Source of the DNA: Mycoplasmatota bacterium | GTDB taxonomy: Bacteria; Bacillota_I; Bacilli_A; MAG-NZ | Assembly (NCBI GenBank): GCA_018394315.1 | Contig: CP074575.1 | Coordinates: forward strand, 1,396,615-1,460,614 | Direction of reading: 5' to 3' | Length of the DNA: 64,000 nucleotides | Part shown: positions 1-64,000 of the stretch, one piece after another | How the letters are laid out: each line of letters begins with the position of its first letter | Position numbering within the stretch: the stretch's first letter is position 1 | Notes under the pieces: generated by a model | Told to the model about the DNA's origin: nothing | The model's database searches: none | Seen by the model: the letters and a program-made list of their open reading frames with translations, nothing else | Program-made: the position numbers and the translations under genes

Positions 1-501
1 TTAATATTATTTGATTTAGGGGCGTATAGTAGTCATTATTGTTCTGACATAACTCGTACTTTTCCTGTTAATGGAAAGTTCACCGAGAGACAAAAGGAAA
101 TATATGAAGTTGTTTTAAAAGCTAATAAAGAGTCAATTAAACATATTAAACCAGGAATGACATTTGTAGAAATAAACAAATTTGCTAGAGATATTTTAAT
201 TGAAGGATGTAAGGGACTTGGATTAATGACAGAGGATAAAGACATCTCGAAATTTTATTATCATGGTCTAGGTCATTATTTAGGTCTAGATGTTCATGAT
301 GTTGGTCACTACAAGACTATAGAAGAAGGAATGGTTTTAACTATTGAACCGGGATTATATATTAAAGAAGAAAACATTGGAGTTAGAATCGAAGATGACA
401 TTGTGATTACTAAAGATGGATGTATTAATTTAAGTTCAAATATTATTAAAGAAGTCGATGAAATTGAAGAATTTATGAAGAATAATCCTAAAAATCAGTA
501 A
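1..501 (+). CDS. pepP: Xaa-Pro aminopeptidase (M24B), C-terminal part, 5' truncated by window edge
   Basis: Frame open from base 1 (LILFDLGAYSSHYCSDITRTFP); HGLGHYLGLDVHD, TIEPGLY and GVRIEDD motifs. Confidence 0.9.
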   Translation, partial: LILFDLGAYSSHYCSDITRTFPVNGKFTERQKEIYEVVLKANKESIKHIKPGMTFVEINKFARDILIEGCKGLGLMTEDKDISKFYYHGLGHYLGLDVHDVGHYKTIEEGMVLTIEPGLYIKEENIGVRIEDDIVITKDGCINLSSNIIKEVDEIEEFMKNNPKNQ

Positions 502-550
502 TTGAATTTTGGTATAAAATTATATTACAAATTTTGGGTGGAGGATTATT

Positions 551-1090
551 ATGGATTTAATAACTGAAAGACTTACACTTAGAAGTTTTCAAGAGCACGA
601 TTTGGATTTCTTTCTAGGACTTGAGCAAAATGATTTCTATATTAAATATGAAAGAGATACCATTCCAAGTGATGAGGAAATAAAAGAGAAATTCGACGGG
701 ATTCTTATAAATTCAGAAAGTGATAAGTATTCAAGATTTTTGATTACCGGATCAGATGGTAAACAAATGGGTACCGTGGTGTTATGGCGAATCAACGAAA
801 AAATAAATGAGTGGGAAATAGGTTGGGGTATCTTGCAAAAATTTACAGGTTTAGGATATGTAACAGAGGCGGCTAGAAGAGTAATTCAGTTTGCTTTCGA
901 AACTCTGAAAATACATAGAGTGGTAGCACTTTGTCACGCTAATAACACACCCTCAGAAAATATTATGAAGAGAATAGGAATGCAAAAAGAAGGAACATTT
1001 AGAGATAACCGATTTTTGAACGGAACATGGAGAGATAGTTTGCAGTACTCAATTACTGAGAACGAGTACTATCAAATGAAGACTAAATAG
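551..1090 (+). CDS. GNAT acetyltransferase, RimJ/RimL family
   Basis: TERLTLR N-terminus, EIGW...GLGYVTEA, N..S..IMKRIGMQKEG; GGAGG RBS. Confidence 0.85.
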   Translation: MDLITERLTLRSFQEHDLDFFLGLEQNDFYIKYERDTIPSDEEIKEKFDGILINSESDKYSRFLITGSDGKQMGTVVLWRINEKINEWEIGWGILQKFTGLGYVTEAARRVIQFAFETLKIHRVVALCHANNTPSENIMKRIGMQKEGTFRDNRFLNGTWRDSLQYSITENEYYQMKTK

Positions 1091-1178
1091 ACGTTTTAGG
1101 ACTTGCGCAAAATATGCGTAAGTCTTTTTAAAAGTAAAACTCATTTCTTATATAAATATCTATTTTAGGAGGTGTTAT

Positions 1179-1763
1179 ATGAGATTTTTTTTATTGATGA
1201 GCATTCTTTCTACTCATAATAATTTTGAAGAAATTATTTTTATTGATGAGGGTAGATTACTTGAAGAATATAGCGAAGAGGAATATGATGATTACTACGA
1301 CCATTTAAAAAAACGTTTCTTTGGTTGGAATTCTTATATAGTTGAGGATCAAAAAGATGTATATTTTGTATCAGATACATTATTTAGTTACAGTAATCAA
1401 TCTAATGAGTCCATAAGTTATAAATATGTTTATGAAACTGGAAAAGACATTAAGGATTCTGTTGCAGTTACGGGTGGTATCTCTACTAATGCAAGTACAA
1501 AGGCTAAAGGGTTTAATTTAAAGTTTGATAATAAGTTGCAGTCTAAAATTTCTGTAGAACAGTCCAAGTCTATTACTGAGAAATGGCAACTTGATATTGA
1601 TGTTCCTCCTTTTACTAAAATGTCACTTAAAATTAGAGGAGAAGGTAAGATCAGTAATGGAGTTTCACACCTTTACATATTTTTCATAAAAGTAAAAGAA
1701 GGCGGTTGGGAAGTATTAGATGTAACAAAAGAATATTATTGGTTAGTAGAGGAATACGTATGA
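1179..1763 (+). CDS. hypothetical protein with Ser/Thr-rich beta region (ETX/MTX2-like pattern possible)
   Basis: AGGAGG RBS; first gene of an overlapping 4-gene operon; alternating beta pattern ending in DVPPFTK. Confidence 0.55.
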   Translation: MRFFLLMSILSTHNNFEEIIFIDEGRLLEEYSEEEYDDYYDHLKKRFFGWNSYIVEDQKDVYFVSDTLFSYSNQSNESISYKYVYETGKDIKDSVAVTGGISTNASTKAKGFNLKFDNKLQSKISVEQSKSITEKWQLDIDVPPFTKMSLKIRGEGKISNGVSHLYIFFIKVKEGGWEVLDVTKEYYWLVEEYV

Positions 1764-2647
1764 AAAAATATATTGTAGGAGGAATAGTTATCTTACTAGT
1801 AGCTATTTTGTTCTTGTTAACTAATGATAGAAGTACATCTATTTTTACGTTAAGACATCTTTATTCTCAAGCACTCACGGATGGAGAATTTTTGAGGATT
1901 CCACTGCTAGTGAATAATGACTCATTCTATACCGATGAATCCTCTATTGAAAGAATCAATCTTATTGATGATATAAACATTATACCTGTTTCAATAGATT
2001 CAATTAGTAAAGATGAATTATCATATTACTATGGAGCAGAAAAGTATAACGTTTATATGTTTGATCTTGTTCCTGAAATTGGTGCAAGAGTAAACCTCTT
2101 GGATGCTAGATTAGAAATAATCTACTTAAACGGTGAAGTTAATAGACTAAGTATAGGTGACATAAATATTATTAACTATAGTGAAAACAAAGATTTAGGC
2201 ATTACTGGATTAACTGGAATTATCAACATTATAGAAGGGTATGAAACGACTGTCGGTTTTGTAATGGGTATTAAAAACCTTACTGATAGTGATATTGAAA
2301 TAAAAGGGTTTAACATCAATGCTAACCCTGTATTTGTTAATAATAAATTAATTAAGGAAGTTGAAAACTTAGAAATAGATATGTTTACAAGTATGGAAGA
2401 ACTCATTCCTGAATACCATTATTTGTTGGATCCTACACTTAATACTTCATTTATAATTTCAGCAAACTCAAAGAAAAACTTTATAGTTCCAATAGTATAT
2501 GAAGAGATAAGGTATCTGAATAGATTTCCAATCATTATTAAATATGACGATAACGAGTTTATATATGATGATTTTCTATTTATGAATCTAGGATATTTTC
2601 CTGAATTCCTTCTAGAAACTAAAAGAAAATATGACATGCTTAATTGA
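1760..2647 (+). CDS. hypothetical membrane-anchored protein
   Basis: Start moved to MKKYIVGG (ATGA overlap with upstream stop); N-terminal hydrophobic helix. Confidence 0.7.
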   Translation: MKKYIVGGIVILLVAILFLLTNDRSTSIFTLRHLYSQALTDGEFLRIPLLVNNDSFYTDESSIERINLIDDINIIPVSIDSISKDELSYYYGAEKYNVYMFDLVPEIGARVNLLDARLEIIYLNGEVNRLSIGDINIINYSENKDLGITGLTGIINIIEGYETTVGFVMGIKNLTDSDIEIKGFNINANPVFVNNKLIKEVENLEIDMFTSMEELIPEYHYLLDPTLNTSFIISANSKKNFIVPIVYEEIRYLNRFPIIIKYDDNEFIYDDFLFMNLGYFPEFLLETKRKYDMLN

Positions 2648-3203
2648 AATAAATAATTTAAGTAAATCTTATAAAGATGTTGTCTTGAATAATATAAATA
2701 TGAAAGTTAGAGATGAAGTATTACTTCTTTATGGAACTAATGGCTCAGGAAAGAGTACGCTTATAAAATGTATTCTTGGGTTAGTCAACTATAATGGTGA
2801 GATTCTAATTAATGGAACTATTGGATATATCCCAGAAGTTTTTCAACTACCAGAGTTAGTTAAGGTTGAAAAATTCTTAAAAGACATTGCTTCTTTAACA
2901 AATTCAAATTACACACGTCTAGTTAAAAAGTATGGGCTTTCTAATAAAATGGATGATTATATTTATTCGTTATCTAAAGGTATGAAGCAAAAACTTGTTA
3001 TTATACAAGCATTGATTCATAGTCCTGACATTCTAGTATGTGATGAGCCTATAAACGGATTAGATAAGGAAATGCAAGATATTTTTTGTATGATGCTTAA
3101 GGAACAAAAAAAACTTGGAAAAGCTATAATTATTGCTAGCCATTATGAGAAATTATATACTGAATTTTTAGATAGGGTAATATATCTTGATAAAACTAAT
3201 TAA
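2631..3203 (+). CDS. ABC transporter ATP-binding protein
   Basis: Walker A GTNGSGKST, LSKGMKQK signature, CDEP Walker B. Confidence 0.9.
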   Translation: MTCLIEINNLSKSYKDVVLNNINMKVRDEVLLLYGTNGSGKSTLIKCILGLVNYNGEILINGTIGYIPEVFQLPELVKVEKFLKDIASLTNSNYTRLVKKYGLSNKMDDYIYSLSKGMKQKLVIIQALIHSPDILVCDEPINGLDKEMQDIFCMMLKEQKKLGKAIIIASHYEKLYTEFLDRVIYLDKTN

Positions 3204-3876
3204 ACTACATAGCAATTACTTGCTTAATAAAAGAGTTTTATTTGTAATATTACTACTTACAACTATATTCTTAATATGTTTATTCTTCTCTAGTGGTATC
3301 TCAACAAGTAAATTTGAAAAACAGATGTATTTGTATGAATATAAGTATGATTATAAAAATAGTGGTTTTATAATGATAAAGTTTACTCAAATTATACTTT
3401 CTATTCTACTCTTCAGTTACTGCTTTGACAAAAATCAGGATCAATACATTCCATTTATCCTAACAAGAGGAATTAGTAAAGAGAAGTATTTCATCTCTAA
3501 AGTTCTAACAGCATGGATTGTGATAAGCATATATTGGAGTTTACTTATAATCTTATTTTATATTTTCGGTAATATTTGTTTAAGTATTAAAACTATGAAC
3601 ATTTCTAGGTTATTACTCATATACTTACTGAGTATGTTATATGGAATGTATTCACTAATATTTGTGTTATTGATTAATACATCAATGATAAGCGTATTAA
3701 TGATTTTATCATTTTGGATAAGCGAAGTATTAGTTGGTTCATCTGAAATTTTAGATATAATATTACCAAGTATTCAAAATGGTGAGTTCAAATATGGATG
3801 TGAGTATGTTATAATATTGATAACTTTAATATTTCTACTTAATACATATATTTATACTTCGAGGCAATTAGTATAA
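3187..3876 (+). CDS. ABC transporter permease (ABC-2-like)
   Basis: Multiple TM segments, LTRGISKEKYFISK motif, overlaps the ATPase gene. Confidence 0.75.
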   Translation: MIKLIKLHSNYLLNKRVLFVILLLTTIFLICLFFSSGISTSKFEKQMYLYEYKYDYKNSGFIMIKFTQIILSILLFSYCFDKNQDQYIPFILTRGISKEKYFISKVLTAWIVISIYWSLLIILFYIFGNICLSIKTMNISRLLLIYLLSMLYGMYSLIFVLLINTSMISVLMILSFWISEVLVGSSEILDIILPSIQNGEFKYGCEYVIILITLIFLLNTYIYTSRQLV

Positions 3877-3883
3877 AATTGTG

Positions 3884-3912
3884 TTGACTTTTTATATGTG
3901 TTTTGGTAGACT
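3884..3912 (+). promoter_or_regulatory. sigma-A promoter of the infC operon
   Basis: TTGACT-17 nt-TAGACT with TG extension. Confidence 0.7.
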
Positions 3913-3928
3913 TATAAAGTAATGTGGA

Positions 3929-4026
3929 AAGTAGAGGTACCCACTTCTCACCTGATTGCATCATGCAATAGGTCAATGTCACTCTTTATAGAGAATGTTG
4001 GTGGGTGCTTAGTGCGCCCTTTTTAT
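3929..4026 (+). ncRNA. L20 leader (ribosomal protein leader/attenuator)
   Basis: AGTAGAGGTACCCACTTCTCACCTG...GAGAA..GGTGGGTGC...GCCCTTTTT upstream of infC-rpmI-rplT. Confidence 0.8.
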
Positions 4027-4046
4027 ATCTATTTGGAGGTGTGATT

Positions 4047-4586
4047 ATTAATAATCAAAATCAACACAGAAGTAAGAGTAATGACTTACCTTACAACGAT
4101 ACTATTAGAGCTAGAGAGGTATTAGTTATTTCTGATACCGGGGAACAATTAGGTGTGATGAATATCAATAAAGCATTAGAAACTGCTTATGATAAAGATC
4201 TTGACTTAGTTTGTGTTGCTCCTCAAGGAAGGCCACCAGTATGCAAAATAATGGATTACAAGAAGTATAAGTTTGAACAGCAAAAGAAGCAGAAGATGGC
4301 TAAAAAGAATCAAACAGCTAATCAATTAAAAGAAATTAGACTTAGTCCTACGATTGATATTGGTGATTTTAATACTAAGTTAAAAAGAGGAGTTAAGTTC
4401 TTAGAGGCTGGAGATAAGCTCAAGTTATCGATTAGATTCCGTGGACGAATGATAACTCACAAAAACTTAGGTAGAGAAGTCTTAGAGCGATATGCTAAAG
4501 AAGTCAAAGAAATAGCTAGTGTAACGCAAAGACCAAAAATGGATGGTAGAAACATGTTTATGGTTTTAGAACCAAATAAGAAATAA
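4047..4586 (+). CDS. infC: translation initiation factor IF-3 (ATT start)
   Basis: IF-3 sequence; GGAGGT RBS followed by in-frame ATT (4044 or 4047), the canonical infC start. Confidence 0.95.
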
Positions 4587-4596
4587 GGAGAATACT

Positions 4597-4800
4597 ATGG
4601 GAAAAATGAAAACACATAGTGGAACTGCTAAGCGTGTTAAAATTACTGGTACTGGAAAAGTAAGAAGACAGCAAGCTGGTATGAGTCACTTAATGCCAAA
4701 CAAGACGGCAAAACAAAAAAGACATTTAAGAAAGAGTAACGAAATATCTAAAGGTGATTTGAAAAGAATTAAGCATCAAATTTCAAATTTACTTAAATAG
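4597..4800 (+). CDS. rpmI: 50S ribosomal protein L35
   Basis: [19 protein letters not shown]; position in operon. Confidence 0.97.
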
Positions 4801-4816
4801 ATAGGGAGGCAAGAAA

Positions 4817-5515
4817 ATGGCACGAGTAAAAGGTGGATACGTCGCTAAAAATAGACGTAGAAAAGTATTAAAGTTAGCTAAGGGATACTTTGGTTCAAAA
4901 AGAACGTTATATAAAACTGCTCATGAGCAAGTAATGAAATCACTTACATATGCTTATAGAGATAGAAAACAAAGAAAAAGAAATTTCCGTAAATTATGGA
5001 TTACTAGAATTAATGCTGCAGCTAGATTAAATGGGATGAGTTATTCTAGATTTATGAATGGACTTAAATTAGCTGGTGTTGAAGTCAATAGAAAAATGTT
5101 AGCTGAAATTGCAGTTTACGATATGGATGCATTTACTAATTTAGTTAAATTGTCACAAGAAGGATTAGCAAGTAATGTTAAACCTGAAAAGACAGAAACA
5201 AAAGTAGCTCCTAAGGAAACTGCTAAAAAAGCAGCTCCTAAAAAAGAAACTGCTAAAAAAGCAGCCCCTAAAAAGGAAACTGCTAAAAAAGCAGCTCCTA
5301 AAAAAGAAACTGCTAAGAAAACAGAAGTAAAAGTTAAAGAAGAGACTGTGAAAACAGAGAAAAAAGCTCCTGTTCAAAAAGAAGAAGTTTCAACAAAAGA
5401 AAATGTTGATTATTCTACTAAGACTGTTGCTGAACTAAAAGCTATTGCAAAAGAGAAAAACATTAAAGGTTACTCAAAACTTAAAAAAGCTGAGTTAATA
5501 GAAGCTTTAAAATAA
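4817..5515 (+). CDS. rplT: 50S ribosomal protein L20 with a long Lys/Ala-rich linker and C-terminal Rho_N-like domain
   Basis: MARVKGG...[13 protein letters not shown] core, then [10 protein letters not shown] repeats and [29 protein letters not shown]. Confidence 0.95.
5206..5316 (+). repeat. 30-bp coding tandem repeat ([10 protein letters not shown], ~4 copies) in rplT
   Basis: gctcctaa(aaa)ggaaactgctaaaaaagca units seen directly. Confidence 0.9.
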
Positions 5516-5547
5516 GATGCAGTTGCATCTTTTTTTTTTACCTAATT

Positions 5548-6390
5548 CTAGTTTTGAACTACAATATGAGGATATGGAATTTCGATATTATTTTTCTGTA
5601 ATACGACTTTTATATCATTCCTTAAATCTCTTTCAAATTGAAAGTGTGCATATGGTTTACAAGTCGAGATTACTCTACATATTATTTCTGATTCTTCGAA
5701 AGATACTACACCAACGTAAATTGGTTTATCTAATAGATCTATATTTTGGTATACGTTTTCTTGAAAATGATTACTTAGAATTTTTTCCAGTTTATCTAAA
5801 TCTGATTCATATGACACTTTAAAATCCACAACAGCAATAGTGTTAAATCTTGAATGATTGACTATAGTGTTTATATCACCATTATTAATAATTTTTAGTG
5901 CCCCACGCCAACCTTTAATCGCGGTAGTTCTTAGTCCTATATCAATCACTTCGCCAGTGAATCCATCGATTTCAACAATCTCACCTACGCTGAAGCTTTC
6001 TTCAAATAATATGAAAAGTCCATTTAGAAAGTCGGCTACAAGTTTTTGTGAACCAAGCCCAACTGCTAGTCCTAATATACCTGCACTTGCTAATATTGGT
6101 GCTATATCAACATTTAATGTATTAAGAATTAGCATTGCTGTTATGAACCAAATAGTATATTTTCCTACACTTAATACAACTTTTCCAATCGTAGTCTTTC
6201 GTTTCTCCGCAGTATTAAGCTTTAATAATCTAGTAATTAATCTTTTATATAATTTTATTATGATCATTGATAGTACTAGTATTAATAGAATCTTAATAGA
6301 AGATATTAAAACTTGATTTATTTTTTGTTTAGTAAAATATTCATTTATGAATTTCGATAAATTGTCTATCAATAATATATTTATAGTCAT
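5548..6390 (-). CDS. mscS: small-conductance mechanosensitive channel
   Basis: ILASAGILGLAVGLGSQKLVADFLNG...FSVGEIVEIDGFTGEVIDIGLRTT. Confidence 0.9.
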   Translation of the reverse strand: MTINILLIDNLSKFINEYFTKQKINQVLISSIKILLILVLSMIIIKLYKRLITRLLKLNTAEKRKTTIGKVVLSVGKYTIWFITAMLILNTLNVDIAPILASAGILGLAVGLGSQKLVADFLNGLFILFEESFSVGEIVEIDGFTGEVIDIGLRTTAIKGWRGALKIINNGDINTIVNHSRFNTIAVVDFKVSYESDLDKLEKILSNHFQENVYQNIDLLDKPIYVGVVSFEESEIICRVISTCKPYAHFQFERDLRNDIKVVLQKNNIEIPYPHIVVQN

Positions 6391-6503
6391 AATGCTCCTC
6401 CTATTTGCGACTTGATTTTTATTATATACTGACTTTCTTTAATATTAGTATAAAATATATGTTAAGTTTAAAACTAATAGTACCAAGGTTTTAGGGAGGT
6501 ACT

Positions 6504-6986
6504 ATGAAACTAATATCTATTTTGACTATTATAGTTATGTTTTTTATTGGTGTATATTCTGTTAGTATTATTTATACAGAAATTAGTGTTGCAGCTGTAG
6601 AAGTTTCAACTATGAACATCAAAAATTTAATATATACAATGAATTTAGATACTATTATTGATGTGAATTCTATTAATAATAGTTTTACGCTATTCGATTT
6701 TGGTATATATGACTACAGTAAATTCTTAACTATATTTATATTATGTTTCGTTATGGGTAATTTAATTTATATTTCTTTATCTAAATACGGAAGAAAACCA
6801 CTTTTAATAAGCTTGATTATAGGATTTAGTTACATCTTTACAATACAATATGCAATATCATTTATTATTATGGATTTTAATTGGGTTGTTACATTATCTT
6901 ACTTTATAAGTTGCTTATTTGGAGTTATGATGTCGAATTTATTCAGATTTATATTCACTGGTATACATAAAAGAATTTACCAGTAA
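6504..6986 (+). CDS. hypothetical membrane protein
   Basis: GGGAGG RBS, ~4 TM segments. Confidence 0.7.
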   Translation: MKLISILTIIVMFFIGVYSVSIIYTEISVAAVEVSTMNIKNLIYTMNLDTIIDVNSINNSFTLFDFGIYDYSKFLTIFILCFVMGNLIYISLSKYGRKPLLISLIIGFSYIFTIQYAISFIIMDFNWVVTLSYFISCLFGVMMSNLFRFIFTGIHKRIYQ

Positions 6987-7026
6987 TTTCATTTTATTTA
7001 TGAAATTAAGTATGTTATAATGTACT

Positions 7027-7187
7027 TGCCTGGAGGGTTTGTGTATTCATGAAGAAGCCGAACAACATCCAATAGGGAGTCGAGGTATTGTTGGTGTGAA
7101 GACCTTTAAGTAGGGATCCTAAAAATAATACAAGAGACACCCACTTTAAACCTATAGGTTTAAAATTGATTGCGGCTCTTCGGGTGT
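7027..7187 (+). ncRNA. ssrS: 6S RNA
   Basis: Follows TGTTATAAT; ends pair (CCTGGAGGG / CTCTTCGGG); GAACAACATCCAATAGGGAG and CACCCAC...GGTTTAAAA...GCGGC motifs typical of Firmicute 6S; terminator at ~7213-7240. Confidence 0.7.
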
Positions 7188-7311
7188 AAATATTAAATAT
7201 TTATACTTTTTAAAAAAAGATGAAATTTTGCATCTTTTTTTATTTATATTTTATGATTCTGGTATATAATGTAAATAAGAAAAATTTAAGAAATAGAAAG
7301 AACTGAAGAGA

Positions 7312-8949
7312 ATGAATATAGAAAAATTAATGATGGAAATTAAGGAAGAAATTAAAAGCTCAGTAATGAGCCTAGGTTATGCTGATGATTCTTTTGATGT
7401 TATCCTAGAACAACCAAAAGACAAAGCAAATGGTGATTATTCAACTAACACTGCTATGCGTCTATCAAAGATTGCTAAAAAGAACCCAAGAGTAATTGCC
7501 GAAGAAATAAAAGAAAGAATTAATTTGAAAAATTCTAGCATAGAAAGACTAGAAATTGCTGGACCAGGGTTTTTAAATATTTACTTAAATCGTGATGGAT
7601 TCTTTTCATTAATTAATAGAATTATTGATGAAGGAAGCGATTTTGGTAAAAGTAATGTAGGTGAAGGTACTAAGATATTATTAGAATATGTTTCTGCTAA
7701 TCCTACTGGATATTTACATATTGGTCATGCAAGAGGTGGGGCATATGGTGCTTCTTTAGCTAACATTATGAAGAAAGCTGGTTTTATTGTACATAGAGAA
7801 TTTTATGTAAATGATGCTGGGAATCAAATTAACAATTTAGGATTAAGTATTAAATCTAGATACTTACAAGAGTTAGGCATTGATTCAAAAATGCCTGAAG
7901 ATGGATATTTTGGTCCAGAAATCATAAAAATAGCTCAAGAGATTAAAAGCACTCATGGTGATGGGCTTAAGGAAGATTTTGATTTCTTTAAAGAATATGG
8001 ATTGACTTACTTACTTGAAAGATTAAAAGAACATTTAATCAAATATAGAATTGAGTTTGATGAATGGTTTAGAGAAAGAACTGTATATGAAGGTGATCTA
8101 AAAGAAACTATTAAACTAATAGTTGAAAATGGTTATACTTATGAATTAGACGGAGCTACATGGTTTAGAACTAGTGAATTCTTTGATGAAAAAGACCGTG
8201 TTATGGTTAAGTCTGACGGTACATATACATATATTGTCCCTGATATTGCTTATCATAAGAATAAATTCGAAAGAGGTTATGATATCTTAATTAACGTTCT
8301 TGGTGCTGATCATCACGGTTACATGCCAAGACTGAAAAGTTCTATGGAGATGATTGGTAAAGATTCTAACAAGATAGAATTTGAAATTTTGCAGATGGTT
8401 AGAATTTATCAAGATGGACAAGAAGTCAAGATGAGTAAAAGAAGTGGTAAGGCAATTGGGTTGATGGACTTAATTGAGGAAGTAGGCGTAGATCCAATAA
8501 GATACTTCTTTGCGGCTAGAGCTTTATCAAGCCCTATGGATTTAGATTTAGATCTTGCTTTGAGAAAGTCAAATGAGAATCCTGTCTACTATGCTCAGTA
8601 CGCACACGCAAGAATCTCAAGTGTATTAAGGTTGGCTAAGGAGCAAAATGTAGATATTACCCCAGTTAATAATTATGAATTCTTAAACGAGAGTGCAGAA
8701 GGATTACTTAAATTGTTAAGTAATTATACTAGAGTGATTTCAGAGTGTGCTCTTAAAAGAATTCCTCATAAATTAACAAATTACATTCAAGACCTTGCTA
8801 GTGAGTTTCATAGTTATTATAATATTGAGAAATTTATAACTGATAACTCAACTGAAACAAATGAAAAACTTAGATTAATAAAAGCGGTTAAAATAGTACT
8901 AAAGGACGCTTTGGAATTAATAGGTGTTAGTGCACCAGAAAAAATGTAA
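7312..8949 (+). CDS. argS: arginine--tRNA ligase
   Basis: EYVSANPTGYLHIGH (HIGH), KMSKR, NPVYYAQYAHAR, GVSAPEKM. Confidence 0.97.
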   Translation: MNIEKLMMEIKEEIKSSVMSLGYADDSFDVILEQPKDKANGDYSTNTAMRLSKIAKKNPRVIAEEIKERINLKNSSIERLEIAGPGFLNIYLNRDGFFSLINRIIDEGSDFGKSNVGEGTKILLEYVSANPTGYLHIGHARGGAYGASLANIMKKAGFIVHREFYVNDAGNQINNLGLSIKSRYLQELGIDSKMPEDGYFGPEIIKIAQEIKSTHGDGLKEDFDFFKEYGLTYLLERLKEHLIKYRIEFDEWFRERTVYEGDLKETIKLIVENGYTYELDGATWFRTSEFFDEKDRVMVKSDGTYTYIVPDIAYHKNKFERGYDILINVLGADHHGYMPRLKSSMEMIGKDSNKIEFEILQMVRIYQDGQEVKMSKRSGKAIGLMDLIEEVGVDPIRYFFAARALSSPMDLDLDLALRKSNENPVYYAQYAHARISSVLRLAKEQNVDITPVNNYEFLNESAEGLLKLLSNYTRVISECALKRIPHKLTNYIQDLASEFHSYYNIEKFITDNSTETNEKLRLIKAVKIVLKDALELIGVSAPEKM

Positions 8950-8960
8950 GGAGAAAATTA

Positions 8961-10025
8961 ATGGCAAACAACGAGTTTTTAAAAGTACTTTCAGAATTAA
9001 ATGGTGTTCCTGGAAACGAAACACAAGTTAAAAATTTTATGAAGGCCGAATTGACTGATATTGTTGATGAAATTTCTTATGATAACATTGGTTCAATTAT
9101 TGGTAAAAAAGTTGGTAACCCTGACGGACCTAGAGTTATGGTTGCTGGTCACATGGATGAAGTAGGGTTTATGGTTACTAAAATTGATAAAGATGGTTAT
9201 ATAAAAATTCATCCATTAGGTGGATGGTGGGGCCAAGTTGTACTTGCTCAACAAGTAACGATTACTACTACTGAAGGTAGTGAAATACATGGTGTAATTG
9301 GTTCTAAACCGCCTCATATTTTAACTCCAGAAGAAAGAAAAAAACCCACAGAAATTAAGAATGTTTTTGTTGATATTGGTGTCAAAGACAAAGCTGCGGC
9401 TGAAGAGCTAGGAATATTAACTGGAGACATGGTTACTCCATATATTGAATTTAGAGAAATGGCTAACCCGGATTATCTTTTAGGTAAAGCATGGGATGAC
9501 CGTATTGGGTGTGCAATAGCAATAGAAGTAGCTAAAAATTTAAAGAATGAAAAGCATGATAATATTTATTATGCAGTAGGAACTGTACAAGAGGAAGTAG
9601 GAACACGTGGAGCTGGTACAACTGCGAATTTCGTTGATCCTGATATTGGTATTGCTTTAGATGTAACAATCGCAACAGATATCCCAGGTGGAGACGGATT
9701 ATGTAAATTTGGAGAAGGTCCTCAGATTCTTGTTTACGATGGTGCTTTAGTAGGTCATCGTGGATTAAGAAAACATTTATTAGAGGTTGCTGAGAAACAT
9801 GAAATTCCTGTACAAGTAGGATATTTAGCAAGAGGTGGAACTGATGCAGGAAAGATGAGTCTTGCTCATAGTGGTGCTCCTGCAGTAAGTATATGTTTAC
9901 CAGCAAGATACATTCATTCACACACTTCTATGATTCATAGGAAAGATTATGAAGCAACTATTAAATTAGTTACAGAACTAGTTAAATCTTTAGATAGAGA
10001 AACTGTAAACAAAATAACATATTAA
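8961..10025 (+). CDS. M42 family aminopeptidase
   Basis: AGHMDEVG, KAWDDRIG, VQEEVG, GGTDAG, RYIHS motifs. Confidence 0.93.
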   Translation: MANNEFLKVLSELNGVPGNETQVKNFMKAELTDIVDEISYDNIGSIIGKKVGNPDGPRVMVAGHMDEVGFMVTKIDKDGYIKIHPLGGWWGQVVLAQQVTITTTEGSEIHGVIGSKPPHILTPEERKKPTEIKNVFVDIGVKDKAAAEELGILTGDMVTPYIEFREMANPDYLLGKAWDDRIGCAIAIEVAKNLKNEKHDNIYYAVGTVQEEVGTRGAGTTANFVDPDIGIALDVTIATDIPGGDGLCKFGEGPQILVYDGALVGHRGLRKHLLEVAEKHEIPVQVGYLARGGTDAGKMSLAHSGAPAVSICLPARYIHSHTSMIHRKDYEATIKLVTELVKSLDRETVNKITY

Positions 10026-10063
10026 AATAAAAACAGGGCTTACCTTAAGTCCTGTTTTTATTT
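10026..10063. terminator. bidirectional intrinsic terminator
   Basis: AAATAAAAACAGG...CCTGTTTTTATTT hairpin between convergent units. Confidence 0.75.
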
Positions 10064-10140
10064 AAAGTATGTGTGAAAGGGAGAGGAGAAGTATGATAGA
10101 AGAATAGGGGGATTCTTCTTACTTCGCAACACTATGGTTG
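10030..10140 (-). ncRNA. csfG: CsfG-like sporulation sRNA (antisense of the 'ylbH leader' motif)
   Basis: Upstream of and divergent from rsmD(ylbH); minus strand has AAGAATCCCCCTATTCTT hairpin and CTTCTCCTCTCCC pyrimidine motif; preceded by a sigma-G/F-type promoter. Confidence 0.7.
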
Positions 10141-10146
10141 CATTCA

Positions 10147-10175
10147 TAGTATGGATAAATATGTATTTTTTATTC
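10147..10175 (-). promoter_or_regulatory. sigma-G/F-type promoter
   Basis: Minus strand GAATA-17 nt-CATACTA. Confidence 0.65.
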
Positions 10176-10248
10176 AAAAAATGTTAAAATAATTTATGAA
10201 ATTATAAATTCGATATTTTAAGACAAAAAAGTTTAAAGGGTGATTACT

Positions 10249-10806
10249 ATGAGAGTTATAGCTGGTGAATTTAAAAGAAGAAATCTTCATACCTTAAAAG
10301 GAATGAATACTCGGCCTACTACTGCTAGGAATAAAGAGAATATATTCAATGTTATTGGACCATATTTTAATGGTGGAACAAGTTTAGATATGTTTGGAGG
10401 TAGTGGTAGTTTAACTATTGAATCTTTATCAAGAGGTATTGAGAAAGCAATTATAATAGACAATAGTAAAGAGGCTATCTCTGTTATTAAGAAGAATATA
10501 GAAATGCTAGATATAGAAGATAGAGTTAAATTATATAAAGACGATTATATGAATGGTTTGAAAGCTCTTGCTGATAAGAAAATGTCGTTTGATCTTATCT
10601 TGATTGATCCACCGTTTAGAATGCTCGTTATAGATGAAATAATTGATTTCATAGACAAGAATAAGATGCTGAATAAAGACGGTATAATAGTTGCTGAGTT
10701 CTATAAAGATAATATTTTTGAGCAAGAGTTTGAAGAAATTTATTGTTATAGATTTTTGGATTATGGAACGAGTCATATTAAACTATATACAAGAGGTGAA
10801 AGATAA
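10249..10806 (+). CDS. rsmD: 16S rRNA m2G966 methyltransferase (YlbH)
   Basis: MRVIAGEFK, TRPT, LDMFGGSG, FDLILIDPPF; upstream of coaD. Confidence 0.93.
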   Translation: MRVIAGEFKRRNLHTLKGMNTRPTTARNKENIFNVIGPYFNGGTSLDMFGGSGSLTIESLSRGIEKAIIIDNSKEAISVIKKNIEMLDIEDRVKLYKDDYMNGLKALADKKMSFDLILIDPPFRMLVIDEIIDFIDKNKMLNKDGIIVAEFYKDNIFEQEFEEIYCYRFLDYGTSHIKLYTRGER

Positions 10807-11285
10807 TGAAAGTTGGTATTTATCCAGGTAGTTTCGACCCTGTTACTTTTGGTCATCTAGACATAATTAAAAGAGCAACTAAAATTTTTGATAAGATTAT
10901 TATTATTGTAGCCAATAATCCTATGAAAAATACCTTATTTTCAATTGATGAGCGTATTGAGCTTGTTAAAGAAGTGCTGAAAGATTATCCTATGATTGAA
11001 GTTGAGACTTTCTCAGGTTTGACTGTTGATTGTGCAAAGAAATTTAGTGCAGATGCTATTATTAGAGGATTAAGAATGGTTACAGATTTTGAGTTCGAAT
11101 TCCAAATGAATTTAGCAAATAAAGTTATGAATGTGGATGTTGAAACAGTTTTTCTAATGACCAAAGTCGAAAATTCTTATATTTCATCTAGTTTAGTTAA
11201 GGAGATTCATCAACTAGAAGGTGATATATCAAAATTTGTACCTGAATGTGTTAAAAAAGCGTTGGATGAAAAATCACTCAGATGA
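10806..11285 (+). CDS. coaD: pantetheine-phosphate adenylyltransferase
   Basis: YPGSFDPVTFGH, IRGLR, ISSSLVKE. Confidence 0.97.
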   Translation: MKVGIYPGSFDPVTFGHLDIIKRATKIFDKIIIIVANNPMKNTLFSIDERIELVKEVLKDYPMIEVETFSGLTVDCAKKFSADAIIRGLRMVTDFEFEFQMNLANKVMNVDVETVFLMTKVENSYISSSLVKEIHQLEGDISKFVPECVKKALDEKSLR

Positions 11286-12275
11286 GTTTTTTCTTATTAA
11301 AAGTAAAACTAAGAATAGATATATCAAAGAATAGTAATTTTTAGTAACAGTAACAGCTTCTATGTAGAAGAAATTAAATATAAGTAATGTGATAAAGAAA
11401 CTTAATATACCTTGCACAAAACGAGCAATTAAATATTTCATATAGCTTAATTTTTCATATATTAACGAATAAACTTGTAAATGTATTGCAATACCCGCAA
11501 AACCGAGAGTGAAGGATGCTAAACCGACTAATAGTTTTAAATCCTCATCTGAGTCTGCAATGTATTGAATACCTGAAACGAATTCAAACATTCCGTTAAT
11601 TATCAAGTAAATTATAGTAGTTTTGTTTTGAATGAATTCGGTTAGAACCAATTTTATTACATTTATAAATACTATGAAACCTGCAATATTTAAAACTACT
11701 TGAATGTTTTTTGATATAGATTCAACTATGTTAGTGGACTTAATATCATCACTATTTGAAGTGAACTTTTCTTTAGGTCGATTAAATAAAGCTATAATAA
11801 AATTTGATGAGTAATGACTTATCAACAGTATTAAACCTACCGTATAGTTCTTAAAAAATGCTATTCCAAATACATTATATATAAATATAGGATTAGCAAA
11901 TGATGTAAATGATAAAATATAGTTTGCTTCTGCTATTGAAATCTCATCTTTTTCGATGAGATTTTTTAATATTCTAGCTGAAGAGGGGTTTCCAGCAAAG
12001 ATTGATAATATTATTATAACACTAGATCTTTTGCTAATATTAAAGAGAAAAGAGAATAAAGGAGATAAGAAACTTCCTATTTTATTAGTCAAATCATTTT
12101 GAATAATTAGATCAGTTACTATGAAGACTGGAAATAAAATTGGTAAGACGTAATTAACCCAAAGGATTAATGATGAAGTAACATTTTCTTTGATTTCACT
12201 AGGTGAAATTATTATTAAATAAAATAGAAAACAAAACAAAAGATATTTTAAATATTTCATCTTCATCATCCTCAT
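11274..12275 (-). CDS. ylbJ: sporulation integral membrane protein YlbJ-like (exact start uncertain)
   Basis: LWxxxVLPILFP, GNP, FANPIFI, SHYSS motifs; rsmD-coaD-ylbJ synteny as in Bacillus; upstream ATA-16 nt-CATATTAT resembles a sigma-E promoter. Confidence 0.75.
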   Translation of the reverse strand: MRMMKMKYLKYLLFCFLFYLIIISPSEIKENVTSSLILWVNYVLPILFPVFIVTDLIIQNDLTNKIGSFLSPLFSFLFNISKRSSVIIILSIFAGNPSSARILKNLIEKDEISIAEANYILSFTSFANPIFIYNVFGIAFFKNYTVGLILLISHYSSNFIIALFNRPKEKFTSNSDDIKSTNIVESISKNIQVVLNIAGFIVFINVIKLVLTEFIQNKTTIIYLIINGMFEFVSGIQYIADSDEDLKLLVGLASFTLGFAGIAIHLQVYSLIYEKLSYMKYLIARFVQGILSFFITLLIFNFFYIEAVTVTKNYYSLIYLFLVLLLIRKNSSE

Positions 12276-12381
12276 AATTAATAATATGAGATTATAAGGT
12301 AAAATATAATTTTAAAATGTTTGACAAACCTAACAAAGTTCTATAAAATATGTCTAGATGATGAAAAGGGAGAAGAACAAA

Positions 12382-12603
12382 ATGTTGTTGAGTGATTTGG
12401 AAATAGGGGAAAGTGCAGTTATAAGTGATATGAGTAAGATTGATAAATCTTTTAGAAATAGATTGATGGACATTGGAATTTATAGGGGTGCAAGAGTTCT
12501 TTTAGTAAATAAAATGAGTTTTGGTAAAATGCTTGTAGTTGAAGTTGATGACGTAGAAATTTGCATAAGAAGAACAGATGCTGAAAGGATTGAAGTAAGA
12601 TGA
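12382..12603 (+). CDS. feoA: ferrous iron transport protein A
   Basis: LSDLEIGESAVI...RLMDIGIYRG; upstream of feoB. Confidence 0.9.
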   Translation: MLLSDLEIGESAVISDMSKIDKSFRNRLMDIGIYRGARVLLVNKMSFGKMLVVEVDDVEICIRRTDAERIEVR

Positions 12604-14603
12604 GGTTTTTATTAACGGGGAATCCCAATGTCGGAAAGTCGACATTTTTCAATGTAATGACAAAGTCAAATGTAAAGGTTGCAAATTATACTGGAATTAC
12701 AGTAGAAAGAAATACTAAGAGTATAAAAGGGAATGGGAGATTATTTTTAGTAGATTTACCTGGTACTTACAGTGTGTTACCGAATTCAGAAGATGAAGGT
12801 GTAGTTACTCATGCTTTATGTCATGACCATTACAATGGAATAGTAAACATAGTAGATTCAACACATTTAAAAAGAAATCTACATTTTTCAATTCAGCTTC
12901 TAGAGTTAGGTGTACCAACTATAATAATTGCAAATATGATTGATGAACTCAAACGTAGTGGATTTAAATTAGATGAAAAAAAGTTAGGAGAATTACTTAA
13001 TGTTGAAGTGGTCTCTATGACTGCACTAAAAACAACCGATAAGGACTTAGATAGTATATCTAGTATTTTAAATAGAATGCCTCCTAAAAAGGCCTTAGAA
13101 ATTAATTATGGAGATGTAATAGAAAATGCAATTGAATCAATCAAATCATTGTTAAGATATGAGACATTACATGTAAAAAAGAGATGGTTAGCGATTCAAA
13201 TTTTAGAAGGAAATGATAAAATATTAGACTATATTAACTTAGTTAAAAAGAAAGAAATAATGTCTATTGTTTCTGAGACTGAGAAAACTTTGATTAATAA
13301 TAATACAGCATTATCATTAAAAGGTGCAATCTACTATATAAGAAAAGAATTTATTTCAAACACCTTAGACCAATGTTTGGTTCAAGTAGATGAAAAAAAC
13401 CATCTTAAAAATACGAATAAGCTGTTGGATAAATACTTAACTCATCCGATTTTCGGAACAATGATTTTTTTCTTAGTTATGATTTTGATTTATCATATAA
13501 GCTTTGGAAGTGGACTCCTTGGATTAGGAAATTATCTGACCGGAATATTTGAGGTAATATATGATAAATTTTTAGAATTATCTAGAATAGGCTTAGATGC
13601 AATTGGGTTTAAAGAAAGTGAATTTCTCAACCAATTATTAGTTGATGGAGCATTAACGGGTGTTGGTGGTGTTTTAGTATTTTTACCACAAATAGTAGTA
13701 CTATTTATTTTACTTTCACTAGTCGAAGGGACTGGATATATGTCCCGTGTAGCGATAAGTATGGATGGAATGCTAGCTAAGTTTGGAATGAATGGTAAAA
13801 GTATAGTACCAATAGTAACAGGATTTGGTTGTACAGTACCTGCAATAATGGCAACAAGAACTATAAGTAACAGAAAAGAAAGAATATTAACTATACTTAC
13901 ATTACCTTTTATTTCTTGTGCTGCAAGATTACCGGTTTATGGTTTCTTCGTATCGATATTCTTTGAAAAACATCAAGCATTAGTAATATTCTTTATTTAC
14001 ATATTAGGTGTAGTGATTGCATTATTAAGTGGTAAAATATTTTCTTTAAGTATTTTTAGTGATGTAAAAACTAATTTTGCAATTGAATTACCACCTTATA
14101 GATTACCTCATTGGAAAAATATAATCTCACAAGCTTTAGATAAAGCAAAAGGGTTTATTAAAAAGGCAGGGACTTATATCCTTGTAGGTTCGATTGCGAT
14201 ATGGTTTTTAATGGCTGTTGGTCCTGACGGTGTTACGGATATACCGGATCAAAGTTACTTAGCATATATTTCGCAATTCTTCAGTCCAATATTTATTCCA
14301 TTAGGATTTGGGACTTGGCAAGCAACTAGTGCTGTCTTCACAGGGGTATTAGCTAAAGAAGCAGTTGTATCATCATTAGCAGTGATATATGGCGCTAAAG
14401 ACGTTATAAGTGCAACATTTAATAGTGTTACAGCGTTAACCTTTATTGTATTCATTTCATTATATACCCCTTGTATTGCTACAATTGGTACAATTCGTGC
14501 TGAAACAAATTCTAGAAAATGGACAATATTTAGCATAATGTATCCATTAGTAGTTGCATATTTAGTAGCGTTATTAGTTAAAAGTTTTATATTATTATTT
14601 TAA
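12600..14603 (+). CDS. feoB: ferrous iron transport protein B
   Basis: GNPNVGKST, NYTGITVE, DLPGTYS, GFGCTVPA, SCAARLP. Confidence 0.96.
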   Translation: MRFLLTGNPNVGKSTFFNVMTKSNVKVANYTGITVERNTKSIKGNGRLFLVDLPGTYSVLPNSEDEGVVTHALCHDHYNGIVNIVDSTHLKRNLHFSIQLLELGVPTIIIANMIDELKRSGFKLDEKKLGELLNVEVVSMTALKTTDKDLDSISSILNRMPPKKALEINYGDVIENAIESIKSLLRYETLHVKKRWLAIQILEGNDKILDYINLVKKKEIMSIVSETEKTLINNNTALSLKGAIYYIRKEFISNTLDQCLVQVDEKNHLKNTNKLLDKYLTHPIFGTMIFFLVMILIYHISFGSGLLGLGNYLTGIFEVIYDKFLELSRIGLDAIGFKESEFLNQLLVDGALTGVGGVLVFLPQIVVLFILLSLVEGTGYMSRVAISMDGMLAKFGMNGKSIVPIVTGFGCTVPAIMATRTISNRKERILTILTLPFISCAARLPVYGFFVSIFFEKHQALVIFFIYILGVVIALLSGKIFSLSIFSDVKTNFAIELPPYRLPHWKNIISQALDKAKGFIKKAGTYILVGSIAIWFLMAVGPDGVTDIPDQSYLAYISQFFSPIFIPLGFGTWQATSAVFTGVLAKEAVVSSLAVIYGAKDVISATFNSVTALTFIVFISLYTPCIATIGTIRAETNSRKWTIFSIMYPLVVAYLVALLVKSFILLF

Positions 14604-14635
14604 AGGGCTTGTCCCTTTTTTCTTTAAGGGGAATA

Positions 14636-15496
14636 TTACCCCACTGGTATTTTTATTTTTTGACCGACTTCTAGAGCTGGAGAAGTTAAGTTGTTTGCAT
14701 TCAATAATTCCTGTACAGATATTCCAAACTTTTGAGCTATTAGAAAAGCACTATCATTTGGTTTTACTGTGTATATTTCAAAATCAACTGGCGCAATATA
14801 AGGAACCATAATTCTTTGACCTTCGACCAACATGTCATTCTGTAAATCATTAATTTTACGTAAATTCTCAACTGTAGTATTAGTCTTATTAGCTATACTA
14901 AATAATGACTCATTTGGTCTTACTATATAAGTAATGTACTTAGGTTCTTTATAAGGCTTACCTAAATATTCTGCAGTACCTTTTACAATAGCTTCTGCAT
15001 AATTAGGCCAGTTATAATTTAATTTACTTTTGTCTACGCTGTTGTCGGCAAATCCATACTCTACAATTACAGACTGTATTGGCCTTGTATCTCTATGGAT
15101 ATAATAAAAATCATTACCTAATCTATTTTTTCTTGTATAAATTGCACGGGTATCTTGACCAGCTTTAAATAACTCATCACTTAACGTATTGGAAAGTTTA
15201 TCATTATCATGAACACTATATATAAACTCTGCCCCTTTACCTCCGCCTGAGTTTATGTGATTACTTAATGTGATTACATCAGCACTTTGGCCGAAAGCAT
15301 TATTAACTACATTAGCTCGGTCTCTAGGTTTTAGAGTTTTATCGGTATATCTACTCATTTTAACAGGAATTCCAAGTTGATTAAATCTATCGAATTGATA
15401 TTTGGAAATATCTAAGTTTAAATTTTTTTCTTTCCATAATTCATTTGTACCACCACCTGGGTCACTACCTCCATGACCAGGATCAATTACTATCAT
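14636..15496 (-). CDS. N-acetylmuramoyl-L-alanine amidase (Amidase_3) with two LysM domains
   Basis: IDPGHGGSDPG, SNHIN, IVEYGF; two C-terminal LysM repeats; no signal peptide; upstream CATATACTA (sporulation-sigma-like -10). Confidence 0.9.
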   Translation of the reverse strand: MIVIDPGHGGSDPGGGTNELWKEKNLNLDISKYQFDRFNQLGIPVKMSRYTDKTLKPRDRANVVNNAFGQSADVITLSNHINSGGGKGAEFIYSVHDNDKLSNTLSDELFKAGQDTRAIYTRKNRLGNDFYYIHRDTRPIQSVIVEYGFADNSVDKSKLNYNWPNYAEAIVKGTAEYLGKPYKEPKYITYIVRPNESLFSIANKTNTTVENLRKINDLQNDMLVEGQRIMVPYIAPVDFEIYTVKPNDSAFLIAQKFGISVQELLNANNLTSPALEVGQKIKIPVG

Positions 15497-15584
15497 TTAT
15501 TTCCTCCTAAATTAATAAATTTCTAATTTAGTATATGAAGTATTAATTTGAATGTTTAACACAAAATAGTGTTAGAGGTGGATT

Positions 15585-15950
15585 ATGGAAAATATATTAA
15601 TAGTAGACGACACTAAAACTAACGCATTGTTGTTAGAATTCATGTTAAGCGATTTTAATGTAAAAAGTGTATATGACTCAAAAAAAGCTTTAAAAAGTAT
15701 AAATGATAACAAGCCAGATATACTCTTACTAGATATAGTAATGCCTGGATATTCAGGGTACGATTTGCTGAAAGAAATAAAAAACGACTCTAATTTAAAT
15801 GATATAAGAGTCATTGTTGTATCGGGATTAGATAACGTTGATGCAAAAGTAAAAGCATTTGAGTTGGGCGCTGATGAATACTTTCAAAAACCCGTTAATT
15901 CTAAAAGACTTTTGAAAGTTATTAGAAACTATGATAAGTTAGTACATTAA
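15585..15950 (+). CDS. single-domain response regulator
   Basis: ILIVDD, LLDIVMPG, GADEYFQKP. Confidence 0.9.
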   Translation: MENILIVDDTKTNALLLEFMLSDFNVKSVYDSKKALKSINDNKPDILLLDIVMPGYSGYDLLKEIKNDSNLNDIRVIVVSGLDNVDAKVKAFELGADEYFQKPVNSKRLLKVIRNYDKLVH

Positions 15951-15981
15951 AGAAGTGATTTAGAAAATCACTTTTAACATG

Positions 15982-16452
15982 CTATATTTTACCATTATAT
16001 TGTAGTATATCTCGGTAAAGTGAACACTTCTTAGAATATTTGCAATCTTTATCTAAATTCTTGCAGCAGCATTTACAATTATATTTATTATCAAACTTAA
16101 CACTATCTATATCTATAAATTCATTTAGATTTGAATCTTTCAATTTGATATTCATTATCCATTCAGGATGATAATATCTTTTTTTAAGTCTTCTTAAAAG
16201 CTTTCTTTTTTTGTTTCGGTTTTTCTCAGATGATTTTATCCAACTTTTCTTTTTCTCATATTCTTTGATATTTATTAAGTCACTTCTATTTTTAACTATT
16301 AAATCGAAGAGATACTTACATGTTAAAAAAGCTCCAGTGCTATTCAACACGATACACGAAGAGTACCCACCCTTAACATCGCCATTATAGTATCTAACTG
16401 AAACTATTATATTTAGTGTATGTATGTTATTTTGTGCAATCGAGATAACCAC
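15982..16452 (-). CDS. hypothetical basic, Cys-rich protein
   Basis: GTG start after AAGGGG RBS; no family recognised. Confidence 0.45.
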   Translation of the reverse strand: MVISIAQNNIHTLNIIVSVRYYNGDVKGGYSSCIVLNSTGAFLTCKYLFDLIVKNRSDLINIKEYEKKKSWIKSSEKNRNKKRKLLRRLKKRYYHPEWIMNIKLKDSNLNEFIDIDSVKFDNKYNCKCCCKNLDKDCKYSKKCSLYRDILQYNGKI

Positions 16453-16816
16453 TTATAGTCCCCCTTACTTGCAATTGACAACTATTTCTCGTGATTATAA
16501 ATTAACACAGTAATTACTCGAAACCTGTTGTATGTTGTCGAAAAAATGATATTTGTTATATAAAATGCTGAATTTTGAAAAAAATAGTCAATAAAACATA
16601 ATATAAACAAATTGCAACAAAAATTTAAAGTTTATTTTATTGATAAAAAAATAGTAATATAGCTTTTGTAATTGTATGAAGTTAAAGTACCATTGTAAAA
16701 AAGAATTATCTATAATAGACAACTAAAATAATCACAAAATAAGTCAAGTAAGCTTGACAACTAAGACAAGGTATAGTAACATAATAGTGTAAAGCTTGTT
16801 TTACATGGAGGATAAT

Positions 16817-17029
16817 ATGAAAAATCATGTTAGAAGGTTGAGAGAAGAACTATCCCTCTCTCAAAGTGAGTTAGGTAAACGTGTTGGCGTTAGTAGACAA
16901 ACAATTAATTCTTTAGAAAATGGAAGATATAATCCATCCATATTACTTGCTTTTAAATTATCAAATGTATTTAAGTCATCAATTGAAAAAATTTTTATTT
17001 ATGAGGAGGTAGAAAATGGAGAAGAGTAA
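16817..17029 (+). CDS. Cro/CI-type HTH transcriptional regulator
   Basis: LSQSELGKRVGVSRQTINSLENGRYNPS; GGAGG RBS. Confidence 0.9.
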   Translation: MKNHVRRLREELSLSQSELGKRVGVSRQTINSLENGRYNPSILLAFKLSNVFKSSIEKIFIYEEVENGEE

Positions 17030-17423
17030 GTTAATAAGTGTTTTTAAAAGTATGAATTTTATTGCCGGATTCGGTGTAACTGCACTCGGCTTAACAGTAT
17101 TTTTATTTGGTCCATCATATATCATTAAGTATATGGGAATTGGAATGGCTATTGGAGTTTGGGGAGGAATACTATTAAATCATTATTATCAAATCCCAAA
17201 ATTATATAAGAATAAAGATGAAAGAGAATTGACATTAATGATTATTGCTATAAGTGCTAGCACAAGCTTTATGGCTGTAGTATTTATGATTCTATTTATG
17301 TTTACTTCAATAGGGAACTTAATTATTTCGATTCAAGAATACTGGGTTATTTTCCTTTCTGTTATAGCAATTACTTTTGCAATTAGATACTTCGGTTATA
17401 AGATGTTAGATTCACTTTTATAA
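17016..17423 (+). CDS. membrane protein co-transcribed with the HTH regulator
   Basis: 4 TM segments, KDERE motif typical of this HTH-partner class. Confidence 0.7.
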   Translation: MEKSKLISVFKSMNFIAGFGVTALGLTVFLFGPSYIIKYMGIGMAIGVWGGILLNHYYQIPKLYKNKDERELTLMIIAISASTSFMAVVFMILFMFTSIGNLIISIQEYWVIFLSVIAITFAIRYFGYKMLDSLL

Positions 17424-17465
17424 CATGAAGTAAAAAATACATACAAAAAAAAAGAACAAAGACAA

Positions 17466-17530
17466 TGTAATGCACCCCAAAATCTGGAAACGGATCAGGG
17501 GTGTTTTTAAATGGCAAAACATAATCTTTT
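17466..17530 (+). mobile_element. solo left-end remnant of an IS3-family element
   Basis: TGTAATGCACCCCAAAATCTGGA matches the IRL of the IS at 26863-28260; followed by AGGGGTG..ATGGCAAAA, mirroring the orfA start. Confidence 0.75.
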
Positions 17531-17713
17531 GTTCCAATTTTTTCACCTTAATAGCATGTGACTCACTATGAAAGATTATAGGAAATAATTGGTTAAATTC
17601 CTAATAATTAATCATGAACAAAATGAACAAAATTATTTTTACTAATTAAATATTGTTGTTGCTATTAACTAATATATAATGTTGAGGTAATAGAAATAAT
17701 AGGAGGAAAAGAA

Positions 17714-19480
17714 ATGAAAAAGAATTTAGTCTTCGCATTAGTTATGGTTATAACACTTTTACTTTCTGCATGTAGTGCAACTGAGGTTGAAAAGCCGATT
17801 GTGAACGATGATACGTTTGTTGCTGGTACATATACTGGAGAAGGAAATGGATTATCAAATAGTATAGGCGTTGAGGTTACGGTGTCAACTGAAAAGATTG
17901 AATCAATAGTATTTACTGAATTTAATGAATCGGATTTTACCGTTGATTTAGCGGACCAATTGATTGAAACTATAATAGAAAACAATGTAGCACAAGCAGA
18001 TACAATTGCTGGAGCAACATTTACATCAAGAGGAACATTAGAAGCTGTAAGAGACGCTTTGTCAAAGGCTTATGTTGATGGGAAGGAACCAGATTATACA
18101 AAAATTGATGTAGATAATGGAGAAAAAACCGATCTTAAAAACATAAGTACTGACGTTGTTGTTATTGGAGCTGGTGGAGCTGGAATGTCAAGTGCACTAG
18201 TTGCTAAAAATAACGGAGCTGAAGTTATTATTGTAGAAAAGATGCCAATTGTTGGTGGAAATACAAAATTTGCAACTGGTGGTTTAAATGCTGCTGAAAC
18301 AAGCATTCAAAAAGCTTTAGGTATCGAAGATAGTGTAGAGCTTTATTATGAAGACACAATGAAAGGTGGAGGAAATTTAAATAATCCTTCATTAGTAGAA
18401 CTGCTAGCTCAAAAAACTAAAGAAACTGTAGATTGGTTAATTGGTTTAGGTGCTGACCTTTCTGATGTTGGTAGATTAGGTGGTGCTAGCGCTAATAGAG
18501 CACATAGACCTACCGGTGGAGCTGCTGTTGGTGGTGAAATTACTGATGTGTTATATGAAAATGTTCAAGAAGCTGGAATTGAAGTAATATTAGAAACTAA
18601 AGTAATTGGAATTTTATCTAATAATGATGAAGTAACTGGCGTTAGAGTTTCAACTAAAGATGGTGAATATGATATTAACGCTAAAGCTGTAATCATTGCT
18701 ACTGGAGGTTTTGGTGCTAATAACGAATTAGTAGCATCATTTGTTCCTGCGTTTGAGGGTTATGGTACTACAAACCATCAAGGTGCTATTGGTGATGTCA
18801 TTGATTTCGCAAAAGATTTAAATGTTTCCTTCATAGATATGGAGTTCATTCAAACTCACCCTACTGTAATTCCTGTAAAGAACTATATGATTACTGAAGC
18901 AGTTAGAGGTAATGGTGCTATCTTAGTAAATAGAAGTGCTGAACGATTTGTAGATGAATTACAAACAAGAAAAGTTGTGTCAGATGCAGAATTAGCTCAA
19001 GAAGGACAAACAGCATTCTTAGTATTTGATCAAGGTGTTAGAGAAAGTTTATCAGCAATTGAAAAATATTATAACAAAGGATTTTTACTTGAATCAGACA
19101 CTATTGAAGGCTTAGCTGAACAAATGGGTGTTCCTGCAGAACAGTTGAAAGCAACTATAGATACTTATAACAGTTATGTTGCTAATGAAAATGATCCTGA
19201 ATTTGGAAGAACAAACTTTGCACGTCCTATTGAAAATGGTCCTTATTATTCAGTAGAAGTTGGACCAGCAGTTCATCATACTATGGGTGGAGTTGAAATA
19301 GACGTAGAAACTCAAGTTTATAACGAAGCTGGTGAAGTTATTAAGGGATTATACGCTGCTGGAGAAGTTACTGGTGGTGTTCATGGTAATAACAGATTAG
19401 GTGGAAACTCATTATCTGATATTACAACATATGGTAGAATCGCTGGAGAAAATGCAGCATATTATTCTAAATCAGAATAA
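17714..19480 (+). CDS. flavocytochrome c-type fumarate reductase lipoprotein with N-terminal FMN-binding domain
   Basis: Lipobox LSAC; DTIAGAT flavinylation motif; GAGGAG FAD site; QTHPT, TEAVRG, HHTMGG, HGNNRLGGNS catalytic motifs. Confidence 0.88.
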   Translation: MKKNLVFALVMVITLLLSACSATEVEKPIVNDDTFVAGTYTGEGNGLSNSIGVEVTVSTEKIESIVFTEFNESDFTVDLADQLIETIIENNVAQADTIAGATFTSRGTLEAVRDALSKAYVDGKEPDYTKIDVDNGEKTDLKNISTDVVVIGAGGAGMSSALVAKNNGAEVIIVEKMPIVGGNTKFATGGLNAAETSIQKALGIEDSVELYYEDTMKGGGNLNNPSLVELLAQKTKETVDWLIGLGADLSDVGRLGGASANRAHRPTGGAAVGGEITDVLYENVQEAGIEVILETKVIGILSNNDEVTGVRVSTKDGEYDINAKAVIIATGGFGANNELVASFVPAFEGYGTTNHQGAIGDVIDFAKDLNVSFIDMEFIQTHPTVIPVKNYMITEAVRGNGAILVNRSAERFVDELQTRKVVSDAELAQEGQTAFLVFDQGVRESLSAIEKYYNKGFLLESDTIEGLAEQMGVPAEQLKATIDTYNSYVANENDPEFGRTNFARPIENGPYYSVEVGPAVHHTMGGVEIDVETQVYNEAGEVIKGLYAAGEVTGGVHGNNRLGGNSLSDITTYGRIAGENAAYYSKSE

Positions 19481-19486
19481 ATAATA

Positions 19487-19526
19487 AAAACCCATAAAGG
19501 TTTTGGTGCCTTTAATGGGTTTTTTT
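19487..19526 (+). terminator. intrinsic terminator
   Basis: AAAACCCATAAAGG...CCTTTAATGGGTTTTTTT. Confidence 0.75.
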
Positions 19527-19593
19527 ATTCTTTCAAAAAATGTATAACGATATTCTAGTTATGAAAATATATAAGTGTAAAGAAGATGATAAA

Positions 19594-20268
19594 ATGAATG
19601 TTATTATAATCGAAGAAGATCCGATGGTTCGAGAAGTAATTCTCGAATATATAAAAGAGGTTAACTCAGTAAGTAAAGTCTATACATCGAATGATATTGA
19701 TATCTCTAAAGAAAAGTTATTAAGTGGAATGTATCAATTACTAATATTAGATATTAAATCCTACAATAATATAGGAATCAGTATTTTAAGAGAAATTAGA
19801 GATAAAATTATTGATATTGAAGTTCTAGTTATTAGTTCTGAAAGTAATATTAATGTAATTAAGAATATAAATAGATACGGAATAGCAGATTATATATTAA
19901 AACCTTTTTCAAGGTCTAGACTAAAAAAATCTATTAAACGTATTAATTGTCAAATAGAAGTTCTAAAGACCTATAAATATATTAATCAAGATGATATCGA
20001 TAGAATTTACGGAAAAAAATACAATTGTGACAATGAAAATACTCGAGGAATTAATACAGAAACTTATGCTAAAATCTTTCAAGTAGTAAAAAAACAAACA
20101 AGTCCTTTTACTACAAAGCATATTACAAATAACATCAGTCTTTCAAGAATAACTGTTAGAAGATATTTAGAATATATGAAAGACAAAGATGTTTTAGTTT
20201 TGGATCAACAATATGGAAAAGTTGGAAGACCAATTAGATATTATAGATTGAAAGAAAGTAAATTATAG
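19594..20268 (+). CDS. CitB/DcuR-family response regulator (divergent receiver)
   Basis: MNVIIIEED, DYILKPF, SRITVRRYLEY...YGKVGRP. Confidence 0.8.
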   Translation: MNVIIIEEDPMVREVILEYIKEVNSVSKVYTSNDIDISKEKLLSGMYQLLILDIKSYNNIGISILREIRDKIIDIEVLVISSESNINVIKNINRYGIADYILKPFSRSRLKKSIKRINCQIEVLKTYKYINQDDIDRIYGKKYNCDNENTRGINTETYAKIFQVVKKQTSPFTTKHITNNISLSRITVRRYLEYMKDKDVLVLDQQYGKVGRPIRYYRLKESKL

Positions 20269-20272
20269 TATT

Positions 20273-21859
20273 ATGAAATATAGAACAAAATTAATAATAG
20301 TAATAATAATAATATTTTTACTATCTTTTGGGTTTACATCTATTTTGACTACTAAAAGAGTGAATTTTATAATAGAGCAATCTACGGATACAAATATATC
20401 GAACGTAGCAAAAAGTGTAGCTAATGATAAAACTATTCAAACATGGCTATCAAAAAGAGATGATAGAATAGCCGATTATATTGAAACTCTTCATTATAAA
20501 ATCGAAGATATAGAGTATGTGGTTGTGATAGATATGGATTCAATAAGATATTCACACCCTAATGAGGATAAGATCGGTTTAAAATTTCAAGGTGGAGATG
20601 AGTATAAAGTTTTAAACGGTGAATCTTATATTTCGTATGGATATGGGACTTTAGGTTACAGTAAAAGAGCATTTGAGCCTATATATTATAATGGTTTGCA
20701 AGTAGGCGCAGTTTCAGTTGGGAACTTGGTTAATACGGTATCTAATTATCAAAACCAGCAGCTAGTGCTTTTCTTATCTATTTTTACGATTGGATTAGGC
20801 ATTTCATCAGTTGGATTTTGGTTTTTATCTAGAAATATTCGTAGTAGTTTGATGGGATTTACTCCTGAAGAAATCACCTCGCATTATTTAGAGAATGAGA
20901 TGGTTTTAAACGAACTAAATGACGGTATTCTAGTTATTAAAAGGAACTTAAAAATCGCTTATTATAACAAGAAAGCTGAAGAACTTTTAGATCTTAATAA
21001 CTCAATAGGGATGAATATAGATGTAATTTTACCTAAACACAATTTATCTAGAGTCCTTGAAGAAGGTAAAGAAATTAATAACCGAGTAGAGACTTTGATA
21101 AACAATCAATCAGTAATTACAAGTAGGTTTCCGTTGTATAGAGATGACAATAAGATTGTTGGAGCAATCATTATCTTTAAATCTCAACATGAGATTCACG
21201 AGTTGTTAGATGAAATTAGTGGTTACCGTGAAGTTTCTAAGAGCTTAAGAGCTCAAAAACATGAATTTAAGAATCAATTACATGTTATATTAGGATTAAT
21301 AAAATTAAAAGAATACAAATTAGCGGAAGAATATATCTCTAATAATGAATTACAATTAAATTCCATTACAGATAAGTTTGATAAGATCTTAAAGGATGAA
21401 AAAATATCAGCACTCTTAGTAGGGAAAGTAATAGAGAGTTCTGAATATAATACAGATATTATCTTAAGCAAGGATTCTTATTTAACTGAAATGCATTTAC
21501 CCATTAGTTCAGATGACCTAATTATTGTGTTAGGAAATCTTATTGAAAATGCATTTGATGCAATTAATAGTTCAAACAAAACCGAAAACAGAATAGATTT
21601 AGCAATAATAGAAGATGAACTTAATGTCAAAGTATCTATTAAAGATACTGGTGATGGTATATGTGACAGTGTTATTGATAATATGTTTGAGGCAGGAGTT
21701 ACTACTAAAGACCCTGATAGGGGCATTGGACTTAGTTTGGTTAATCATGTAGTAAATAAGTATAATGGAATTAAGTCAGTTCAAACGAATGAAAAAGGTA
21801 CTAGAATAGAAATAATACTAAAGAAGGTAAAGGAAAATGAAGAAGGTTTTAATAGTTGA
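20273..21859 (+). CDS. CitA/DcuS-family sensor histidine kinase
   Basis: RYSHPN...FQGGDE sensor, PAS, LRAQKHEFKNQLH, GNLIENA, DTGDGI, RGIGL. Confidence 0.92.
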   Translation: MKYRTKLIIVIIIIFLLSFGFTSILTTKRVNFIIEQSTDTNISNVAKSVANDKTIQTWLSKRDDRIADYIETLHYKIEDIEYVVVIDMDSIRYSHPNEDKIGLKFQGGDEYKVLNGESYISYGYGTLGYSKRAFEPIYYNGLQVGAVSVGNLVNTVSNYQNQQLVLFLSIFTIGLGISSVGFWFLSRNIRSSLMGFTPEEITSHYLENEMVLNELNDGILVIKRNLKIAYYNKKAEELLDLNNSIGMNIDVILPKHNLSRVLEEGKEINNRVETLINNQSVITSRFPLYRDDNKIVGAIIIFKSQHEIHELLDEISGYREVSKSLRAQKHEFKNQLHVILGLIKLKEYKLAEEYISNNELQLNSITDKFDKILKDEKISALLVGKVIESSEYNTDIILSKDSYLTEMHLPISSDDLIIVLGNLIENAFDAINSSNKTENRIDLAIIEDELNVKVSIKDTGDGICDSVIDNMFEAGVTTKDPDRGIGLSLVNHVVNKYNGIKSVQTNEKGTRIEIILKKVKENEEGFNS

Positions 21860-22505
21860 AGATGATCAAATGGTTGCTCACATAAATACTAAATATATAC
21901 AAAGAAATGTTTTTTATAGTGTGGTGAAAGTCGTTAATGATGGCAAAGAAGCACTTGATTTCTTAAAAGATAACAAAGTTGACTTAATTATTTTGGATGT
22001 ATATATGCCTAGAATTAATGGTCTTACCCTAGTAAAAAGACTTAGAGAAATTAACTGCTTGACAGATATCATTATGGTTACAGCTGCAAATGAAAATGAA
22101 ACCATTGATGAATTTTTTAAATTGGGAGTAATTGATTATTTAGTAAAACCATTCTCCTATGAACGATTTCAAATGGCTATAAAAAGATTTGAACAAAAGG
22201 TTGACACTTTTTCCAAAAAATATGTAAGTCAAAATGATATTGATAAGTTCTTGAAAGTTTCCAATTATAAACTACCGAAGGGGTTGCAAATTGAAACTCT
22301 GAATTACTTAATTGAAGTACTTTCTAAAAATGAAGGATATTATATGGACATAGAAGAAATTGCTAAGAATAGTAATTTAAGTAAAGGATCTTTAAGAAAG
22401 TATTTAGAGTTTCTAGAAGATAATGGTAAAGTAGTAAAAGAGATTGATTATGGTGCTATAGGAAGACCCAAGCACAAGTTCCATATTAAGATTGATCAAG
22501 AGTAA
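21837..22505 (+). CDS. CitB/DcuR-family response regulator
   Basis: VLIVEDDQMVA, LDVYMP, DYLVKPF, YGAIGRP. Confidence 0.92.
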   Translation: MKKVLIVEDDQMVAHINTKYIQRNVFYSVVKVVNDGKEALDFLKDNKVDLIILDVYMPRINGLTLVKRLREINCLTDIIMVTAANENETIDEFFKLGVIDYLVKPFSYERFQMAIKRFEQKVDTFSKKYVSQNDIDKFLKVSNYKLPKGLQIETLNYLIEVLSKNEGYYMDIEEIAKNSNLSKGSLRKYLEFLEDNGKVVKEIDYGAIGRPKHKFHIKIDQE

Positions 22506-22736
22506 GAATCAAATTATTAAAGAGGCTCTTTTTTTAGAGAATTTACTATATGTTATGTAAGAATTATATATATTATTTAATGCTATATGGGTATTTACTT
22601 TAGTATTTATATACTAACTGTTCTTATTTTTTTGAAACTTCATAAAAAATGTGACGTAAGTGATAAAATATGCTAATTTATTTTTTTTCTATTCATATAA
22701 TATTTTTAGAACTTCAATCTCTTTTTAGGAGGAAAA

Positions 22737-23429
22737 ATGAAGAAATTACTTGTGATAATGTTAGTAATGGTGTGTTCATTAATTTCGACAGGATATTCAT
22801 ATGCATACTGGTCTGATACTTTAATTGTAGATGGTACAGCTAACACTGGAGAATTATCAGTAATTTTTACTGAGGAACAAGAGATTGATAAACCACCATA
22901 TGTTGTAAGTAATAATGAAGTAACCACAAAAGTATTTACTATAAATCTTCATAATCTATATCCAGGTGCCAAATATGTAACTAAAGTAGAGATAGCGAAT
23001 ATTGGGACAATTCCAGCAATTTTAGATTTCGTAGAATTAGTTAGCACTGACCTTAACGAATTAAGTCAATATGTTGAAGTGACTTTAGAATTTATTACTG
23101 ATTCTGATCAAACTAACCCTACTAGATCTGTTATATTAAGTAATGATCCTTGTAAATTGCTACCTCAGTTAGGTTTATTATTAGAAGTTGATGGCCCTAA
23201 CTCAACTGGATGGATGAATGTTATAATAGAAGTACTTGATGACGCACCATACAATGAAACTGTCAACTTTGCATTTCATCTGAATTTTGTACAGTTTAAT
23301 GATTTTAAATATAAACCATGTAAAGGTAATCATTATGGAAATGATAAACATGATTGTAACGAGCAAGATGAAAAGAATAAACATAATGGAGAGGATTCTA
23401 AAGACGATCATCATAAAAATAATGAGTAA
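22737..23429 (+). CDS. SipW-type signal peptide protein (TasA/camelysin-like) with Asp/His-rich tail
   Basis: GYSYAYWSDTL...TGEL signal, NLYPG...NIGTIPA motif. Confidence 0.65.
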   Translation: MKKLLVIMLVMVCSLISTGYSYAYWSDTLIVDGTANTGELSVIFTEEQEIDKPPYVVSNNEVTTKVFTINLHNLYPGAKYVTKVEIANIGTIPAILDFVELVSTDLNELSQYVEVTLEFITDSDQTNPTRSVILSNDPCKLLPQLGLLLEVDGPNSTGWMNVIIEVLDDAPYNETVNFAFHLNFVQFNDFKYKPCKGNHYGNDKHDCNEQDEKNKHNGEDSKDDHHKNNE

Positions 23430-23788
23430 GACTGAGTATGTTAATATAGTGAACTAGTACTCTAATTAGTAGAATAAGAAATTCTGCTAAATGGGTACTT
23501 TTAATTGGATAAAATGTGAAAAATAGTTCCTAATTCAATAAGAGTCATTCGTTTTAATAGGTTATGGAATGAGAAACTTGATTATCAAATTGAATATCTC
23601 ACTTCATAATCAACTTAAGCGATCAAATCCTAATCGTTTATCAGTATAAAATATTAAGAAAACTTTACGAGATTTCTAAAAAATTCCTATTTTGACATAT
23701 TTTTCAAAAATAATTGAGTTTACTTTGTGCGAATAAAAAGAACTAGACTTTGTTGATTGTTAATCTAGTTCTTATTTTATGGGGGTGT

Positions 23789-23881
23789 ATTCGAACTCTC
23801 TAAACACAGATTTAAGCTTATATATTATTAAGATTTCAAGCCATTATATCATGCAACATGGAAACTGGTTTTCACCTTAGA
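23789..23881 (+). repeat. att-like repeat, type A
   Basis: ATTCGAACTCTCTAAACACAGATTTAAGCTTA...CATTATATCA...TGGAAACTGGTTTTCACCTTAGA. Confidence 0.9.
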
Positions 23882-23944
23882 TAAGAAGTTGAAAATATTT
23901 TTCTACTTTTAAATTATGATTATGAGATTATTATAATTATAATA

Positions 23945-24262
23945 TTACAGTTTTAAAATACCTACTATCAGACCAATTATTACTACTAACGATAAACCGA
24001 TTATTTTTCTCCTCTTGTAATTTTTCAATATTTCATTTTGCAATATCATTATGAAAATATTAGATTGGAATATAAGGATATATATACGGTAGTTTCGATA
24101 GTTAATTAGTATATAAATTGTGTATATTAGTGATAAGATGAAAAGAATGTTAGTTACTATTCTTAATAATTTTGAAGCTGTGTGAATGTACCTATTAGCA
24201 AAATATAAAAACATTACAAACAAAGAAGACAATAAAAAAATCAGGTAAGTTTGTAACTCCAT
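23945..24262 (-). CDS. small membrane protein (single-gene cassette)
   Basis: GGAGAGAGG RBS, 4 hydrophobic segments, lies between two repeats. Confidence 0.65.
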   Translation of the reverse strand: MELQTYLIFLLSSLFVMFLYFANRYIHTASKLLRIVTNILFILSLIYTIYILINYRNYRIYILIFQSNIFIMILQNEILKNYKRRKIIGLSLVVIIGLIVGILKL

Positions 24263-24383
24263 TTCCTCTCCTCCTACTCTAAACAGTTTATAGGTTACTT
24301 AACGTTACAATATTATACCATAAAAGAGAGAGTTAAATATTTCACTTACAATGTTGCTGAACGGAGAAGTCATAAAGAAGCGA

Positions 24384-24480
24384 GGATTCGAACTCTCTAA
24401 ACACAAATTTAAGCTTATAATTTATTAAGTTATCAATGACATTGTAACATATGACATGGAAACTGGCTTTCCACCTTAGA
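24384..24480 (+). repeat. att-like repeat, type A
   Basis: GGATTCGAACTCTCTAAACAC...TGGAAACTGGCTTTCCACCTTAGA, then AAAAGTGAGA..TCTCACTTTT hairpin. Confidence 0.92.
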
Positions 24481-24595
24481 AAAAAGTGAGATTATTTCTC
24501 ACTTTTGACATTAACAAATTTTAGTATAAATAATACTTTTTGTTTGGATACCTTTAAATGTTCTGAGTAGGAGAAATACCGATAATATCATCGTC

Positions 24596-25759
24596 TTAAT
24601 CACTTATAACTATCAAATTAGGTAAACGTAAATATTCACAATGTATTATCAGCTCATTTTCGATAGCGTCAGTTAGTGTTATTACCTTATCATCAACTAA
24701 CAGTACATAATCAGAGAATGAACCTCCTATCATAGTGTAATTACCAAAAGTTTCTTCATAATCAAGATCATAACTATTAGAAGCATTATAATACATAGGA
24801 TTTTGATACATCCCGATATATACACCATTTCCATCAAAATAATTATTGATAATTTCCGGGACGAAGTGTTTTTCGTTCATGAATACTTTCTCAGCTGTAG
24901 TTTGACCGGGAAAAGTTTCTAGTAAAATATTGTAAGTTATATTAACTAAGTTACCTACTTTAAAGTCACTTGACACACCAGGTGCGTACTTAGTGTTACT
25001 ACCAATTCCTACAGAAGTAAGTCCTGGCTGGTATAAAGAGCTAACTAAAATATGGGATTCATCAGCTTCGACAATAGGTCCTATTATGTTATAGTTTTCA
25101 CCGATAACTGCTGGGTAATAAGCTCTTATAGCTGTAGCTTTCCAAGGATAACTAGACTTATCAAGATCCTTAATTACAAACTCGAGGTAATATCTCCAAC
25201 GTTCAGTTTTAGGGAAGTCATCAGGAATATATGTTTCGTCATTAATCTCAACCCATATATGGCCATAGTTGGATAATTTATCTGGAATAAGCAATTTATT
25301 ATCTTTTTCCTCTCTTGGTCTTCCGCCAACCATGTATTCAATAGGATACTCGCTAAAATCTCTTCTTTTACAAGCACCTTTTATTGAGCACAATTCTTCA
25401 ATAGATATCCCTAACTCATTAATGCTCGTTCTACCATTAACTTTGTAATCTGGACCAGATAACATATATGCATTACCATCTTTGAAAGCAAATACTCCTG
25501 TATAACAATTACTACCCCCACGTCCAGATATTTGTAACTCTCTATTCAAAACAACGGGCATAACGATATCCTCAGTACAAGCATCAGAAGAAATAGTATC
25601 TCTCTTCCATATCTCATAATTGCTCACTTCCCCGAGATATATAAGATCTTTCTTTGGAACTCTGTATTTATCACTTATGATTGATGCACTACGATTAAAG
25701 AAACAAGAAGAAACTATCATTATTGAAATTAAAATAATAATTGTTCTTAAAAACTTCAC
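24596..25759 (-). CDS. cassette lipoprotein paralog 1 (DUF3221/YobA-like OB domain possible)
   Basis: GTG start after AAGGGTGA; lipobox VSSC; paralogs at 48759, 50249, 62555. Confidence 0.8.
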   Translation of the reverse strand: MKFLRTIIILISIMIVSSCFFNRSASIISDKYRVPKKDLIYLGEVSNYEIWKRDTISSDACTEDIVMPVVLNRELQISGRGGSNCYTGVFAFKDGNAYMLSGPDYKVNGRTSINELGISIEELCSIKGACKRRDFSEYPIEYMVGGRPREEKDNKLLIPDKLSNYGHIWVEINDETYIPDDFPKTERWRYYLEFVIKDLDKSSYPWKATAIRAYYPAVIGENYNIIGPIVEADESHILVSSLYQPGLTSVGIGSNTKYAPGVSSDFKVGNLVNITYNILLETFPGQTTAEKVFMNEKHFVPEIINNYFDGNGVYIGMYQNPMYYNASNSYDLDYEETFGNYTMIGGSFSDYVLLVDDKVITLTDAIENELIIHCEYLRLPNLIVISD

Positions 25760-25860
25760 ATAAATCACCCTTTCTTCATAGTTGAACTCAAATAATATCA
25801 TATCAGACCCCCCAAAAAAAGAAAATAGGTTCGACAAAGTAATATTTTTGGATTATAGAA

Positions 25861-25957
25861 GGATTCGAACTCTCTAAACACAGATTTAAGCTTATATATT
25901 ATTAAGATTTCAAGCCATTATATCATGCAACATAGAAACTGGCTTTCCATGCTTGAG
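25861..25957 (+). repeat. att-like repeat, type A
   Basis: GGATTCGAACTCTCTAAACACAGATTTAAGCTTA...GAAACTGGCTTTCCA. Confidence 0.92.
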
Positions 25958-26095
25958 AAAAAAATCACCTCTACAGTTCTCTTTCTATAAAAATACAAAA
26001 TATTGATTATGTTAAAGTTAAAGTAATACTTGACTTTAACAATATTAAATGATATATTAACATTGTTAAACATAGAATATAGTAGGAGGTCTAAA

Positions 26096-26404
26096 ATGCC
26101 AATAAATGTCATGCCAAATTGGATCGTAAGTTTAGATGATGAAGATATTACATTTGTGAAAAGATTCATAATGTCTTCGGGTTCTTTAAAGGAAATTGCA
26201 AAGCAGTATAGTGTTACGTATCCAACAGTAAGATTAAGACTAGACAGATTGATACAGAAAATCAAAATTGAGGATGAAATTCCTAATGAAAAATATATAT
26301 CACTGATTAAAAGATTAGCTCTTGACGAAAAAATAGATTTTGCTACTGCTAAGGTTTTAATATCAGAATATAAAAAAGAGAAGAATGAGGGGGACTTAGT
26401 ATGA
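26096..26404 (+). CDS. DUF2089-family HTH protein
   Basis: FVKRFIMSSGSLKEIAKQYSVTYPTVRLRLD; AGGAGG RBS. Confidence 0.8.
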   Translation: MPINVMPNWIVSLDDEDITFVKRFIMSSGSLKEIAKQYSVTYPTVRLRLDRLIQKIKIEDEIPNEKYISLIKRLALDEKIDFATAKVLISEYKKEKNEGDLV

Positions 26405-26811
26405 GTAGTGTTGTGCCAATAGCTTTTTTTATTGCTAATATTATTATTATTTTAATAATAATATACTTGCAAATATTTTTATCAAAAATAAGAAATAGAT
26501 GGGTTGGATTAATATTGCCATCTATTAGCTTATGCATTGCAATTTTAGCTTCTGTTAGTGCACCTGTTTACTATAGTGAAACAATTGAAGTACAATCAAT
26601 AAATGAGGATGGTGAAAGTACTACAGAAGTCATAGAGTACATTGTAGACGAACCAAATATCGACATCTCTTCGACAATTTTTACGGTGATAACGACATTT
26701 GTATTATTTAACGTTCCAACATTAATCTTGATTGGAATTTATATAGCCAGTAGAGATAAGATTAAGAAGAACTCAGAAATAGAGAAAATGAGTATCATAG
26801 ATTTACAGTAA
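26401..26811 (+). CDS. membrane protein
   Basis: QIFLSK...WVGLILP and EIEKMSIIDL motifs; coupled to the DUF2089 gene. Confidence 0.75.
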   Translation: MSSVVPIAFFIANIIIILIIIYLQIFLSKIRNRWVGLILPSISLCIAILASVSAPVYYSETIEVQSINEDGESTTEVIEYIVDEPNIDISSTIFTVITTFVLFNVPTLILIGIYIASRDKIKKNSEIEKMSIIDLQ

Positions 26812-26895
26812 AACTATGTGATAGGTAATAATACATGACTATAAATAATAAAGGTAAGCATATGTACTGAACCCCAAAGTTCGGACTAATAAAAA

Positions 26896-27639
26896 CTAAA
26901 TCAAGCAATGTTCTCGGTATTGTACCGGGGACATTTTTAGTTTAGTTACTATCCTTTCATTATTATAATAATTAATGTATTTCTTAAGTTCTCTTATGAA
27001 CTGTTTGACTGTTTTGAACTTATTCACATGGTAAAATTCCGCCTTTAGATGAGAGAAAAAGTTTTCAGCCTTAGAATTGTCCAAACAGTTGCCTCTTCTA
27101 GACATGCTTTGTGTTATTTCCTTGTCTTCTAGATATGTTTGGAATCTTCTGTTTTGATACTGGAATCCCTGATCTGAGTGGACTATGGTATTTTTCATCT
27201 TAGTAGTAATTCCCTTTTCTAACATTTCAATAACTAGTCTTACATTGGGATTAAATCCTACTGTATAGCTTATTACTTCGTCGTTATGGATATCTATTAA
27301 CGGTGATAAGTATATCTTTCTACCATCTACCTTAAATTCAGTTATATCAGTTACTAATTTTTCTTTGAATATATTAGTGCTAAAATCCCGATTAAGTTCA
27401 TTGTTGGCTATCTTACCAACTTCCCCTTTGTATAATCTATATTTTTTCACTCGTATTTTAGCCACTAATCCTAATGATTTCATTAATCTATATACTTTCT
27501 TGTGATTAATTACTAAACCCTCATTTCTTAAAACTATGGTTATTCGCCTATAACCATATCTACCCTTATGTTTATAGTATATATTGGTTATTTTGCTTTT
27601 TATTTCTTTATCGTTATCAGAATCTATATTTTTGAGCAC
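26896..27639 (-). CDS. IS3 transposase OrfB (DDE); true 5' end likely reached by frameshift from OrfA
   Basis: YGYRRI, VTDITEF, HSDQGFQY, SRRGNCLDN..AENFFSHLKAE. Confidence 0.92.
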   Translation of the reverse strand: MLKNIDSDNDKEIKSKITNIYYKHKGRYGYRRITIVLRNEGLVINHKKVYRLMKSLGLVAKIRVKKYRLYKGEVGKIANNELNRDFSTNIFKEKLVTDITEFKVDGRKIYLSPLIDIHNDEVISYTVGFNPNVRLVIEMLEKGITTKMKNTIVHSDQGFQYQNRRFQTYLEDKEITQSMSRRGNCLDNSKAENFFSHLKAEFYHVNKFKTVKQFIRELKKYINYYNNERIVTKLKMSPVQYREHCLI

Positions 27640-27725
27640 ATCAAAATAAGTAGACTTAGCTAAGTTGGCTATCTCAAGAATAGGTTTTAGAACTCCGTGT
27701 TTTTGCCTTAGTTCAAATACTATTC

Positions 27726-28202
27726 TTACTTTTTCTTTCGTTTTCGCTCTTCCCGTTCTTGAACTAAGGCGTCTAGCTTTTTTAGATATTCTAGTTCCAA
27801 TCTTAACCTTTGGTTTTCTGCTAATAGGTCTTCATTTTTATTCAAATCCTTTGGTTTTTGTACAATCTTACTTTTTCTTCCTCTTCCATCTATGGATAGT
27901 CCATCAATGCCGTACTCATGGTATTTTCTTTCCCATTTATGTAGTGTTCCAGCAACAATACCATATTTCATGTCTGTTTCTGCGTATCCGTATTCCCAAA
28001 AATATTCAAGTATCTCAAACTTTTTTTCGCTAGATATTTTCGTGTTTTTCTTTCTCATAAATCCTGTAGTTTTACTCTTTCTAACCCACCTGTATATAGT
28101 TTCATCTGCCTTTAGGTTGAATTTATTCATTGTAGCAGTTAGACCATACTTATTATAGTAGCTAACTACTTTCACCTTAAATTCTACATCATATTTTGCC
28201 AA
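27726..28202 (-). CDS. IS3 transposase OrfA (HTH)
   Basis: MAKYDVEFKVKVV...ENQRLRLELEYLKKL. Confidence 0.9.
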   Translation of the reverse strand: MAKYDVEFKVKVVSYYNKYGLTATMNKFNLKADETIYRWVRKSKTTGFMRKKNTKISSEKKFEILEYFWEYGYAETDMKYGIVAGTLHKWERKYHEYGIDGLSIDGRGRKSKIVQKPKDLNKNEDLLAENQRLRLELEYLKKLDALVQEREERKRKKK

Positions 28203-28298
28203 AGTAAAAGCACCCCTTCCTTTCTAAGTTTACTTAGTCCGGATTTTGGGGTGCATTACAATATTGACTTACCTTTTGTTATCTATTTTATAACGTTA

Positions 28299-28330
28299 GA
28301 TTCGAAATCTCTAAACACTGATTTAAACAC
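28299..28330 (+). repeat. truncated or divergent att-like repeat
   Basis: GATTCGAAATCTCTAAACACTGATTTAA, then divergence. Confidence 0.7.
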
Positions 28331-28568
28331 TAAAGATTTCTTTAAATCTTGATATACTCTCTTTAATGTGTGGATAATATTTTACTGAATATGCATCTCC
28401 CTCTATTAGAATATAACATGATGGATGATTATACAATCGATTACTATTAGAAGTTTTGCAACTGTCATTTGCAATCCTAAGAATTCAGAAAAGAGTTTCG
28501 GATAGAACTACGTTCATACGATATTTTATATTATATATAATTAGCATGACATTATGTTGCGAAACGAC

Positions 28569-29969
28569 CTAAATTATTTCTGGTAGTTTAATAACAAATT
28601 TTGTTCCTTTATTTAGTTTACTGTATGTGTAAATTTCTCCGTTATGTTGTTGGATAATGTAATCACAAATCGTTAGCCCTAAGCCTGCTCCCCTTCGCTT
28701 TGTTTTACTATCTTGCTCACCTTGATAAAATGGATTAAAAATGTATGGTAAATCTTTAGGTTTTATACCTTGTCCATCGTCCTCTATTATTAAGATAATG
28801 TGATTTTCTTCTAATTCCACGTATATATTAATGTTTCCGTTCTCATTGGTATGTTTATCGGCATTATCGATCATATTAAGAACCACTTGCTCCATTCTAC
28901 CTGGATCTGCATAAATTAGAACATTTGGAATGTTATTTTGTATAGAAATGGTTTTAGTTCTATTATATTTTTTTTCGATATCTATAAAGATACTATTGAA
29001 CATGTCACGAGCATAGACTTCCTTTAATTCCACACTTAATTGATTTAAATCTTGACGTGAATAACTGAATAAATCTTCAATGATTATGTCTATTGAACTG
29101 ATTTTTTTCATTATAGTGTTTGTGTATTCTTTTTCAGAGACTGTGAGATTTTCACTTTGTGCAAGAACTTCTGCACCCATTTTGATATAGGATAAAGGAG
29201 TCCTGATTTCATGCGATATTTTAGCTAATAATTCTTTTCGAGTATTTTCTTGGTTAGCCATTTGAGTCAACAATCGACTAATTTCTTCAATCATATACTT
29301 GTATTGAACACTCACTGGATAAATTATTGATTTCTGGTCAATATTTAATTCATAGTTATATTCACCTTTTGAAATGCTGATTAGTCCTTTTTCAAGGTCT
29401 CTTAGAGGATTATTGATTTTTTTATTGTATTTAATAACTAATAAAGTAATTAAAGTTAATATTATAAAACATTCCATAATCATTACTATAAGTAAATAGG
29501 TTGAACTAGTTGAAAAAGAAATAACTCCTGGTGGTATTTCAAATATCAAAAAACCTTCTACATTTTCGTTATGATAGATTGGAAATGAAAATTTATAATG
29601 TCCTTCATTACTACCTAGATATGAGTAATCCTGATATAAAACTTCTTTCAAGTTTACAGTATCCCCTACAAAAATGTCATTATTACTGTATAATACTTTC
29701 CCAGTTCTATCTGTGACAAATGCATAACTATTAATATCTCTTAGCATTAAGTTTATTTTATCGTTAGTTTCAACTGTTTCAATTGAAGAAAAATTATTCT
29801 CAATTTCATTCAAGATTTCTGAAGTATACACTCTTACGAGGTTAATATTATACATGTTTTTAATATTACTTGTTTCTTTATTTATATATAAGAAAGTTGT
29901 TGAAAAAAATAAAATAATACAAAAAGATAGAAGAAGAAAAAGTTTTTGAAATGAGTCGTTATTTTTCAA
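28569..29969 (-). CDS. sensor histidine kinase (HAMP-HisKA-HATPase)
   Basis: ISHEIRTPL, NMIDNADKH, DDGQGI, GAGLGL. Confidence 0.92.
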   Translation of the reverse strand: MKNNDSFQKLFLLLSFCIILFFSTTFLYINKETSNIKNMYNINLVRVYTSEILNEIENNFSSIETVETNDKINLMLRDINSYAFVTDRTGKVLYSNNDIFVGDTVNLKEVLYQDYSYLGSNEGHYKFSFPIYHNENVEGFLIFEIPPGVISFSTSSTYLLIVMIMECFIILTLITLLVIKYNKKINNPLRDLEKGLISISKGEYNYELNIDQKSIIYPVSVQYKYMIEEISRLLTQMANQENTRKELLAKISHEIRTPLSYIKMGAEVLAQSENLTVSEKEYTNTIMKKISSIDIIIEDLFSYSRQDLNQLSVELKEVYARDMFNSIFIDIEKKYNRTKTISIQNNIPNVLIYADPGRMEQVVLNMIDNADKHTNENGNINIYVELEENHIILIIEDDGQGIKPKDLPYIFNPFYQGEQDSKTKRRGAGLGLTICDYIIQQHNGEIYTYSKLNKGTKFVIKLPEII

Positions 29970-30648
29970 GTTTATATCCTATACCCCAAATGGTTTTTAT
30001 ATAAATTGGATTCTTTGGATCATCTTCGATTTTTTCTCGAATCTTTCTTATATGTACTGTGACAGTATTAACATCACCAAAATCATCGTACCCCCAAATA
30101 TGATTAAACAGTTGTTCCTTTGTAAAAACTTGTCCAGGATTATTTGCTAAATAATTAAGTATTTGAAATTCCTTTGCAGTAAGATTTATTTTCTTTTCAT
30201 TTATATATAGTTCAAAAGCTTTATCATCAATATGTAAATCTCCGAAATGCTTGATGTGACTATTATTTATAGGTTTGGTAAGTTCTTTATATCGTCTTAT
30301 GTGTGCTTGAATTCTAGCAGAGAGCTCAGCTGGGCTGAAAGGTTTTGTTATGTAATCATCGCTTCCAAGACCAAGTCCCATTATTTTATCTACATCTCCG
30401 GACTTAGCACTTAAGATAACTATTGGTATACCTGTCTTTTTACGCATTATTTTGCATAATTCTAAACCAGATCCATCCCCAAGATTAATATCTAGGATAA
30501 TTACATCAAAATTAGACTTTTCAAAAATGAGTTGACCCTCTTGAAATGAATTTGCAATTATTATTTCAAACCCCTCTTTTTGGAGATAATCTTTCAACAT
30601 TGTTGCTAATTCAATCTCATCGTCAACCAATAAAACTTTATCCATCAT
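29959..30648 (-). CDS. OmpR-family response regulator
   Basis: DDYITKPFS, VTVHIRKIREKIE, TIWGIGY. Confidence 0.93.
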   Translation of the reverse strand: MMDKVLLVDDEIELATMLKDYLQKEGFEIIIANSFQEGQLIFEKSNFDVIILDINLGDGSGLELCKIMRKKTGIPIVILSAKSGDVDKIMGLGLGSDDYITKPFSPAELSARIQAHIRRYKELTKPINNSHIKHFGDLHIDDKAFELYINEKKINLTAKEFQILNYLANNPGQVFTKEQLFNHIWGYDDFGDVNTVTVHIRKIREKIEDDPKNPIYIKTIWGIGYKLEK

Positions 30649-30709
30649 AGCACCTCTCTTTCACACTCATTATAGCATAATAGAGTAAAAGAACGAGAAG
30701 TTCGTTCTT

Positions 30710-33076
30710 TTACTCTACAAGTAACTCTTTTGGACTAATTTTAGAAATTGCCTTCTTCATTAATCCAGAGTTGAGAATTGTGACAAGTACAGGGATCATG
30801 ATAGATAATATAATACCCCATGTATCGAATGTAATAGGCATATCAACTATTCCTAATATGCTGCTAAGTGAATTCATAATGAATGGTATTGCTATTACTG
30901 AAATGATGATTCCAGGTACTATAGCTATAGCACTGATCACTAGGTTTTTCAAAAGATATATCTTCATGATTAGTCTGTTAGTCATTCCTATAGACTTGTA
31001 TATTCCATAATTAAATCTTTCTTTGTTTAAATTTGTTATGTTAATACTAAACATTACAATAAAACAGATTAGAGAGAATAGAATTATCACTGATGTGGTT
31101 ACCATTTTTAGAGTTTTCATCATAGATATCATTGAGGTATTTGCACTCTCATAGAATGTATCTACATTATCTGAGAACAGATTAGCTATCGTATTATTGA
31201 AATCTATTTCAGTAACATTATCTCTTAAACGAACATAAATACTTGAGTAAGGCAAGATATTTGTCGGGATCTCATCTAGCATTAATGAGAATGTCAGTCC
31301 AGAATTGCTCATGTTTTGGTATATACCAACAATTAAGAATTCTTGCTCTTTGCCAAGAGATTTTATGGTAACGTAATCACCAATAGTTTTATTTAATGTC
31401 TTCATAAGATTATAACCACACATAACTTCATTATCTGATGATGGTATTCTTCCTTCAAGTGTTTGGAAATTGAATGGTTCTGAATCATTTGTACTGTAGG
31501 TAGTGCCAATATAGTTAACAAATTGATTTTTTTGTTCGTCTAGTACTTGACTATTTGTATCAGTATACCAAAGCATTGTTCCTTGAACTTGATTTGATTC
31601 TTCTAAATTATTTATTATTGCTCCATGTGATAGTCTTTCCTGAGGCTTTAAGTTTGTTATTTGAACATCATACTCGAATCCGCGCCATAAAGCAGTGTTT
31701 TCTCTTTCACTCCACAGTGTTGTAGAAATAGAAGAGAAAGTTACTATGGTGAAAACAGTAGCTATAATAAACATAATAGAAGTTATTGTAAGTTTTTTAT
31801 TATAGAGCATATCCTTGAAAGCTAAAACTAAAGATATTGGTAATTTCTTATACTTTTTGAATGACAGTATAAGTTTGTTTTCATTTGATTCAGCACCTGA
31901 CTGAAGTGCTACTGCAGGCTTAACTTTAATTACCTTACGTGATACGAGGTATACAGTAACTCCAATTATTACTAGCAAGAATAAAATTGTGAAGAATAAC
32001 TGAAGATAGTTAATTCCGTAAGGTAACCCTTGAAGTCTATATAATTCATTTAAATCATTGAATACATTTTTACTCAAAATAATGCTTCCGACAGCTCCAA
32101 TTAATAATCCTATTATCGATAATATAGAATACTGTATCAAATATACCGAGATGATGTTGTTTGATGAGAATCCAGTGCTTTTTAGAATTGCTATCTTTTT
32201 GGTTTCTGTAATTATGCTGTTATAAATGATGCTACTAATAATGAATAAACTTACAACCATTAATATTACTCCAAGTAAAGTGAATATTGATCCTAAAATC
32301 ACATAGAAGAAGGAGTTTGCACTAAGTAAAATTTGATGACTATACGGTGTAACATAATCTGAATATTCTCCCAATTCAATTTTCATTTCATCAAGTAAAT
32401 TTTGCTCAACCTCAGGTGTATATTGATTATATGAAACACCTATAGAATATCCAACTTGATTACCATTAAGATTATCAATTGTTTTGCTAGTAACCCAGAG
32501 TCTATTTAGTGTAATGGTTTGCACATTGAATGATAAATCGATTCCAATACCGGCCACTATAAATTCTTCACTGCCATTTTCCGTATAGACTATGACTTGA
32601 TCACCAAGATCTGTACCATCTAAAACTGTCTTACCGTAACTTACAATTATTTCATTATTATCGAGTTCGTTTTGACTTTTTCCTTCAACAATCAGTATTT
32701 GATCGTAGTCTGTTTCTGAAACTGCAGTCATAAATGGCATTTCTAAAGTGATTGGCTCTGTTTCATCGCTATATACTTCTGACTTTTTTATTTTTCCAAA
32801 ATAACCAAGTGAATTAACATTCTTAACTGCATCATGATTTTCTAAGAATTCCGTTACATGATCGTAGGTATCTTGATCCTCTACTATTAATAGCAATTGA
32901 GATGTCTGCGATTCAATATACAAATCACTGTAATCTGTTGATGAACCAAAAAGTCTAATTGATAAAATGAATAAGACTCCAATTGAGGAAAATACTATTG
33001 CCAAAATTAGATTTTGAAGCTTGAGTTCCTTAAAATTCCCCCATACTAGTAAAAAAATAGTTTTCATAGTTACCAA
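30710..33076 (-). CDS. FtsX/MacB-type ABC permease
   Basis: Two FtsX halves (IAILKSTGFS, YGIYKSIGMT). Confidence 0.85.
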   Translation of the reverse strand: MVTMKTIFLLVWGNFKELKLQNLILAIVFSSIGVLFILSIRLFGSSTDYSDLYIESQTSQLLLIVEDQDTYDHVTEFLENHDAVKNVNSLGYFGKIKKSEVYSDETEPITLEMPFMTAVSETDYDQILIVEGKSQNELDNNEIIVSYGKTVLDGTDLGDQVIVYTENGSEEFIVAGIGIDLSFNVQTITLNRLWVTSKTIDNLNGNQVGYSIGVSYNQYTPEVEQNLLDEMKIELGEYSDYVTPYSHQILLSANSFFYVILGSIFTLLGVILMVVSLFIISSIIYNSIITETKKIAILKSTGFSSNNIISVYLIQYSILSIIGLLIGAVGSIILSKNVFNDLNELYRLQGLPYGINYLQLFFTILFLLVIIGVTVYLVSRKVIKVKPAVALQSGAESNENKLILSFKKYKKLPISLVLAFKDMLYNKKLTITSIMFIIATVFTIVTFSSISTTLWSERENTALWRGFEYDVQITNLKPQERLSHGAIINNLEESNQVQGTMLWYTDTNSQVLDEQKNQFVNYIGTTYSTNDSEPFNFQTLEGRIPSSDNEVMCGYNLMKTLNKTIGDYVTIKSLGKEQEFLIVGIYQNMSNSGLTFSLMLDEIPTNILPYSSIYVRLRDNVTEIDFNNTIANLFSDNVDTFYESANTSMISMMKTLKMVTTSVIILFSLICFIVMFSINITNLNKERFNYGIYKSIGMTNRLIMKIYLLKNLVISAIAIVPGIIISVIAIPFIMNSLSSILGIVDMPITFDTWGIILSIMIPVLVTILNSGLMKKAISKISPKELLVE

Positions 33077-33828
33077 CCTTTCTTACTAAGGAAATTAAAT
33101 ATAGTCTGTTCCTGCTCTGCTGGGTTTGTCATTTTGTATTTTTCTAAGTTCAATTCTCCATCAATACGCCCGTCATGCAAAAAGATCACTCTGTTTGCGA
33201 AACTAGCAGATTTGATATCATGAGTCACCATTACGATTGTTTGCCCCTCTTTATTAAATTCATTCATTAATTCTAGTACTGCTTTACCGCTACTTGAATT
33301 GAGAGCTCCAGTTGGTTCATCGGCAAATAAAATATCTGGTTGATTTATTAAGGATCTTGCAATAGCTGCTCTTTGTTTTTGTCCACCAGAGACTTGTGAT
33401 GGTAGTTTGTTAATGTGTTGCTCCAAATCCATTTTTTCTAAGAGAACTTTTGCTCTTTTATTGATTTCTTTTTTAGAAGCTTTTGTTAAATAACCGGGTA
33501 CAACGATGTTTTCATAAAGAGATAGATTTGAAACTAGATTTATTCCTTGAAATATAAACCCAATATTATCTCGTCGTATTTTTGTCATTTCTTTTGGTTC
33601 TGCTTCGTTAATTTGACTCCCATTAATAAACACTTCCCCGCTCGTAATACTATCCATTCCACTTAATGTATATAGTAAAGTTGATTTGCCTGAGCCAGAC
33701 TGACCCATTATCGCGACGAATTCTCCCTTTTGAATTTCCAACTTTACATTCTTAAGTGCATTGAACTCAACCTCATCACTATAATATGTTTTACACAAGT
33801 GGGTACATTTTAAAATTGATTCTTTCAT
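33070..33828 (-). CDS. ABC ATP-binding protein (LolD/MacB-like)
   Basis: GQSGSGKST, VSGGQKQR, FADEPTGAL, VTHD. Confidence 0.93.
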   Translation of the reverse strand: MKESILKCTHLCKTYYSDEVEFNALKNVKLEIQKGEFVAIMGQSGSGKSTLLYTLSGMDSITSGEVFINGSQINEAEPKEMTKIRRDNIGFIFQGINLVSNLSLYENIVVPGYLTKASKKEINKRAKVLLEKMDLEQHINKLPSQVSGGQKQRAAIARSLINQPDILFADEPTGALNSSSGKAVLELMNEFNKEGQTIVMVTHDIKSASFANRVIFLHDGRIDGELNLEKYKMTNPAEQEQTIFNFLSKKGW

Positions 33829-34244
33829 TTTATCTCCTCCAATTTATTTACACGCTTATTATATGAACTAATTATTAAATCACAACTATTAAATTATTAA
33901 GATTTTATTAAGTTTAATTTAGCATGATAATTAGCGAAGATAATACACCTTTAGAAATTTTTATATAGTTTAAAATGTAAAATCTTTATAGTTACTTATG
34001 TGTTCCAGCGCTTGAGTTAAATCTATGTACCACAATTGAATGAAATTTAAAAATTAAATATCCCAAAAAAATTAAATAAAGATATAAAACATTTTTCCTT
34101 TGTGAACTTCTCATTCATTTTATGTTTAATTATAGGAATATTGATTTGTATCTTTGAAGCATATAAAGGTAAATGGAGTAGAAAAACAAAAAGTTGATAT
34201 TAAGAATAAAGAGACATTTAGTCTCTTTTTAACTTGAAATATAT

Positions 34245-34272
34245 GTCGTTTCGGTCTCCAACACCGTTATAC
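34245..34272. repeat. short dispersed repeat family 2, copy 1
   Basis: GTCGTTTCGGTCTCCAACACCGTTATAC; also at 35971 and 36755. Confidence 0.75.
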
Positions 34273-34485
34273 GATTTTTTCAACAATAATGCAACACAAT
34301 TTTTGATAGAGGTTACACGTACAAACCTCTTTTTACATGCAGATAAGATAATATGAGAGATTACGAGATATTTATAGGTACCAGAGTTGATTACCTTTAA
34401 AGTGGTTTTCTATATGATAATTGGTTGTTTGTAATATCTCAGAGTTTCATATAAACATACTCTAGTACTAGAAAGGGGGAATTTT

Positions 34486-34659
34486 ATGAGTTACGGTGGA
34501 TATGGTTATGGCGGCGGATACAGTTCCAGTGGCGGATACGGTTACGGTGGCTATGGCGGATACAGTTACGGTTGTTGTGGTTCTAATAGTGGCTATACAA
34601 TAGTTTTAGTATTATATATATTGTTGGTTATTATAGGTATTGCTTCTACTAAATGTTAA
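34486..34659 (+). CDS. YjcZ-family small sporulation protein (57 aa, not in ORF track)
   Basis: AAAGGGGG RBS; MSYGGYGYGGG...YTIVLVLYILLVIIG matches the Gly-rich plus hydrophobic YjcZ pattern. Confidence 0.8.
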   Translation: MSYGGYGYGGGYSSSGGYGYGGYGGYSYGCCGSNSGYTIVLVLYILLVIIGIASTKC

Positions 34660-34891
34660 GTGATTTCTACCCTTCTAACAAAGTAGTTTCATTTTGTAGT
34701 TAAGAATTACTTAACTATGCATAAAAAAGTTGATTACAATATGTAGTGAACTTTTTACTTTATGATTATTTAAACAATAACATATATAATATTATGATAG
34801 AGGCTATTCGTACAAACCTCTTTTTTTTTATGAACATAAGATATTATGAAGAAAGCAACTTACGAAATTTTAGAAATTAGGAGGTGAAATT

Positions 34892-35791
34892 ATAAAGGGT
34901 AGAGCATTAGTGTATGTTACAAATGCAGATGATGACACTGTATCAGTAATCCAAACATCAGATAACCTAGTAATTGATACTATTACAGTAGGAAATACTC
35001 CACATGGATTAGCAGTAACACCAAATGGTAAGTTTGTCTATATTGCAAATGCAAATGATGATACTGTTTCAGTAATCCAAACATCTAACAATACAGTTGT
35101 TGATACTATATCAGTTGGAAGTGTTCCGAACAGAGTAGCAATAACACCGAATGGTAAGTTTGCGTATGTGGTAAACTTAAGTGGTGACAATGTTTCAGTA
35201 ATCAAAATAACAGATAGTGCAGTAGTTGATACTATAGCGGTTGGAGATTTTCCACATGGAATAGCGATAACACCAAATGGTAAATATGCATATGTTGCAA
35301 GTGTAAATGATAATTCTTTATCAGTAATCCGAACATCAGATAATTTAGTAGTAGATACTATAAGAGTTGGAACTCGGCCTATTGGAGTAGCAATAACACC
35401 AAATAGGAAATTTGTATATGTTACAAGTGAGATAGATGATAATGTATCAATAATCCAAATATCAGACAATACAGTAGTAGATACAATATCAGTTGGAAAC
35501 ACACCTTTTGGTATAGCAGTAACACCAAATGGAAAGTACGTGTATGTTACAAATCATAATGATGACACTGTATCAGTGATTCAGACATCCGACAACACAG
35601 TAGTAGATACTATAACAGTTGGAAATGGACCAATCGGAGTAGCATTAACACAAAATAGTCAGTTTGCATATGTTACAAATCATTTTGATGACAATGTATC
35701 AGTAATCAGAATATGTGATAATACAGTAGTTGATATTATTACAGTTGGACATCTTCCACGTGAATTAGCAGTAACACATAATCGAGCTTGA
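34892..35791 (+). CDS. YVTN/YncE 7-bladed beta-propeller protein (ATA at RBS-optimal position; GTG at 34910)
   Basis: Seven ~42-aa YVTN...VSVI...VGxxPxGxAxTPNGK repeats. Confidence 0.88.
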   Translation: MKGRALVYVTNADDDTVSVIQTSDNLVIDTITVGNTPHGLAVTPNGKFVYIANANDDTVSVIQTSNNTVVDTISVGSVPNRVAITPNGKFAYVVNLSGDNVSVIKITDSAVVDTIAVGDFPHGIAITPNGKYAYVASVNDNSLSVIRTSDNLVVDTIRVGTRPIGVAITPNRKFVYVTSEIDDNVSIIQISDNTVVDTISVGNTPFGIAVTPNGKYVYVTNHNDDTVSVIQTSDNTVVDTITVGNGPIGVALTQNSQFAYVTNHFDDNVSVIRICDNTVVDIITVGHLPRELAVTHNRA

Positions 35792-35970
35792 TTTAAGAAA
35801 ATTTAATCAATTTCTTCTTCGGGTTTGCAATATTAGACATATATAAATATTACTATTAGAAAGTTAGAATTAGCTTGAAACTCGGATAATGAGATAGAAT
35901 CAATTGGGACTAGGGATGAATATTTATTTGAGAAGAGGATTCAAAACCTCTTTTTTTTGCCTTAAATGCG

Positions 35971-35997
35971 GCGTTCGGTCTCCAACACCGATTATAC
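35971..35997. repeat. short dispersed repeat family 2, copy 2
   Basis: GCGTTCGGTCTCCAACACCGATTATAC. Confidence 0.75.
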
Positions 35998-36081
35998 AGA
36001 ATAAGAGTCTTAGTGGCTATCTTTTTCTATAAAGACTATAATAGTATGCTATAATAGTTTATATTAAACAGGGAGGACTTT

Positions 36082-36480
36082 ATGATAAAGAAGTCGATGA
36101 AATATCGTAAGGTTTACATAAGTTTAGTTATAATTACAATATTATTAATCTGCTTTCTATTTTTAAGTAACTCTTTAACAAAAGTACGAGATGGAAAGTA
36201 TTTATGTTTTAAATTAAACACATACACAAAAACTGATATGGAGTCAGGAAAAGAAGTTGAATACACTTTATGTAGAGTATTAAAGACAAGTTATACTGAA
36301 AGGTTAAACAGTATTGAGACAGATGAATATACAATAACAGAACTATCTTTAAATGGTGAATATAGAATTATCTATGACGGTCATGATTACAGTCCATTGG
36401 GCGTAGTTCCTGGAGGGTATTTAACAATAGAAGAACTAGAAAGAACTGGATACCCGTTCAAAATTGAATACAATAATTAA
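36082..36480 (+). CDS. hypothetical membrane-anchored protein
   Basis: GGGAGG RBS, N-terminal TM helix. Confidence 0.65.
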   Translation: MIKKSMKYRKVYISLVIITILLICFLFLSNSLTKVRDGKYLCFKLNTYTKTDMESGKEVEYTLCRVLKTSYTERLNSIETDEYTITELSLNGEYRIIYDGHDYSPLGVVPGGYLTIEELERTGYPFKIEYNN

Positions 36481-36580
36481 ATAGAGAAACAGATATATAT
36501 ATCTTCTGTCTCCAAAAATCGTTAATAGAATTACTCTTCCAGAACTAAAGATTTTATTTAATACGAGGGGAGAGTTAAAA

Positions 36581-36742
36581 ATGGAATATCTGATTATTTC
36601 TTTAATTGGATTTTTATATTACCTGACTATCAAAGCAATTGATAAAATTCACCGTAACGAAGATTACTTCGTACAGTTTTTTTTTGGAGTTGCTTTAGTT
36701 GTAATTATTGCATTTATACATTATGGGTGGCTTGCAAATTAG
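36581..36742 (+). CDS. small 2-TM protein (53 aa, not in ORF track)
   Basis: GAGGGGAG RBS; MEYLIISLIGFLYYL...FFFGVALVVIIAFIHYGWLAN. Confidence 0.55.
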   Translation: MEYLIISLIGFLYYLTIKAIDKIHRNEDYFVQFFFGVALVVIIAFIHYGWLAN

Positions 36743-36754
36743 TTTTGAATATGC

Positions 36755-36778
36755 GTCGTTATCGATCTCCAACACCGT
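36755..36778. repeat. short dispersed repeat family 2, copy 3
   Basis: GTCGTTATCGATCTCCAACACCGT. Confidence 0.65.
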
Positions 36779-36979
36779 CGGTACTGTTTCAAATCCTGTT
36801 TTCCTGCCATATACATAATAAGAATATATCATATATTTAAAACTCTTTTGATATTCATGTAAATTGTAATGTCATGTGATAGATGCTAAAATTGCTATGG
36901 TGCAGCTCCTGATTACTTGAAAAACTCAAGGGAATATTAATAAATCATTAAGAGGTAATAAATTAAGAGGCAATAAATT

Positions 36980-37900
36980 ATGAGGTTAAATATGGAAGTA
37001 ATTAAACTTAATGAAAAGTATTTAGAAGCATTTAAAGAATATTGTTTAAAATACAGGTATGTACATGATGAATCATTTTTATATGATGATGAACTTGAAA
37101 AATTTGAATTAAATGTTAAGAATCCAACCCAATTACTTCTTGATGAAAATAAAATTTGTGGAGTCATTTCTCTAATGATTGATGAATATTTCTTGAAGTC
37201 TAAGAAAGCAAGAGTTAGGATTTTTCATTGTGAAAAGTCATTGAAATCACACTATAATATGTTACTGGACGCGATATTGCCATTAGAATTTCAAGTTGAT
37301 AAGTTAGAAATGTTTTTGCCTAGATCATTAAAAGAAACTCGAATAATATTGGAAGAATTATTATTTAACTACTATAGGACATCGTTTGTAATGATTAGGA
37401 AGGACAAACCATTAATAGATTTTTCTTTTATAGATGATTATCAGCTAAAACCTTTCAGAAAAGGCATTGATGAAGAGCACTATGCGGAAATTAGAAATAA
37501 AGCATTCAAGGATTTAAAGGGTAATAAAACTCCAATTACAAAGGAGATGGTTTTAAAACAATATGATGACTCGTATTTATTAAAGGATGGAATGCAAATT
37601 TTATGGCATCTAAGTAAACCTGTTGGTATTGTACGTATGCTTCGTGAGTCTGATGAAAGTGGAAATTACAGCTTCGTTGCACCAATCGCTTTGATACCTG
37701 AATACCAGGGGAAGGGATTGGGAGGATCGTTATTACGAGCTGGAATTTCAATTGGACAGGATAATGGTATAAACAATTCAATGTTGGTTGTAAATGGCGA
37801 GAATGAAAATGCACTGACTCTTTATAAAAGAGAAGGATATGTAATAGAAACGGAAGTTTCTTGTTACGAAAGAAAATTGATTAACACAATTGGAAATTAA
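36980..37900 (+). CDS. tandem GNAT acetyltransferase
   Basis: IPEYQGKGLGGSLL, NENALTLYKREGY. Confidence 0.8.
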   Translation: MRLNMEVIKLNEKYLEAFKEYCLKYRYVHDESFLYDDELEKFELNVKNPTQLLLDENKICGVISLMIDEYFLKSKKARVRIFHCEKSLKSHYNMLLDAILPLEFQVDKLEMFLPRSLKETRIILEELLFNYYRTSFVMIRKDKPLIDFSFIDDYQLKPFRKGIDEEHYAEIRNKAFKDLKGNKTPITKEMVLKQYDDSYLLKDGMQILWHLSKPVGIVRMLRESDESGNYSFVAPIALIPEYQGKGLGGSLLRAGISIGQDNGINNSMLVVNGENENALTLYKREGYVIETEVSCYERKLINTIGN

Positions 37901-38116
37901 TCGTCAACCAATCCTGATGCGGAAATTACTATTACATTTAACATTACAAAATGAATTAAAAGTTTAGTGAGATAATCTATGTTAACTATAGAAAATAATT
38001 TAAATAGTTAAAAGATATTGAAATAAAATAAACTTAATAAAATCTTAATAATTTAATAGTTGTGGTTTAATAATTAGTTCATATAATAAGCATGTCAATA
38101 AATTGGAGGAGATAAA

Positions 38117-38521
38117 ATGAAAGATTTAATTCTAAAATATAATGGAAACGATTATGATTTAAGTTGTAGTGAAATGATTTTACACGCTGCTAATGAAAAA
38201 TGGAACTTAAAACTTAATGATTCTAACTTTAAAATGGTAGCCCCATTTAGCGGAGGATTTTACACTGAGGATGTTTGTGGTATTGTTACAGCATGTTTAT
38301 GTGTATTAGGAATTTTGTTTACTGATGGTGTTGCTCATCAGAGTTCAGTTATGAAAGATTCTGTAAGTGAATTCATAGCATTATTTAACGAAAGATTATC
38401 TACAATAAATTGTAAGGTTTTAAAAAAGAGCTATAGGGATGAACAATTTGGTTGTAGAGATATCATTGTTGAGGGTGGAGTAATTTTAGAAGAAGTAGTT
38501 AATAATCATCAGTTGAAGTAA
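38117..38521 (+). CDS. C-GCAxxG-C-C family redox protein
   Basis: CSE...FSGG..CGIVT..INC..C spacing. Confidence 0.75.
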   Translation: MKDLILKYNGNDYDLSCSEMILHAANEKWNLKLNDSNFKMVAPFSGGFYTEDVCGIVTACLCVLGILFTDGVAHQSSVMKDSVSEFIALFNERLSTINCKVLKKSYRDEQFGCRDIIVEGGVILEEVVNNHQLK

Positions 38522-38705
38522 CTGATGATTTTTTTTAGAATATAACGAACTAGGAACCGTTTTACACATAAACCACGAAGGAATATAATCCTCAAGAGCT
38601 ATACTCTATAGCATTTTCTTAACAAAGATATATTACAATTTCCGCTCATCTAGAATACTTAATTTCTCAACACCCAGGATAGCTGATTATCTATAAGATT
38701 TTTTA

Positions 38706-38728
38706 TGACATTCCAGGAGAGATTCGAA
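38706..38728 (-). repeat. degenerate tRNA 3'-end fragment (att scar, arm absent)
   Basis: TGACATTCCAGGAGAGATTCGAA versus TGGCACCCCAGGAGAGATTCGAA at 62330. Confidence 0.65.
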
Positions 38729-38997
38729 TTTATTATTTTCTGTTTTTTTTTCTGAAATGTTTATGATTTTTATATATGTTATAATAAAAAAAAGCTCATT
38801 ATCGTATGAGCAAAATTTGAACGCCATATGAAATCAACTAGAATTGTAGTGAATGACTACAAATATCACCAAAATTTAGATAATTCGATAAATGATATGA
38901 CTGTTATAAATTTGAAAAATCGATGCTGGTAAAACATCAACTCTCTAGCTGTTATAAGTCTCATGTAATAGCCCAAAACATATTTAGGAGGTAAAGA

Positions 38998-39696
38998 ATG
39001 AGTAAGCTAATAAAAGTATTAGTTGTTGAAGATGATGATGATATTAACAATATGCTATGTGACTTGCTAGAACAAAATGGATATAAGCCTATTCCTGTGT
39101 TTTCGGGAACAGAAGCTATTACGTGTTTTAAAAGTGATCCAGCCAATCTTGTATTATTAGATTTGATGTTACCGGGAAAGTCTGGTGAATTGGTGCTTTC
39201 TGATATTAGAAGTATGAGTCAAGTACCTGTGATTGTTATAACAGCTATAGCTAGTAAAGAATCGATTGTTTCAATCCTTAAGTTAGGAGCAAATGACTAT
39301 ATTGCAAAACCGTTTGATAATGATGAATTATTAGCTAGAATCGAAGTTCAATTAAGACAACAAGGTAATGCATTAGCGGAAAATGTGACACATGAAAATA
39401 TATTAACCTATAAAGAACTAGTATTAAACACAGAACAATATGATGCAATGATTGGTAATCAATCAATTAATCTATCTAAACGGGAATTTGAAATATTAAT
39501 GTTACTAATGAAAAATCCTAAAAAGGTTTTTACAAAAAATAATCTATTTGAAAGCATCTGGAAACAAGAGTTTATTTGTGATGATAATACAATTAATGTT
39601 CACATTAGTAATATTCGTTCTAAAATAGGTAAATTACGACCGTTAGATAAATACATACAAACTGTTTGGGGTATTGGGTATAAAATGCAAGAATAA
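38998..39696 (+). CDS. OmpR-family response regulator
   Basis: LDLMLPG, DYIAKPF, INVHISNIRSK, TVWGIGY. Confidence 0.93.
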   Translation: MSKLIKVLVVEDDDDINNMLCDLLEQNGYKPIPVFSGTEAITCFKSDPANLVLLDLMLPGKSGELVLSDIRSMSQVPVIVITAIASKESIVSILKLGANDYIAKPFDNDELLARIEVQLRQQGNALAENVTHENILTYKELVLNTEQYDAMIGNQSINLSKREFEILMLLMKNPKKVFTKNNLFESIWKQEFICDDNTINVHISNIRSKIGKLRPLDKYIQTVWGIGYKMQE

Positions 39697-39699
39697 AAT

Positions 39700-39738
39700 T
39701 AAGACTTTTTTAAGATTTAATTTAGTATTAATTAAGAC
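39700..39738 (+). promoter_or_regulatory. TTAAGA direct repeats, likely binding site for the adjacent response regulator
   Basis: TTAAGACTTTTTAAGATT...TTAAGAC upstream of the ABC genes; similar repeats at ~33870-33912. Confidence 0.5.
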
Positions 39739-39784
39739 CTTACATGTAATATTATGATATCAAATGAAAGGAGAGTATAATCAA

Positions 39785-40699
39785 ATGAAAGAAATTATAT
39801 TGAAAACTCATAATATTACTAAGAATTATTCCGGTACAGCAGCAGTGAAAAGTTTTAATATGACAATATATAAAGGTGATATTTATGGGTTGATAGGAAG
39901 AAATGGTGCAGGAAAAACTACTTTATCAAGAATTATAACTGGTCTTTCTATTCCCGATACCGGTAGTATTACACTATTTGGTAAACAATCACAATCTGAA
40001 TTGAATTATGAGAGAAAAAGAATTGGATGTGTTATTGAAACACCAGCGCTTTACAATAATCTAACGGCCACTCAAAATCTTGAGTATTACCGTATTCAAA
40101 GAGGTATACCTGATAAAAAAGTAATAATAAGAGCTTTAGAAATGGTAGATCTGACCAATACAGGAAAAAAGAAGTTTAAAAACTTTTCAATGGGTATGAA
40201 ACAACGTCTCGGCTTAGCATTAGCCCTTCTTAATAATCCTGACTTCATTATTTTAGATGAACCAATTAATGGACTCGATCCAATGGGAATTGTAGAAATG
40301 AGAAAGACAATAATTAAACTTAATCAAGACTACGGTATTACTATATTAATTTCAAGTCACATTCTTAAAGAATTATATTTAGTTGCAACTCGTTATGGTA
40401 TTATTGATAATGGAAAATTGATTAAAGAATTAAATCAAGATGAATTAAATGAAGAATGTCAAAAAGCTCTATTAATAACTGTTGATGATACAGCAAATGC
40501 AGCAGCGGTATTAGAAACTGTCTTAAAAACAAATAAGTTTAAAGTTATAAGTCAAAATGAGATTAAAGTATATGATTATCTTGACAACCCATCTGAAGTT
40601 ACATTTCAATTTAATGAAGCTGGAATTCGTGTATCGAGTATTAACGAAATCGGTGATAACTTAGAAAATTATTTTATTACTCAAGTTGGGGAGGTATAA
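39785..40699 (+). CDS. BcrA/lantibiotic-resistance-type ABC ATP-binding protein
   Basis: GRNGAGKTT, FSMGMKQRLG, LDEPINGLDP, SSH. Confidence 0.9.
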   Translation: MKEIILKTHNITKNYSGTAAVKSFNMTIYKGDIYGLIGRNGAGKTTLSRIITGLSIPDTGSITLFGKQSQSELNYERKRIGCVIETPALYNNLTATQNLEYYRIQRGIPDKKVIIRALEMVDLTNTGKKKFKNFSMGMKQRLGLALALLNNPDFIILDEPINGLDPMGIVEMRKTIIKLNQDYGITILISSHILKELYLVATRYGIIDNGKLIKELNQDELNEECQKALLITVDDTANAAAVLETVLKTNKFKVISQNEIKVYDYLDNPSEVTFQFNEAGIRVSSINEIGDNLENYFITQVGEV

Positions 40700-40703
40700 T
40701 TAA

Positions 40704-41492
40704 ATGATTAATTTAATTAAAGCAGATATATATAGAGTTTTTAGAGGAAAAGGTATTTATATTACTATTGGATTTTTATTAGGTCTTTGCAGTTTACAGG
40801 CCTTTGGAGGGATTGATTCTATTGGTGTTAGTTCTTCAAGTATGGAAGGTATAGATGAAGTTATTCCACTGGTAACAGGTAGAATAGCACCGTTGATTAT
40901 GATGAGAACAAATGATAATTTACTATACCTATTATTACCTATTATTATTATCATTTCATCGGTAGACTTTTCATCAGGTACAGCAAAGAATGTACTAGTT
41001 AATGGAGTTTCTCGAAGCAAATATTACTTGTCAAAACTGGTTCTTACTATGTTGTTTTGTATTATTTTGTTGGTATCTAGTATAGTGATTCCAACAATTA
41101 TTGTATCATTGATAAACGGTTTTGGTGGTGAATTTGATGGAGAGTTTATTGGTCAAGTGCTCAAAGCATTCAGTTTACAATTATTGCTATTTTTAGCTGT
41201 AACGAGTATTGGGATATTCTTCGTGTTTACAACAAAAAGCACAGCTAAAGTAAATGGAATATATATTGCTTTTTGTCTAGTACCGATGCTAATAATAGTA
41301 TTGTTGTTTAATATATCAGAAAAATTTTTAAAATTGTTTGATTATGAAGTGGTTATGAATATACGGATGGCAGCAAATGCTAACTCTATGTCTTCAGGTG
41401 AAATTGGAAGAATGATTTTAGTTGGACTTGTATATTTACTGCTTAGCCTAGTCGGTGGTCTTATATTATTTAGAAAATGTGATATTAAATAA
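40704..41492 (+). CDS. ABC-2 type permease
   Basis: MINLIKADIYR, DFSSGTAKN..GVSRSKYYLSK, FRKCDIK. Confidence 0.85.
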   Translation: MINLIKADIYRVFRGKGIYITIGFLLGLCSLQAFGGIDSIGVSSSSMEGIDEVIPLVTGRIAPLIMMRTNDNLLYLLLPIIIIISSVDFSSGTAKNVLVNGVSRSKYYLSKLVLTMLFCIILLVSSIVIPTIIVSLINGFGGEFDGEFIGQVLKAFSLQLLLFLAVTSIGIFFVFTTKSTAKVNGIYIAFCLVPMLIIVLLFNISEKFLKLFDYEVVMNIRMAANANSMSSGEIGRMILVGLVYLLLSLVGGLILFRKCDIK

Positions 41493-41508
41493 GTAGGAGG
41501 ATATACTC

Positions 41509-42402
41509 ATGGAATGGTTTATTATTGTTTTAATAGTCATATTAATCTTTTTCATTATTCGACTATTGAGAATGAAAAATGATATCCAGTCATTGAATAA
41601 ATCATTGAGATATATTCAAGAAAATGAGACTAACCAACTATTGACTACTACTACTTTTTATAAGGATATATGCAGTTTATCTAGTACTATGAATGAAATT
41701 CTTGAGGAAAAGATGAAAATTCGAATATCTAGTAATAAATCTAATAGAGAATTCCGTCAAGCAGTTACAAATATTTCTCATGATCTTAGAACACCTCTTA
41801 CATCTGCTATTGGTTATATTCAAATGATTCAGTCAGATAAAACTGAAGAATATAAGAAAGATGAGTATCTAAAAATAATCGAATACCGTCTAAAAACTCT
41901 TTCAAACTTAACAAATGATTTATTAGAATACTCAAGTTTAATTGAAAGAAATGTACCAATGCATTTTGAGCAAATCAATATAAACAATTTATTGAGAGAT
42001 ACAGTTTCAACTTTTTATGATGAATTTATTGATAAAAATTACAAAGTATCAATAAATATTCCATTTGATTCATTATATTTTATGGGAGATGTTGTTTCAT
42101 TTAAAAGAATCTTCATGAACTTAATACAAAACACTCTAAAATATGGTACGGAAATATTCGATGTGTCGCTTGACCAAAAGAAAAAAACTATTTTATTTCG
42201 CAATAGAATTGCGAATGCTAAAGGATTTGATGTCGAGCCTTTGTTAAATAGATTTTATACATCGGATAAATCTAGAAGTGACAAATCAACCGGTCTAGGG
42301 CTTACCATTGTTAAAGAATTAATAACCAGTATGGGTGGGACGATTAGAACTCTTGTAAAAGATGACTTTTTGATTATTGAAATAGGATTAGATAAACGAT
42401 AA
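41509..42402 (+). CDS. intramembrane-sensing histidine kinase
   Basis: ISHDLRTPL, NLIQN, RFYT, STGLGL. Confidence 0.9.
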   Translation: MEWFIIVLIVILIFFIIRLLRMKNDIQSLNKSLRYIQENETNQLLTTTTFYKDICSLSSTMNEILEEKMKIRISSNKSNREFRQAVTNISHDLRTPLTSAIGYIQMIQSDKTEEYKKDEYLKIIEYRLKTLSNLTNDLLEYSSLIERNVPMHFEQININNLLRDTVSTFYDEFIDKNYKVSINIPFDSLYFMGDVVSFKRIFMNLIQNTLKYGTEIFDVSLDQKKKTILFRNRIANAKGFDVEPLLNRFYTSDKSRSDKSTGLGLTIVKELITSMGGTIRTLVKDDFLIIEIGLDKR

Positions 42403-42715
42403 CATGATTGTTAAAGGATACATCAAATAAGAGTACATCATAATTAAGTGGTGTGCTTTTTTGGAATTAGGAATGTGAACAACAAGAATTTGCACTCAAA
42501 CTCCCCTTTAAAACAAGCTAAGTGAAGACGTTTTTATATTTTTGGAAGAAATAAGTCTATTCTATTAGACAAAAGAAACTTACCTGTACTTTACATTGGA
42601 TGATTTTTTGGTGATTATCGTGAGCAATAAAGTCGTTTCTTATTCACTAAAGACAACTAGTATTTATTTAAGCGGGGATTTTACACATAGCACTACCGCT
42701 TTCAAGAATATGGAT

Positions 42716-42750
42716 GGATTCGAACTCTTCATACATAGGTTTAAACACTA
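42716..42750 (+). repeat. att-like repeat, divergent arm type B
   Basis: GGATTCGAACTCTTCATACATAGGTTTAAACACT; same arm as 58479. Confidence 0.75.
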
Positions 42751-42830
42751 TCAATTATAGGTAGATACAATACCTCCTTTTTTTGAATGTACATATACTA
42801 CTACGAAAGAATTAAAAAAAGGAGGATGTT

Positions 42831-43181
42831 ATGAACCAATATTATACTAATAAACCTAATGAAGTAAACGAAATTCAAACTCATGAAGTTCATCAGGATG
42901 ATGAGCGATTAGTACCTGGGCTAATTGGCTTAGGTTTACTTGGATATGGTTATGGTAGACCTGGCTATGGATATGGTTATGGTGGACCTTGGTATGGCTA
43001 TGGTTATGGTAGACCTGGCTATGGATATGGTTATGGTAGACCTTGGTATGGCTATGGTTATGGTGGACCTGGATATGGCTATGGTTATGGTGGACCTGGA
43101 TATGGTTATGGTGGACCTGGGTATGGCTATGGTTATGGTAGACCTAATTGTGGACATGGAAGACCTTGTTCCTATCGTTAA
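42831..43181 (+). CDS. Gly/Tyr-rich repeat protein (spore coat-like)
   Basis: AGGAGG RBS; DERL..GLGLLG then (GYGYG-R/G-P)n; upstream CATATACTA. Confidence 0.7.
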   Translation: MNQYYTNKPNEVNEIQTHEVHQDDERLVPGLIGLGLLGYGYGRPGYGYGYGGPWYGYGYGRPGYGYGYGRPWYGYGYGGPGYGYGYGGPGYGYGGPGYGYGYGRPNCGHGRPCSYR

Positions 43182-43261
43182 CACATAATTAATATTTATA
43201 AATATAAAAGTGCCTATACTTTACTTATGTAATCTATAGGCACTTAATTTGTCAATTATTA

Positions 43262-43370
43262 CGGCTGAGGAAGTGGGATTCGAACTCTCTAAAAACTGAT
43301 TTTTAGCTTATACGCTATTAAGTTTTTAAAAAAATTATCATTTGACATGGAAACTCGCATTCCACCCTTA
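43262..43370 (+). repeat. att-like repeat, type A, with left flank resembling a different tRNA 3' end
   Basis: CGGCTGAGGAAGTGGGATTCGAACTCTCTAAA...TGGAAACTCGCATTCCA. Confidence 0.85.
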
Positions 43371-43502
43371 AAAAAATAAAAGGTATTCTATTTGATATTT
43401 ATAACTTTTGGATGCAACTTACCGACGTTTAGTTGTTTTATTAATCATTTAATCTATACTATAAATAGAACAGTTCCCAAAATTATGCAACGAGGTGAAA
43501 AT

Positions 43503-43835
43503 ATGGATTATATTTCTGGTAGAAATGAACGGAGTAAAAAAGATATTCCTTTAAATAAAATTATATTTATTACTGCGAATGATGATGATGTATACATCAA
43601 GACATTAGAAGGGTATTTTAAGATTTTAGAAAAGTTATATTATTTTGAAGAGAGTACTAAACTTGGATTTTTAAGAGTTAGTAAATCATTTGTTGTTAAT
43701 ATCACTAAGATCAGAGAGCTATCTCCATTATTTAATTCTAAAATTAAACTCAGGATGATTGATGGAGAGTTAATCTATGTTAATAGAACATATGTAAGAA
43801 ATTTCAAAGAATTCATTAAGAAAGGGGTGGTTTGA
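43503..43835 (+). CDS. LytTR-domain DNA-binding protein
   Basis: FLRVSKSFVVN...VNRTYV; GAGGTG RBS. Confidence 0.85.
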   Translation: MDYISGRNERSKKDIPLNKIIFITANDDDVYIKTLEGYFKILEKLYYFEESTKLGFLRVSKSFVVNITKIRELSPLFNSKIKLRMIDGELIYVNRTYVRNFKEFIKKGVV

Positions 43836-45148
43836 TGACATATGTATGTGGAGTTGTAGTACTGTTGTCATTGTTAACAATTATCTTCTATATATTTAAC
43901 AAGATGAAATGGAATAGACTTCTGTTAAAAAGACAAGAAGAGATAGGAGAGGTAAATGTAAGGATTTGTAATAAGAACACACTAGTCGTTAAAACAATTT
44001 CTACTAGCTTTATAACTTTGATTCTTTTCTTGATTATATTTTTATTTCCTGGGTCTAACAGACCAAACAATACTGTCGAATCGGAATCAGCTATATTTGG
44101 ACATTTAGATAGTAGTTTATTCTCTATGATACAAGTAAGCGCAAATGAATATGTTATAAACAATTATGGAGATGGAGTTATCTTTGAAGTTTATACTTTG
44201 ATTGATAATCCAGATATTATAATATTTAATGAAGAGTACTCTTATTATAAGAATATGGAGAAGTACCTAGATGTAACAGATCAAACAGAAGTAAAAAGTA
44301 TCCTAATAGGAAACTTCAAAATTCTTGAAGTTACAATTGATAATAGAATAAAAGTATATTTAGAACTTGTAGATAAAAAAGGAGTTGAGGTGCTTAATTT
44401 GTTAGATTTTGATTTTGATGACTTTGAATCTGATATGTTGCTATTATCTAATTTATTAGAAGAATACCCACCAATAAGTTATGAAAAGGAAAGGTGGGAT
44501 TCTACAACTGTTATACAATATGAAATTAATAATATAATCGAAAATATTGAAGACGTAAAAAAAGTTGAATTATATAAATGGTATGTACCACTTATGAATA
44601 ATGTAGCAGGTTACTCATCTAACTCAGATTTGGTAAGGCTAGAACATCAAATATACATGGATGGAGTAACTATTGATAATATTGGGGAAATAGCTCATCA
44701 ATCTAATGCTGTATACTTTGGTGATAAAGAATTGATTGATGGATTTAGTGTAAAAACTAGTAATACACCATTATTACTTAATGACTGTAATGATACATTT
44801 TCAAGCTCTGCTGGCGGTGGTGATGAAGATTTAGGATTAAGATATAAATATTATGTTCAAAAGCCTGATCTTTGTGCGGAGTATAACGATATGGTATTTG
44901 TAAGTTCCATTGTCGATTTTTCAAATTTCAAACTTTATGACATTTCAGAACTTGATATAGTAATAACAATAAACGGAATTGTTATGAATAAAGATGAATT
45001 TTTATTTGTTGACGACTATGTATACGTATTTCCTATAAAAATACATTCATATCGAGATGATGTTCAAGTAATTTTTGATATCGAAATTTTCAAAGATGAT
45101 AAAGAATTGTATACAGGTAGTACATCTTCGACAGAACGTCTTCGTTAA
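43832..45148 (+). CDS. hypothetical membrane-anchored protein
   Basis: Two N-terminal TM segments, large acidic domain; overlaps the LytTR gene. Confidence 0.65.
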   Translation: MMTYVCGVVVLLSLLTIIFYIFNKMKWNRLLLKRQEEIGEVNVRICNKNTLVVKTISTSFITLILFLIIFLFPGSNRPNNTVESESAIFGHLDSSLFSMIQVSANEYVINNYGDGVIFEVYTLIDNPDIIIFNEEYSYYKNMEKYLDVTDQTEVKSILIGNFKILEVTIDNRIKVYLELVDKKGVEVLNLLDFDFDDFESDMLLLSNLLEEYPPISYEKERWDSTTVIQYEINNIIENIEDVKKVELYKWYVPLMNNVAGYSSNSDLVRLEHQIYMDGVTIDNIGEIAHQSNAVYFGDKELIDGFSVKTSNTPLLLNDCNDTFSSSAGGGDEDLGLRYKYYVQKPDLCAEYNDMVFVSSIVDFSNFKLYDISELDIVITINGIVMNKDEFLFVDDYVYVFPIKIHSYRDDVQVIFDIEIFKDDKELYTGSTSSTERLR

Positions 45149-45244
45149 TACTTTTTGCAGCAAGCAGGAACTATTATTATAATTAAATAAATTCGTTATT
45201 CCAGTAAAGTTATAAAATTAATCGAAGATTTGAAACGACAGGAA

Positions 45245-45339
45245 GACTCAAAATCGTTAAATACGGATTTAGGCTTATATATTATTAAGTTTTCGAAGGC
45301 ATTATATAATATGACATAGAAACGTTTTTCCATCCTAGA
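45245..45339 (+). repeat. att-like repeat, type A, with degenerate core
   Basis: GACTCAAAATC...GATTTAGGCTTATATATTATTAAGTTTTCG...GACATAGAAACGTTTTTCCATCCTAGA. Confidence 0.8.
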
Positions 45340-45493
45340 TAAAAAAAACAATGATTTATCCCTGGAAAAGCGAAAAATATATCTTGTTGTCTTGATATTA
45401 GTATGTGATCTACAAATTTTTCTGCTATGATTTATTTTAATTCAAATATGATAAACAAAGGTAAGTAAAATATGCTTACCTTTGTTTAATAAA

Positions 45494-45604
45494 TGGCACT
45501 CCAGGAGAGGTTAGTACTCAATAAACAAGAATTGAAGATTGTGTTTCTGATTCGATTTTTATTAACTCAAGTACATTATACACTTTGACACGGGCACATA
45601 CTCA
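45494..45604 (+). repeat. tRNA 3'-end fragment plus divergent arm (type C-like)
   Basis: TGGCACTCCAGGAGAGGTTAGTACTC, then ATTCGATTTT...TCAAGTACATTATA as at 58664. Confidence 0.65.
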
Positions 45605-45818
45605 AATTACCATTTTTTTAATAAATGTTGTGGTACTATAGTAAGTAGTGACAGTTCATCAACATCTAACGTAGAAAGTATAGTATATGAGGTCCAAATG
45701 GTTCAGATGGTACTTATTATATAAACATTAAAAGAATTTCTAATACTTCAAATATTACCGAAGCTGTTGCTGTAGCTTAAATATTGGTTAACTCAAATAA
45801 CGAGAGGAGAGTTTTTCG

Positions 45819-46553
45819 ATGACTAGATTTAAATTTATATTTATATTTTCTATGATAGTACTTCCACTTATTGGATGTGAAAATAGAAATACAATTGATC
45901 CAGTAAAGGAATATGATGAAAACATAAGTGAATCAAGTAATAACAATGAGGCTGAAATATCAACTATATGTGGTGACGGTCATGATGGACATTTATGTTA
46001 TGAAGATAGATCATACAACATCATTAAAATCACTGATGAATACAAACTATATAAATCCATCGATAAGATGAGGACCGAATTTGTTCAAAATTATTTATTT
46101 GACATTGATATAATTCATAGGATATATTACTACTTTGTCGCAGATGTAGAATATGATTTTATAGCACTTTCAGAGGGTCATGAATATGATCTTAAAGATG
46201 TAGATAGAGATTTCCTATTGGATTATTATGACTTTCACCTAAAAGAGACAGAACATAAGGGATGTTATGTTAATGGAACACCAGAGTGTTTTAAGGGATT
46301 TATTCTGACCAAAAAGGTAGGAGAATATAAATTATATACACCTACTAAAGAAATACCAACCACAGGTATTAGAGTGCTTCTTTATGAAACGGATGAAAAG
46401 AAAGTTTATACCACTAATTACTATACAGCAAACTATAAATTTACTCATAGTGGTGTTGAATATTCGCTCAAAGATGCTTACTTAAGCTTTCCTCAAGAGA
46501 TAATCGACAAAATAGATTTACATTTAGAAATAGAATATGTGAATAACGGTTAG
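45819..46553 (+). CDS. hypothetical lipoprotein
   Basis: GAGGAG RBS, lipobox LIGC. Confidence 0.7.
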   Translation: MTRFKFIFIFSMIVLPLIGCENRNTIDPVKEYDENISESSNNNEAEISTICGDGHDGHLCYEDRSYNIIKITDEYKLYKSIDKMRTEFVQNYLFDIDIIHRIYYYFVADVEYDFIALSEGHEYDLKDVDRDFLLDYYDFHLKETEHKGCYVNGTPECFKGFILTKKVGEYKLYTPTKEIPTTGIRVLLYETDEKKVYTTNYYTANYKFTHSGVEYSLKDAYLSFPQEIIDKIDLHLEIEYVNNG

Positions 46554-46730
46554 ACATGGTCATACGTATATATAATTGTTATAAAAAAGATAAAACTCTT
46601 GAATAAGTTTCTTAAAACAGAATATATCTAAGCTTAATAAGTTTACGGGAAGAAGAACAAATTGATTGTAACAATTATCAACCTTATAACTACGTAAATT
46701 CCTTCGTTCTATTTTTCTACTTTTTTATGT

Positions 46731-46908
46731 ATCTCATTTCATAAATGGAGATATACATTTGCAACCATGTCTCTTTGGAGTAGCAAGGATTTAAAATTCG
46801 TACGCAAGACACTTGACATACTACAAACAAACAATAACCTACTTACATCTAAACAATGATGATATGAGACAAGCTCACACTATAACACGTCCGGTCTTAA
46901 GCATATAA
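46731..46908 (+). pseudogene. tyrosine recombinase/integrase C-terminal remnant (frameshifted)
   Basis: Manual translation: ISFHKWRYTFATMSL...DLKFVRKTL; shifted frames give (G)HTT and TITYLHLNNDDMRQAH...stop, matching HxxR, LGH and catalytic Tyr. Confidence 0.8.
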
Positions 46909-46979
46909 TAAACTAAAAAGGAGAGATAATAGTCTCTCTTTGGGTAGTGCAAAATAATCGGACCACTATCACTTTTTAA

Positions 46980-47089
46980 TGGCACCCAGGAGAGATTCGA
47001 ACTCTCTAAACACTGATTTAAGCTTATATATTATTAAGTTTTCAAAAGCATTATAACATACGACATGGAAACTGGCTTTCCACCTTAGA
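46980..47089 (+). repeat. tRNA 3'-end plus type A att-like repeat
   Basis: TGGCACCCAGGAGAGATTCGAACTCTCTAAACACTG...TGGAAACTGGCTTTCCACCTTAGA. Confidence 0.93.
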
Positions 47090-47282
47090 AAAAAACGAAA
47101 AATATTTTTCGTTTTCTAATGTAATGATAATAGATAAAGATTCTCTACCCTACAGATATAACCAGAAGGTTAGTGTTTTTCTGATATTAGTTGTCGTATG
47201 TACTGTAATTTGGTAGTTACAAAAGTATATGATAAAATTGAAATAAGTTAGGAAATGATTATCAAAATAAAGGGGGAATAAG

Positions 47283-48488
47283 ATGAATAAAATATTAACC
47301 ATGTTTTTTCTATTAGTGTTAAGTAGTACTTTAATAGCGTGTGAGAAGGAAACAGTTCCATTGAATGAGGGTGTAAAAAACCCATTAGTAACTGAAGGGA
47401 ATTCTGAGTTTGCTTTTGATATCTTCAGGGAGTTAAATAATGAAGATTATAATGAGAATATTTTTATATCTCCTTTTAGTATTTCGAGTGCACTAGCAAT
47501 GACTTTGAATGGAGCAGCAGGAGATACTAAAGATTCAATGCAAACTACACTGCAACTAAAAGACATAAATATTGAGGATATGAATAATGGGTTTGCACAT
47601 ATAAATTACATGTTAACAAATCTTGATGAAGATGTTGAAATTAATATCGCAAATTCTCTTTGGGTGAAAGATGAATACATGTTGAACAAACAATTTGAAT
47701 TTGATATTAAAAGTAATTTTAATGCGAATGCTACTTTGCTAGATTTTGAAGATGATAAGTCGGTAGATGTAATTAATGAATGGGTAAGTGACAAGACTAA
47801 TGATTTAATAGATGAAATGATTAAAGGAATAGATCCATATGCTGCATTAATCTTAATAAATGCGATATATTTTAATGGTTCTTGGCAAGATGAATTTAAT
47901 CCTAGCAAGACCCAATCAAAAGATTTTATTACATTAGATGGAAGTATCATGCAAGTTGATATGATGAGAAGAATAGATGAAATTGATTATTATGAAGACA
48001 ATGAAATCATAGCTGTAAAACTACCATATGGCGATGGATTAATTAGTATGTACTGTGTTTTGCCTAATGGAAATGAAGACATAAATTCTGTAATTTCGGA
48101 GATGAACGTAGATAAGTGGAATGATTTAAGAAATGAAATGAACTACTTTTATGAAGTTACTCTTGAGTTACCAAAATTTAAAATGGAATATGGAATTAAA
48201 GGATTAAACGATGCTTTGGTAAATCTAGGTATGGACGTAGCATTTGATGAAAGAGCATATTTTCCTGATTTAATAGAGGGAATGGAAGATAATCTATATA
48301 TAAATGCAGTAAACCATAAAGCGGTAGTTGACGTTAGTGAAGAGGGGACAGAAGCGGCCGCAGTTACATCTGTAGAAGTAGAAGTAGAAAAAAAAGCGAG
48401 TCGAACCTTTATAGCAAATAGACCGTTTATGTTTATAATAGGTGATGAAGAAGGAAATATATTATTTATAGGAAAGAAGGTAGCATAG
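47283..48488 (+). CDS. serpin lipoprotein, copy 1
   Basis: Lipobox LIAC; NIFISPFSI, INAIYFNGSW, EEGTEAAA hinge, FIANRPF. Confidence 0.93.
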   Translation: MNKILTMFFLLVLSSTLIACEKETVPLNEGVKNPLVTEGNSEFAFDIFRELNNEDYNENIFISPFSISSALAMTLNGAAGDTKDSMQTTLQLKDINIEDMNNGFAHINYMLTNLDEDVEINIANSLWVKDEYMLNKQFEFDIKSNFNANATLLDFEDDKSVDVINEWVSDKTNDLIDEMIKGIDPYAALILINAIYFNGSWQDEFNPSKTQSKDFITLDGSIMQVDMMRRIDEIDYYEDNEIIAVKLPYGDGLISMYCVLPNGNEDINSVISEMNVDKWNDLRNEMNYFYEVTLELPKFKMEYGIKGLNDALVNLGMDVAFDERAYFPDLIEGMEDNLYINAVNHKAVVDVSEEGTEAAAVTSVEVEVEKKASRTFIANRPFMFIIGDEEGNILFIGKKVA

Positions 48489-48548
48489 TTGGCAATCAGT
48501 AATGCATAATCTTAATAATTTACACATGATTAATGGAAAAGGTATTTT

Positions 48549-48644
48549 GATTCGAATTCTCTAAACACTAATTTAAGCTCATAAACTATTAAGTTTTCGA
48601 AGACATTATAACATATGACATGGAAACTGACTTTCCACCTTAGA
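48549..48644 (+). repeat. att-like repeat, type A
   Basis: GATTCGAATTCTCTAAACAC...TGGAAACTGACTTTCCACCTTAGA. Confidence 0.92.
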
Positions 48645-48758
48645 AAAAAAGTGAGATTATTTCTCACTTTTGACATTAACTGATTTTAGTTCAAATAATA
48701 CCTTTTATTGGTACCCTTAAACGTTCTGAGTAGGAGAAATACCGATAATACCATCGTT

Positions 48759-49934
48759 TCAATCACTAATAACTATCAAATTAGGTAAATGTAAATATTC
48801 ACAATGTATTATCAGTTCATTTTCGATAGCATCAGTTAGCGTTATTACCTTATCATCAACTAACAGTACATAATCAGAGAATGAACCTCCTATCATAGTG
48901 TAATTACCAAAAGTTTCTTCATAATCAAGCTCATAACTATTGGAAGCATTATAATACATAGGATTTTGATACATCCCGATATATACACCATTTCCATCAA
49001 AGTAATTATTTATAATTTCTGGGACAAAGTGTTTTTCGTTCATAAACACTTTCTCTGCTGTAGTCTGACCAGGACCAGTTTCTAGGTAAATACCGAAAGT
49101 TATATTAACGAGGTTACCAACTTTAAAATCGTTTGATACCCCATCGGCATACTCAGTTTTCTCACTAATAGAAACATATGTTAATCCCGGCTGGAATAAA
49201 GATTGTACTAAAATATCGTGCTCATCAAAATCGACAATTGGTCCAATTATGTTGTTGTTTACACCAACAATTGGTGGATAATATGCTTTCACTGCGGTGG
49301 CTGTCCAAGGATAACTGGATTTATCAAGATCTTTTACTTCGAATTCTAGATGATATCTCCATTGTTCGATCTCAGGGAATTCATCAGAAGTTTCAGTATC
49401 TTCTGGAATTTCAACCCATATATGTCCAAAGTTAGATAGTTTATCCGGAATAAGTAGTTTATTTCCTATTTTATCTCTTGGCCACCCACCAATCATATTT
49501 GCATCGGATAACATTTTAGCTTCTTTGGTAAAATCTCTTTTTTCGCATGCTCCTTTTATGGAACACAATTCTTCTATAGATATCTCTAATTCTTTAATAC
49601 TCGTTCTACCATTAACTTTATAATCTGGACCAGATAACATATATGCATTACCATCTTTGAAAGCAAATACTCCTGTATAACAATTACTCCCCCCCTGTCC
49701 AGATATTTTCCATTCGTTATTTAATAATACAGGCCATACAATATCTTCAGTACAATTTTCAGAAGAGATAGTGTCCCTTTTCCATATTTCATATTTGTTG
49801 GTTTCACCTATATAGATAAGATCTTTCATTGGTATTTTGAATCTATCACTTATGACTGATACACTAGGATTATTATTACATGAAGAAACTAATACTATTG
49901 TTGTTAAAATAATGAATACTTTCAAATACTTCAC
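48759..49934 (-). CDS. cassette lipoprotein paralog 2
   Basis: GTG start after AAGGGTGG; lipobox VSSC. Confidence 0.8.
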   Translation of the reverse strand: MKYLKVFIILTTIVLVSSCNNNPSVSVISDRFKIPMKDLIYIGETNKYEIWKRDTISSENCTEDIVWPVLLNNEWKISGQGGSNCYTGVFAFKDGNAYMLSGPDYKVNGRTSIKELEISIEELCSIKGACEKRDFTKEAKMLSDANMIGGWPRDKIGNKLLIPDKLSNFGHIWVEIPEDTETSDEFPEIEQWRYHLEFEVKDLDKSSYPWTATAVKAYYPPIVGVNNNIIGPIVDFDEHDILVQSLFQPGLTYVSISEKTEYADGVSNDFKVGNLVNITFGIYLETGPGQTTAEKVFMNEKHFVPEIINNYFDGNGVYIGMYQNPMYYNASNSYELDYEETFGNYTMIGGSFSDYVLLVDDKVITLTDAIENELIIHCEYLHLPNLIVISD

Positions 49935-50035
49935 ACGAACCACCCTTTCTTCACACTTGTACTCTAATAATATCATATCAGACCAAAAAAAATAGAAAAT
50001 TAGATTTGACAAAGTAATATTTTTAGATTAGAGAA

Positions 50036-50132
50036 GGATTCGAACTCTCTAAACACTGATTTAAGCTTATAAAATATTAAGATTTCAAAGACATTATAAC
50101 ATATGACATGGAAACTGACTTTCCACCTTAGA
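50036..50132 (+). repeat. att-like repeat, type A
   Basis: GGATTCGAACTCTCTAAACACTG...TGGAAACTGACTTTCCACCTTAGA. Confidence 0.93.
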
Positions 50133-50248
50133 AAAAAAAGTGAGATTATTTCTCACTTTTGACGTTATTTATTTTTAGTACAAATAATGCTTTTGTTTAG
50201 GTACTAATAAGTGTTCTGAGTAGGAGGAATACCGATAATATCATACTT

Positions 50249-51412
50249 TTAATCACTTATAACTATCAAATTTGGTGAATGCAAATATTCACAATGTACT
50301 AATAGTTCATTTTCGATAGCGTCAGTTAGAGTTATTACTTCATCATTAACTAACAGTACGTAGTCTGAGAATGAACCTCCTATTATAGTATAACCTCCTA
50401 AAGTTTCTTCATAATCATGATCATAATTATTAGCTACATTATAATAAATCGGAAAATTTTGGTGCATACCAATGTAGACGCCATTGTCATGAAGGTAATT
50501 ATTAATTATTTCAGGCACAAAGTGTTTTTCATTCACTAACACTTCCTTAGCTGTCCTATTAGGATAGCTTTCTAGTATAAAATCATAAGATATATTAACT
50601 AAGTTACCTACTTTAAAGTCACTTGACACACCAGGGGCATACTTAGTATTACTATCAATTTTTACAGAAGCAAGTCCTGGCTGGTATAAAGTGTTAACTA
50701 AAATATGAGACTCACCAGCTTCGACAATTGGTCCTATTATGTTATAGTTTTCACCGACCCATGCAGGGTAATAAGCTCTTACAGCTGTAGCTTTCCAAGG
50801 ATAACTAGACTTATCGAGATCAATAATTACAAACTCGAGGTAATATCTACAACGTTCAGTTTTAGGGAAGTCACCAGGAAGATATGTATCGTCATTAATC
50901 TCAACCCATACATGGCCATAGTTGGATAGTTTATCTGGAATAAGCAATTTATTATCTCTTTCTTCTATTGGTCTTCCACCAACCATGATTTTAATAGGGT
51001 ATTCGCTAAAATCTCTTATTTTACAAGCACCTTCTATTGAGCATAATTCCTCTATAGATATCCCTAACACATTAATATTTGTTCTACCATTAACTTTATA
51101 ATCTGGACCAGATAACATATATGCATTACCATCTTTGAAGGCAAATACTCCAGTATAACAATTACTACCCCCTTGTCCAGAAATTTGTAACTCTCTATTC
51201 AAAATAACGGGCATAACGATATCTTCAGTACAAGCACCAGAAGAAATAGTATCTCTTTTCCATATCTCATAATTGCTCACTTCCCCGAGATATATAAGAT
51301 CTTTCTTTGGAACTCTGTATTTATCACTTATGATTGATGCACTACGATTAAAGAAGCAAGAAGAAACTATCATTATTAAAATTAAGGTAGTAATTGTTCT
51401 TAAAAACTTCAC
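50249..51412 (-). CDS. cassette lipoprotein paralog 3
   Basis: GTG start after AAGGATGA; lipobox VSSC. Confidence 0.8.
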   Translation of the reverse strand: MKFLRTITTLILIMIVSSCFFNRSASIISDKYRVPKKDLIYLGEVSNYEIWKRDTISSGACTEDIVMPVILNRELQISGQGGSNCYTGVFAFKDGNAYMLSGPDYKVNGRTNINVLGISIEELCSIEGACKIRDFSEYPIKIMVGGRPIEERDNKLLIPDKLSNYGHVWVEINDDTYLPGDFPKTERCRYYLEFVIIDLDKSSYPWKATAVRAYYPAWVGENYNIIGPIVEAGESHILVNTLYQPGLASVKIDSNTKYAPGVSSDFKVGNLVNISYDFILESYPNRTAKEVLVNEKHFVPEIINNYLHDNGVYIGMHQNFPIYYNVANNYDHDYEETLGGYTIIGGSFSDYVLLVNDEVITLTDAIENELLVHCEYLHSPNLIVISD

Positions 51413-51512
51413 ACAAATCATCCTTTCTCCATGCTTGTACTCTAATAGTATCACATCAAAGCCTAAAAAAAGAAAAATTGGTTCGACAAAGTAATATTTT
51501 TGGATTAGAGAA

Positions 51513-51608
51513 GGATTCGAACTCTCTAAACACTGATTTAAGCTTATATATTATAAAGTTTTCAAGCCATTATATCATACGACATGGAAACTGGCTTTCC
51601 ACCCTAGA
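51513..51608 (+). repeat. att-like repeat, type A
   Basis: GGATTCGAACTCTCTAAACACTG...TGGAAACTGGCTTTCCACCCTAGA. Confidence 0.93.
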
Positions 51609-51770
51609 AAAAAGTGAGATTATTTTTATTAGATTTTGAGGTAAATGAAATAATAATCATATAATTATTCCATATTTATTATGATGATTCCAAAAATGAA
51701 AATATAATCAATGTACAATAAAACAAGTACCGCAAAAAAAAAGAGACTAAAAAGTCTCTATATATTCCTA

Positions 51771-52403
51771 TTAAGAATTTATTTTCGCTTTAAATATGTA
51801 AACGTAGTCATATGTTAAAATTCTTTCTAGAACTTTTTGATCATTATCAAAAACATCTAATTCGATACCTAGGGAAGCATCTCCACCTTCGCTTGCGATT
51901 ATTGCTAATATGAGAGGTTCGTTTAATGCTATTTTCTTATCAGAACTCAAACCTGCCCAGGTAGTTCCAATACCAATAATATCCTCATTATTTAAGTTTA
52001 CTAGTGTAGAAATACTACCTATAGATTGAGAAGAACTATCTTTCTCCACAATAGAAATTATCCACTCATCATTACTACTATGAATTGTATTTTTTGACAA
52101 CACGATGTTTCCAGTATTTACACTTTGAAAATGTTTATTAAGTTCAACAACATTGTCTTGGAAAATTCCATCTCTATAATATTCAACCCAGCAGTTAATT
52201 CGTATATTTTCGAGCGCATTCATAGAGTACTCGAATATAAAATATTGATCTGCACCTACAGTCTTTACTAATATTTCTTGATTTTCAGTTAGTTCTAATG
52301 GTGATATTTCAATAGTCCCATCATTTTTTACTGTAGTGTCACACGCTGATAAAATCATTATTAACACTGATAGCAAAACAAGCAAAATAATATTACTTTT
52401 CAA
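51771..52403 (-). CDS. hypothetical lipoprotein
   Basis: Probable TTG start after AAAGGG; lipobox LSAC. Confidence 0.7.
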   Translation of the reverse strand: MKSNIILLVLLSVLIMILSACDTTVKNDGTIEISPLELTENQEILVKTVGADQYFIFEYSMNALENIRINCWVEYYRDGIFQDNVVELNKHFQSVNTGNIVLSKNTIHSSNDEWIISIVEKDSSSQSIGSISTLVNLNNEDIIGIGTTWAGLSSDKKIALNEPLILAIIASEGGDASLGIELDVFDNDQKVLERILTYDYVYIFKAKINS

Positions 52404-52693
52404 AACAGATGAACCCTTTCGAACAAAAGAATTAGTATCCTTACATAAAGATAACTTAGTAGTTATATTTCCCTCCTCAATTAACACTATTATTTCACCC
52501 TTTCACATTACTTCATATTCTATTAATAGTATACACCATACTACTATTTTATACCACTCTAGAAATTTACAATAGATTATAAGGTTATATCACTCCCCAT
52601 TACCTGACGGATTAATGATGAGAAAGTCAGCAAAGAAACAGAATTACAACACTTATTTGTGACAATAATACTCAATCTACGAATGACATATTT

Positions 52694-52972
52694 TTATACT
52701 TTCAGAGTCGAGCCACTCACATCACAAAGATTAGTACCATTCTGTCCACAGGTATTTGAACCTACTGAGCCAGCAACTAATACTCCATCTCCGCAACACA
52801 CATTACCTGCATCTCTAGTTTTTAAGTTAGTACTCTCATTACAAACATTAAGATTTACTTTTTGTTCGCATGGATTACCACCTACTGGATCACATTCCTG
52901 ATTAAGCGTAGAACTCCCTCCACAATATGGTCTCGAAACATTTACCCCCGCCTGGACTTTTTTGAATTTCAT
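52694..52972 (-). CDS. Cys-rich putative RiPP precursor peptide (92 aa, 8 Cys)
   Basis: AAGGAGGT RBS; 12 bp downstream of the rSAM gene; rich in Cys/Gly/Asn/Ser. Confidence 0.75.
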   Translation of the reverse strand: MKFKKVQAGVNVSRPYCGGSSTLNQECDPVGGNPCEQKVNLNVCNESTNLKTRDAGNVCCGDGVLVAGSVGSNTCGQNGTNLCDVSGSTLKV

Positions 52973-52984
52973 TAAATTACCTCC

Positions 52985-54343
52985 TTAATTGTATTTGATT
53001 TTTACTGCGCTTATTAAATTATCATGTACAGATTGATATGTATACTTACAATGTTCTTCTTTATCAACTAAATTATTTACCATCTCATATGGACAACCAC
53101 CAGTACAGACAGGTAAATACTCACATTCTGCACATACCTTATCCAAAGTTGGATCGTACGCTGTCCAAGTAACAGAAGTCGCGTTGGATAAATTTAATCC
53201 ATCTTCAATATCGCCTACTTCCTCATTATTTTCAGTAGAATGTATCCAGCATTTACTTAATTTACCATTAGGTGTGATCAAATAATTAAGAATATTCACC
53301 GCACCACAGGGTGTTTGAGGAATAAAACTATAACTAGCTCCCGTGTATATCCCTTTTTCTTTAAGATATTCATTCAATTCCTCGAGTCGACCTTTAAAAT
53401 CCTTCAGTGATAGCATTTTATTACTATCCATTTTTACATTAGATGTCCATTCTTTAACTAGCCCTAACGATACTCCATTCATACTATTGCTTCCTAATAA
53501 ACCGTTTATTTTTAAATAATCAATTATATCCTTAAAATACTCTATGTTCGTATAATCTACATTAACACGAATATTTACAGGTAGTTTTCCTTGACAAGCT
53601 CTTAGCCCTCTAATAATGTCATTAAAACTTTCATTTGAGCCATATTTATAATATCTACGATTATTATGAATATCTTTTGGTCCATCAACCGTCACCTGCA
53701 AGCGCTCTACTTTACACCGGATTAGTAAATCAACCATATCTTCAGTAAGTAATGTGCCATTAGTAATCATTGAAGCTTTATAGCTAACATTTTTCTCAAC
53801 GCATTTCTCTATAAAAAAACGTGATAATTCCTCAATAGTCCCTGCCTGAAGTAAAGGTTCACCACCATACCATGTCACACTTAGGTTCGATAAATGACCT
53901 ATTCTCTCTTTTACAAAATCTTTAAGTTTTCGTATGATTTCCGAAGTCATGCTCTCATCCCGATTTTTTTCATAACAGTAAAAGCAATCCAAATTACAAT
54001 CAATTGTCGGCAAAATCGTAAGATGCATACTTCGTTCATTATACTTAGCGTGCTGAAATCTAATCTTTAATCGTTCTACCTCGTTTAAGTTAGAAGTTAC
54101 TAAAAAATTTTGTTTGATAAGATGTTCATACATTTCAGGTTGTTCTGAAGCTAAATAGTCGCATCGTTCCTTATTAAAATCAAACAAGAAATTTTTAAGT
54201 TCATTATCACTTGACATTATCCCTCCAGAAAACGTATTTGCTATTATCCATTGATAATCGTCATGCTCACATGCAATACAAATATTATATATTGAAGGTT
54301 TATATTGAACAATCGATAACATTCTTTTATCATCTCTTTTCAT
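52985..54343 (-). CDS. radical SAM/SPASM peptide maturase
   Basis: CNLDCFYC, YGGEPL, ITNGT, TVDG; SPASM CGA..Cx and CAECEYLPVCTGGC. Confidence 0.92.
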   Translation of the reverse strand: MKRDDKRMLSIVQYKPSIYNICIACEHDDYQWIIANTFSGGIMSSDNELKNFLFDFNKERCDYLASEQPEMYEHLIKQNFLVTSNLNEVERLKIRFQHAKYNERSMHLTILPTIDCNLDCFYCYEKNRDESMTSEIIRKLKDFVKERIGHLSNLSVTWYGGEPLLQAGTIEELSRFFIEKCVEKNVSYKASMITNGTLLTEDMVDLLIRCKVERLQVTVDGPKDIHNNRRYYKYGSNESFNDIIRGLRACQGKLPVNIRVNVDYTNIEYFKDIIDYLKINGLLGSNSMNGVSLGLVKEWTSNVKMDSNKMLSLKDFKGRLEELNEYLKEKGIYTGASYSFIPQTPCGAVNILNYLITPNGKLSKCWIHSTENNEEVGDIEDGLNLSNATSVTWTAYDPTLDKVCAECEYLPVCTGGCPYEMVNNLVDKEEHCKYTYQSVHDNLISAVKIKYN

Positions 54344-54615
54344 CTGAAGTCATTTATCTTATTAGAAATTCGTGTAAGCCAAAATTATACGAACCAATTC
54401 ACCTTATCTTAGTATTAGTATTAAAATTATTTAATATAAAAATAATCCTTATAAACTGTGTATAGTATCTAGGTCACGGATGTCCACCCATCGTTTTATA
54501 TATACTATAACAATATTTTTATTATAAAACACCTTTATTATACTAATAAACTGAGATTAAATACTTATTTGTTTTCATAATATAGTCTTTATAATGGAAT
54601 CAGGGAGGAAAACAA

Positions 54616-55203
54616 ATAAAAAAATTTAAAGTGGCCTCGATAATCATTGCACTTTCAATGGCTTGTGGAGGTTTTATTTGGTACAGTAGCAGTTTTAATC
54701 AGACAATCATCATAGACCCTTCTTACACAATAGACCTTGCGGATGACAAGGTTATGGTAGGATTTTATGAGAATGTTTTTACAGGTTTAGTTCTGGAGGA
54801 ATTGGGAAATGATCCAGATGCACATATACCTGTCACAGATTACCGAGTCCAAGTAATTGACAATATAAAAGGAGAAGTATCTGGCGAGGTTACTCTGAAA
54901 AACAGAGGGGGATACGATGATAGAAATAACTTATTCTTATTTGAGGGAGATTTTCTACCAGAAGTGGGGAGTATTTATTTATTCACTACAGGGGTAATTA
55001 AAAATAACACGGACTATAAGAACGATTTGTATGTAGTATCTAGTAGTTATCAAAAAGTACTATTGTTGAAGACAATTAATAACTATGAATTCGACACGCC
55101 GTAAAAAGTACTATTGTTGAAGACAATTAATAACTATGAATTCGACACGCCGTTGGTTTCAAGATTTATTGATGCATATGCAAATGAAGTAAAGGAAAAG
55201 TAG
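54616..55203 (+). pseudogene. secreted protein disrupted by a 51-bp tandem duplication and an ATA start
   Basis: GGGAGG followed by ATA in frame; duplication junction creates TAA at 55102-55104; frame continues LVSRFIDAYANEVKEK to TAG at 55203. Confidence 0.7.
55052..55153 (+). repeat. perfect 51-bp tandem duplication
   Basis: AAAAAGTACTATTGTTGAAGACAATTAATAACTATGAATTCGACACGCCGT x2. Confidence 0.95.
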
Positions 55204-55291
55204 TGTTTCTAACTAAGGGATTATTAAATTAATGAATTCAAAGTCAAATTTAGTAAAAATATTGTCTTGAGTAATTTAAAAGTAAGAAGAA

Positions 55292-55388
55292 GGATTCGAA
55301 CTCTCTAAACACTGATTTAAGCTTATATATTATTAAGTTTTCAAAAGCATTATAACATACGACATGGAAACTGGCTTTCCACCCTAGA
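55292..55388 (+). repeat. att-like repeat, type A
   Basis: GGATTCGAACTCTCTAAACACTG...TGGAAACTGGCTTTCCACCCTAGA. Confidence 0.93.
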
Positions 55389-55581
55389 AAAAAACGAAAA
55401 ATATTTTTCGTTTTCTAATGTAATGATAATAGAGAAAGATTCTCTACCCTACAGATATAACCAGAAGGTTAGTGTTTTTTTGATATTAGTTGTCGTATGT
55501 ACTGTAATTTGGTAGTTACAAAAGTATATGATAAAATTGAAATAAGTTAGGAAATGATTATCAAAATAAAGGGTGAATAAG

Positions 55582-56793
55582 ATGAATAAAATATTAACCA
55601 TGTTTTTTCTATTAGTGTTAAGTAGTACTTTAATAGCGTGTGAGAAGGAAACAGTTCCATTGAATGAGGGTGTAAAAAACCCATTAGTAACTGAAGGGAA
55701 TTCTGAGTTTGCTTTTGATATCTTCAGGGAGTTAAATAATGAAGATTATAATGAGAATATTTTTATATCTCCTTTTAGTATTTCGAGTGCACTAGCAATG
55801 ACTTTGAATGGAGCAGCAGGAGATACTAAAGATTCAATGCAAACTACATTGCAACTAAAAGACATAAGTATTGATGATATGAATAATGGGTTTGCATATA
55901 TAAATTACATGTTAACAAATCTTGATGATGATGTTGAAATTAATATCGCAAATTCTCTTTGGGTTAAAGACGAATACACATTGAACAAACAATTTGAATT
56001 TGATGTTAAAAGTAATTTCAATGCGTATGCTACTTTGCTGGATTTTGAGGATGATAAGTCGGTAGATGTAATTAATGAATGGGTAAGTGACAAGACTAAT
56101 GATTTAATAGATGAAATAATTAAAGGAATAGATCCATATGCTGCATTAATCTTAATAAATGCGATATATTTTAATGGTTCTTGGCAAGATGAATTTAATC
56201 CTAGCAAGACTCAATCAAGAGATTTTACTACAATAGACAATAATGTTATACAAGTTGATATGATGAACAGAACCGATGAAATCGGTTTTTATGAGGATAA
56301 TGAAATCACAGCTGTAAAACTACCATATGGTGATGGATCAATTAGTATGTATTGTGTTTTGCCTAATGGAAATGAAGACATAAATTATATAATTTCCGGG
56401 ATGAACGTAGATAAGTGGAATGATTTAAGAAATGATATGAACTACTATTATGAAGTTACTCTTGAATTGCCAAAATTTAAGATGGAATATGGAATCAAGG
56501 CATTAAATGATGCATTAATTAAACTAGGAATGGATATTGCGTTTGATAACAGAGCATATTTTCCTGATTTAATAGAGGGAATGGAAGATAATCTATATAT
56601 AAATGTAGTAAGCCATAAAGCGGTAGTTGACGTTAGTGAAGAGGGGACTGAGGCGGCTGCGGTTACATCTATTACAGTGCCAGGTTCATCTGCTTTAGTA
56701 GAAAGACACACCTTTATTGCAAACAGACCGTTTATGTTTATAATAGGTGATGAAGAAGGAAATATCTTATTCATAGGAAAAAAAGTAACATAA
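55582..56793 (+). CDS. serpin lipoprotein, copy 2
   Basis: N-terminus identical to copy 1; different reactive centre loop. Confidence 0.93.
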   Translation: MNKILTMFFLLVLSSTLIACEKETVPLNEGVKNPLVTEGNSEFAFDIFRELNNEDYNENIFISPFSISSALAMTLNGAAGDTKDSMQTTLQLKDISIDDMNNGFAYINYMLTNLDDDVEINIANSLWVKDEYTLNKQFEFDVKSNFNAYATLLDFEDDKSVDVINEWVSDKTNDLIDEIIKGIDPYAALILINAIYFNGSWQDEFNPSKTQSRDFTTIDNNVIQVDMMNRTDEIGFYEDNEITAVKLPYGDGSISMYCVLPNGNEDINYIISGMNVDKWNDLRNDMNYYYEVTLELPKFKMEYGIKALNDALIKLGMDIAFDNRAYFPDLIEGMEDNLYINVVSHKAVVDVSEEGTEAAAVTSITVPGSSALVERHTFIANRPFMFIIGDEEGNILFIGKKVT

Positions 56794-56845
56794 TTAATAA
56801 AGGGTGTTTTTATGATAGTAGAAGTTAAAATGGAACAGGTATTTT

Positions 56846-56940
56846 GATTCGAACTCTCTAAACACTGATTTTAGCTTATATATTATTAAGATTTCAAGCC
56901 ATTATATCATAAGACATTGAAACTGGCTTTCCACCCTAGA
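56846..56940 (+). repeat. att-like repeat, type A
   Basis: GATTCGAACTCTCTAAACACTG...TGAAACTGGCTTTCCACCCTAGA. Confidence 0.92.
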
Positions 56941-57084
56941 AAAAAAGTGAAAATATTTTTCGGTAAGCATAATCGCTTACTTTTTACTTTTAGAGGTGAA
57001 TTTATTACTAATAATTGGAAATAATAAAAGTTATGAACTATAGATTTATAATTATACAATATTGATTCAAGCAGGGTATATAAA

Positions 57085-58167
57085 ATGTTAGAAAAAAAAA
57101 GGAAAATATCAGTAAGACAATTAATGATAATTTCTATACTCACTATTTATGCACCTTCAGCTAGGTATCTTCCCACTCAAGTAGCTGGTGATGCAAAGCA
57201 GGCTGGATGGCTTTCCCCATTAATTGCATTTCTTATTTATATGATTGTATTATATGCTAGTAGTAGGTTATTTAATAAATGTAAACATAAATCATACGCT
57301 GAAATTTTAAATATTATTACTTCAAAGTATATAGGAAAGTTACTTCTTGGTTTTTACATAGTATGGGTAACATATTATATAATTTGGTACGTGAGATTTT
57401 ATGGAGAAACATTAGTTACTATGGTTTATGCGAATGTAAACATAAACATTTTTATAATTATAATACTTATTCTTGTTTCAATAATTATTAAATCAGGAAT
57501 AGTTGTAATTGGGAGAATGAGTGAGGTTATTTTCTTAATAGTTACTTTAGCAACTGCTTGTATACTATCTTTACTGATTCCAAACATTAAAATTGATTCC
57601 TTAACACCTATTAGTACCTTAGATACACTTCCAATCTTAAAGGGAAGTTTAAGGACCATTATTAATATTACCTTACCATTTCTATATTTCTTTAATCAAG
57701 ATTGGTCAAGAACAAACGATTTTTTAAAGGAAGGATTTAAGGCGGGCGTGTATATTTTAATACTGCAAACATTAATTGTTATAGCGAGTATTGGTAATCT
57801 AGGTCATGTTCTTACGGCAAGATCTTCATTATCTTTCTGGATTACTGTAAAACAAATTGATTTATTGGGTTTTATGAGTGGATTTGAATCATTGTTGTTA
57901 TCAGTTTGGCTTTTAGCAGACTTCATTCTTATAGCTATCTTGATTTATAGTGCCTTGAATATGTTTAAATCATTTTTTAATCTTAAAGATTTTGAACCCT
58001 TCGTTAATATATATTTAGTAATTATATACCTATTATCATTGATAATAGTTAAAAGTATTTGGGAGTTAAGTGAATTATCTGATGCAATTACGCTCTATAT
58101 ATCTTTTTTCTACGCTACTTCTCCAGTATTAATATTCGTAGTTGGTAAAATCAGAAAGAAAGTTTAA
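57085..58167 (+). CDS. GerAB/ArcD-family spore germination permease (orphan B subunit)
   Basis: KISVRQL, AKQAGWLS, GIVVIGRMSE, GFESLLLSVW; ~10 TM segments. Confidence 0.8.
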   Translation: MLEKKRKISVRQLMIISILTIYAPSARYLPTQVAGDAKQAGWLSPLIAFLIYMIVLYASSRLFNKCKHKSYAEILNIITSKYIGKLLLGFYIVWVTYYIIWYVRFYGETLVTMVYANVNINIFIIIILILVSIIIKSGIVVIGRMSEVIFLIVTLATACILSLLIPNIKIDSLTPISTLDTLPILKGSLRTIINITLPFLYFFNQDWSRTNDFLKEGFKAGVYILILQTLIVIASIGNLGHVLTARSSLSFWITVKQIDLLGFMSGFESLLLSVWLLADFILIAILIYSALNMFKSFFNLKDFEPFVNIYLVIIYLLSLIIVKSIWELSELSDAITLYISFFYATSPVLIFVVGKIRKKV

Positions 58168-58394
58168 AAACTTTCTTTTGTAACTTACATTCGAATAATA
58201 TAGTAAAGTTGGGGGGAGTATTGTATACAACTATAAAGAAATACTCTTGTCTAAGTCTGCTTAAAATTTTCAAACAAAGCTACATAACATCTCTCTTATT
58301 TTTCTAGGGGAACTGATAGTTATGATTATTCTTGTTTGTATTCTAAGAATAATTGATCTTAGTGATTTTGGTGCAGATTTAGTTGGTTGCATAC

Positions 58395-58478
58395 ATATCT
58401 TATTCATAGGAAAAAAAGTAACATAATTAATAAAGGGTGTTATTATGATAGTAGAAGTTAAAATGGAACAGGTATTTT
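58395..58478 (+). pseudogene. remnant 3' end of a further serpin cassette
   Basis: Near-identical to 56762-56845 (ILFIGKKVT* plus downstream flank up to the core). Confidence 0.85.
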
Positions 58479-58570
58479 GATTCGAACTCGTCATACATAG
58501 GTTTTAACACTTTCTTTAGTTAATAAATTAATGATAATTATAATACATTATATATACTTTATGTCACTCT
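58479..58570 (+). repeat. att-like repeat, divergent arm type B
   Basis: GATTCGAACTCGTCATACATAGGTTTTAACACT...CATTATA...TATGTCACTC. Confidence 0.75.
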
Positions 58571-58663
58571 AATAATTTTTTTAAAAAAATTCATACAATA
58601 AATAACTTTTTGTGTGTAAATAATAATGTCAGAAGTAAGAGTTTTATAGAAAAGAAGAAGATA

Positions 58664-58770
58664 GGATATGAACTCCCAATATAAGAAATTTATACTCTCG
58701 TTTAATATTCGATTTTGATTAATTCAAGTGCACTATATCTAATCAAAGAGACACCTATATGTCACTCTTA
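58664..58770 (+). repeat. att-like repeat, divergent arm type C
   Basis: GGATATGAACTC...ATTCGATTTT...CACTATATC...GAGACACCTATATGTCACTC. Confidence 0.55.
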
Positions 58771-58837
58771 AAAAATAAACCATATATTTATGATTTACTG
58801 TCATTCTTAAATTTTACTAAATATACAATCCCAACTA

Positions 58838-59023
58838 CTAATGCGGTAATATTAATAACGGTAATAAGATACCAACTTGACCTAGTGAATATCTGAACTT
58901 ATTTCCACTCCATCTAGTCAATCCTTGAAAAATAATTGCTGTGCTTATATACCATGAACTAAACAGTAATGAAGAAATCCCACAAAATGCTACTCCAATT
59001 CCTCTTTTACTAATAACAGACAC
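58838..59023 (-). CDS. small membrane protein, possibly truncated
   Basis: AGGAGG adjacent to the start; hydrophobic; lies between two type C sites. Confidence 0.4.
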   Translation of the reverse strand: MSVISKRGIGVAFCGISSLLFSSWYISTAIIFQGLTRWSGNKFRYSLGQVGILLPLLILPH

Positions 59024-59085
59024 CTCCTATTTTGAACTAATTATTTTGAGTGTGTTTCTATGTTTATAAAGTAGTAAAGTTAACG

Positions 59086-59190
59086 GGAGTCGAACTGCCC
59101 AAGTGACAAAAACCTACATCATTTTTTCTATTCAATTTTACTAATACAAACTCATTATATCATTTCAGGGAGACACACGTATGTCACTCA
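59086..59190 (+). repeat. att-like repeat, divergent arm type C
   Basis: GGAGTCGAACT...ATTCAATTTT...CATTATATCA...GAGACACACGTATGTCACTC. Confidence 0.6.
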
Positions 59191-59703
59191 AAAGAAATAA
59201 ATCAAGTTTATTTCTTTTTACTTATACCTGAAACTTAACTGGACTCAACAGCAAACACAATACCATCATTAAAATAAGAAATATAAATTTGATTGGTCTT
59301 TCTTTTCTAAATACGAGTCTACAAAGTAAATTCCTAGATGAATAAATAATACCACCGAGATAATAATTGTTGAGTCCAAATTGTTTGACTCAATCTCGTC
59401 TCGCAGATCAAAACATCATTCAGAAACCAGAATCAGTTAACAGTACTTTTTTTAAAAAAGCAAAACAATAAAAGAACTAATGTTTCTTAATATGGTTAAT
59501 CCTGTTAGTCCACCCTTGTATTTTTTTAACATTTATAGACTACCTTATTACGATTATGACAACTGTCAGAATATAAACAACTATATGGTTCTCGACTCCT
59601 GTCATGTATACTTATCAACTTATTTTCAATTTCTAATTAATGCAAGTTATTATAATATAATGGGGTAGACACACCATGAACTGTCTATGGTTAAAAAAAT
59701 ATA

Positions 59704-60330
59704 TTACTTCATTGCGGAATAAAGAAGACCGAATACATATGATGATAAATCATCTATTGTCATATTTGAATGCTTAGAATAATTATCACCAGTAATAGTA
59801 AGTTGATTTAGAAATCCTGTTAGCAGAAATATTAATGAACTAGTAGTTAACCTTACATCCAATTCTTTGGAGATACTACCATCTTGCTGACCTTCTATTA
59901 CTAAGTTCAACAAATCTTCAAAAATTAATTTATCAATTTTCAAAAATTCCATTATTTTTGGATTTTCTGTTTTTTGTCTTACATTTCCTATATCATATAT
60001 AATCCTAAAGTTTGATTCATTTTTTTTATAAAATCTATAATATGCAAAAAAATTTGCTTTTATTTTTTCTAATCCACTATCATACTCGGAGTTTAAATTA
60101 CTGAAATAGCGATACATATTATTATACAATCTTAATGCAACTGTTAAATATAAGTCATTTTTGTCTTCAAAATATTGATACAATGTTCTCTTGGAAAATT
60201 CTGCCTCTTTCGCAATTTCGTTCATTGAAGCATGTTCAAAACCATCTCTTGCAAAAATTTTTTCAGCAGAATTGATTATTTCTGTTTCGCGTTGTAAACG
60301 CTCTCGTTCTTTTCTTGATAAATTATTCAT
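59704..60330 (-). CDS. TetR/AcrR-family regulator
   Basis: AEKIFARDGFEHASMNEIAKEAEFSKRTLYQYFEDKNDL. Confidence 0.93.
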   Translation of the reverse strand: MNNLSRKERERLQRETEIINSAEKIFARDGFEHASMNEIAKEAEFSKRTLYQYFEDKNDLYLTVALRLYNNMYRYFSNLNSEYDSGLEKIKANFFAYYRFYKKNESNFRIIYDIGNVRQKTENPKIMEFLKIDKLIFEDLLNLVIEGQQDGSISKELDVRLTTSSLIFLLTGFLNQLTITGDNYSKHSNMTIDDLSSYVFGLLYSAMK

Positions 60331-60522
60331 ATGTAAATAAATCCTTTCTATAAAATATTACTTGACAAAAAGTATACGACATTGTACACTGTATATGAAT
60401 CAAGTACACCAGCGGTAAACTAAGTATACAAATAAAACAAGTAATCTATTGTGAGTGTAGTAAGTAACATGAAAGTATACTTAATTATACTACAAGTTGA
60501 TTCGGAGGTAAAGGAGAAAATT

Positions 60523-61815
60523 ATGAAAAGAATTATTAAATTTTTTAAAAGGTTCACTAATCCAAAAATTTTTAGGATTTCAATGCTACTGTTTTTTTTA
60601 GCAATATTTATTATGGATAACCACTGGTTTGGTCAGCAACATTTATCTCAAGTTACTGAAGGCGTTGGAATGATTGATATGAATATAATAAATTCAGTAA
60701 ATGGCATTCATAATCAACTTGGAAATATGGGTAATGAGGGACGGTTAGTATATACAACTCTGTTACAACTTGACTTCCTTATTATTATTACCCTTGGTTT
60801 CTTTCAAATTATTTCTTTGTTAAAAATGGTTGGAAAGAATGGATTATCTAGTCAATGGGAGTACTTAATTTTCTTGCCTATATCAAGGGGTTTGTTTGAT
60901 GGTATTGAAAATGTTTTATTATACATTGCTACGATTATATACCCATCTAAAAACGTATTGCTACTAAAAGTGACAGGACTATTTATCTTTACTAAGTGGA
61001 TTGCTTTTTGGTTAACAATAGTTGTACTTTTGTGTCTAGTTGTAGTAAGCATATATAATTTAATTAAGAAAAGGAGAGAAGAGATTATGAGGACTGATAT
61101 TAAAATTATTGGAGTAACAGCTAGTGCTAGAAAAGAAGGTTTGGGTAGAGAGTTAGTTGACTATGCACTAAATGGCGCAGTGTTATTTGGAGCTGAGGTC
61201 GAAATTATAGACTTATATGAGGCAAAGTTAGAATTTTGTACTGGATGTATGGATTGTTTGGAATTAGGCAAGTGTGGACAAAATGATAAATTCGAGATGA
61301 TAAAGGATAAGTTATATAAAGCGGATGGAATAGTTATATGCGCTCCTACTTATTGCGGTACATATAGTGCAGTTATGAAGAATTTTATTGATAGATTAGG
61401 TCTCTATGAACATCTAACATCATCACTAGGAGAAAAGTACATATTAAGCATTTCTACTGGAGGTGGTCAAAGTATGGCAAAACAAACAGCAATACAAATG
61501 TCTAAGGCACTTGCTGGAGGTCCATTTGCAAGAGGTTACATTTCTGGAGTAATGGGAGGAAGCTACAGACCTGGAGACGAGGTAATCGCTAAGCGTGTAG
61601 ATATTAGACAAAGAAGTTTAAATAAAGCTGAAAAATTAGGCCAACAATTAGTTGAAGATATTAGCAACAATAAAAAGTATTTATTTCAAAATATCTTTAG
61701 TAGGCTATTATCCAAACTCGTTCTTCGTCCAGTGTATATTAAATTTATTATGAAAAACAAAAAAAAGAATACAAAGGCGGTTTATAATAACCTTGTGTCT
61801 AGAAATATATTATAA
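60523..61815 (+). CDS. 4-TM membrane domain fused to an iron-sulfur flavoprotein/NADPH-dependent FMN reductase domain
   Basis: AAGGAG RBS at MKRIIK; C-half has ASARKEG, CTGCMDCLELGKC, APTY, MKNFIDR. Confidence 0.8.
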   Translation: MKRIIKFFKRFTNPKIFRISMLLFFLAIFIMDNHWFGQQHLSQVTEGVGMIDMNIINSVNGIHNQLGNMGNEGRLVYTTLLQLDFLIIITLGFFQIISLLKMVGKNGLSSQWEYLIFLPISRGLFDGIENVLLYIATIIYPSKNVLLLKVTGLFIFTKWIAFWLTIVVLLCLVVVSIYNLIKKRREEIMRTDIKIIGVTASARKEGLGRELVDYALNGAVLFGAEVEIIDLYEAKLEFCTGCMDCLELGKCGQNDKFEMIKDKLYKADGIVICAPTYCGTYSAVMKNFIDRLGLYEHLTSSLGEKYILSISTGGGQSMAKQTAIQMSKALAGGPFARGYISGVMGGSYRPGDEVIAKRVDIRQRSLNKAEKLGQQLVEDISNNKKYLFQNIFSRLLSKLVLRPVYIKFIMKNKKKNTKAVYNNLVSRNIL

Positions 61816-62329
61816 AAATTTTTGCGGTTACAATAATGGTCAAATCAATGAATCTAGACTACAAAAGATTATGAAATTCATACTTTTCATAGTCTTTTTT
61901 GTGTACATCTAACAAATGAATTCAAAAATTTCTTTAGACCGCTTCTTTTTAATACCCAGTAGAATAACCAAGATATAATGTGAAATATTACAATTTATAT
62001 TAATAAATAGGTAACTGCTGCAATTACACTTTTCCCTGTGTCAACTCTTTAAGTTTCATCTAATCATCTCGTTAAACAAATTAACTTAGAAAGAATTTTG
62101 TCGAGTTGGTGTTATTTACAATCCTATGAGAAAGTTTAAAAAACTTAACAAGGATGATGTTGAAATAGTTACAATAAGTCCTAAAGTCCTAAAATCTATT
62201 CTTTATTATTTAAGGTATGCAGAACAAACTCTTAAAGTACTAAAAAAAATAGGTAGTCGATTAAAGAGTGAATCATGGTTTTTCGCAACACATGATTTCA
62301 ACTTTTATCACTTACCTATGCTATTTTAA

Positions 62330-62439
62330 TGGCACCCCAGGAGAGATTCGAACTCTCTAAACACTAATTTAAGCTTATATATTATTAAGTTTTCAAGTAA
62401 TTATATCATACGACATGGAAACTGACTTTCCACCTTAGA
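62330..62439 (+). repeat. complete tRNA 3'-end (Arg-like) plus type A att-like repeat
   Basis: Minus strand GAGAG-TTCGAAT-CTCTC-CTGGGGT-G-CCA = T arm, acceptor 3' strand, discriminator, CCA; no anticodon or D arm. Confidence 0.93.
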
Positions 62440-62554
62440 AAAAAAGGTGAGATTATTTCTCACTTTTGACATTAACTGATTTTAGTACAAATAATACCTT
62501 TTATTGGTACCCTTAAACGTTCTGAGTAGGATAAATACCGATAATACCGTCGTT

Positions 62555-63730
62555 TCAATCACTTATAACTATCAAATTAGGTAAATGTAAATATTCACAA
62601 TGTATTATCAGTTCATTTTCGATAGCATCAGTTAGCGTTATTACCTTATCATCAACTAACAGTACATAATCAGAGAATGAACCTCCTATCATAGTGTAAT
62701 TACCAAAAGTTTCTTCATAATCAAGATCATAACTATTGGAAGCATTATAATACATAGGATTTTGATACATCCCGATATATACACCATTTCCATCAAAGTA
62801 ATTACTTATAATTTCTGGGACAAAGTGTTTTTCGTTCATAAACACTTTCTCTGCTGTAGTCTGACCAGGACCAGTTTCTAGGTAAATACCGAAAGTTATA
62901 TTAACGAGGTTACCAACTTTAAAATCGTTTGATACCCCATCGGCATACTCAGTTTTCTCACTAATAGAAACATATGTTAATCCCGGCTGGAATAAAGATT
63001 GTACTAAAATATCGTGCTCATCAAAATCAACAATTGGTCCAATTATGTTGTTGTTTACACCAACAATTGGTGGATAATATGCTTTTACTGCGGTGGCTGT
63101 CCAAGGATAACTGGATTTATCAAGATCTTTTACTTCAAATTCTAGATGATATCTCCATTGTTCTATCTCAGGGAATTCATCAGAGGTCTCTGTGTCTTCT
63201 AATATTTCAACCCATATATGACCAAAGTTTGATAGTTTATCGGGAATAAGTAATTTATTTCCTATTTTATCTCTAGGCCACCCACCAATCATATTTGCAT
63301 CGGATAACATTTTAGCCTCTTTGGTATAATCTCTTTTTTCACACGCTCCTTTTATGGAACATAATTCCTCTATAGATATCCCTAATTCTTTAATACTCGT
63401 TCTACCATTAATCTTATAATCTGGACCAGATAACATATATGCATTACCATCTTTGAAAGCAAATACTCCTGTATAACAATTACTCCCCCCCTGTCCAGAT
63501 ATTTTCCATTCGTTATTTAATAATACAGGCCATACAATATCTTCAGTACAATTTTCAGAAGAGATAGTGTCCCTTTTCCATATTTCATAATTGTTGATTT
63601 CACCTATATAGATAAGATCTTTCATTGGTATTTTGAATCTATCACTTATGATTGATGCACTAGGATTATTATTACATGAAGAAACTAATACTATTGTTGT
63701 CAAAATAATGAATACTTTAATATACTTCAC
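62555..63730 (-). CDS. cassette lipoprotein paralog 4 (near-identical to paralog 2)
   Basis: GTG start after AAGGGTGA; lipobox VSSC. Confidence 0.8.
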   Translation of the reverse strand: MKYIKVFIILTTIVLVSSCNNNPSASIISDRFKIPMKDLIYIGEINNYEIWKRDTISSENCTEDIVWPVLLNNEWKISGQGGSNCYTGVFAFKDGNAYMLSGPDYKINGRTSIKELGISIEELCSIKGACEKRDYTKEAKMLSDANMIGGWPRDKIGNKLLIPDKLSNFGHIWVEILEDTETSDEFPEIEQWRYHLEFEVKDLDKSSYPWTATAVKAYYPPIVGVNNNIIGPIVDFDEHDILVQSLFQPGLTYVSISEKTEYADGVSNDFKVGNLVNITFGIYLETGPGQTTAEKVFMNEKHFVPEIISNYFDGNGVYIGMYQNPMYYNASNSYDLDYEETFGNYTMIGGSFSDYVLLVDDKVITLTDAIENELIIHCEYLHLPNLIVISD

Positions 63731-63829
63731 AAAAATCACCCTTTCTCCACACTTGTACTCTAATAATATCATATCAGGCCCAAAAAAAAGAAAAATAGGT
63801 TCGATAGAGTAATATTTTGGATTAGAGAA

Positions 63830-63926
63830 GGATTCGAACTCTCTAAACACTGATTTAAGCTTATATATTATTAAGTTTTCAAAAGCATTATAACATACGA
63901 CATGGAAACTGGCTTTCCACCTTAGA
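63830..63926 (+). repeat. att-like repeat, type A, followed by a serpin-cassette leader
   Basis: Arm as at 46994/55292; 63927-64000 matches the leaders upstream of both serpins. Confidence 0.93.
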
Positions 63927-64000
63927 AAAAAACGAAAAATATTTTTCGTTTTTTAATGTAATGATAATAGAGAAAGATTCTCTACCCTACAGATATAACC

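Follow-up and report, generated by a model that had tools for sequence, protein, structure and literature searches.

The repeat of about 105 nt that recurs in the 64,000-nt window, by which we mean the whole stretch of DNA analysed here, is probably one half of the att site of small integrative elements, and the locus that it marks would be a stack of about 25 modules, most of them integrase-less, CIME-like cassettes moved at the crossover core. The stack extends over 59 kb, its att-bounded modules lying between the chromosome flank (window 23788) and a tRNA gene. As such, the locus is an unusually dense, cassette-like case of the known pile-up of mobile elements at tRNA genes, a kind that includes tandem tDNA islands, CIME accretion, Dehalococcoides ssrA islands and tycheposons.

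Copies of the repeat in the genome

Searching the whole 2.17-Mb genome with an nhmmer profile built from the 13 full window copies gave 21 full and 3 partial copies, all within C1:1420401-1473625 and all 24 in the same (+) orientation, and outside that interval no match was better than E = 5e-5. The array continues 13.6 kb beyond the right end of the window. The 13 full copies listed in a preceding sequence-only reading were all recovered in place (E = 6e-22 to 5e-32, all +), and its statements on the single orientation, on the absence of the repeat from the first 23.7 kb (sole nhmmer match there E = 6.4), on the abrupt start of similarity at GATTCGAAC and on left flanks specific to the preceding cassette (lipoprotein type n=4, serpin type n=4) hold as well. 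However, from about eight partial or divergent copies proposed for the window only four are supportable (the truncated copy, the two cores with a short arm and the relic in Table 1), other core-like matches in the region being close to the chance level set by the opposite strand (six). Likewise, the claim that all copies are intergenic is correct for long ORFs with family support, but a few mechanical ORFs do overlap repeats.

When up to one mismatch is allowed, the 11-nt core has 44 matches on the + strand of the 2.17-Mb genome, 26 of them in the 60-kb locus, and 22 on the - strand genome-wide, none of which falls in the array locus. In pdif/Xer modules, 28-bp XerC/XerD sites stand in alternating orientation around the modules; with 24 of 24 copies in one orientation, each an 11-nt core with a one-sided 95-nt arm, the locus is not a pdif array, in agreement with the sequence-only reading.

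Table 1. Features of the array inside the window, in window coordinates
Feature	Position	Strand	Evidence or remark
Att repeat (core + arm), leftmost junction	23787..23889	+	nhmmer E = 4.7e-26; core with 1 mismatch (TATTCGAACTC)
Att repeat, starts lipoprotein cassette c2 (24385-25861)	24383..24490	+	nhmmer E = 1.5e-29
Att repeat, left flank lipoprotein-type	25860..25963	+	nhmmer, flank comparison
IS, rve transposase	26896-28202		In c3; separate insertion
Truncated att repeat (core + 18 nt), beside IS	28299..28327	+	nhmmer
Relic: 8 nt of tRNA-Arg tail + core, without arm	38713..38731	+	16-nt exact match to 3' part of tRNA-Arg
Core + second, short arm type	42717..42742	+	2 matches (with 58479) vs 0 expected by chance
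Att repeat; cassette c6 (LytTR regulator + 438-aa ORF)	43275..43378	+	nhmmer
Divergent att repeat, left end of decayed island c7	45244..45346	+	nhmmer E = 5.9e-22
Integrase C-terminal remnant (aa 256-285, 57% identity), right end of c7	46725..46814	+	tblastn
tRNA-Arg tail + core + arm; starts serpin cassette c8	46974..47098	+	tRNA comparison, nhmmer (46993)
Serpin gene of c8	47283..48488	+	PF00079, E = 1e-106
Att repeat, serpin-type left flank; starts lipoprotein cassette c9	48549..48654	+	nhmmer
Att repeat, lipoprotein-type left flank; starts lipoprotein cassette c10	50036..50143	+	nhmmer
Att repeat; starts c11 (238-aa ORF, radical SAM, 157-aa ORF)	51512..51619	+	nhmmer
Att repeat; starts serpin cassette c12	55292..55397	+	nhmmer
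Att repeat, serpin-type left flank; starts c13 (Spore_permease-family transporter)	56846..56950	+	nhmmer
Core + second, short arm type; left end of decayed island c14 (TetR, FMN reductase)	58479..58504	+	
Weak integrase remnant (aa 104-155, 50% identity, E = 0.25), right end of c14	62096..62245	+	tblastn
tRNA-Arg tail + 20 nt of the tRNA's downstream flank + core + arm; starts c15	62303..62450	+	92% over 53 nt; nhmmer (62344)
Lipoprotein gene of c15	62558..63796	-	Signal peptide with Cys lipobox, read by eye; no match in Pfam or NCBIfam
Paralogues of the c15 lipoprotein gene	24599-25837, 48762-50012, 50252-51472		
Att repeat, lipoprotein-type left flank; starts serpin cassette c16, continuing beyond window	63830..63935	+	nhmmer

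The core is the T-loop of tRNA-Arg(TCT)

The sequence-only reading had placed the edge of the repeat at a tRNA T-loop and had predicted a minus-strand tRNA and an intact tyrosine recombinase beyond the window, and all three are indeed there. The tRNA is tRNA-Arg(TCT), encoded on the minus strand at C1:1479789-1479865 (L001:19175-19251 (-)), 19.2 kb past the window end and 6 kb after the last repeat copy. Read in the tRNA sense, the core is GAGTTCGAATC, that is, the T-loop plus the G53-C61 pair; these 11 nt are common to the tRNA and the repeats, and three junctions share 20-30 nt more. The tRNA gene is complete by ARAGORN and its 3' part abuts the resident element: the interrupted gene is restored by island sequence, and a tyrosine integrase adjoins the intact gene, as in islands of the Islander type.

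The recombinase gene (L001:18129-19082 (+)) lies 92 bases from the 3' end of tRNA-Arg(TCT) and encodes 318 aa with matches to PF00589 (8e-32) and phrog_1 (4e-54), the R, HxxR and H..Y residues being present when read by eye. Its best profile matches are Xer-like, all below their cut-offs, and no match to any arm-binding domain family was obtained. Together with an XRE-type regulator and a DNA methyltransferase it forms the one intact resident element of 6.3 kb, in which Pfam and PHROGs revealed no replication gene and whose distal arm has lost the core.

Junctions, decayed islands and cassettes

At 22 of the 25 junctions the tRNA tail is missing and only the 11-nt core is shared with the tRNA, so that an entry of the modules concerned at the tRNA gene would have disrupted it. 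A tRNA fragment with a 20-30 nt tail is found at the other three junctions, besides one relic, and directly left of these three tRNA-type junctions tblastn located C-terminal remnants of the integrase (E = 2e-7, 3e-4 and 0.25), in modules c7, c14 and c23. These are three older integrase-bearing elements that have decayed to 1.7-3.9 kb. The earlier view that every 0.5-5 kb module is a non-autonomous cassette therefore needs to be narrowed, at least three modules being decayed integrase-bearing islands. All three carry atypical arms and lack the canonical arm, which argues against a simple descent of the cassettes from them.

The remaining modules, about 20 in number, measure 0.56-3.8 kb (mostly 0.6-1.7 kb) and typically hold one or two genes, with a cargo of lipoproteins, serpins, regulators, a radical-SAM enzyme, a transporter and others. 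Module genes lie on the minus strand in 11 cases and on the plus strand in 10, and are mixed in 4. Pfam found no recombinase among the cassette ORFs of c1, c2, c5-c13 and c15-c25, a tblastn search with the integrase over the cassettes gave only the C-terminal remnants in c7, c14 and c23, and no conjugation or mobilisation genes were seen. Blocks of cassettes sit distal to each integrase-bearing element.

Duplicated cassettes and the proposed mode of cassette movement

All nine pairs of duplicated cassettes align from base 1 of the core, and eight of them also through the last base, c8-c12 differing in the last 50 nt; identity is 78-96% overall. Among the three serpin cassettes, arm identity is 99-100% (permutation 0.0008), while arms grouped by their left neighbour are no more similar than average, indicating that an arm and its right-hand module move as one unit and that the break falls at the core. 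Lipoprotein arms were not significantly closer than random arm sets (p = 0.10). Core and arm are better conserved than the rest of the cassette in eight of the nine pairs. The degree of arm and body identity does not always agree, however (90% and 96% for c9-c15; 94% and 76% for c9-c10), so that gene conversion or homologous exchange between arms must also occur, and such exchange could account for part of the arm conservation without any function.

According to the mechanism that we propose, the repeat would consist of a crossover core and an arm conserved on one side, belonging to the att site of a small integrative element family whose tyrosine recombinase lies beside the tRNA gene. The 20 or so integrase-less modules would be CIME-like cassettes that were inserted, copied and reordered by core recombination between array junctions, and the lipoprotein and serpin duplicates, which align core to core, fit insertion and copying at internal junctions. 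Entry at the tRNA gene itself would be excluded for these cassettes, because their left flanks cannot rebuild the tRNA. They may instead have been captured at the distal junction of an integrase-bearing element, or have arrived together with it, and the distal position of the cassette blocks fits either route. We infer this mobility from the anatomy of the locus.

Pure accretion and decay would offer an alternative history, in which every module was once an integrase-bearing island at the tRNA and no module moves itself, tails and integrases having been lost by deletion or drift and duplicates having arisen by unequal homologous crossing-over between copies of the 105-nt repeat. In favour of this history, three modules can be shown to be remnants of this kind, ordinary tandem arrays are present in the same genome at tRNA-Ser, tRNA-His, tRNA-Gln and tmRNA, and the mosaic arm and body identities of some pairs show homologous exchange. 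Moreover, the serpin-type left flank is somewhat like a tRNA tail when read by eye, and some of the 'non-tRNA' flanks may be drifted tails. Nevertheless, 22 of the 25 junctions lose similarity exactly at the core, with 16 non-tRNA left-flank types; deletions would not all stop at one base. The arms are on average about 86% identical while the flanks across the core are unrelated, and the greater conservation of arms than of coding bodies in all but one duplicate pair and the atypical arms of the three true remnants also count against accretion. In addition, of the five fragments in this genome's tRNA-Ser(TGA) array, four retain a tRNA tail of 27-28 nt. We thus regard accretion as an unlikely explanation for the array as a whole.

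Related islands and metagenomic data

The tRNA-Ser and tRNA-Gln islands have arms of like layout, and their integrases are paralogous (55% identity). In a species of the same genus (G001) the repeat occurs at about 80-85% identity, flanking different genes (SDR and aminotransferase, LemA and M48 peptidase, GDSL lipase). In this species, as in G003 and G007, tRNA-Arg(TCT) adjoins the same oxidoreductase gene, and with this integrase query no integrase homologue was found at the tRNA gene of any of the three. The sole strain-level hint of cassette mobility is a metagenome contig of 174 nt, in which window 58215 is joined directly to a core plus arm, a junction absent from this genome; it is one contig of depth 3.45, with 85% likeness and a 47-nt side, and other organisms or repeats can give such joints. 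Two metagenome scans for excision or insertion found nothing.

The arm as a putative regulatory site

A bidirectional terminator lies next to the arm, and within the arm are a palindromic GGAAA/TTTCC box and, in 16 of 21 cases, a TGNTATAAT motif directed towards the core. The same combination of box and TATAAT precedes the integrase gene. The arm is therefore probably a regulatory site as well, predicted to read into the next module. This promoter reading comes from motif conservation; a scan for the promoter consensus gave 62 sites where 61.5 were expected. To the left of the core, GAGA (the mirror of the arm-side TCTC) is found within 14 nt at 9 of 22 junctions, as compared with a background of 4%. 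A stem across the core was better than those of left-flank shuffles at none of the 22 junctions, a hairpin thus not being above chance.

The terminator, the palindromic box and the TGNTATAAT motif, the latter two common to the upstream region of the integrase, could also mean that the repeat serves chiefly for regulation, as a terminator-operator-promoter unit spread by tandem gene-family duplication, its tRNA likeness being incidental and the integrase uninvolved. This is highly improbable, since unrelated genes on both strands have the same repeat in one fixed orientation, the repeat edge is the T-loop of the integrase-adjacent tRNA, three copies run 20-30 nt into the tRNA tail and downstream flank, and the paralogous integrases at other tRNAs have similarly arranged arms. 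The chance that the repeat, although short, non-coding, AT-rich and present in many copies, is a MITE or other transposon end, or that the duplicated cassettes are an assembly artefact, is practically negligible: MITEs, with their inverted ends and target duplications, are scattered over a genome in either orientation, whereas the genome-wide profile scan gave one locus and one strand, which rules out a MITE (none of the 22 minus-strand core matches is in the locus, and neither inverted ends nor target duplications were seen), and the duplicates differ by 4-24%, have different neighbours and lie in a genome of one closed contig.

Comparison with known systems

The sequence-only reading had not recognised the architecture as that of a named system; judging from the excerpts of PMC5704250, PMC3146451 and the tycheposon preprint, its place is among tandem tDNA islands and cases of CIME accretion. 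In tandem tRNA/tmRNA islands (the Islander principle; PMC4383910), displaced tDNA fragments mark older ends. As in those islands, a tyrosine integrase lies by an intact tDNA, the island restores the gene, and newcomers push older elements outward. Unlike in those islands, only three of 25 junctions and one relic exceed the 11-nt core of the tRNA, the modules are mostly of 0.6-1.7 kb and without integrase, and each junction has, on one side, a conserved arm of 105 nt.

CIMEs (cis-mobilizable elements) derive from a decayed ICE or IME and are moved in cis with it. In the excerpted work on streptococcal ICEs and IMEs (PMC5704250), they have lost or lack integration genes but keep their att sites, and a site that holds such decayed elements usually has one or two of them. 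The present modules similarly lie between two core-bearing junctions, with a core shared with the integrase-adjacent tRNA, and the cassettes have no integration or transfer genes of their own. They differ from CIMEs in that about 20 cassettes have a canonical arm absent from the decayed integrase-bearing elements of the same array, and in that several are duplicated, with no conjugation or mobilisation genes seen.

In Dehalococcoides, according to the excerpts of PMC3146451, many tandem islands are found no more than 100 kb from one small-RNA gene, ssrA, bounded by direct repeats of the ssrA 3' end with insertion at the T-loop; 15 islands lack an integration module and were proposed to be CIMEs, the recombinase is a serine recombinase (CcrB-like) acting with a 20-bp repeat, and the excerpts report no duplicate islands within a strain. 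The tandem arrangement at one small-RNA gene, the T-loop edge and the integrase-less modules are shared with our locus, which differs, so far as those excerpts go, in its tyrosine recombinase, its 11-nt core with a 95-nt arm and its duplicated lipoprotein and serpin cassettes.

The tycheposons of Prochlorococcus, as excerpted from bioRxiv 10.1101/2020.12.28.424599, are cargo elements at a few tRNA genes including tRNA-Arg(TCT), placed back to back and parted by partial tRNAs, with fragmented integrases and extra partial tRNAs scattered among them, and are defined by shared integration and replication (primase/helicase/polymerase) modules. Likeness to these elements, on that description, lies in the tRNA-Arg(TCT) target, the adjoining elements, the partial tRNAs and the integrase fragments; in contrast to them, no replication genes were found in our locus, its cassette density is far higher and most junctions have no partial tRNA beyond the core.

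As a working analogy, the locus resembles an integron (PMC4889954): a single recombinase gene stands at the end of a series of small modules lined up in one direction, most of which hold one gene. Every module has a recombination site of its own, and there are duplicates among them. Integrons use an IntI integrase and attC sites that are imperfect folding palindromes with little sequence conservation, and their genes are co-oriented behind a common promoter. In our locus the integrase is not of the IntI type (its TIGR02249 match covers aa 235-304 only and scores 62.3 bits, the cut-off being 265), an attC-like fold is found at none of 22 junctions, the sites sharing sequence instead, the genes point in either direction and the array is anchored at a tRNA gene. 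The sequence-only reading was thus correct in denying attC sites, the core hairpin test being negative, and its integron analogy stands for the row of site-bounded modules by a recombinase but not for gene orientation or for folding.

Implications

A bolder reading, which we offer tentatively and consider possible but doubtful, is that of an independently arisen functional analogue of the integron, in which an Xer-like, tRNA-Arg-anchored integrase would capture, excise and reshuffle dedicated integrase-less cassettes at the T-loop core plus an arm of about 95 nt. If this were true, each cassette would close with an arm that supplies a terminator and, pointing outward, a promoter under operator control from which the next cassette is expressed, and the platform would serve to multiply and diversify surface lipoproteins and secreted serpins. 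The sister platforms found at further tRNAs within this bacterial family would then represent one widespread, unnamed kind of gene capture.

The repeat and its boundary at tRNA-Arg(TCT)

From repeat finding and an alignment of 13 full and two partial copies (15 in all), it is clear that a repeat of ~105 nt is present, in a single orientation, at all 13 positions where the sequence-only reading had placed full copies; of the ~8 partial copies that it claimed in the window, four are supportable (28299, 38713, 42717 and 58479). The genome scan proposed there, carried out with a profile built from the 13 full window copies, returned one locus on one strand: the whole 2.17-Mb genome contains 21 full and 3 partial copies, all 24 on the + strand and all within C1:1420401–1473625 (C1, the single contig of this genome), that is, from window position 23787 to 13.6 kb beyond the window end, and no match better than E = 5e-5 was seen outside this locus. 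Allowing one mismatch at most, the 11-nt core has 44 genome-wide matches on the + strand, of which 26 fall in the locus, and 22 on the − strand, of which none does. The repeat has no match in Rfam, the sole Rfam match in the window being a 6S RNA (Table).

The sequence-only reading had also proposed looking beyond 64 kb for an intact minus-strand tRNA and an intact tyrosine recombinase, and both are there. ARAGORN finds no tRNA within the window and a tRNA-Arg(TCT) gene 6 kb past the last repeat. The abrupt edge of the repeat is exactly the T-loop region of this tRNA, GAGTTCGAATC in the tRNA sense. At three junctions (window 46994, window 62345 and, beyond the window, 73767) the tRNA identity extends past the core through the tRNA 3′ end and downstream flank for 20–30 nt, and for up to 53 nt at 92%. 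It is close to certain that the repeats are attachment-site halves from site-specific recombination at the T-loop of tRNA-Arg(TCT).

The recombinase, a protein of 318 aa encoded 92 bases from the 3′ end of the tRNA gene, matches PF00589 (8e-32) and phrog_1 (4e-54), and its catalytic R, HxxR and H..Y were identified by eye. Its best NCBIfam matches are Xer-like, all below cut-off, and the integron-integrase model, which has a cut-off of 265 bits, scores it at 62. From the last (partial) arm up to the integrase, the resident 6.3-kb element encodes an HTH protein, a protein with a DUF4238 match below cut-off, several small ORFs and an N6/N4 DNA methyltransferase; 84 nt lie between the end of the gene of a 70-aa XRE-type regulator and the integrase gene that follows. 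The distal arm of the element itself lacks a core. An island at tRNA-Ser(TGA) matches 3.4 kb of the element at 91% identity and encodes an integrase 55% identical to that at tRNA-Arg, and more integrase paralogues are found at the tmRNA gene and tRNA-Trp of the same genome.

Features of the array, its surroundings and related islands (W, window; L001, DNA to the right of the window end; C1, genome contig)
Feature	Location	Strand	Remarks
Tandem repeat	W 5183–5399		15-nt units
6S RNA	W 7024–7190	+	RF00013, 51 bits; gathering score 46.4
IS	W 26896–28202	−	rve-type transposase in two ORFs
att repeat near IS	W 28299–28327	+	ends after 29 nt; ~100 nt from IS
Tandem repeat	W 34906–35835		six 126-nt units in beta-propeller (Lactonase/YNCE-like) gene
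Tandem repeat	W 42899–43186		eight 27-nt units in 116-aa ORF of c5
c7	W 45245–46993		tRNA-type right flank; integrase C-terminal remnant, E = 3e-4
238-aa ORF match	W 51716–52547; L001 ~4687–5513		92% over 832 nt
Tandem repeat	W 55052–55153		perfect 51-nt duplication, end of 157-aa ORF
c13 right end	W 58395–58506		93% identical to W 56762–56873
c14	W 58479–62344		tRNA-type right flank; integrase C-terminal remnant, E = 0.25
c23	beyond window		tRNA-type right flank; integrase C-terminal remnant, E = 2e-7
XRE-type regulator	L001:17833–18045	+	70 aa
Regulator–integrase spacer	L001:18060–18110		palindrome-plus-TATAAT unit
tRNA-Arg(TCT)	C1:1479789–1479865	−
tRNA-Ser(TGA)	C1 657728–657820		fragments 673916, 680658, 683024, 684272, 685479
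tRNA-His	C1 c269950		fragments 253447, 256611, 266518
tRNA-Ser	C1 c394039		3 fragments
tRNA-Gln	C1 c641284		2 fragments
tRNA-Trp	C1 c7950		1 fragment
tmRNA	C1		1 fragment
Distant tRNA-His fragments	C1:1815778–1819764		two 3′-end fragments; lipoprotein-paralogue fragment 1816452–1817135
G007, two arrays	G007 C1 ~1552050–1558665; ~1552420–1576200		one of tmRNA 3′-end fragments, 5 copies; one of a 17-nt palindrome, 8 copies

Anatomy and cargo of the array

When the 59 kb are cut at the cores, 25 junctions result; together with the tRNA gene, these delimit modules c1–c26 (numbered left to right), the majority of them single-gene. The left flanks of the junctions are of tRNA type in three cases, lipoprotein type in four, serpin type in four and singletons in 14. 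Judged from the flanks and integrase remnants listed in the Table, c7, c14 and c23 are decayed integrase-bearing islands; their arms are atypical, one being divergent, one of a second short type and one truncated. The other modules span 0.56–3.8 kb, the exceptions being c4, a 14-kb stretch, and the IS-bearing c3.

The cargo comprises four lipoprotein genes, three serpins, a LytTR regulator, a radical-SAM enzyme, a Spore_permease-family transporter, GIY-YIG and DUF3800 proteins and numerous small proteins of no assigned function, with module genes on the minus strand in 11 cases, on the plus strand in 10 and mixed in 4. The transporter module c13 has a serpin-type flank because its right end duplicates the final ~84 nt of a serpin cassette together with the core. 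An ORF of 238 aa, of no known family, is common to c11 and c20 at different offsets, these modules being otherwise unrelated.

Layout of the arm

Read in the tRNA sense, each arm has a bidirectional terminator specific to its cassette and a T-run, next a GGAAA-N5-TTTCC palindrome (matched strictly in 12 of 21 arms) and TGNTATAAT (seen in 16 of 21; background 0.012 per arm-sized window), and then TTGAAA and an AT-rich stretch, in which two boxes containing TTAAG are 17 nt apart, before the core. The palindrome-plus-TATAAT unit also stands, inverted, directly upstream of the integrase gene, in the spacer that separates it from the XRE-type regulator, and the arms of the tRNA-Ser family carry the unit again with a compensatory change (GGAAG/CTTCC). 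Since the lipoprotein genes start ~60 nt past the core and nothing but a ribosome-binding site intervenes, they are predicted to be read from the neighbour's arm. This layout makes the arm a putative regulatory unit. A consensus promoter scan, uninformative in such AT-rich DNA, gave 62 sites versus 61.5 expected in shuffles.

We also folded 42 nt of DNA around each core and compared it with 200 shuffles of the left flank. attC-like folding as a general feature was rejected, with 0 of 22 junctions in the lowest 5% (mean z −0.18); core-enclosing stems, found at ~10 junctions, are weak.

Probable movement at internal junctions

Only one tRNA-Arg(TCT) gene is present in the genome (ARAGORN tRNA list). 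Since a module entering there would break this sole gene unless its flank after the core were the T-stem and acceptor strand of the tRNA, 22 of the 25 junctions must have been formed away from it, and they would have arisen most simply at pre-existing array junctions. Of the five fragments in this genome's tRNA-Ser(TGA) array, four retain a tRNA tail of 27–28 nt.

In all nine pairs of duplicated cassettes the alignment starts at base 1, the core, and in eight it continues through the last base before the next core; in the c8–c12 pair the last 50 nt differ. The arms of the three serpin cassettes are 99–100% identical (permutation 0.0008), and grouping the arms by left neighbour gave no more than average likeness (0.87–0.88 identity versus 0.855); clustering of the lipoprotein arms was not significant (p = 0.10). 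By the serpin and left-neighbour comparisons, the arm belongs with the module on its right. At 9 of 22 junctions (5 of ~15 distinct flank types; background 4%), GAGA, the mirror of TCTC on the arm side, is found no more than 14 nt to the left of the core, which suggests a second core-type half-site.

Core and arm are more conserved than the mostly coding remainder in eight of nine duplicate pairs. The arm and body are 90% and 96% identical, respectively, between c9 and c15, and 94% and 76% between c9 and c10. Such mosaic identities indicate that homologous exchange or gene conversion between arms also occurs, and this may explain part of the arm conservation.

The array combines at least four integrase-bearing arrivals with ~20 integrase-less cassettes. 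Judged from the anatomy of the junctions, modules were probably inserted and copied at internal junctions. Islands stacked at tRNA genes are commonly taken for graveyards of decayed elements. Taken together, the density of the array, its single-gene modules, non-tRNA junctions, conserved one-sided arm and core-to-core duplications point instead to what would be a functioning cassette system operated by an ordinary tRNA-targeting integrase.

Relatives and other small-RNA islands

Among eight genomes of the family, the repeat was found in two, namely this one and G001, a 55%-complete MAG of the same genus, which carries three full and two partial copies (~80–85% identity) at contig ends, beside SDR and aminotransferase, LemA and M48 peptidase, GDSL lipase and IS elements. 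One contig of this MAG was the sole match in a genome-contig search with the repeat, and two metagenome-contig searches with its conserved parts gave no match. The tRNA-Arg(TCT) gene adjoins the same oxidoreductase gene in G001 and in two other genomes of the family, G003 and G007. Searched with the tRNA-Arg integrase, none of the three has a homologue beside this tRNA, and the 1.2 kb downstream of it has no tblastx match to window 1–24000 in any of them; in G001 the T-arm differs and tRNA-Leu comes next.

A cold seep metagenome run (X1, share 0.09) contains short contigs of a relative, which cover 14 of 30 bins of the stretch without spanning it and speak for those parts only. One contig of 174 nt (depth 3.45) joins window 58215, in the transporter tail, directly to core and arm, a junction absent from this genome; the joint has 85% likeness and a 47-nt side, and belongs to a class that can come from other organisms or repeats.

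At least seven small-RNA genes of this genome have one to five displaced 3′ fragments each (Table). The modules at the other genes are as short as 0.85–1.25 kb, and the layout of the tRNA-Arg arm is repeated in the arms at tRNA-Ser and tRNA-Gln. Serpin and lipoprotein paralogues with 60–65% identity are found in islands marked by tRNA-His fragments. Two further tRNA-His fragments, 1.5 Mb from the tRNA-His gene, flank a lipoprotein-paralogue fragment (60% identity), and this region may be a relocated or inverted island piece. In G007, which belongs to another genus of the family, two arrays lie beside integrase homologues in C1:1550001–1590000, one of tmRNA fragments and one of a palindrome; the palindrome copies are spaced by 0.3–1.7 kb, and the sequence resembles the anticodon arm of tRNA-Phe(GAA), and no tRNA gene is present within the 40 kb examined.

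Relation to known systems

Displaced tDNA fragments and tandem tDNA insertion are the Islander principle (PMC4383910). In streptococci, decayed or integrase-less att-flanked cis-mobilizable elements (CIMEs) accrete with incoming elements (PMC5704250). Dehalococcoides carries many tandem ssrA islands inserted at the T-loop, 15 of them without an integration module and proposed to be CIMEs; these use a serine recombinase, and no within-strain duplicates are reported (PMC3146451), whereas the present array has a tyrosine recombinase and duplicated cassettes. Tycheposons are stacked at seven tRNA genes, including tRNA-Arg(TCT), and leave behind partial tRNAs and fragmented integrases (bioRxiv 10.1101/2020.12.28.424599). 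Although the outline is like that of an integron, every integron membership test came out negative for this array; its place is with tDNA island accretion and CIMEs, among which it is an unusually dense and cassette-like variant. Our literature searches for integron-like, tRNA-based cassette arrays did not find this exact layout described, which does not prove that it is absent.

If the cassette system is real, integron-type gene capture would be wider than IntI plus attC (the integron integrase and its cassette site), and the tRNA-linked 'islands' of many phyla may need reinterpretation. The locus, which offers several natural junction types beside a single integrase and a single tRNA, is a compact test bed. 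Since its cargo includes four lipoprotein and three serpin copies, with paralogues in other tRNA-type islands, our analysis suggests that the bacterium varies its cell-surface and anti-protease repertoire via the array.

Follow-up and report, generated by a model that had tools for sequence, protein, structure and literature searches.

A tyrosine-integrase remnant hidden between annotated genes was found in a stretch of 64,000 nucleotides from a Mycoplasmatota bacterium (the window), where it links an array of 25 repeated sites to an intact enzyme, its regulator and their target site in one island. The array is headed by an intact integrase beside tRNA-Arg(TCT), has an empty counterpart in a relative, and holds gene units that are duplicated from core to core. 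It is an unusually large version of known genomic-island building, and its small gene units are probably trimmed and reshuffled by the head integrase. The explanation we favour, and regard as fairly probable, is tandem accretion at the tRNA, with units later trimmed at the core and reshuffled through a predicted activity of this enzyme. Taken on its own, the remnant is ordinary.

The initial annotation had described a broken tyrosine-recombinase tail, a terminator and a tRNA 3' end about 70 bp past the stop. The recombinase remnant was confirmed in frames starting at 46731, 46817 and 46831 (Table 1). The first frame translates as ISFHKWRYTFATMSLWSSKDLKFVRKTL and the third as TITYLHLNNDDMRQAHTITRPVLSI, which ends at the stop. 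The His (46817) and Tyr (46840) codons are separated by 23 nt, compared with 27 nt in the intact paralog, and the remnant therefore has two frameshifts. Its broken frame cannot encode an enzyme, and the detectable part covers only about the last 60 residues. The terminator and the tRNA end were likewise recovered, with the tail copy starting 71 bp past the stop. In this copy the acceptor-stem run is short by one base, and the one-base gap resembles the "damaged" fragments in the available account of tRNA islands (PMC4383910).

Table 1. Features of the array and related loci (window positions unless marked C1)
Feature	Position	Strand	Evidence
Remnant piece A, HxxR box (H 46740, R 46749)	46731-46814	+	tblastn, family profile, hhalign
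Remnant piece HTT, second frame, His of LGH motif	46817-46825	+	sequence
Remnant piece B, nucleophile Tyr codon 46840 and stop	46831-46908	+	tblastn, family profile
Terminator-like hairpin, integrase end to tRNA tail	46921-46938	- (strand scored by scan)	terminator scan, folding
tRNA-Arg(TCT) 3'-end copy: tail 46980-46993, T-loop core 46994-47004	46980-47004	-	
Conserved arm: extended -10-like motif ~56 nt from core start, palindromic box 47066-47082, hairpin 47092-47115	47005-47115	-	
Decayed element: degenerate arm, 244-aa lipoprotein-like ORF (45819-46553), remnant, tRNA tail	45245-46993		
Second integrase remnant (mid-protein), left of tRNA tail at 62330	62120-62245	+	tblastn, family profile
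Third integrase remnant	C1:1470177-1470269		tblastn, family profile
Array part in window, 16 of 25 core-bearing sites	23788-64000		
Serpin unit, copy 1 (PF00079 gene 47283-48488)	46994-48548		
Serpin unit, copy 2	55293-56845		
Serpin unit, copy 3 (start in window, on to C1:1462003)	63831-64000		
Two units with paralogous ~400-aa lipoprotein-like genes	48549-51513		
Further lipoprotein-like unit copies	24385-25861 and 62345-63830		
Smaller tRNA/tmRNA-anchored stacks	C1:657820-685500, 1043096-1078500, 253400-270000, 386500-394100, 638100-641300, 1-7950		

When the whole genome was searched by tblastn with the intact paralog, piece A alone was matched with 61% identity over 28 aa (E 0.001), and pieces A and B jointly reached E 6e-5. 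Against 3042 six-frame fragments from the window and the next 20 kb, a five-sequence family profile detected piece A with E 6.8e-9, a score favoured by the same-genome paralog that the profile includes; piece B alone gave E 0.02. The hhalign probability was 96%. Together, tblastn, family profile and hhalign refute a chance reading of AT-rich intergenic DNA, which we consider scarcely credible. The DNA similarity of the remnant to intact genes is near background and its pieces have no match in Pfam (including PF00589, the family proposed in the initial annotation for checking them) or PHROGs; two of the pieces are colinear and lie relative to the tRNA tail as the genes of all nine close family members do. 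Region 46731-46908 is evidently the twice-frameshifted C-terminus of a tyrosine integrase and the remnant a tyrosine recombinase pseudogene, with PF00589-type homology seen indirectly through profile, tblastn and hhalign. Piece A scores 84, 81 and 78 against the Arg, tmRNA and Ser paralogs, respectively, and piece B scores best with the tmRNA paralog. By sequence alone the remnant cannot be attributed to the Arg-type paralog; it is a diverged family member and no recent copy of the head integrase.

No tRNA gene was found within the window. The one tRNA-Arg(TCT) of the genome (C1:c1479789-1479865) lies about 19 kb to its right, and an intact gene for a 318-aa integrase (C1:1478743-1479699), preceded by a 70-aa XRE gene, ends 89 bp from the 3' end of this tRNA. 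The enzyme matches PF00589 (E 8e-32) and has all catalytic residues; R, K, H, R, H and Y are invariant in all five aligned family members. The initial annotation had suggested that an intact homolog elsewhere could act in trans. Genome-wide tblastn did recover such a homolog beside the same tRNA-Arg, but its location, about 35 kb from the remnant, is the head of the array in the same island and not an unrelated locus. From here it may act on the array in trans.

A Pfam scan of the head integrase found no arm-binding domain. Because it has core-binding and catalytic domains without an arm-binding Pfam match, it can be called a "simple" recombinase, in the sense applied to arm-less enzymes such as Xer and Int-Brujita in the text available from PMC8138268. 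The XerC and XerD assignments were rejected on NCBIfam scores (142 bits vs a cut-off of 335 and 139 vs 330), as was IntI (TIGR02249, 62.5 vs 265 bits); the score also falls below the XerA cut-off. The XerC/D-type label of the initial annotation thus gives way to that of a simple tRNA-targeting integrase, which fits most closely. More distant paralogs elsewhere in the genome (23-26% identity) are likelier to be Xer genes.

The close integrase family comprises nine matches at E of 1e-60 or below, found in three of the eight genomes of the family, and in all nine the integrase ends 71-96 bp from a tRNA or tmRNA 3' tail. Intact paralogs of the head integrase adjoin tRNA-Ser(TGA) (55%) and tmRNA (50%). 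Its nearest named records are labelled Izemoplasmatales, Mycoplasmatota or Tenericutes, and the 15 loci found in viral contigs are all 22-29% identical, with no near relative among them. The head element and the Ser(TGA) element share 91% identity in their backbones (C1:1474989-1478369 in the head element, a stretch that includes a DNA methyltransferase gene), although their integrases are just 55% alike. No relaxase or conjugation genes were found among the head-element ORFs scanned.

The array consists of 25 sites on one strand, between and beyond the remnant and the head integrase, and extends past the window to the intact XRE gene, the integrase and tRNA-Arg. Each site is a T-loop core with an arm of about 100 bp. 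A site profile built from 17 exact-core copies and run over the genome gave 30 matches, of which 26 are in the island (25 with a core and one partial) and four are weak matches elsewhere. The 11-bp core is the reverse complement of the T-loop region; exact copies number 18 in the whole genome, 17 in array sites and one in the tRNA, all of them on a single strand. Median spacing over the 25 inter-site intervals is 1488 bp, with 21 of them shorter than 2 kb, and 17 of the 25 units hold one ORF of at least 75 aa. The gene nearest the right-hand core is on the minus strand in 12 units and on the plus strand in 13.

The tRNA tail is kept at just three of the 25 sites (46994, 62345 and 73767, in extended window numbering). 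At the other 22 it is missing right at the core; the core itself is kept, sometimes altered, and most arms are conserved, with several degenerate. An integrase remnant lies immediately left of the tail at all three tail-bearing sites and at none of the 22 others (exact p 4e-4), and the remnant at 46731 therefore marks the end of a decayed unit (45245-46994). Of the initial proposal that it is a relic of the enzyme that acts on the array, the tie between the integrase family and the sites holds, but the remnant is not the only enzyme of the array: it is one of three and marks where its own decayed element ends on the tRNA side. Among 17 distinct tail-less flanks, 11 start with C. These flanks match tRNA tails at 7.1 of 15 positions vs 6.0 in random DNA (p 0.0008, against a background not matched in composition), and one is 11/15 identical to the Ser(TGA) tail; they are possibly decayed tails or tails of other tRNAs. 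Comparison of the arm-side half-site with the tail-less flanks revealed no mirror symmetry (3.6 vs 3.5 of 10, p 0.42).

Further comparison with relatives revealed an empty site. In G002, 42 bp separate tRNA-Arg from the homolog of the window gene at 15585-15950, vs 67 kb here, and these approximately 67 kb are therefore inserted. A relative of the same genus, G001, has six repeat matches over four contigs with different cargo; no close integrase was found in its assembly, which is 55% complete. On one G001 contig (L033:316-2311), two metabolic-looking genes are flanked by two repeats. In the present genome (G000), a 76%-identical match to them (C1:1503210-1505199) is found outside the array and has no such repeats. 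The repeat-flanked pair is a possible case of gene capture.

Three serpin units (91-94% identity) and four lipoprotein-like units (79-96%) are repeated from core to core. The serpin arms differ by 0-1 nt and are the closest three of 231 arm pairs (median 13), a count that excludes the partial site and three arms that are short or deviant. Similarity among the serpin units ends at the core and the neighbours are different for each copy, a pattern that fits a core crossover with the arm carried along. In the pair 48549/62345 (96% identical), 9 of the first 80 nt differ vs 5 of the next 220 (p 0.003). Given this concentration of differences near the start, the arm did not move together with the unit here, which points to an exchange within the arm. 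An assembly artefact was rejected as the source of the duplicates, since the copies are 79-96% alike and never identical. Exact-pattern scans of metagenome contigs gave no matches.

Individual units show further features. In a unit with PF03845 (spore-permease-like), the right-hand 112 bp are 93% like those of the serpin unit (56762-56873 and 58395-58506), and the arm at 58479 represents a second arm type, like that at 42717. The unit at 52694-54343 holds a radical SAM gene (PF04055) followed by a 92-aa Cys/Gly-rich ORF, and the two resemble a SPASM-type peptide modification pair. A Gly/Tyr-rich repeat ORF (42831-43181) makes up a 560-bp unit. The gene at 34906-35835 has a 126-bp tandem repeat and a paralog in the tmRNA stack. 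An IS3-type element (26861-28281; rve, HTH_21), of which the genome has three further copies at 99%, is inserted beside the site at 28299.

In the proposed mechanism, small integrative elements, consisting of an XRE regulator, a simple tyrosine integrase and cargo, would insert repeatedly at the T-loop of tRNA-Arg(TCT). Every insertion would leave a junction of arm, 11-bp core, tRNA tail and the integrase end of the older element, and the remnant would be such an end, decayed through ordinary mutation. The junction with arm, core and tail would be a regenerated attP, as follows from the accretion model in the available text of PMC5704250. The head integrase could then recombine this attP with a weak T-loop-like site deeper inside the older element. 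Such recombination would remove the tail together with integrase and backbone, with the break exactly at the core, so that the arm-proximal cargo stays behind as a minimal unit. Minimal units may be excised and reinserted core to core, in cis or in trans, and a second route may be RecA-type exchange within arms. This explanation draws support from the adjacency of integrase and tRNA-Arg, the exact cores on a single strand, the remnants at all three tails and the G002 empty site, as well as from the serpin arms, the tail loss at the core in 22 of 25 sites and the G001 arm with other cargo. Against it stand the arm mosaic of the pair 48549/62345, the asymmetry of the tail-less flanks and their weak tRNA-likeness, the divergence of the remnant, and the lack of a close integrase in G001.

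Several of these points would be expected if the array were a passive field of scars, in which accretion was followed by ordinary deletion and point decay, duplications arose through RecA exchange between the ~100-bp arms, and the integrase is inactive on tail-less sites. The arm mosaic, the presence of RecA in the genome, the weakly tRNA-like flanks (with the one 11/15 match to the Ser(TGA) tail), and the several degenerate arms and inserted IS3-type element all agree with such a history. Random deletion, however, should often spare a 15-nt tail, whereas it is lost at the core in 22 of the 25 sites, with most arms kept, and each of the three serpin copies retains its own full arm. We see passive decay as doubtful, while giving it more weight than any other alternative.

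The arms also carry a promoter-like module, which bears on whether the host has domesticated the array as an integron-like platform. Under this reading one integrase would be retained for capture and reordering of cargo, and arm promoters would drive the next unit under XRE control. An extended -10-like motif is present in 22 of the 25 arms, 55-58 nt from the core start (read towards the core), and a palindromic box in 19. Searching the genome for the box together with the -10 yielded 55 matches, compared with 14-22 in three shuffles; 17 of the 55 are array arms and one lies directly upstream of the Arg integrase. Two Ser arms carry a variant, which also lies upstream of the Ser(TGA) integrase. 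Moreover, in 100 kb of the relative G004, which also contains 30 same-strand tRNA-Phe-like sites, a different box precedes seven of nine tmRNA-type sites and one tmRNA-type integrase. Box pairing is thus element-specific in three cases (Arg, Ser(TGA) and tmRNA), in each of which arms and cognate integrase carry the matching box. From their positions, XRE may use the box as its operator, and the -10 may act as a promoter. The predominance of one-ORF units and the starts of the ten minus-strand genes checked, 59-260 nt past a core, would also suit a platform. The arm -10, however, faces with the nearest-to-core gene in only 12 of 25 units, so that a general role as cassette promoter is not supported, and the head element is still of mobile type, its backbone and that of the Ser(TGA) element being 91% identical. 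Domestication of this kind is improbable. One-mismatch -10 words occur in all ten AT-rich leaders and so say nothing on whether cassette genes lack promoters of their own.

Integrons and CALIN elements are arrays of small, often one-gene units with related sites between them, headed in integrons by a single tyrosine recombinase. The array resembles integrons in its recombinase head and its small, often one-gene units, but differs in lacking IntI and an attC-like single hairpin, in its mixed gene orientation and in sites that come from the tRNA T-arm. In two sites folded, no attC-like long imperfect hairpin was found, only separate hairpins (T-arm, box and terminator), and at 42000-64000 no Rfam family scored meaningfully. 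An integron assignment was therefore rejected on IntI score, site folding and gene orientation (12 minus and 13 plus). Int-Brujita is reportedly promiscuous and without directionality. The head integrase shares with Xer and Int-Brujita a make-up of core-binding and catalytic domains only and, unlike Xer, is below the XerA/C/D cut-offs (PMC8138268, text available).

Tandem accretion of ICEs and IMEs with cis-mobilizable elements (CIMEs) has been reviewed (PMC5704250), and several features of a CIME array are found here: next to the target gene end lies an intact integrase, att-like sites on one strand delimit units that lack an integrase, and a relative has the empty site. As in the review, so far as its available text goes, integration is repeated at one tRNA 3' end, the intact element adjoins the gene, and decayed integrase-less units retain att sites. 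Unlike the arrays in that text, the present one has 25 sites and mostly one-gene units of ~1.5 kb, repeats arm plus core with the target-gene end kept at only 3 of 25 sites, and contains certain unit types three to four times at different positions. In Dehalococcoides, according to the accessible parts of PMC3146451, many tandem islands likewise stand behind one t(m)RNA gene (ssrA) with a T-loop crossover and a conserved motif beside the repeat, and 15 islands are without an integration module. The ssrA islands differ in that DsiB is a serine recombinase and each island is bounded by 20-bp direct repeats of the gene end; those parts report no within-strain duplicate islands, whereas duplicates are present here. 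Islander-type tRNA islands share the tyrosine integrase, the tDNA 3' fragment and a crossover in the T-stem region (PMC4383910, in part). By its rule of an integrase and a fragment per unit, the same source counts four tandems of at least three among 3919 islands. This rule would miss most units here, which have neither their own integrase nor a fragment.

In a literature search of limited coverage, arrays of this kind were not found described for the lineage. The size of the array, the apparent shuffling at unit level and the box/-10 module common to arms and integrase promoter are unusual. A broader idea, that Izemoplasmatales-like Mycoplasmatota have a form of non-integron cassette shuffling in which a simple tRNA-targeting integrase works through regenerated attP junctions, cutting its own elements down to one-gene cassettes that it reorders and duplicates, and XRE-controlled promoters in every arm, matching the integrase promoter, allow joint switching of recombination and cargo expression, is put forward tentatively and as rather unlikely. 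One gene and a few sites of 150 bp suffice here to test whether tRNA arrays that lack integrases work as live cassette systems or are only scars. Should units move core to core, tRNA-targeting integrases could build integron-like arrays of surface and secreted protein genes without attC chemistry, and such arrays would escape island finders in which every unit needs both an integrase and a tRNA fragment.

Smaller stacks in the genome are anchored at Ser(TGA), tmRNA, His, Ser(GCT), Gln and Trp (Table 1), and several include an integrase or remnants of their own. Some sites lie away from the locus of their tRNA type: tRNA-Phe-like sites are found within the Ser(TGA) stack (C1:667300 and 668467), and His-type sites are distant from tRNA-His (C1:1815787 and 1819752). 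In G004 (C1:117000-157000; L040, L049), 13 sites of tRNA-Trp anticodon type are found among Ser(GCT) tail sites behind tRNA-Ser, and these mixed sites bound units of 0.2-3 kb. A tRNA-Sec was also predicted, at C1:712683-712779.
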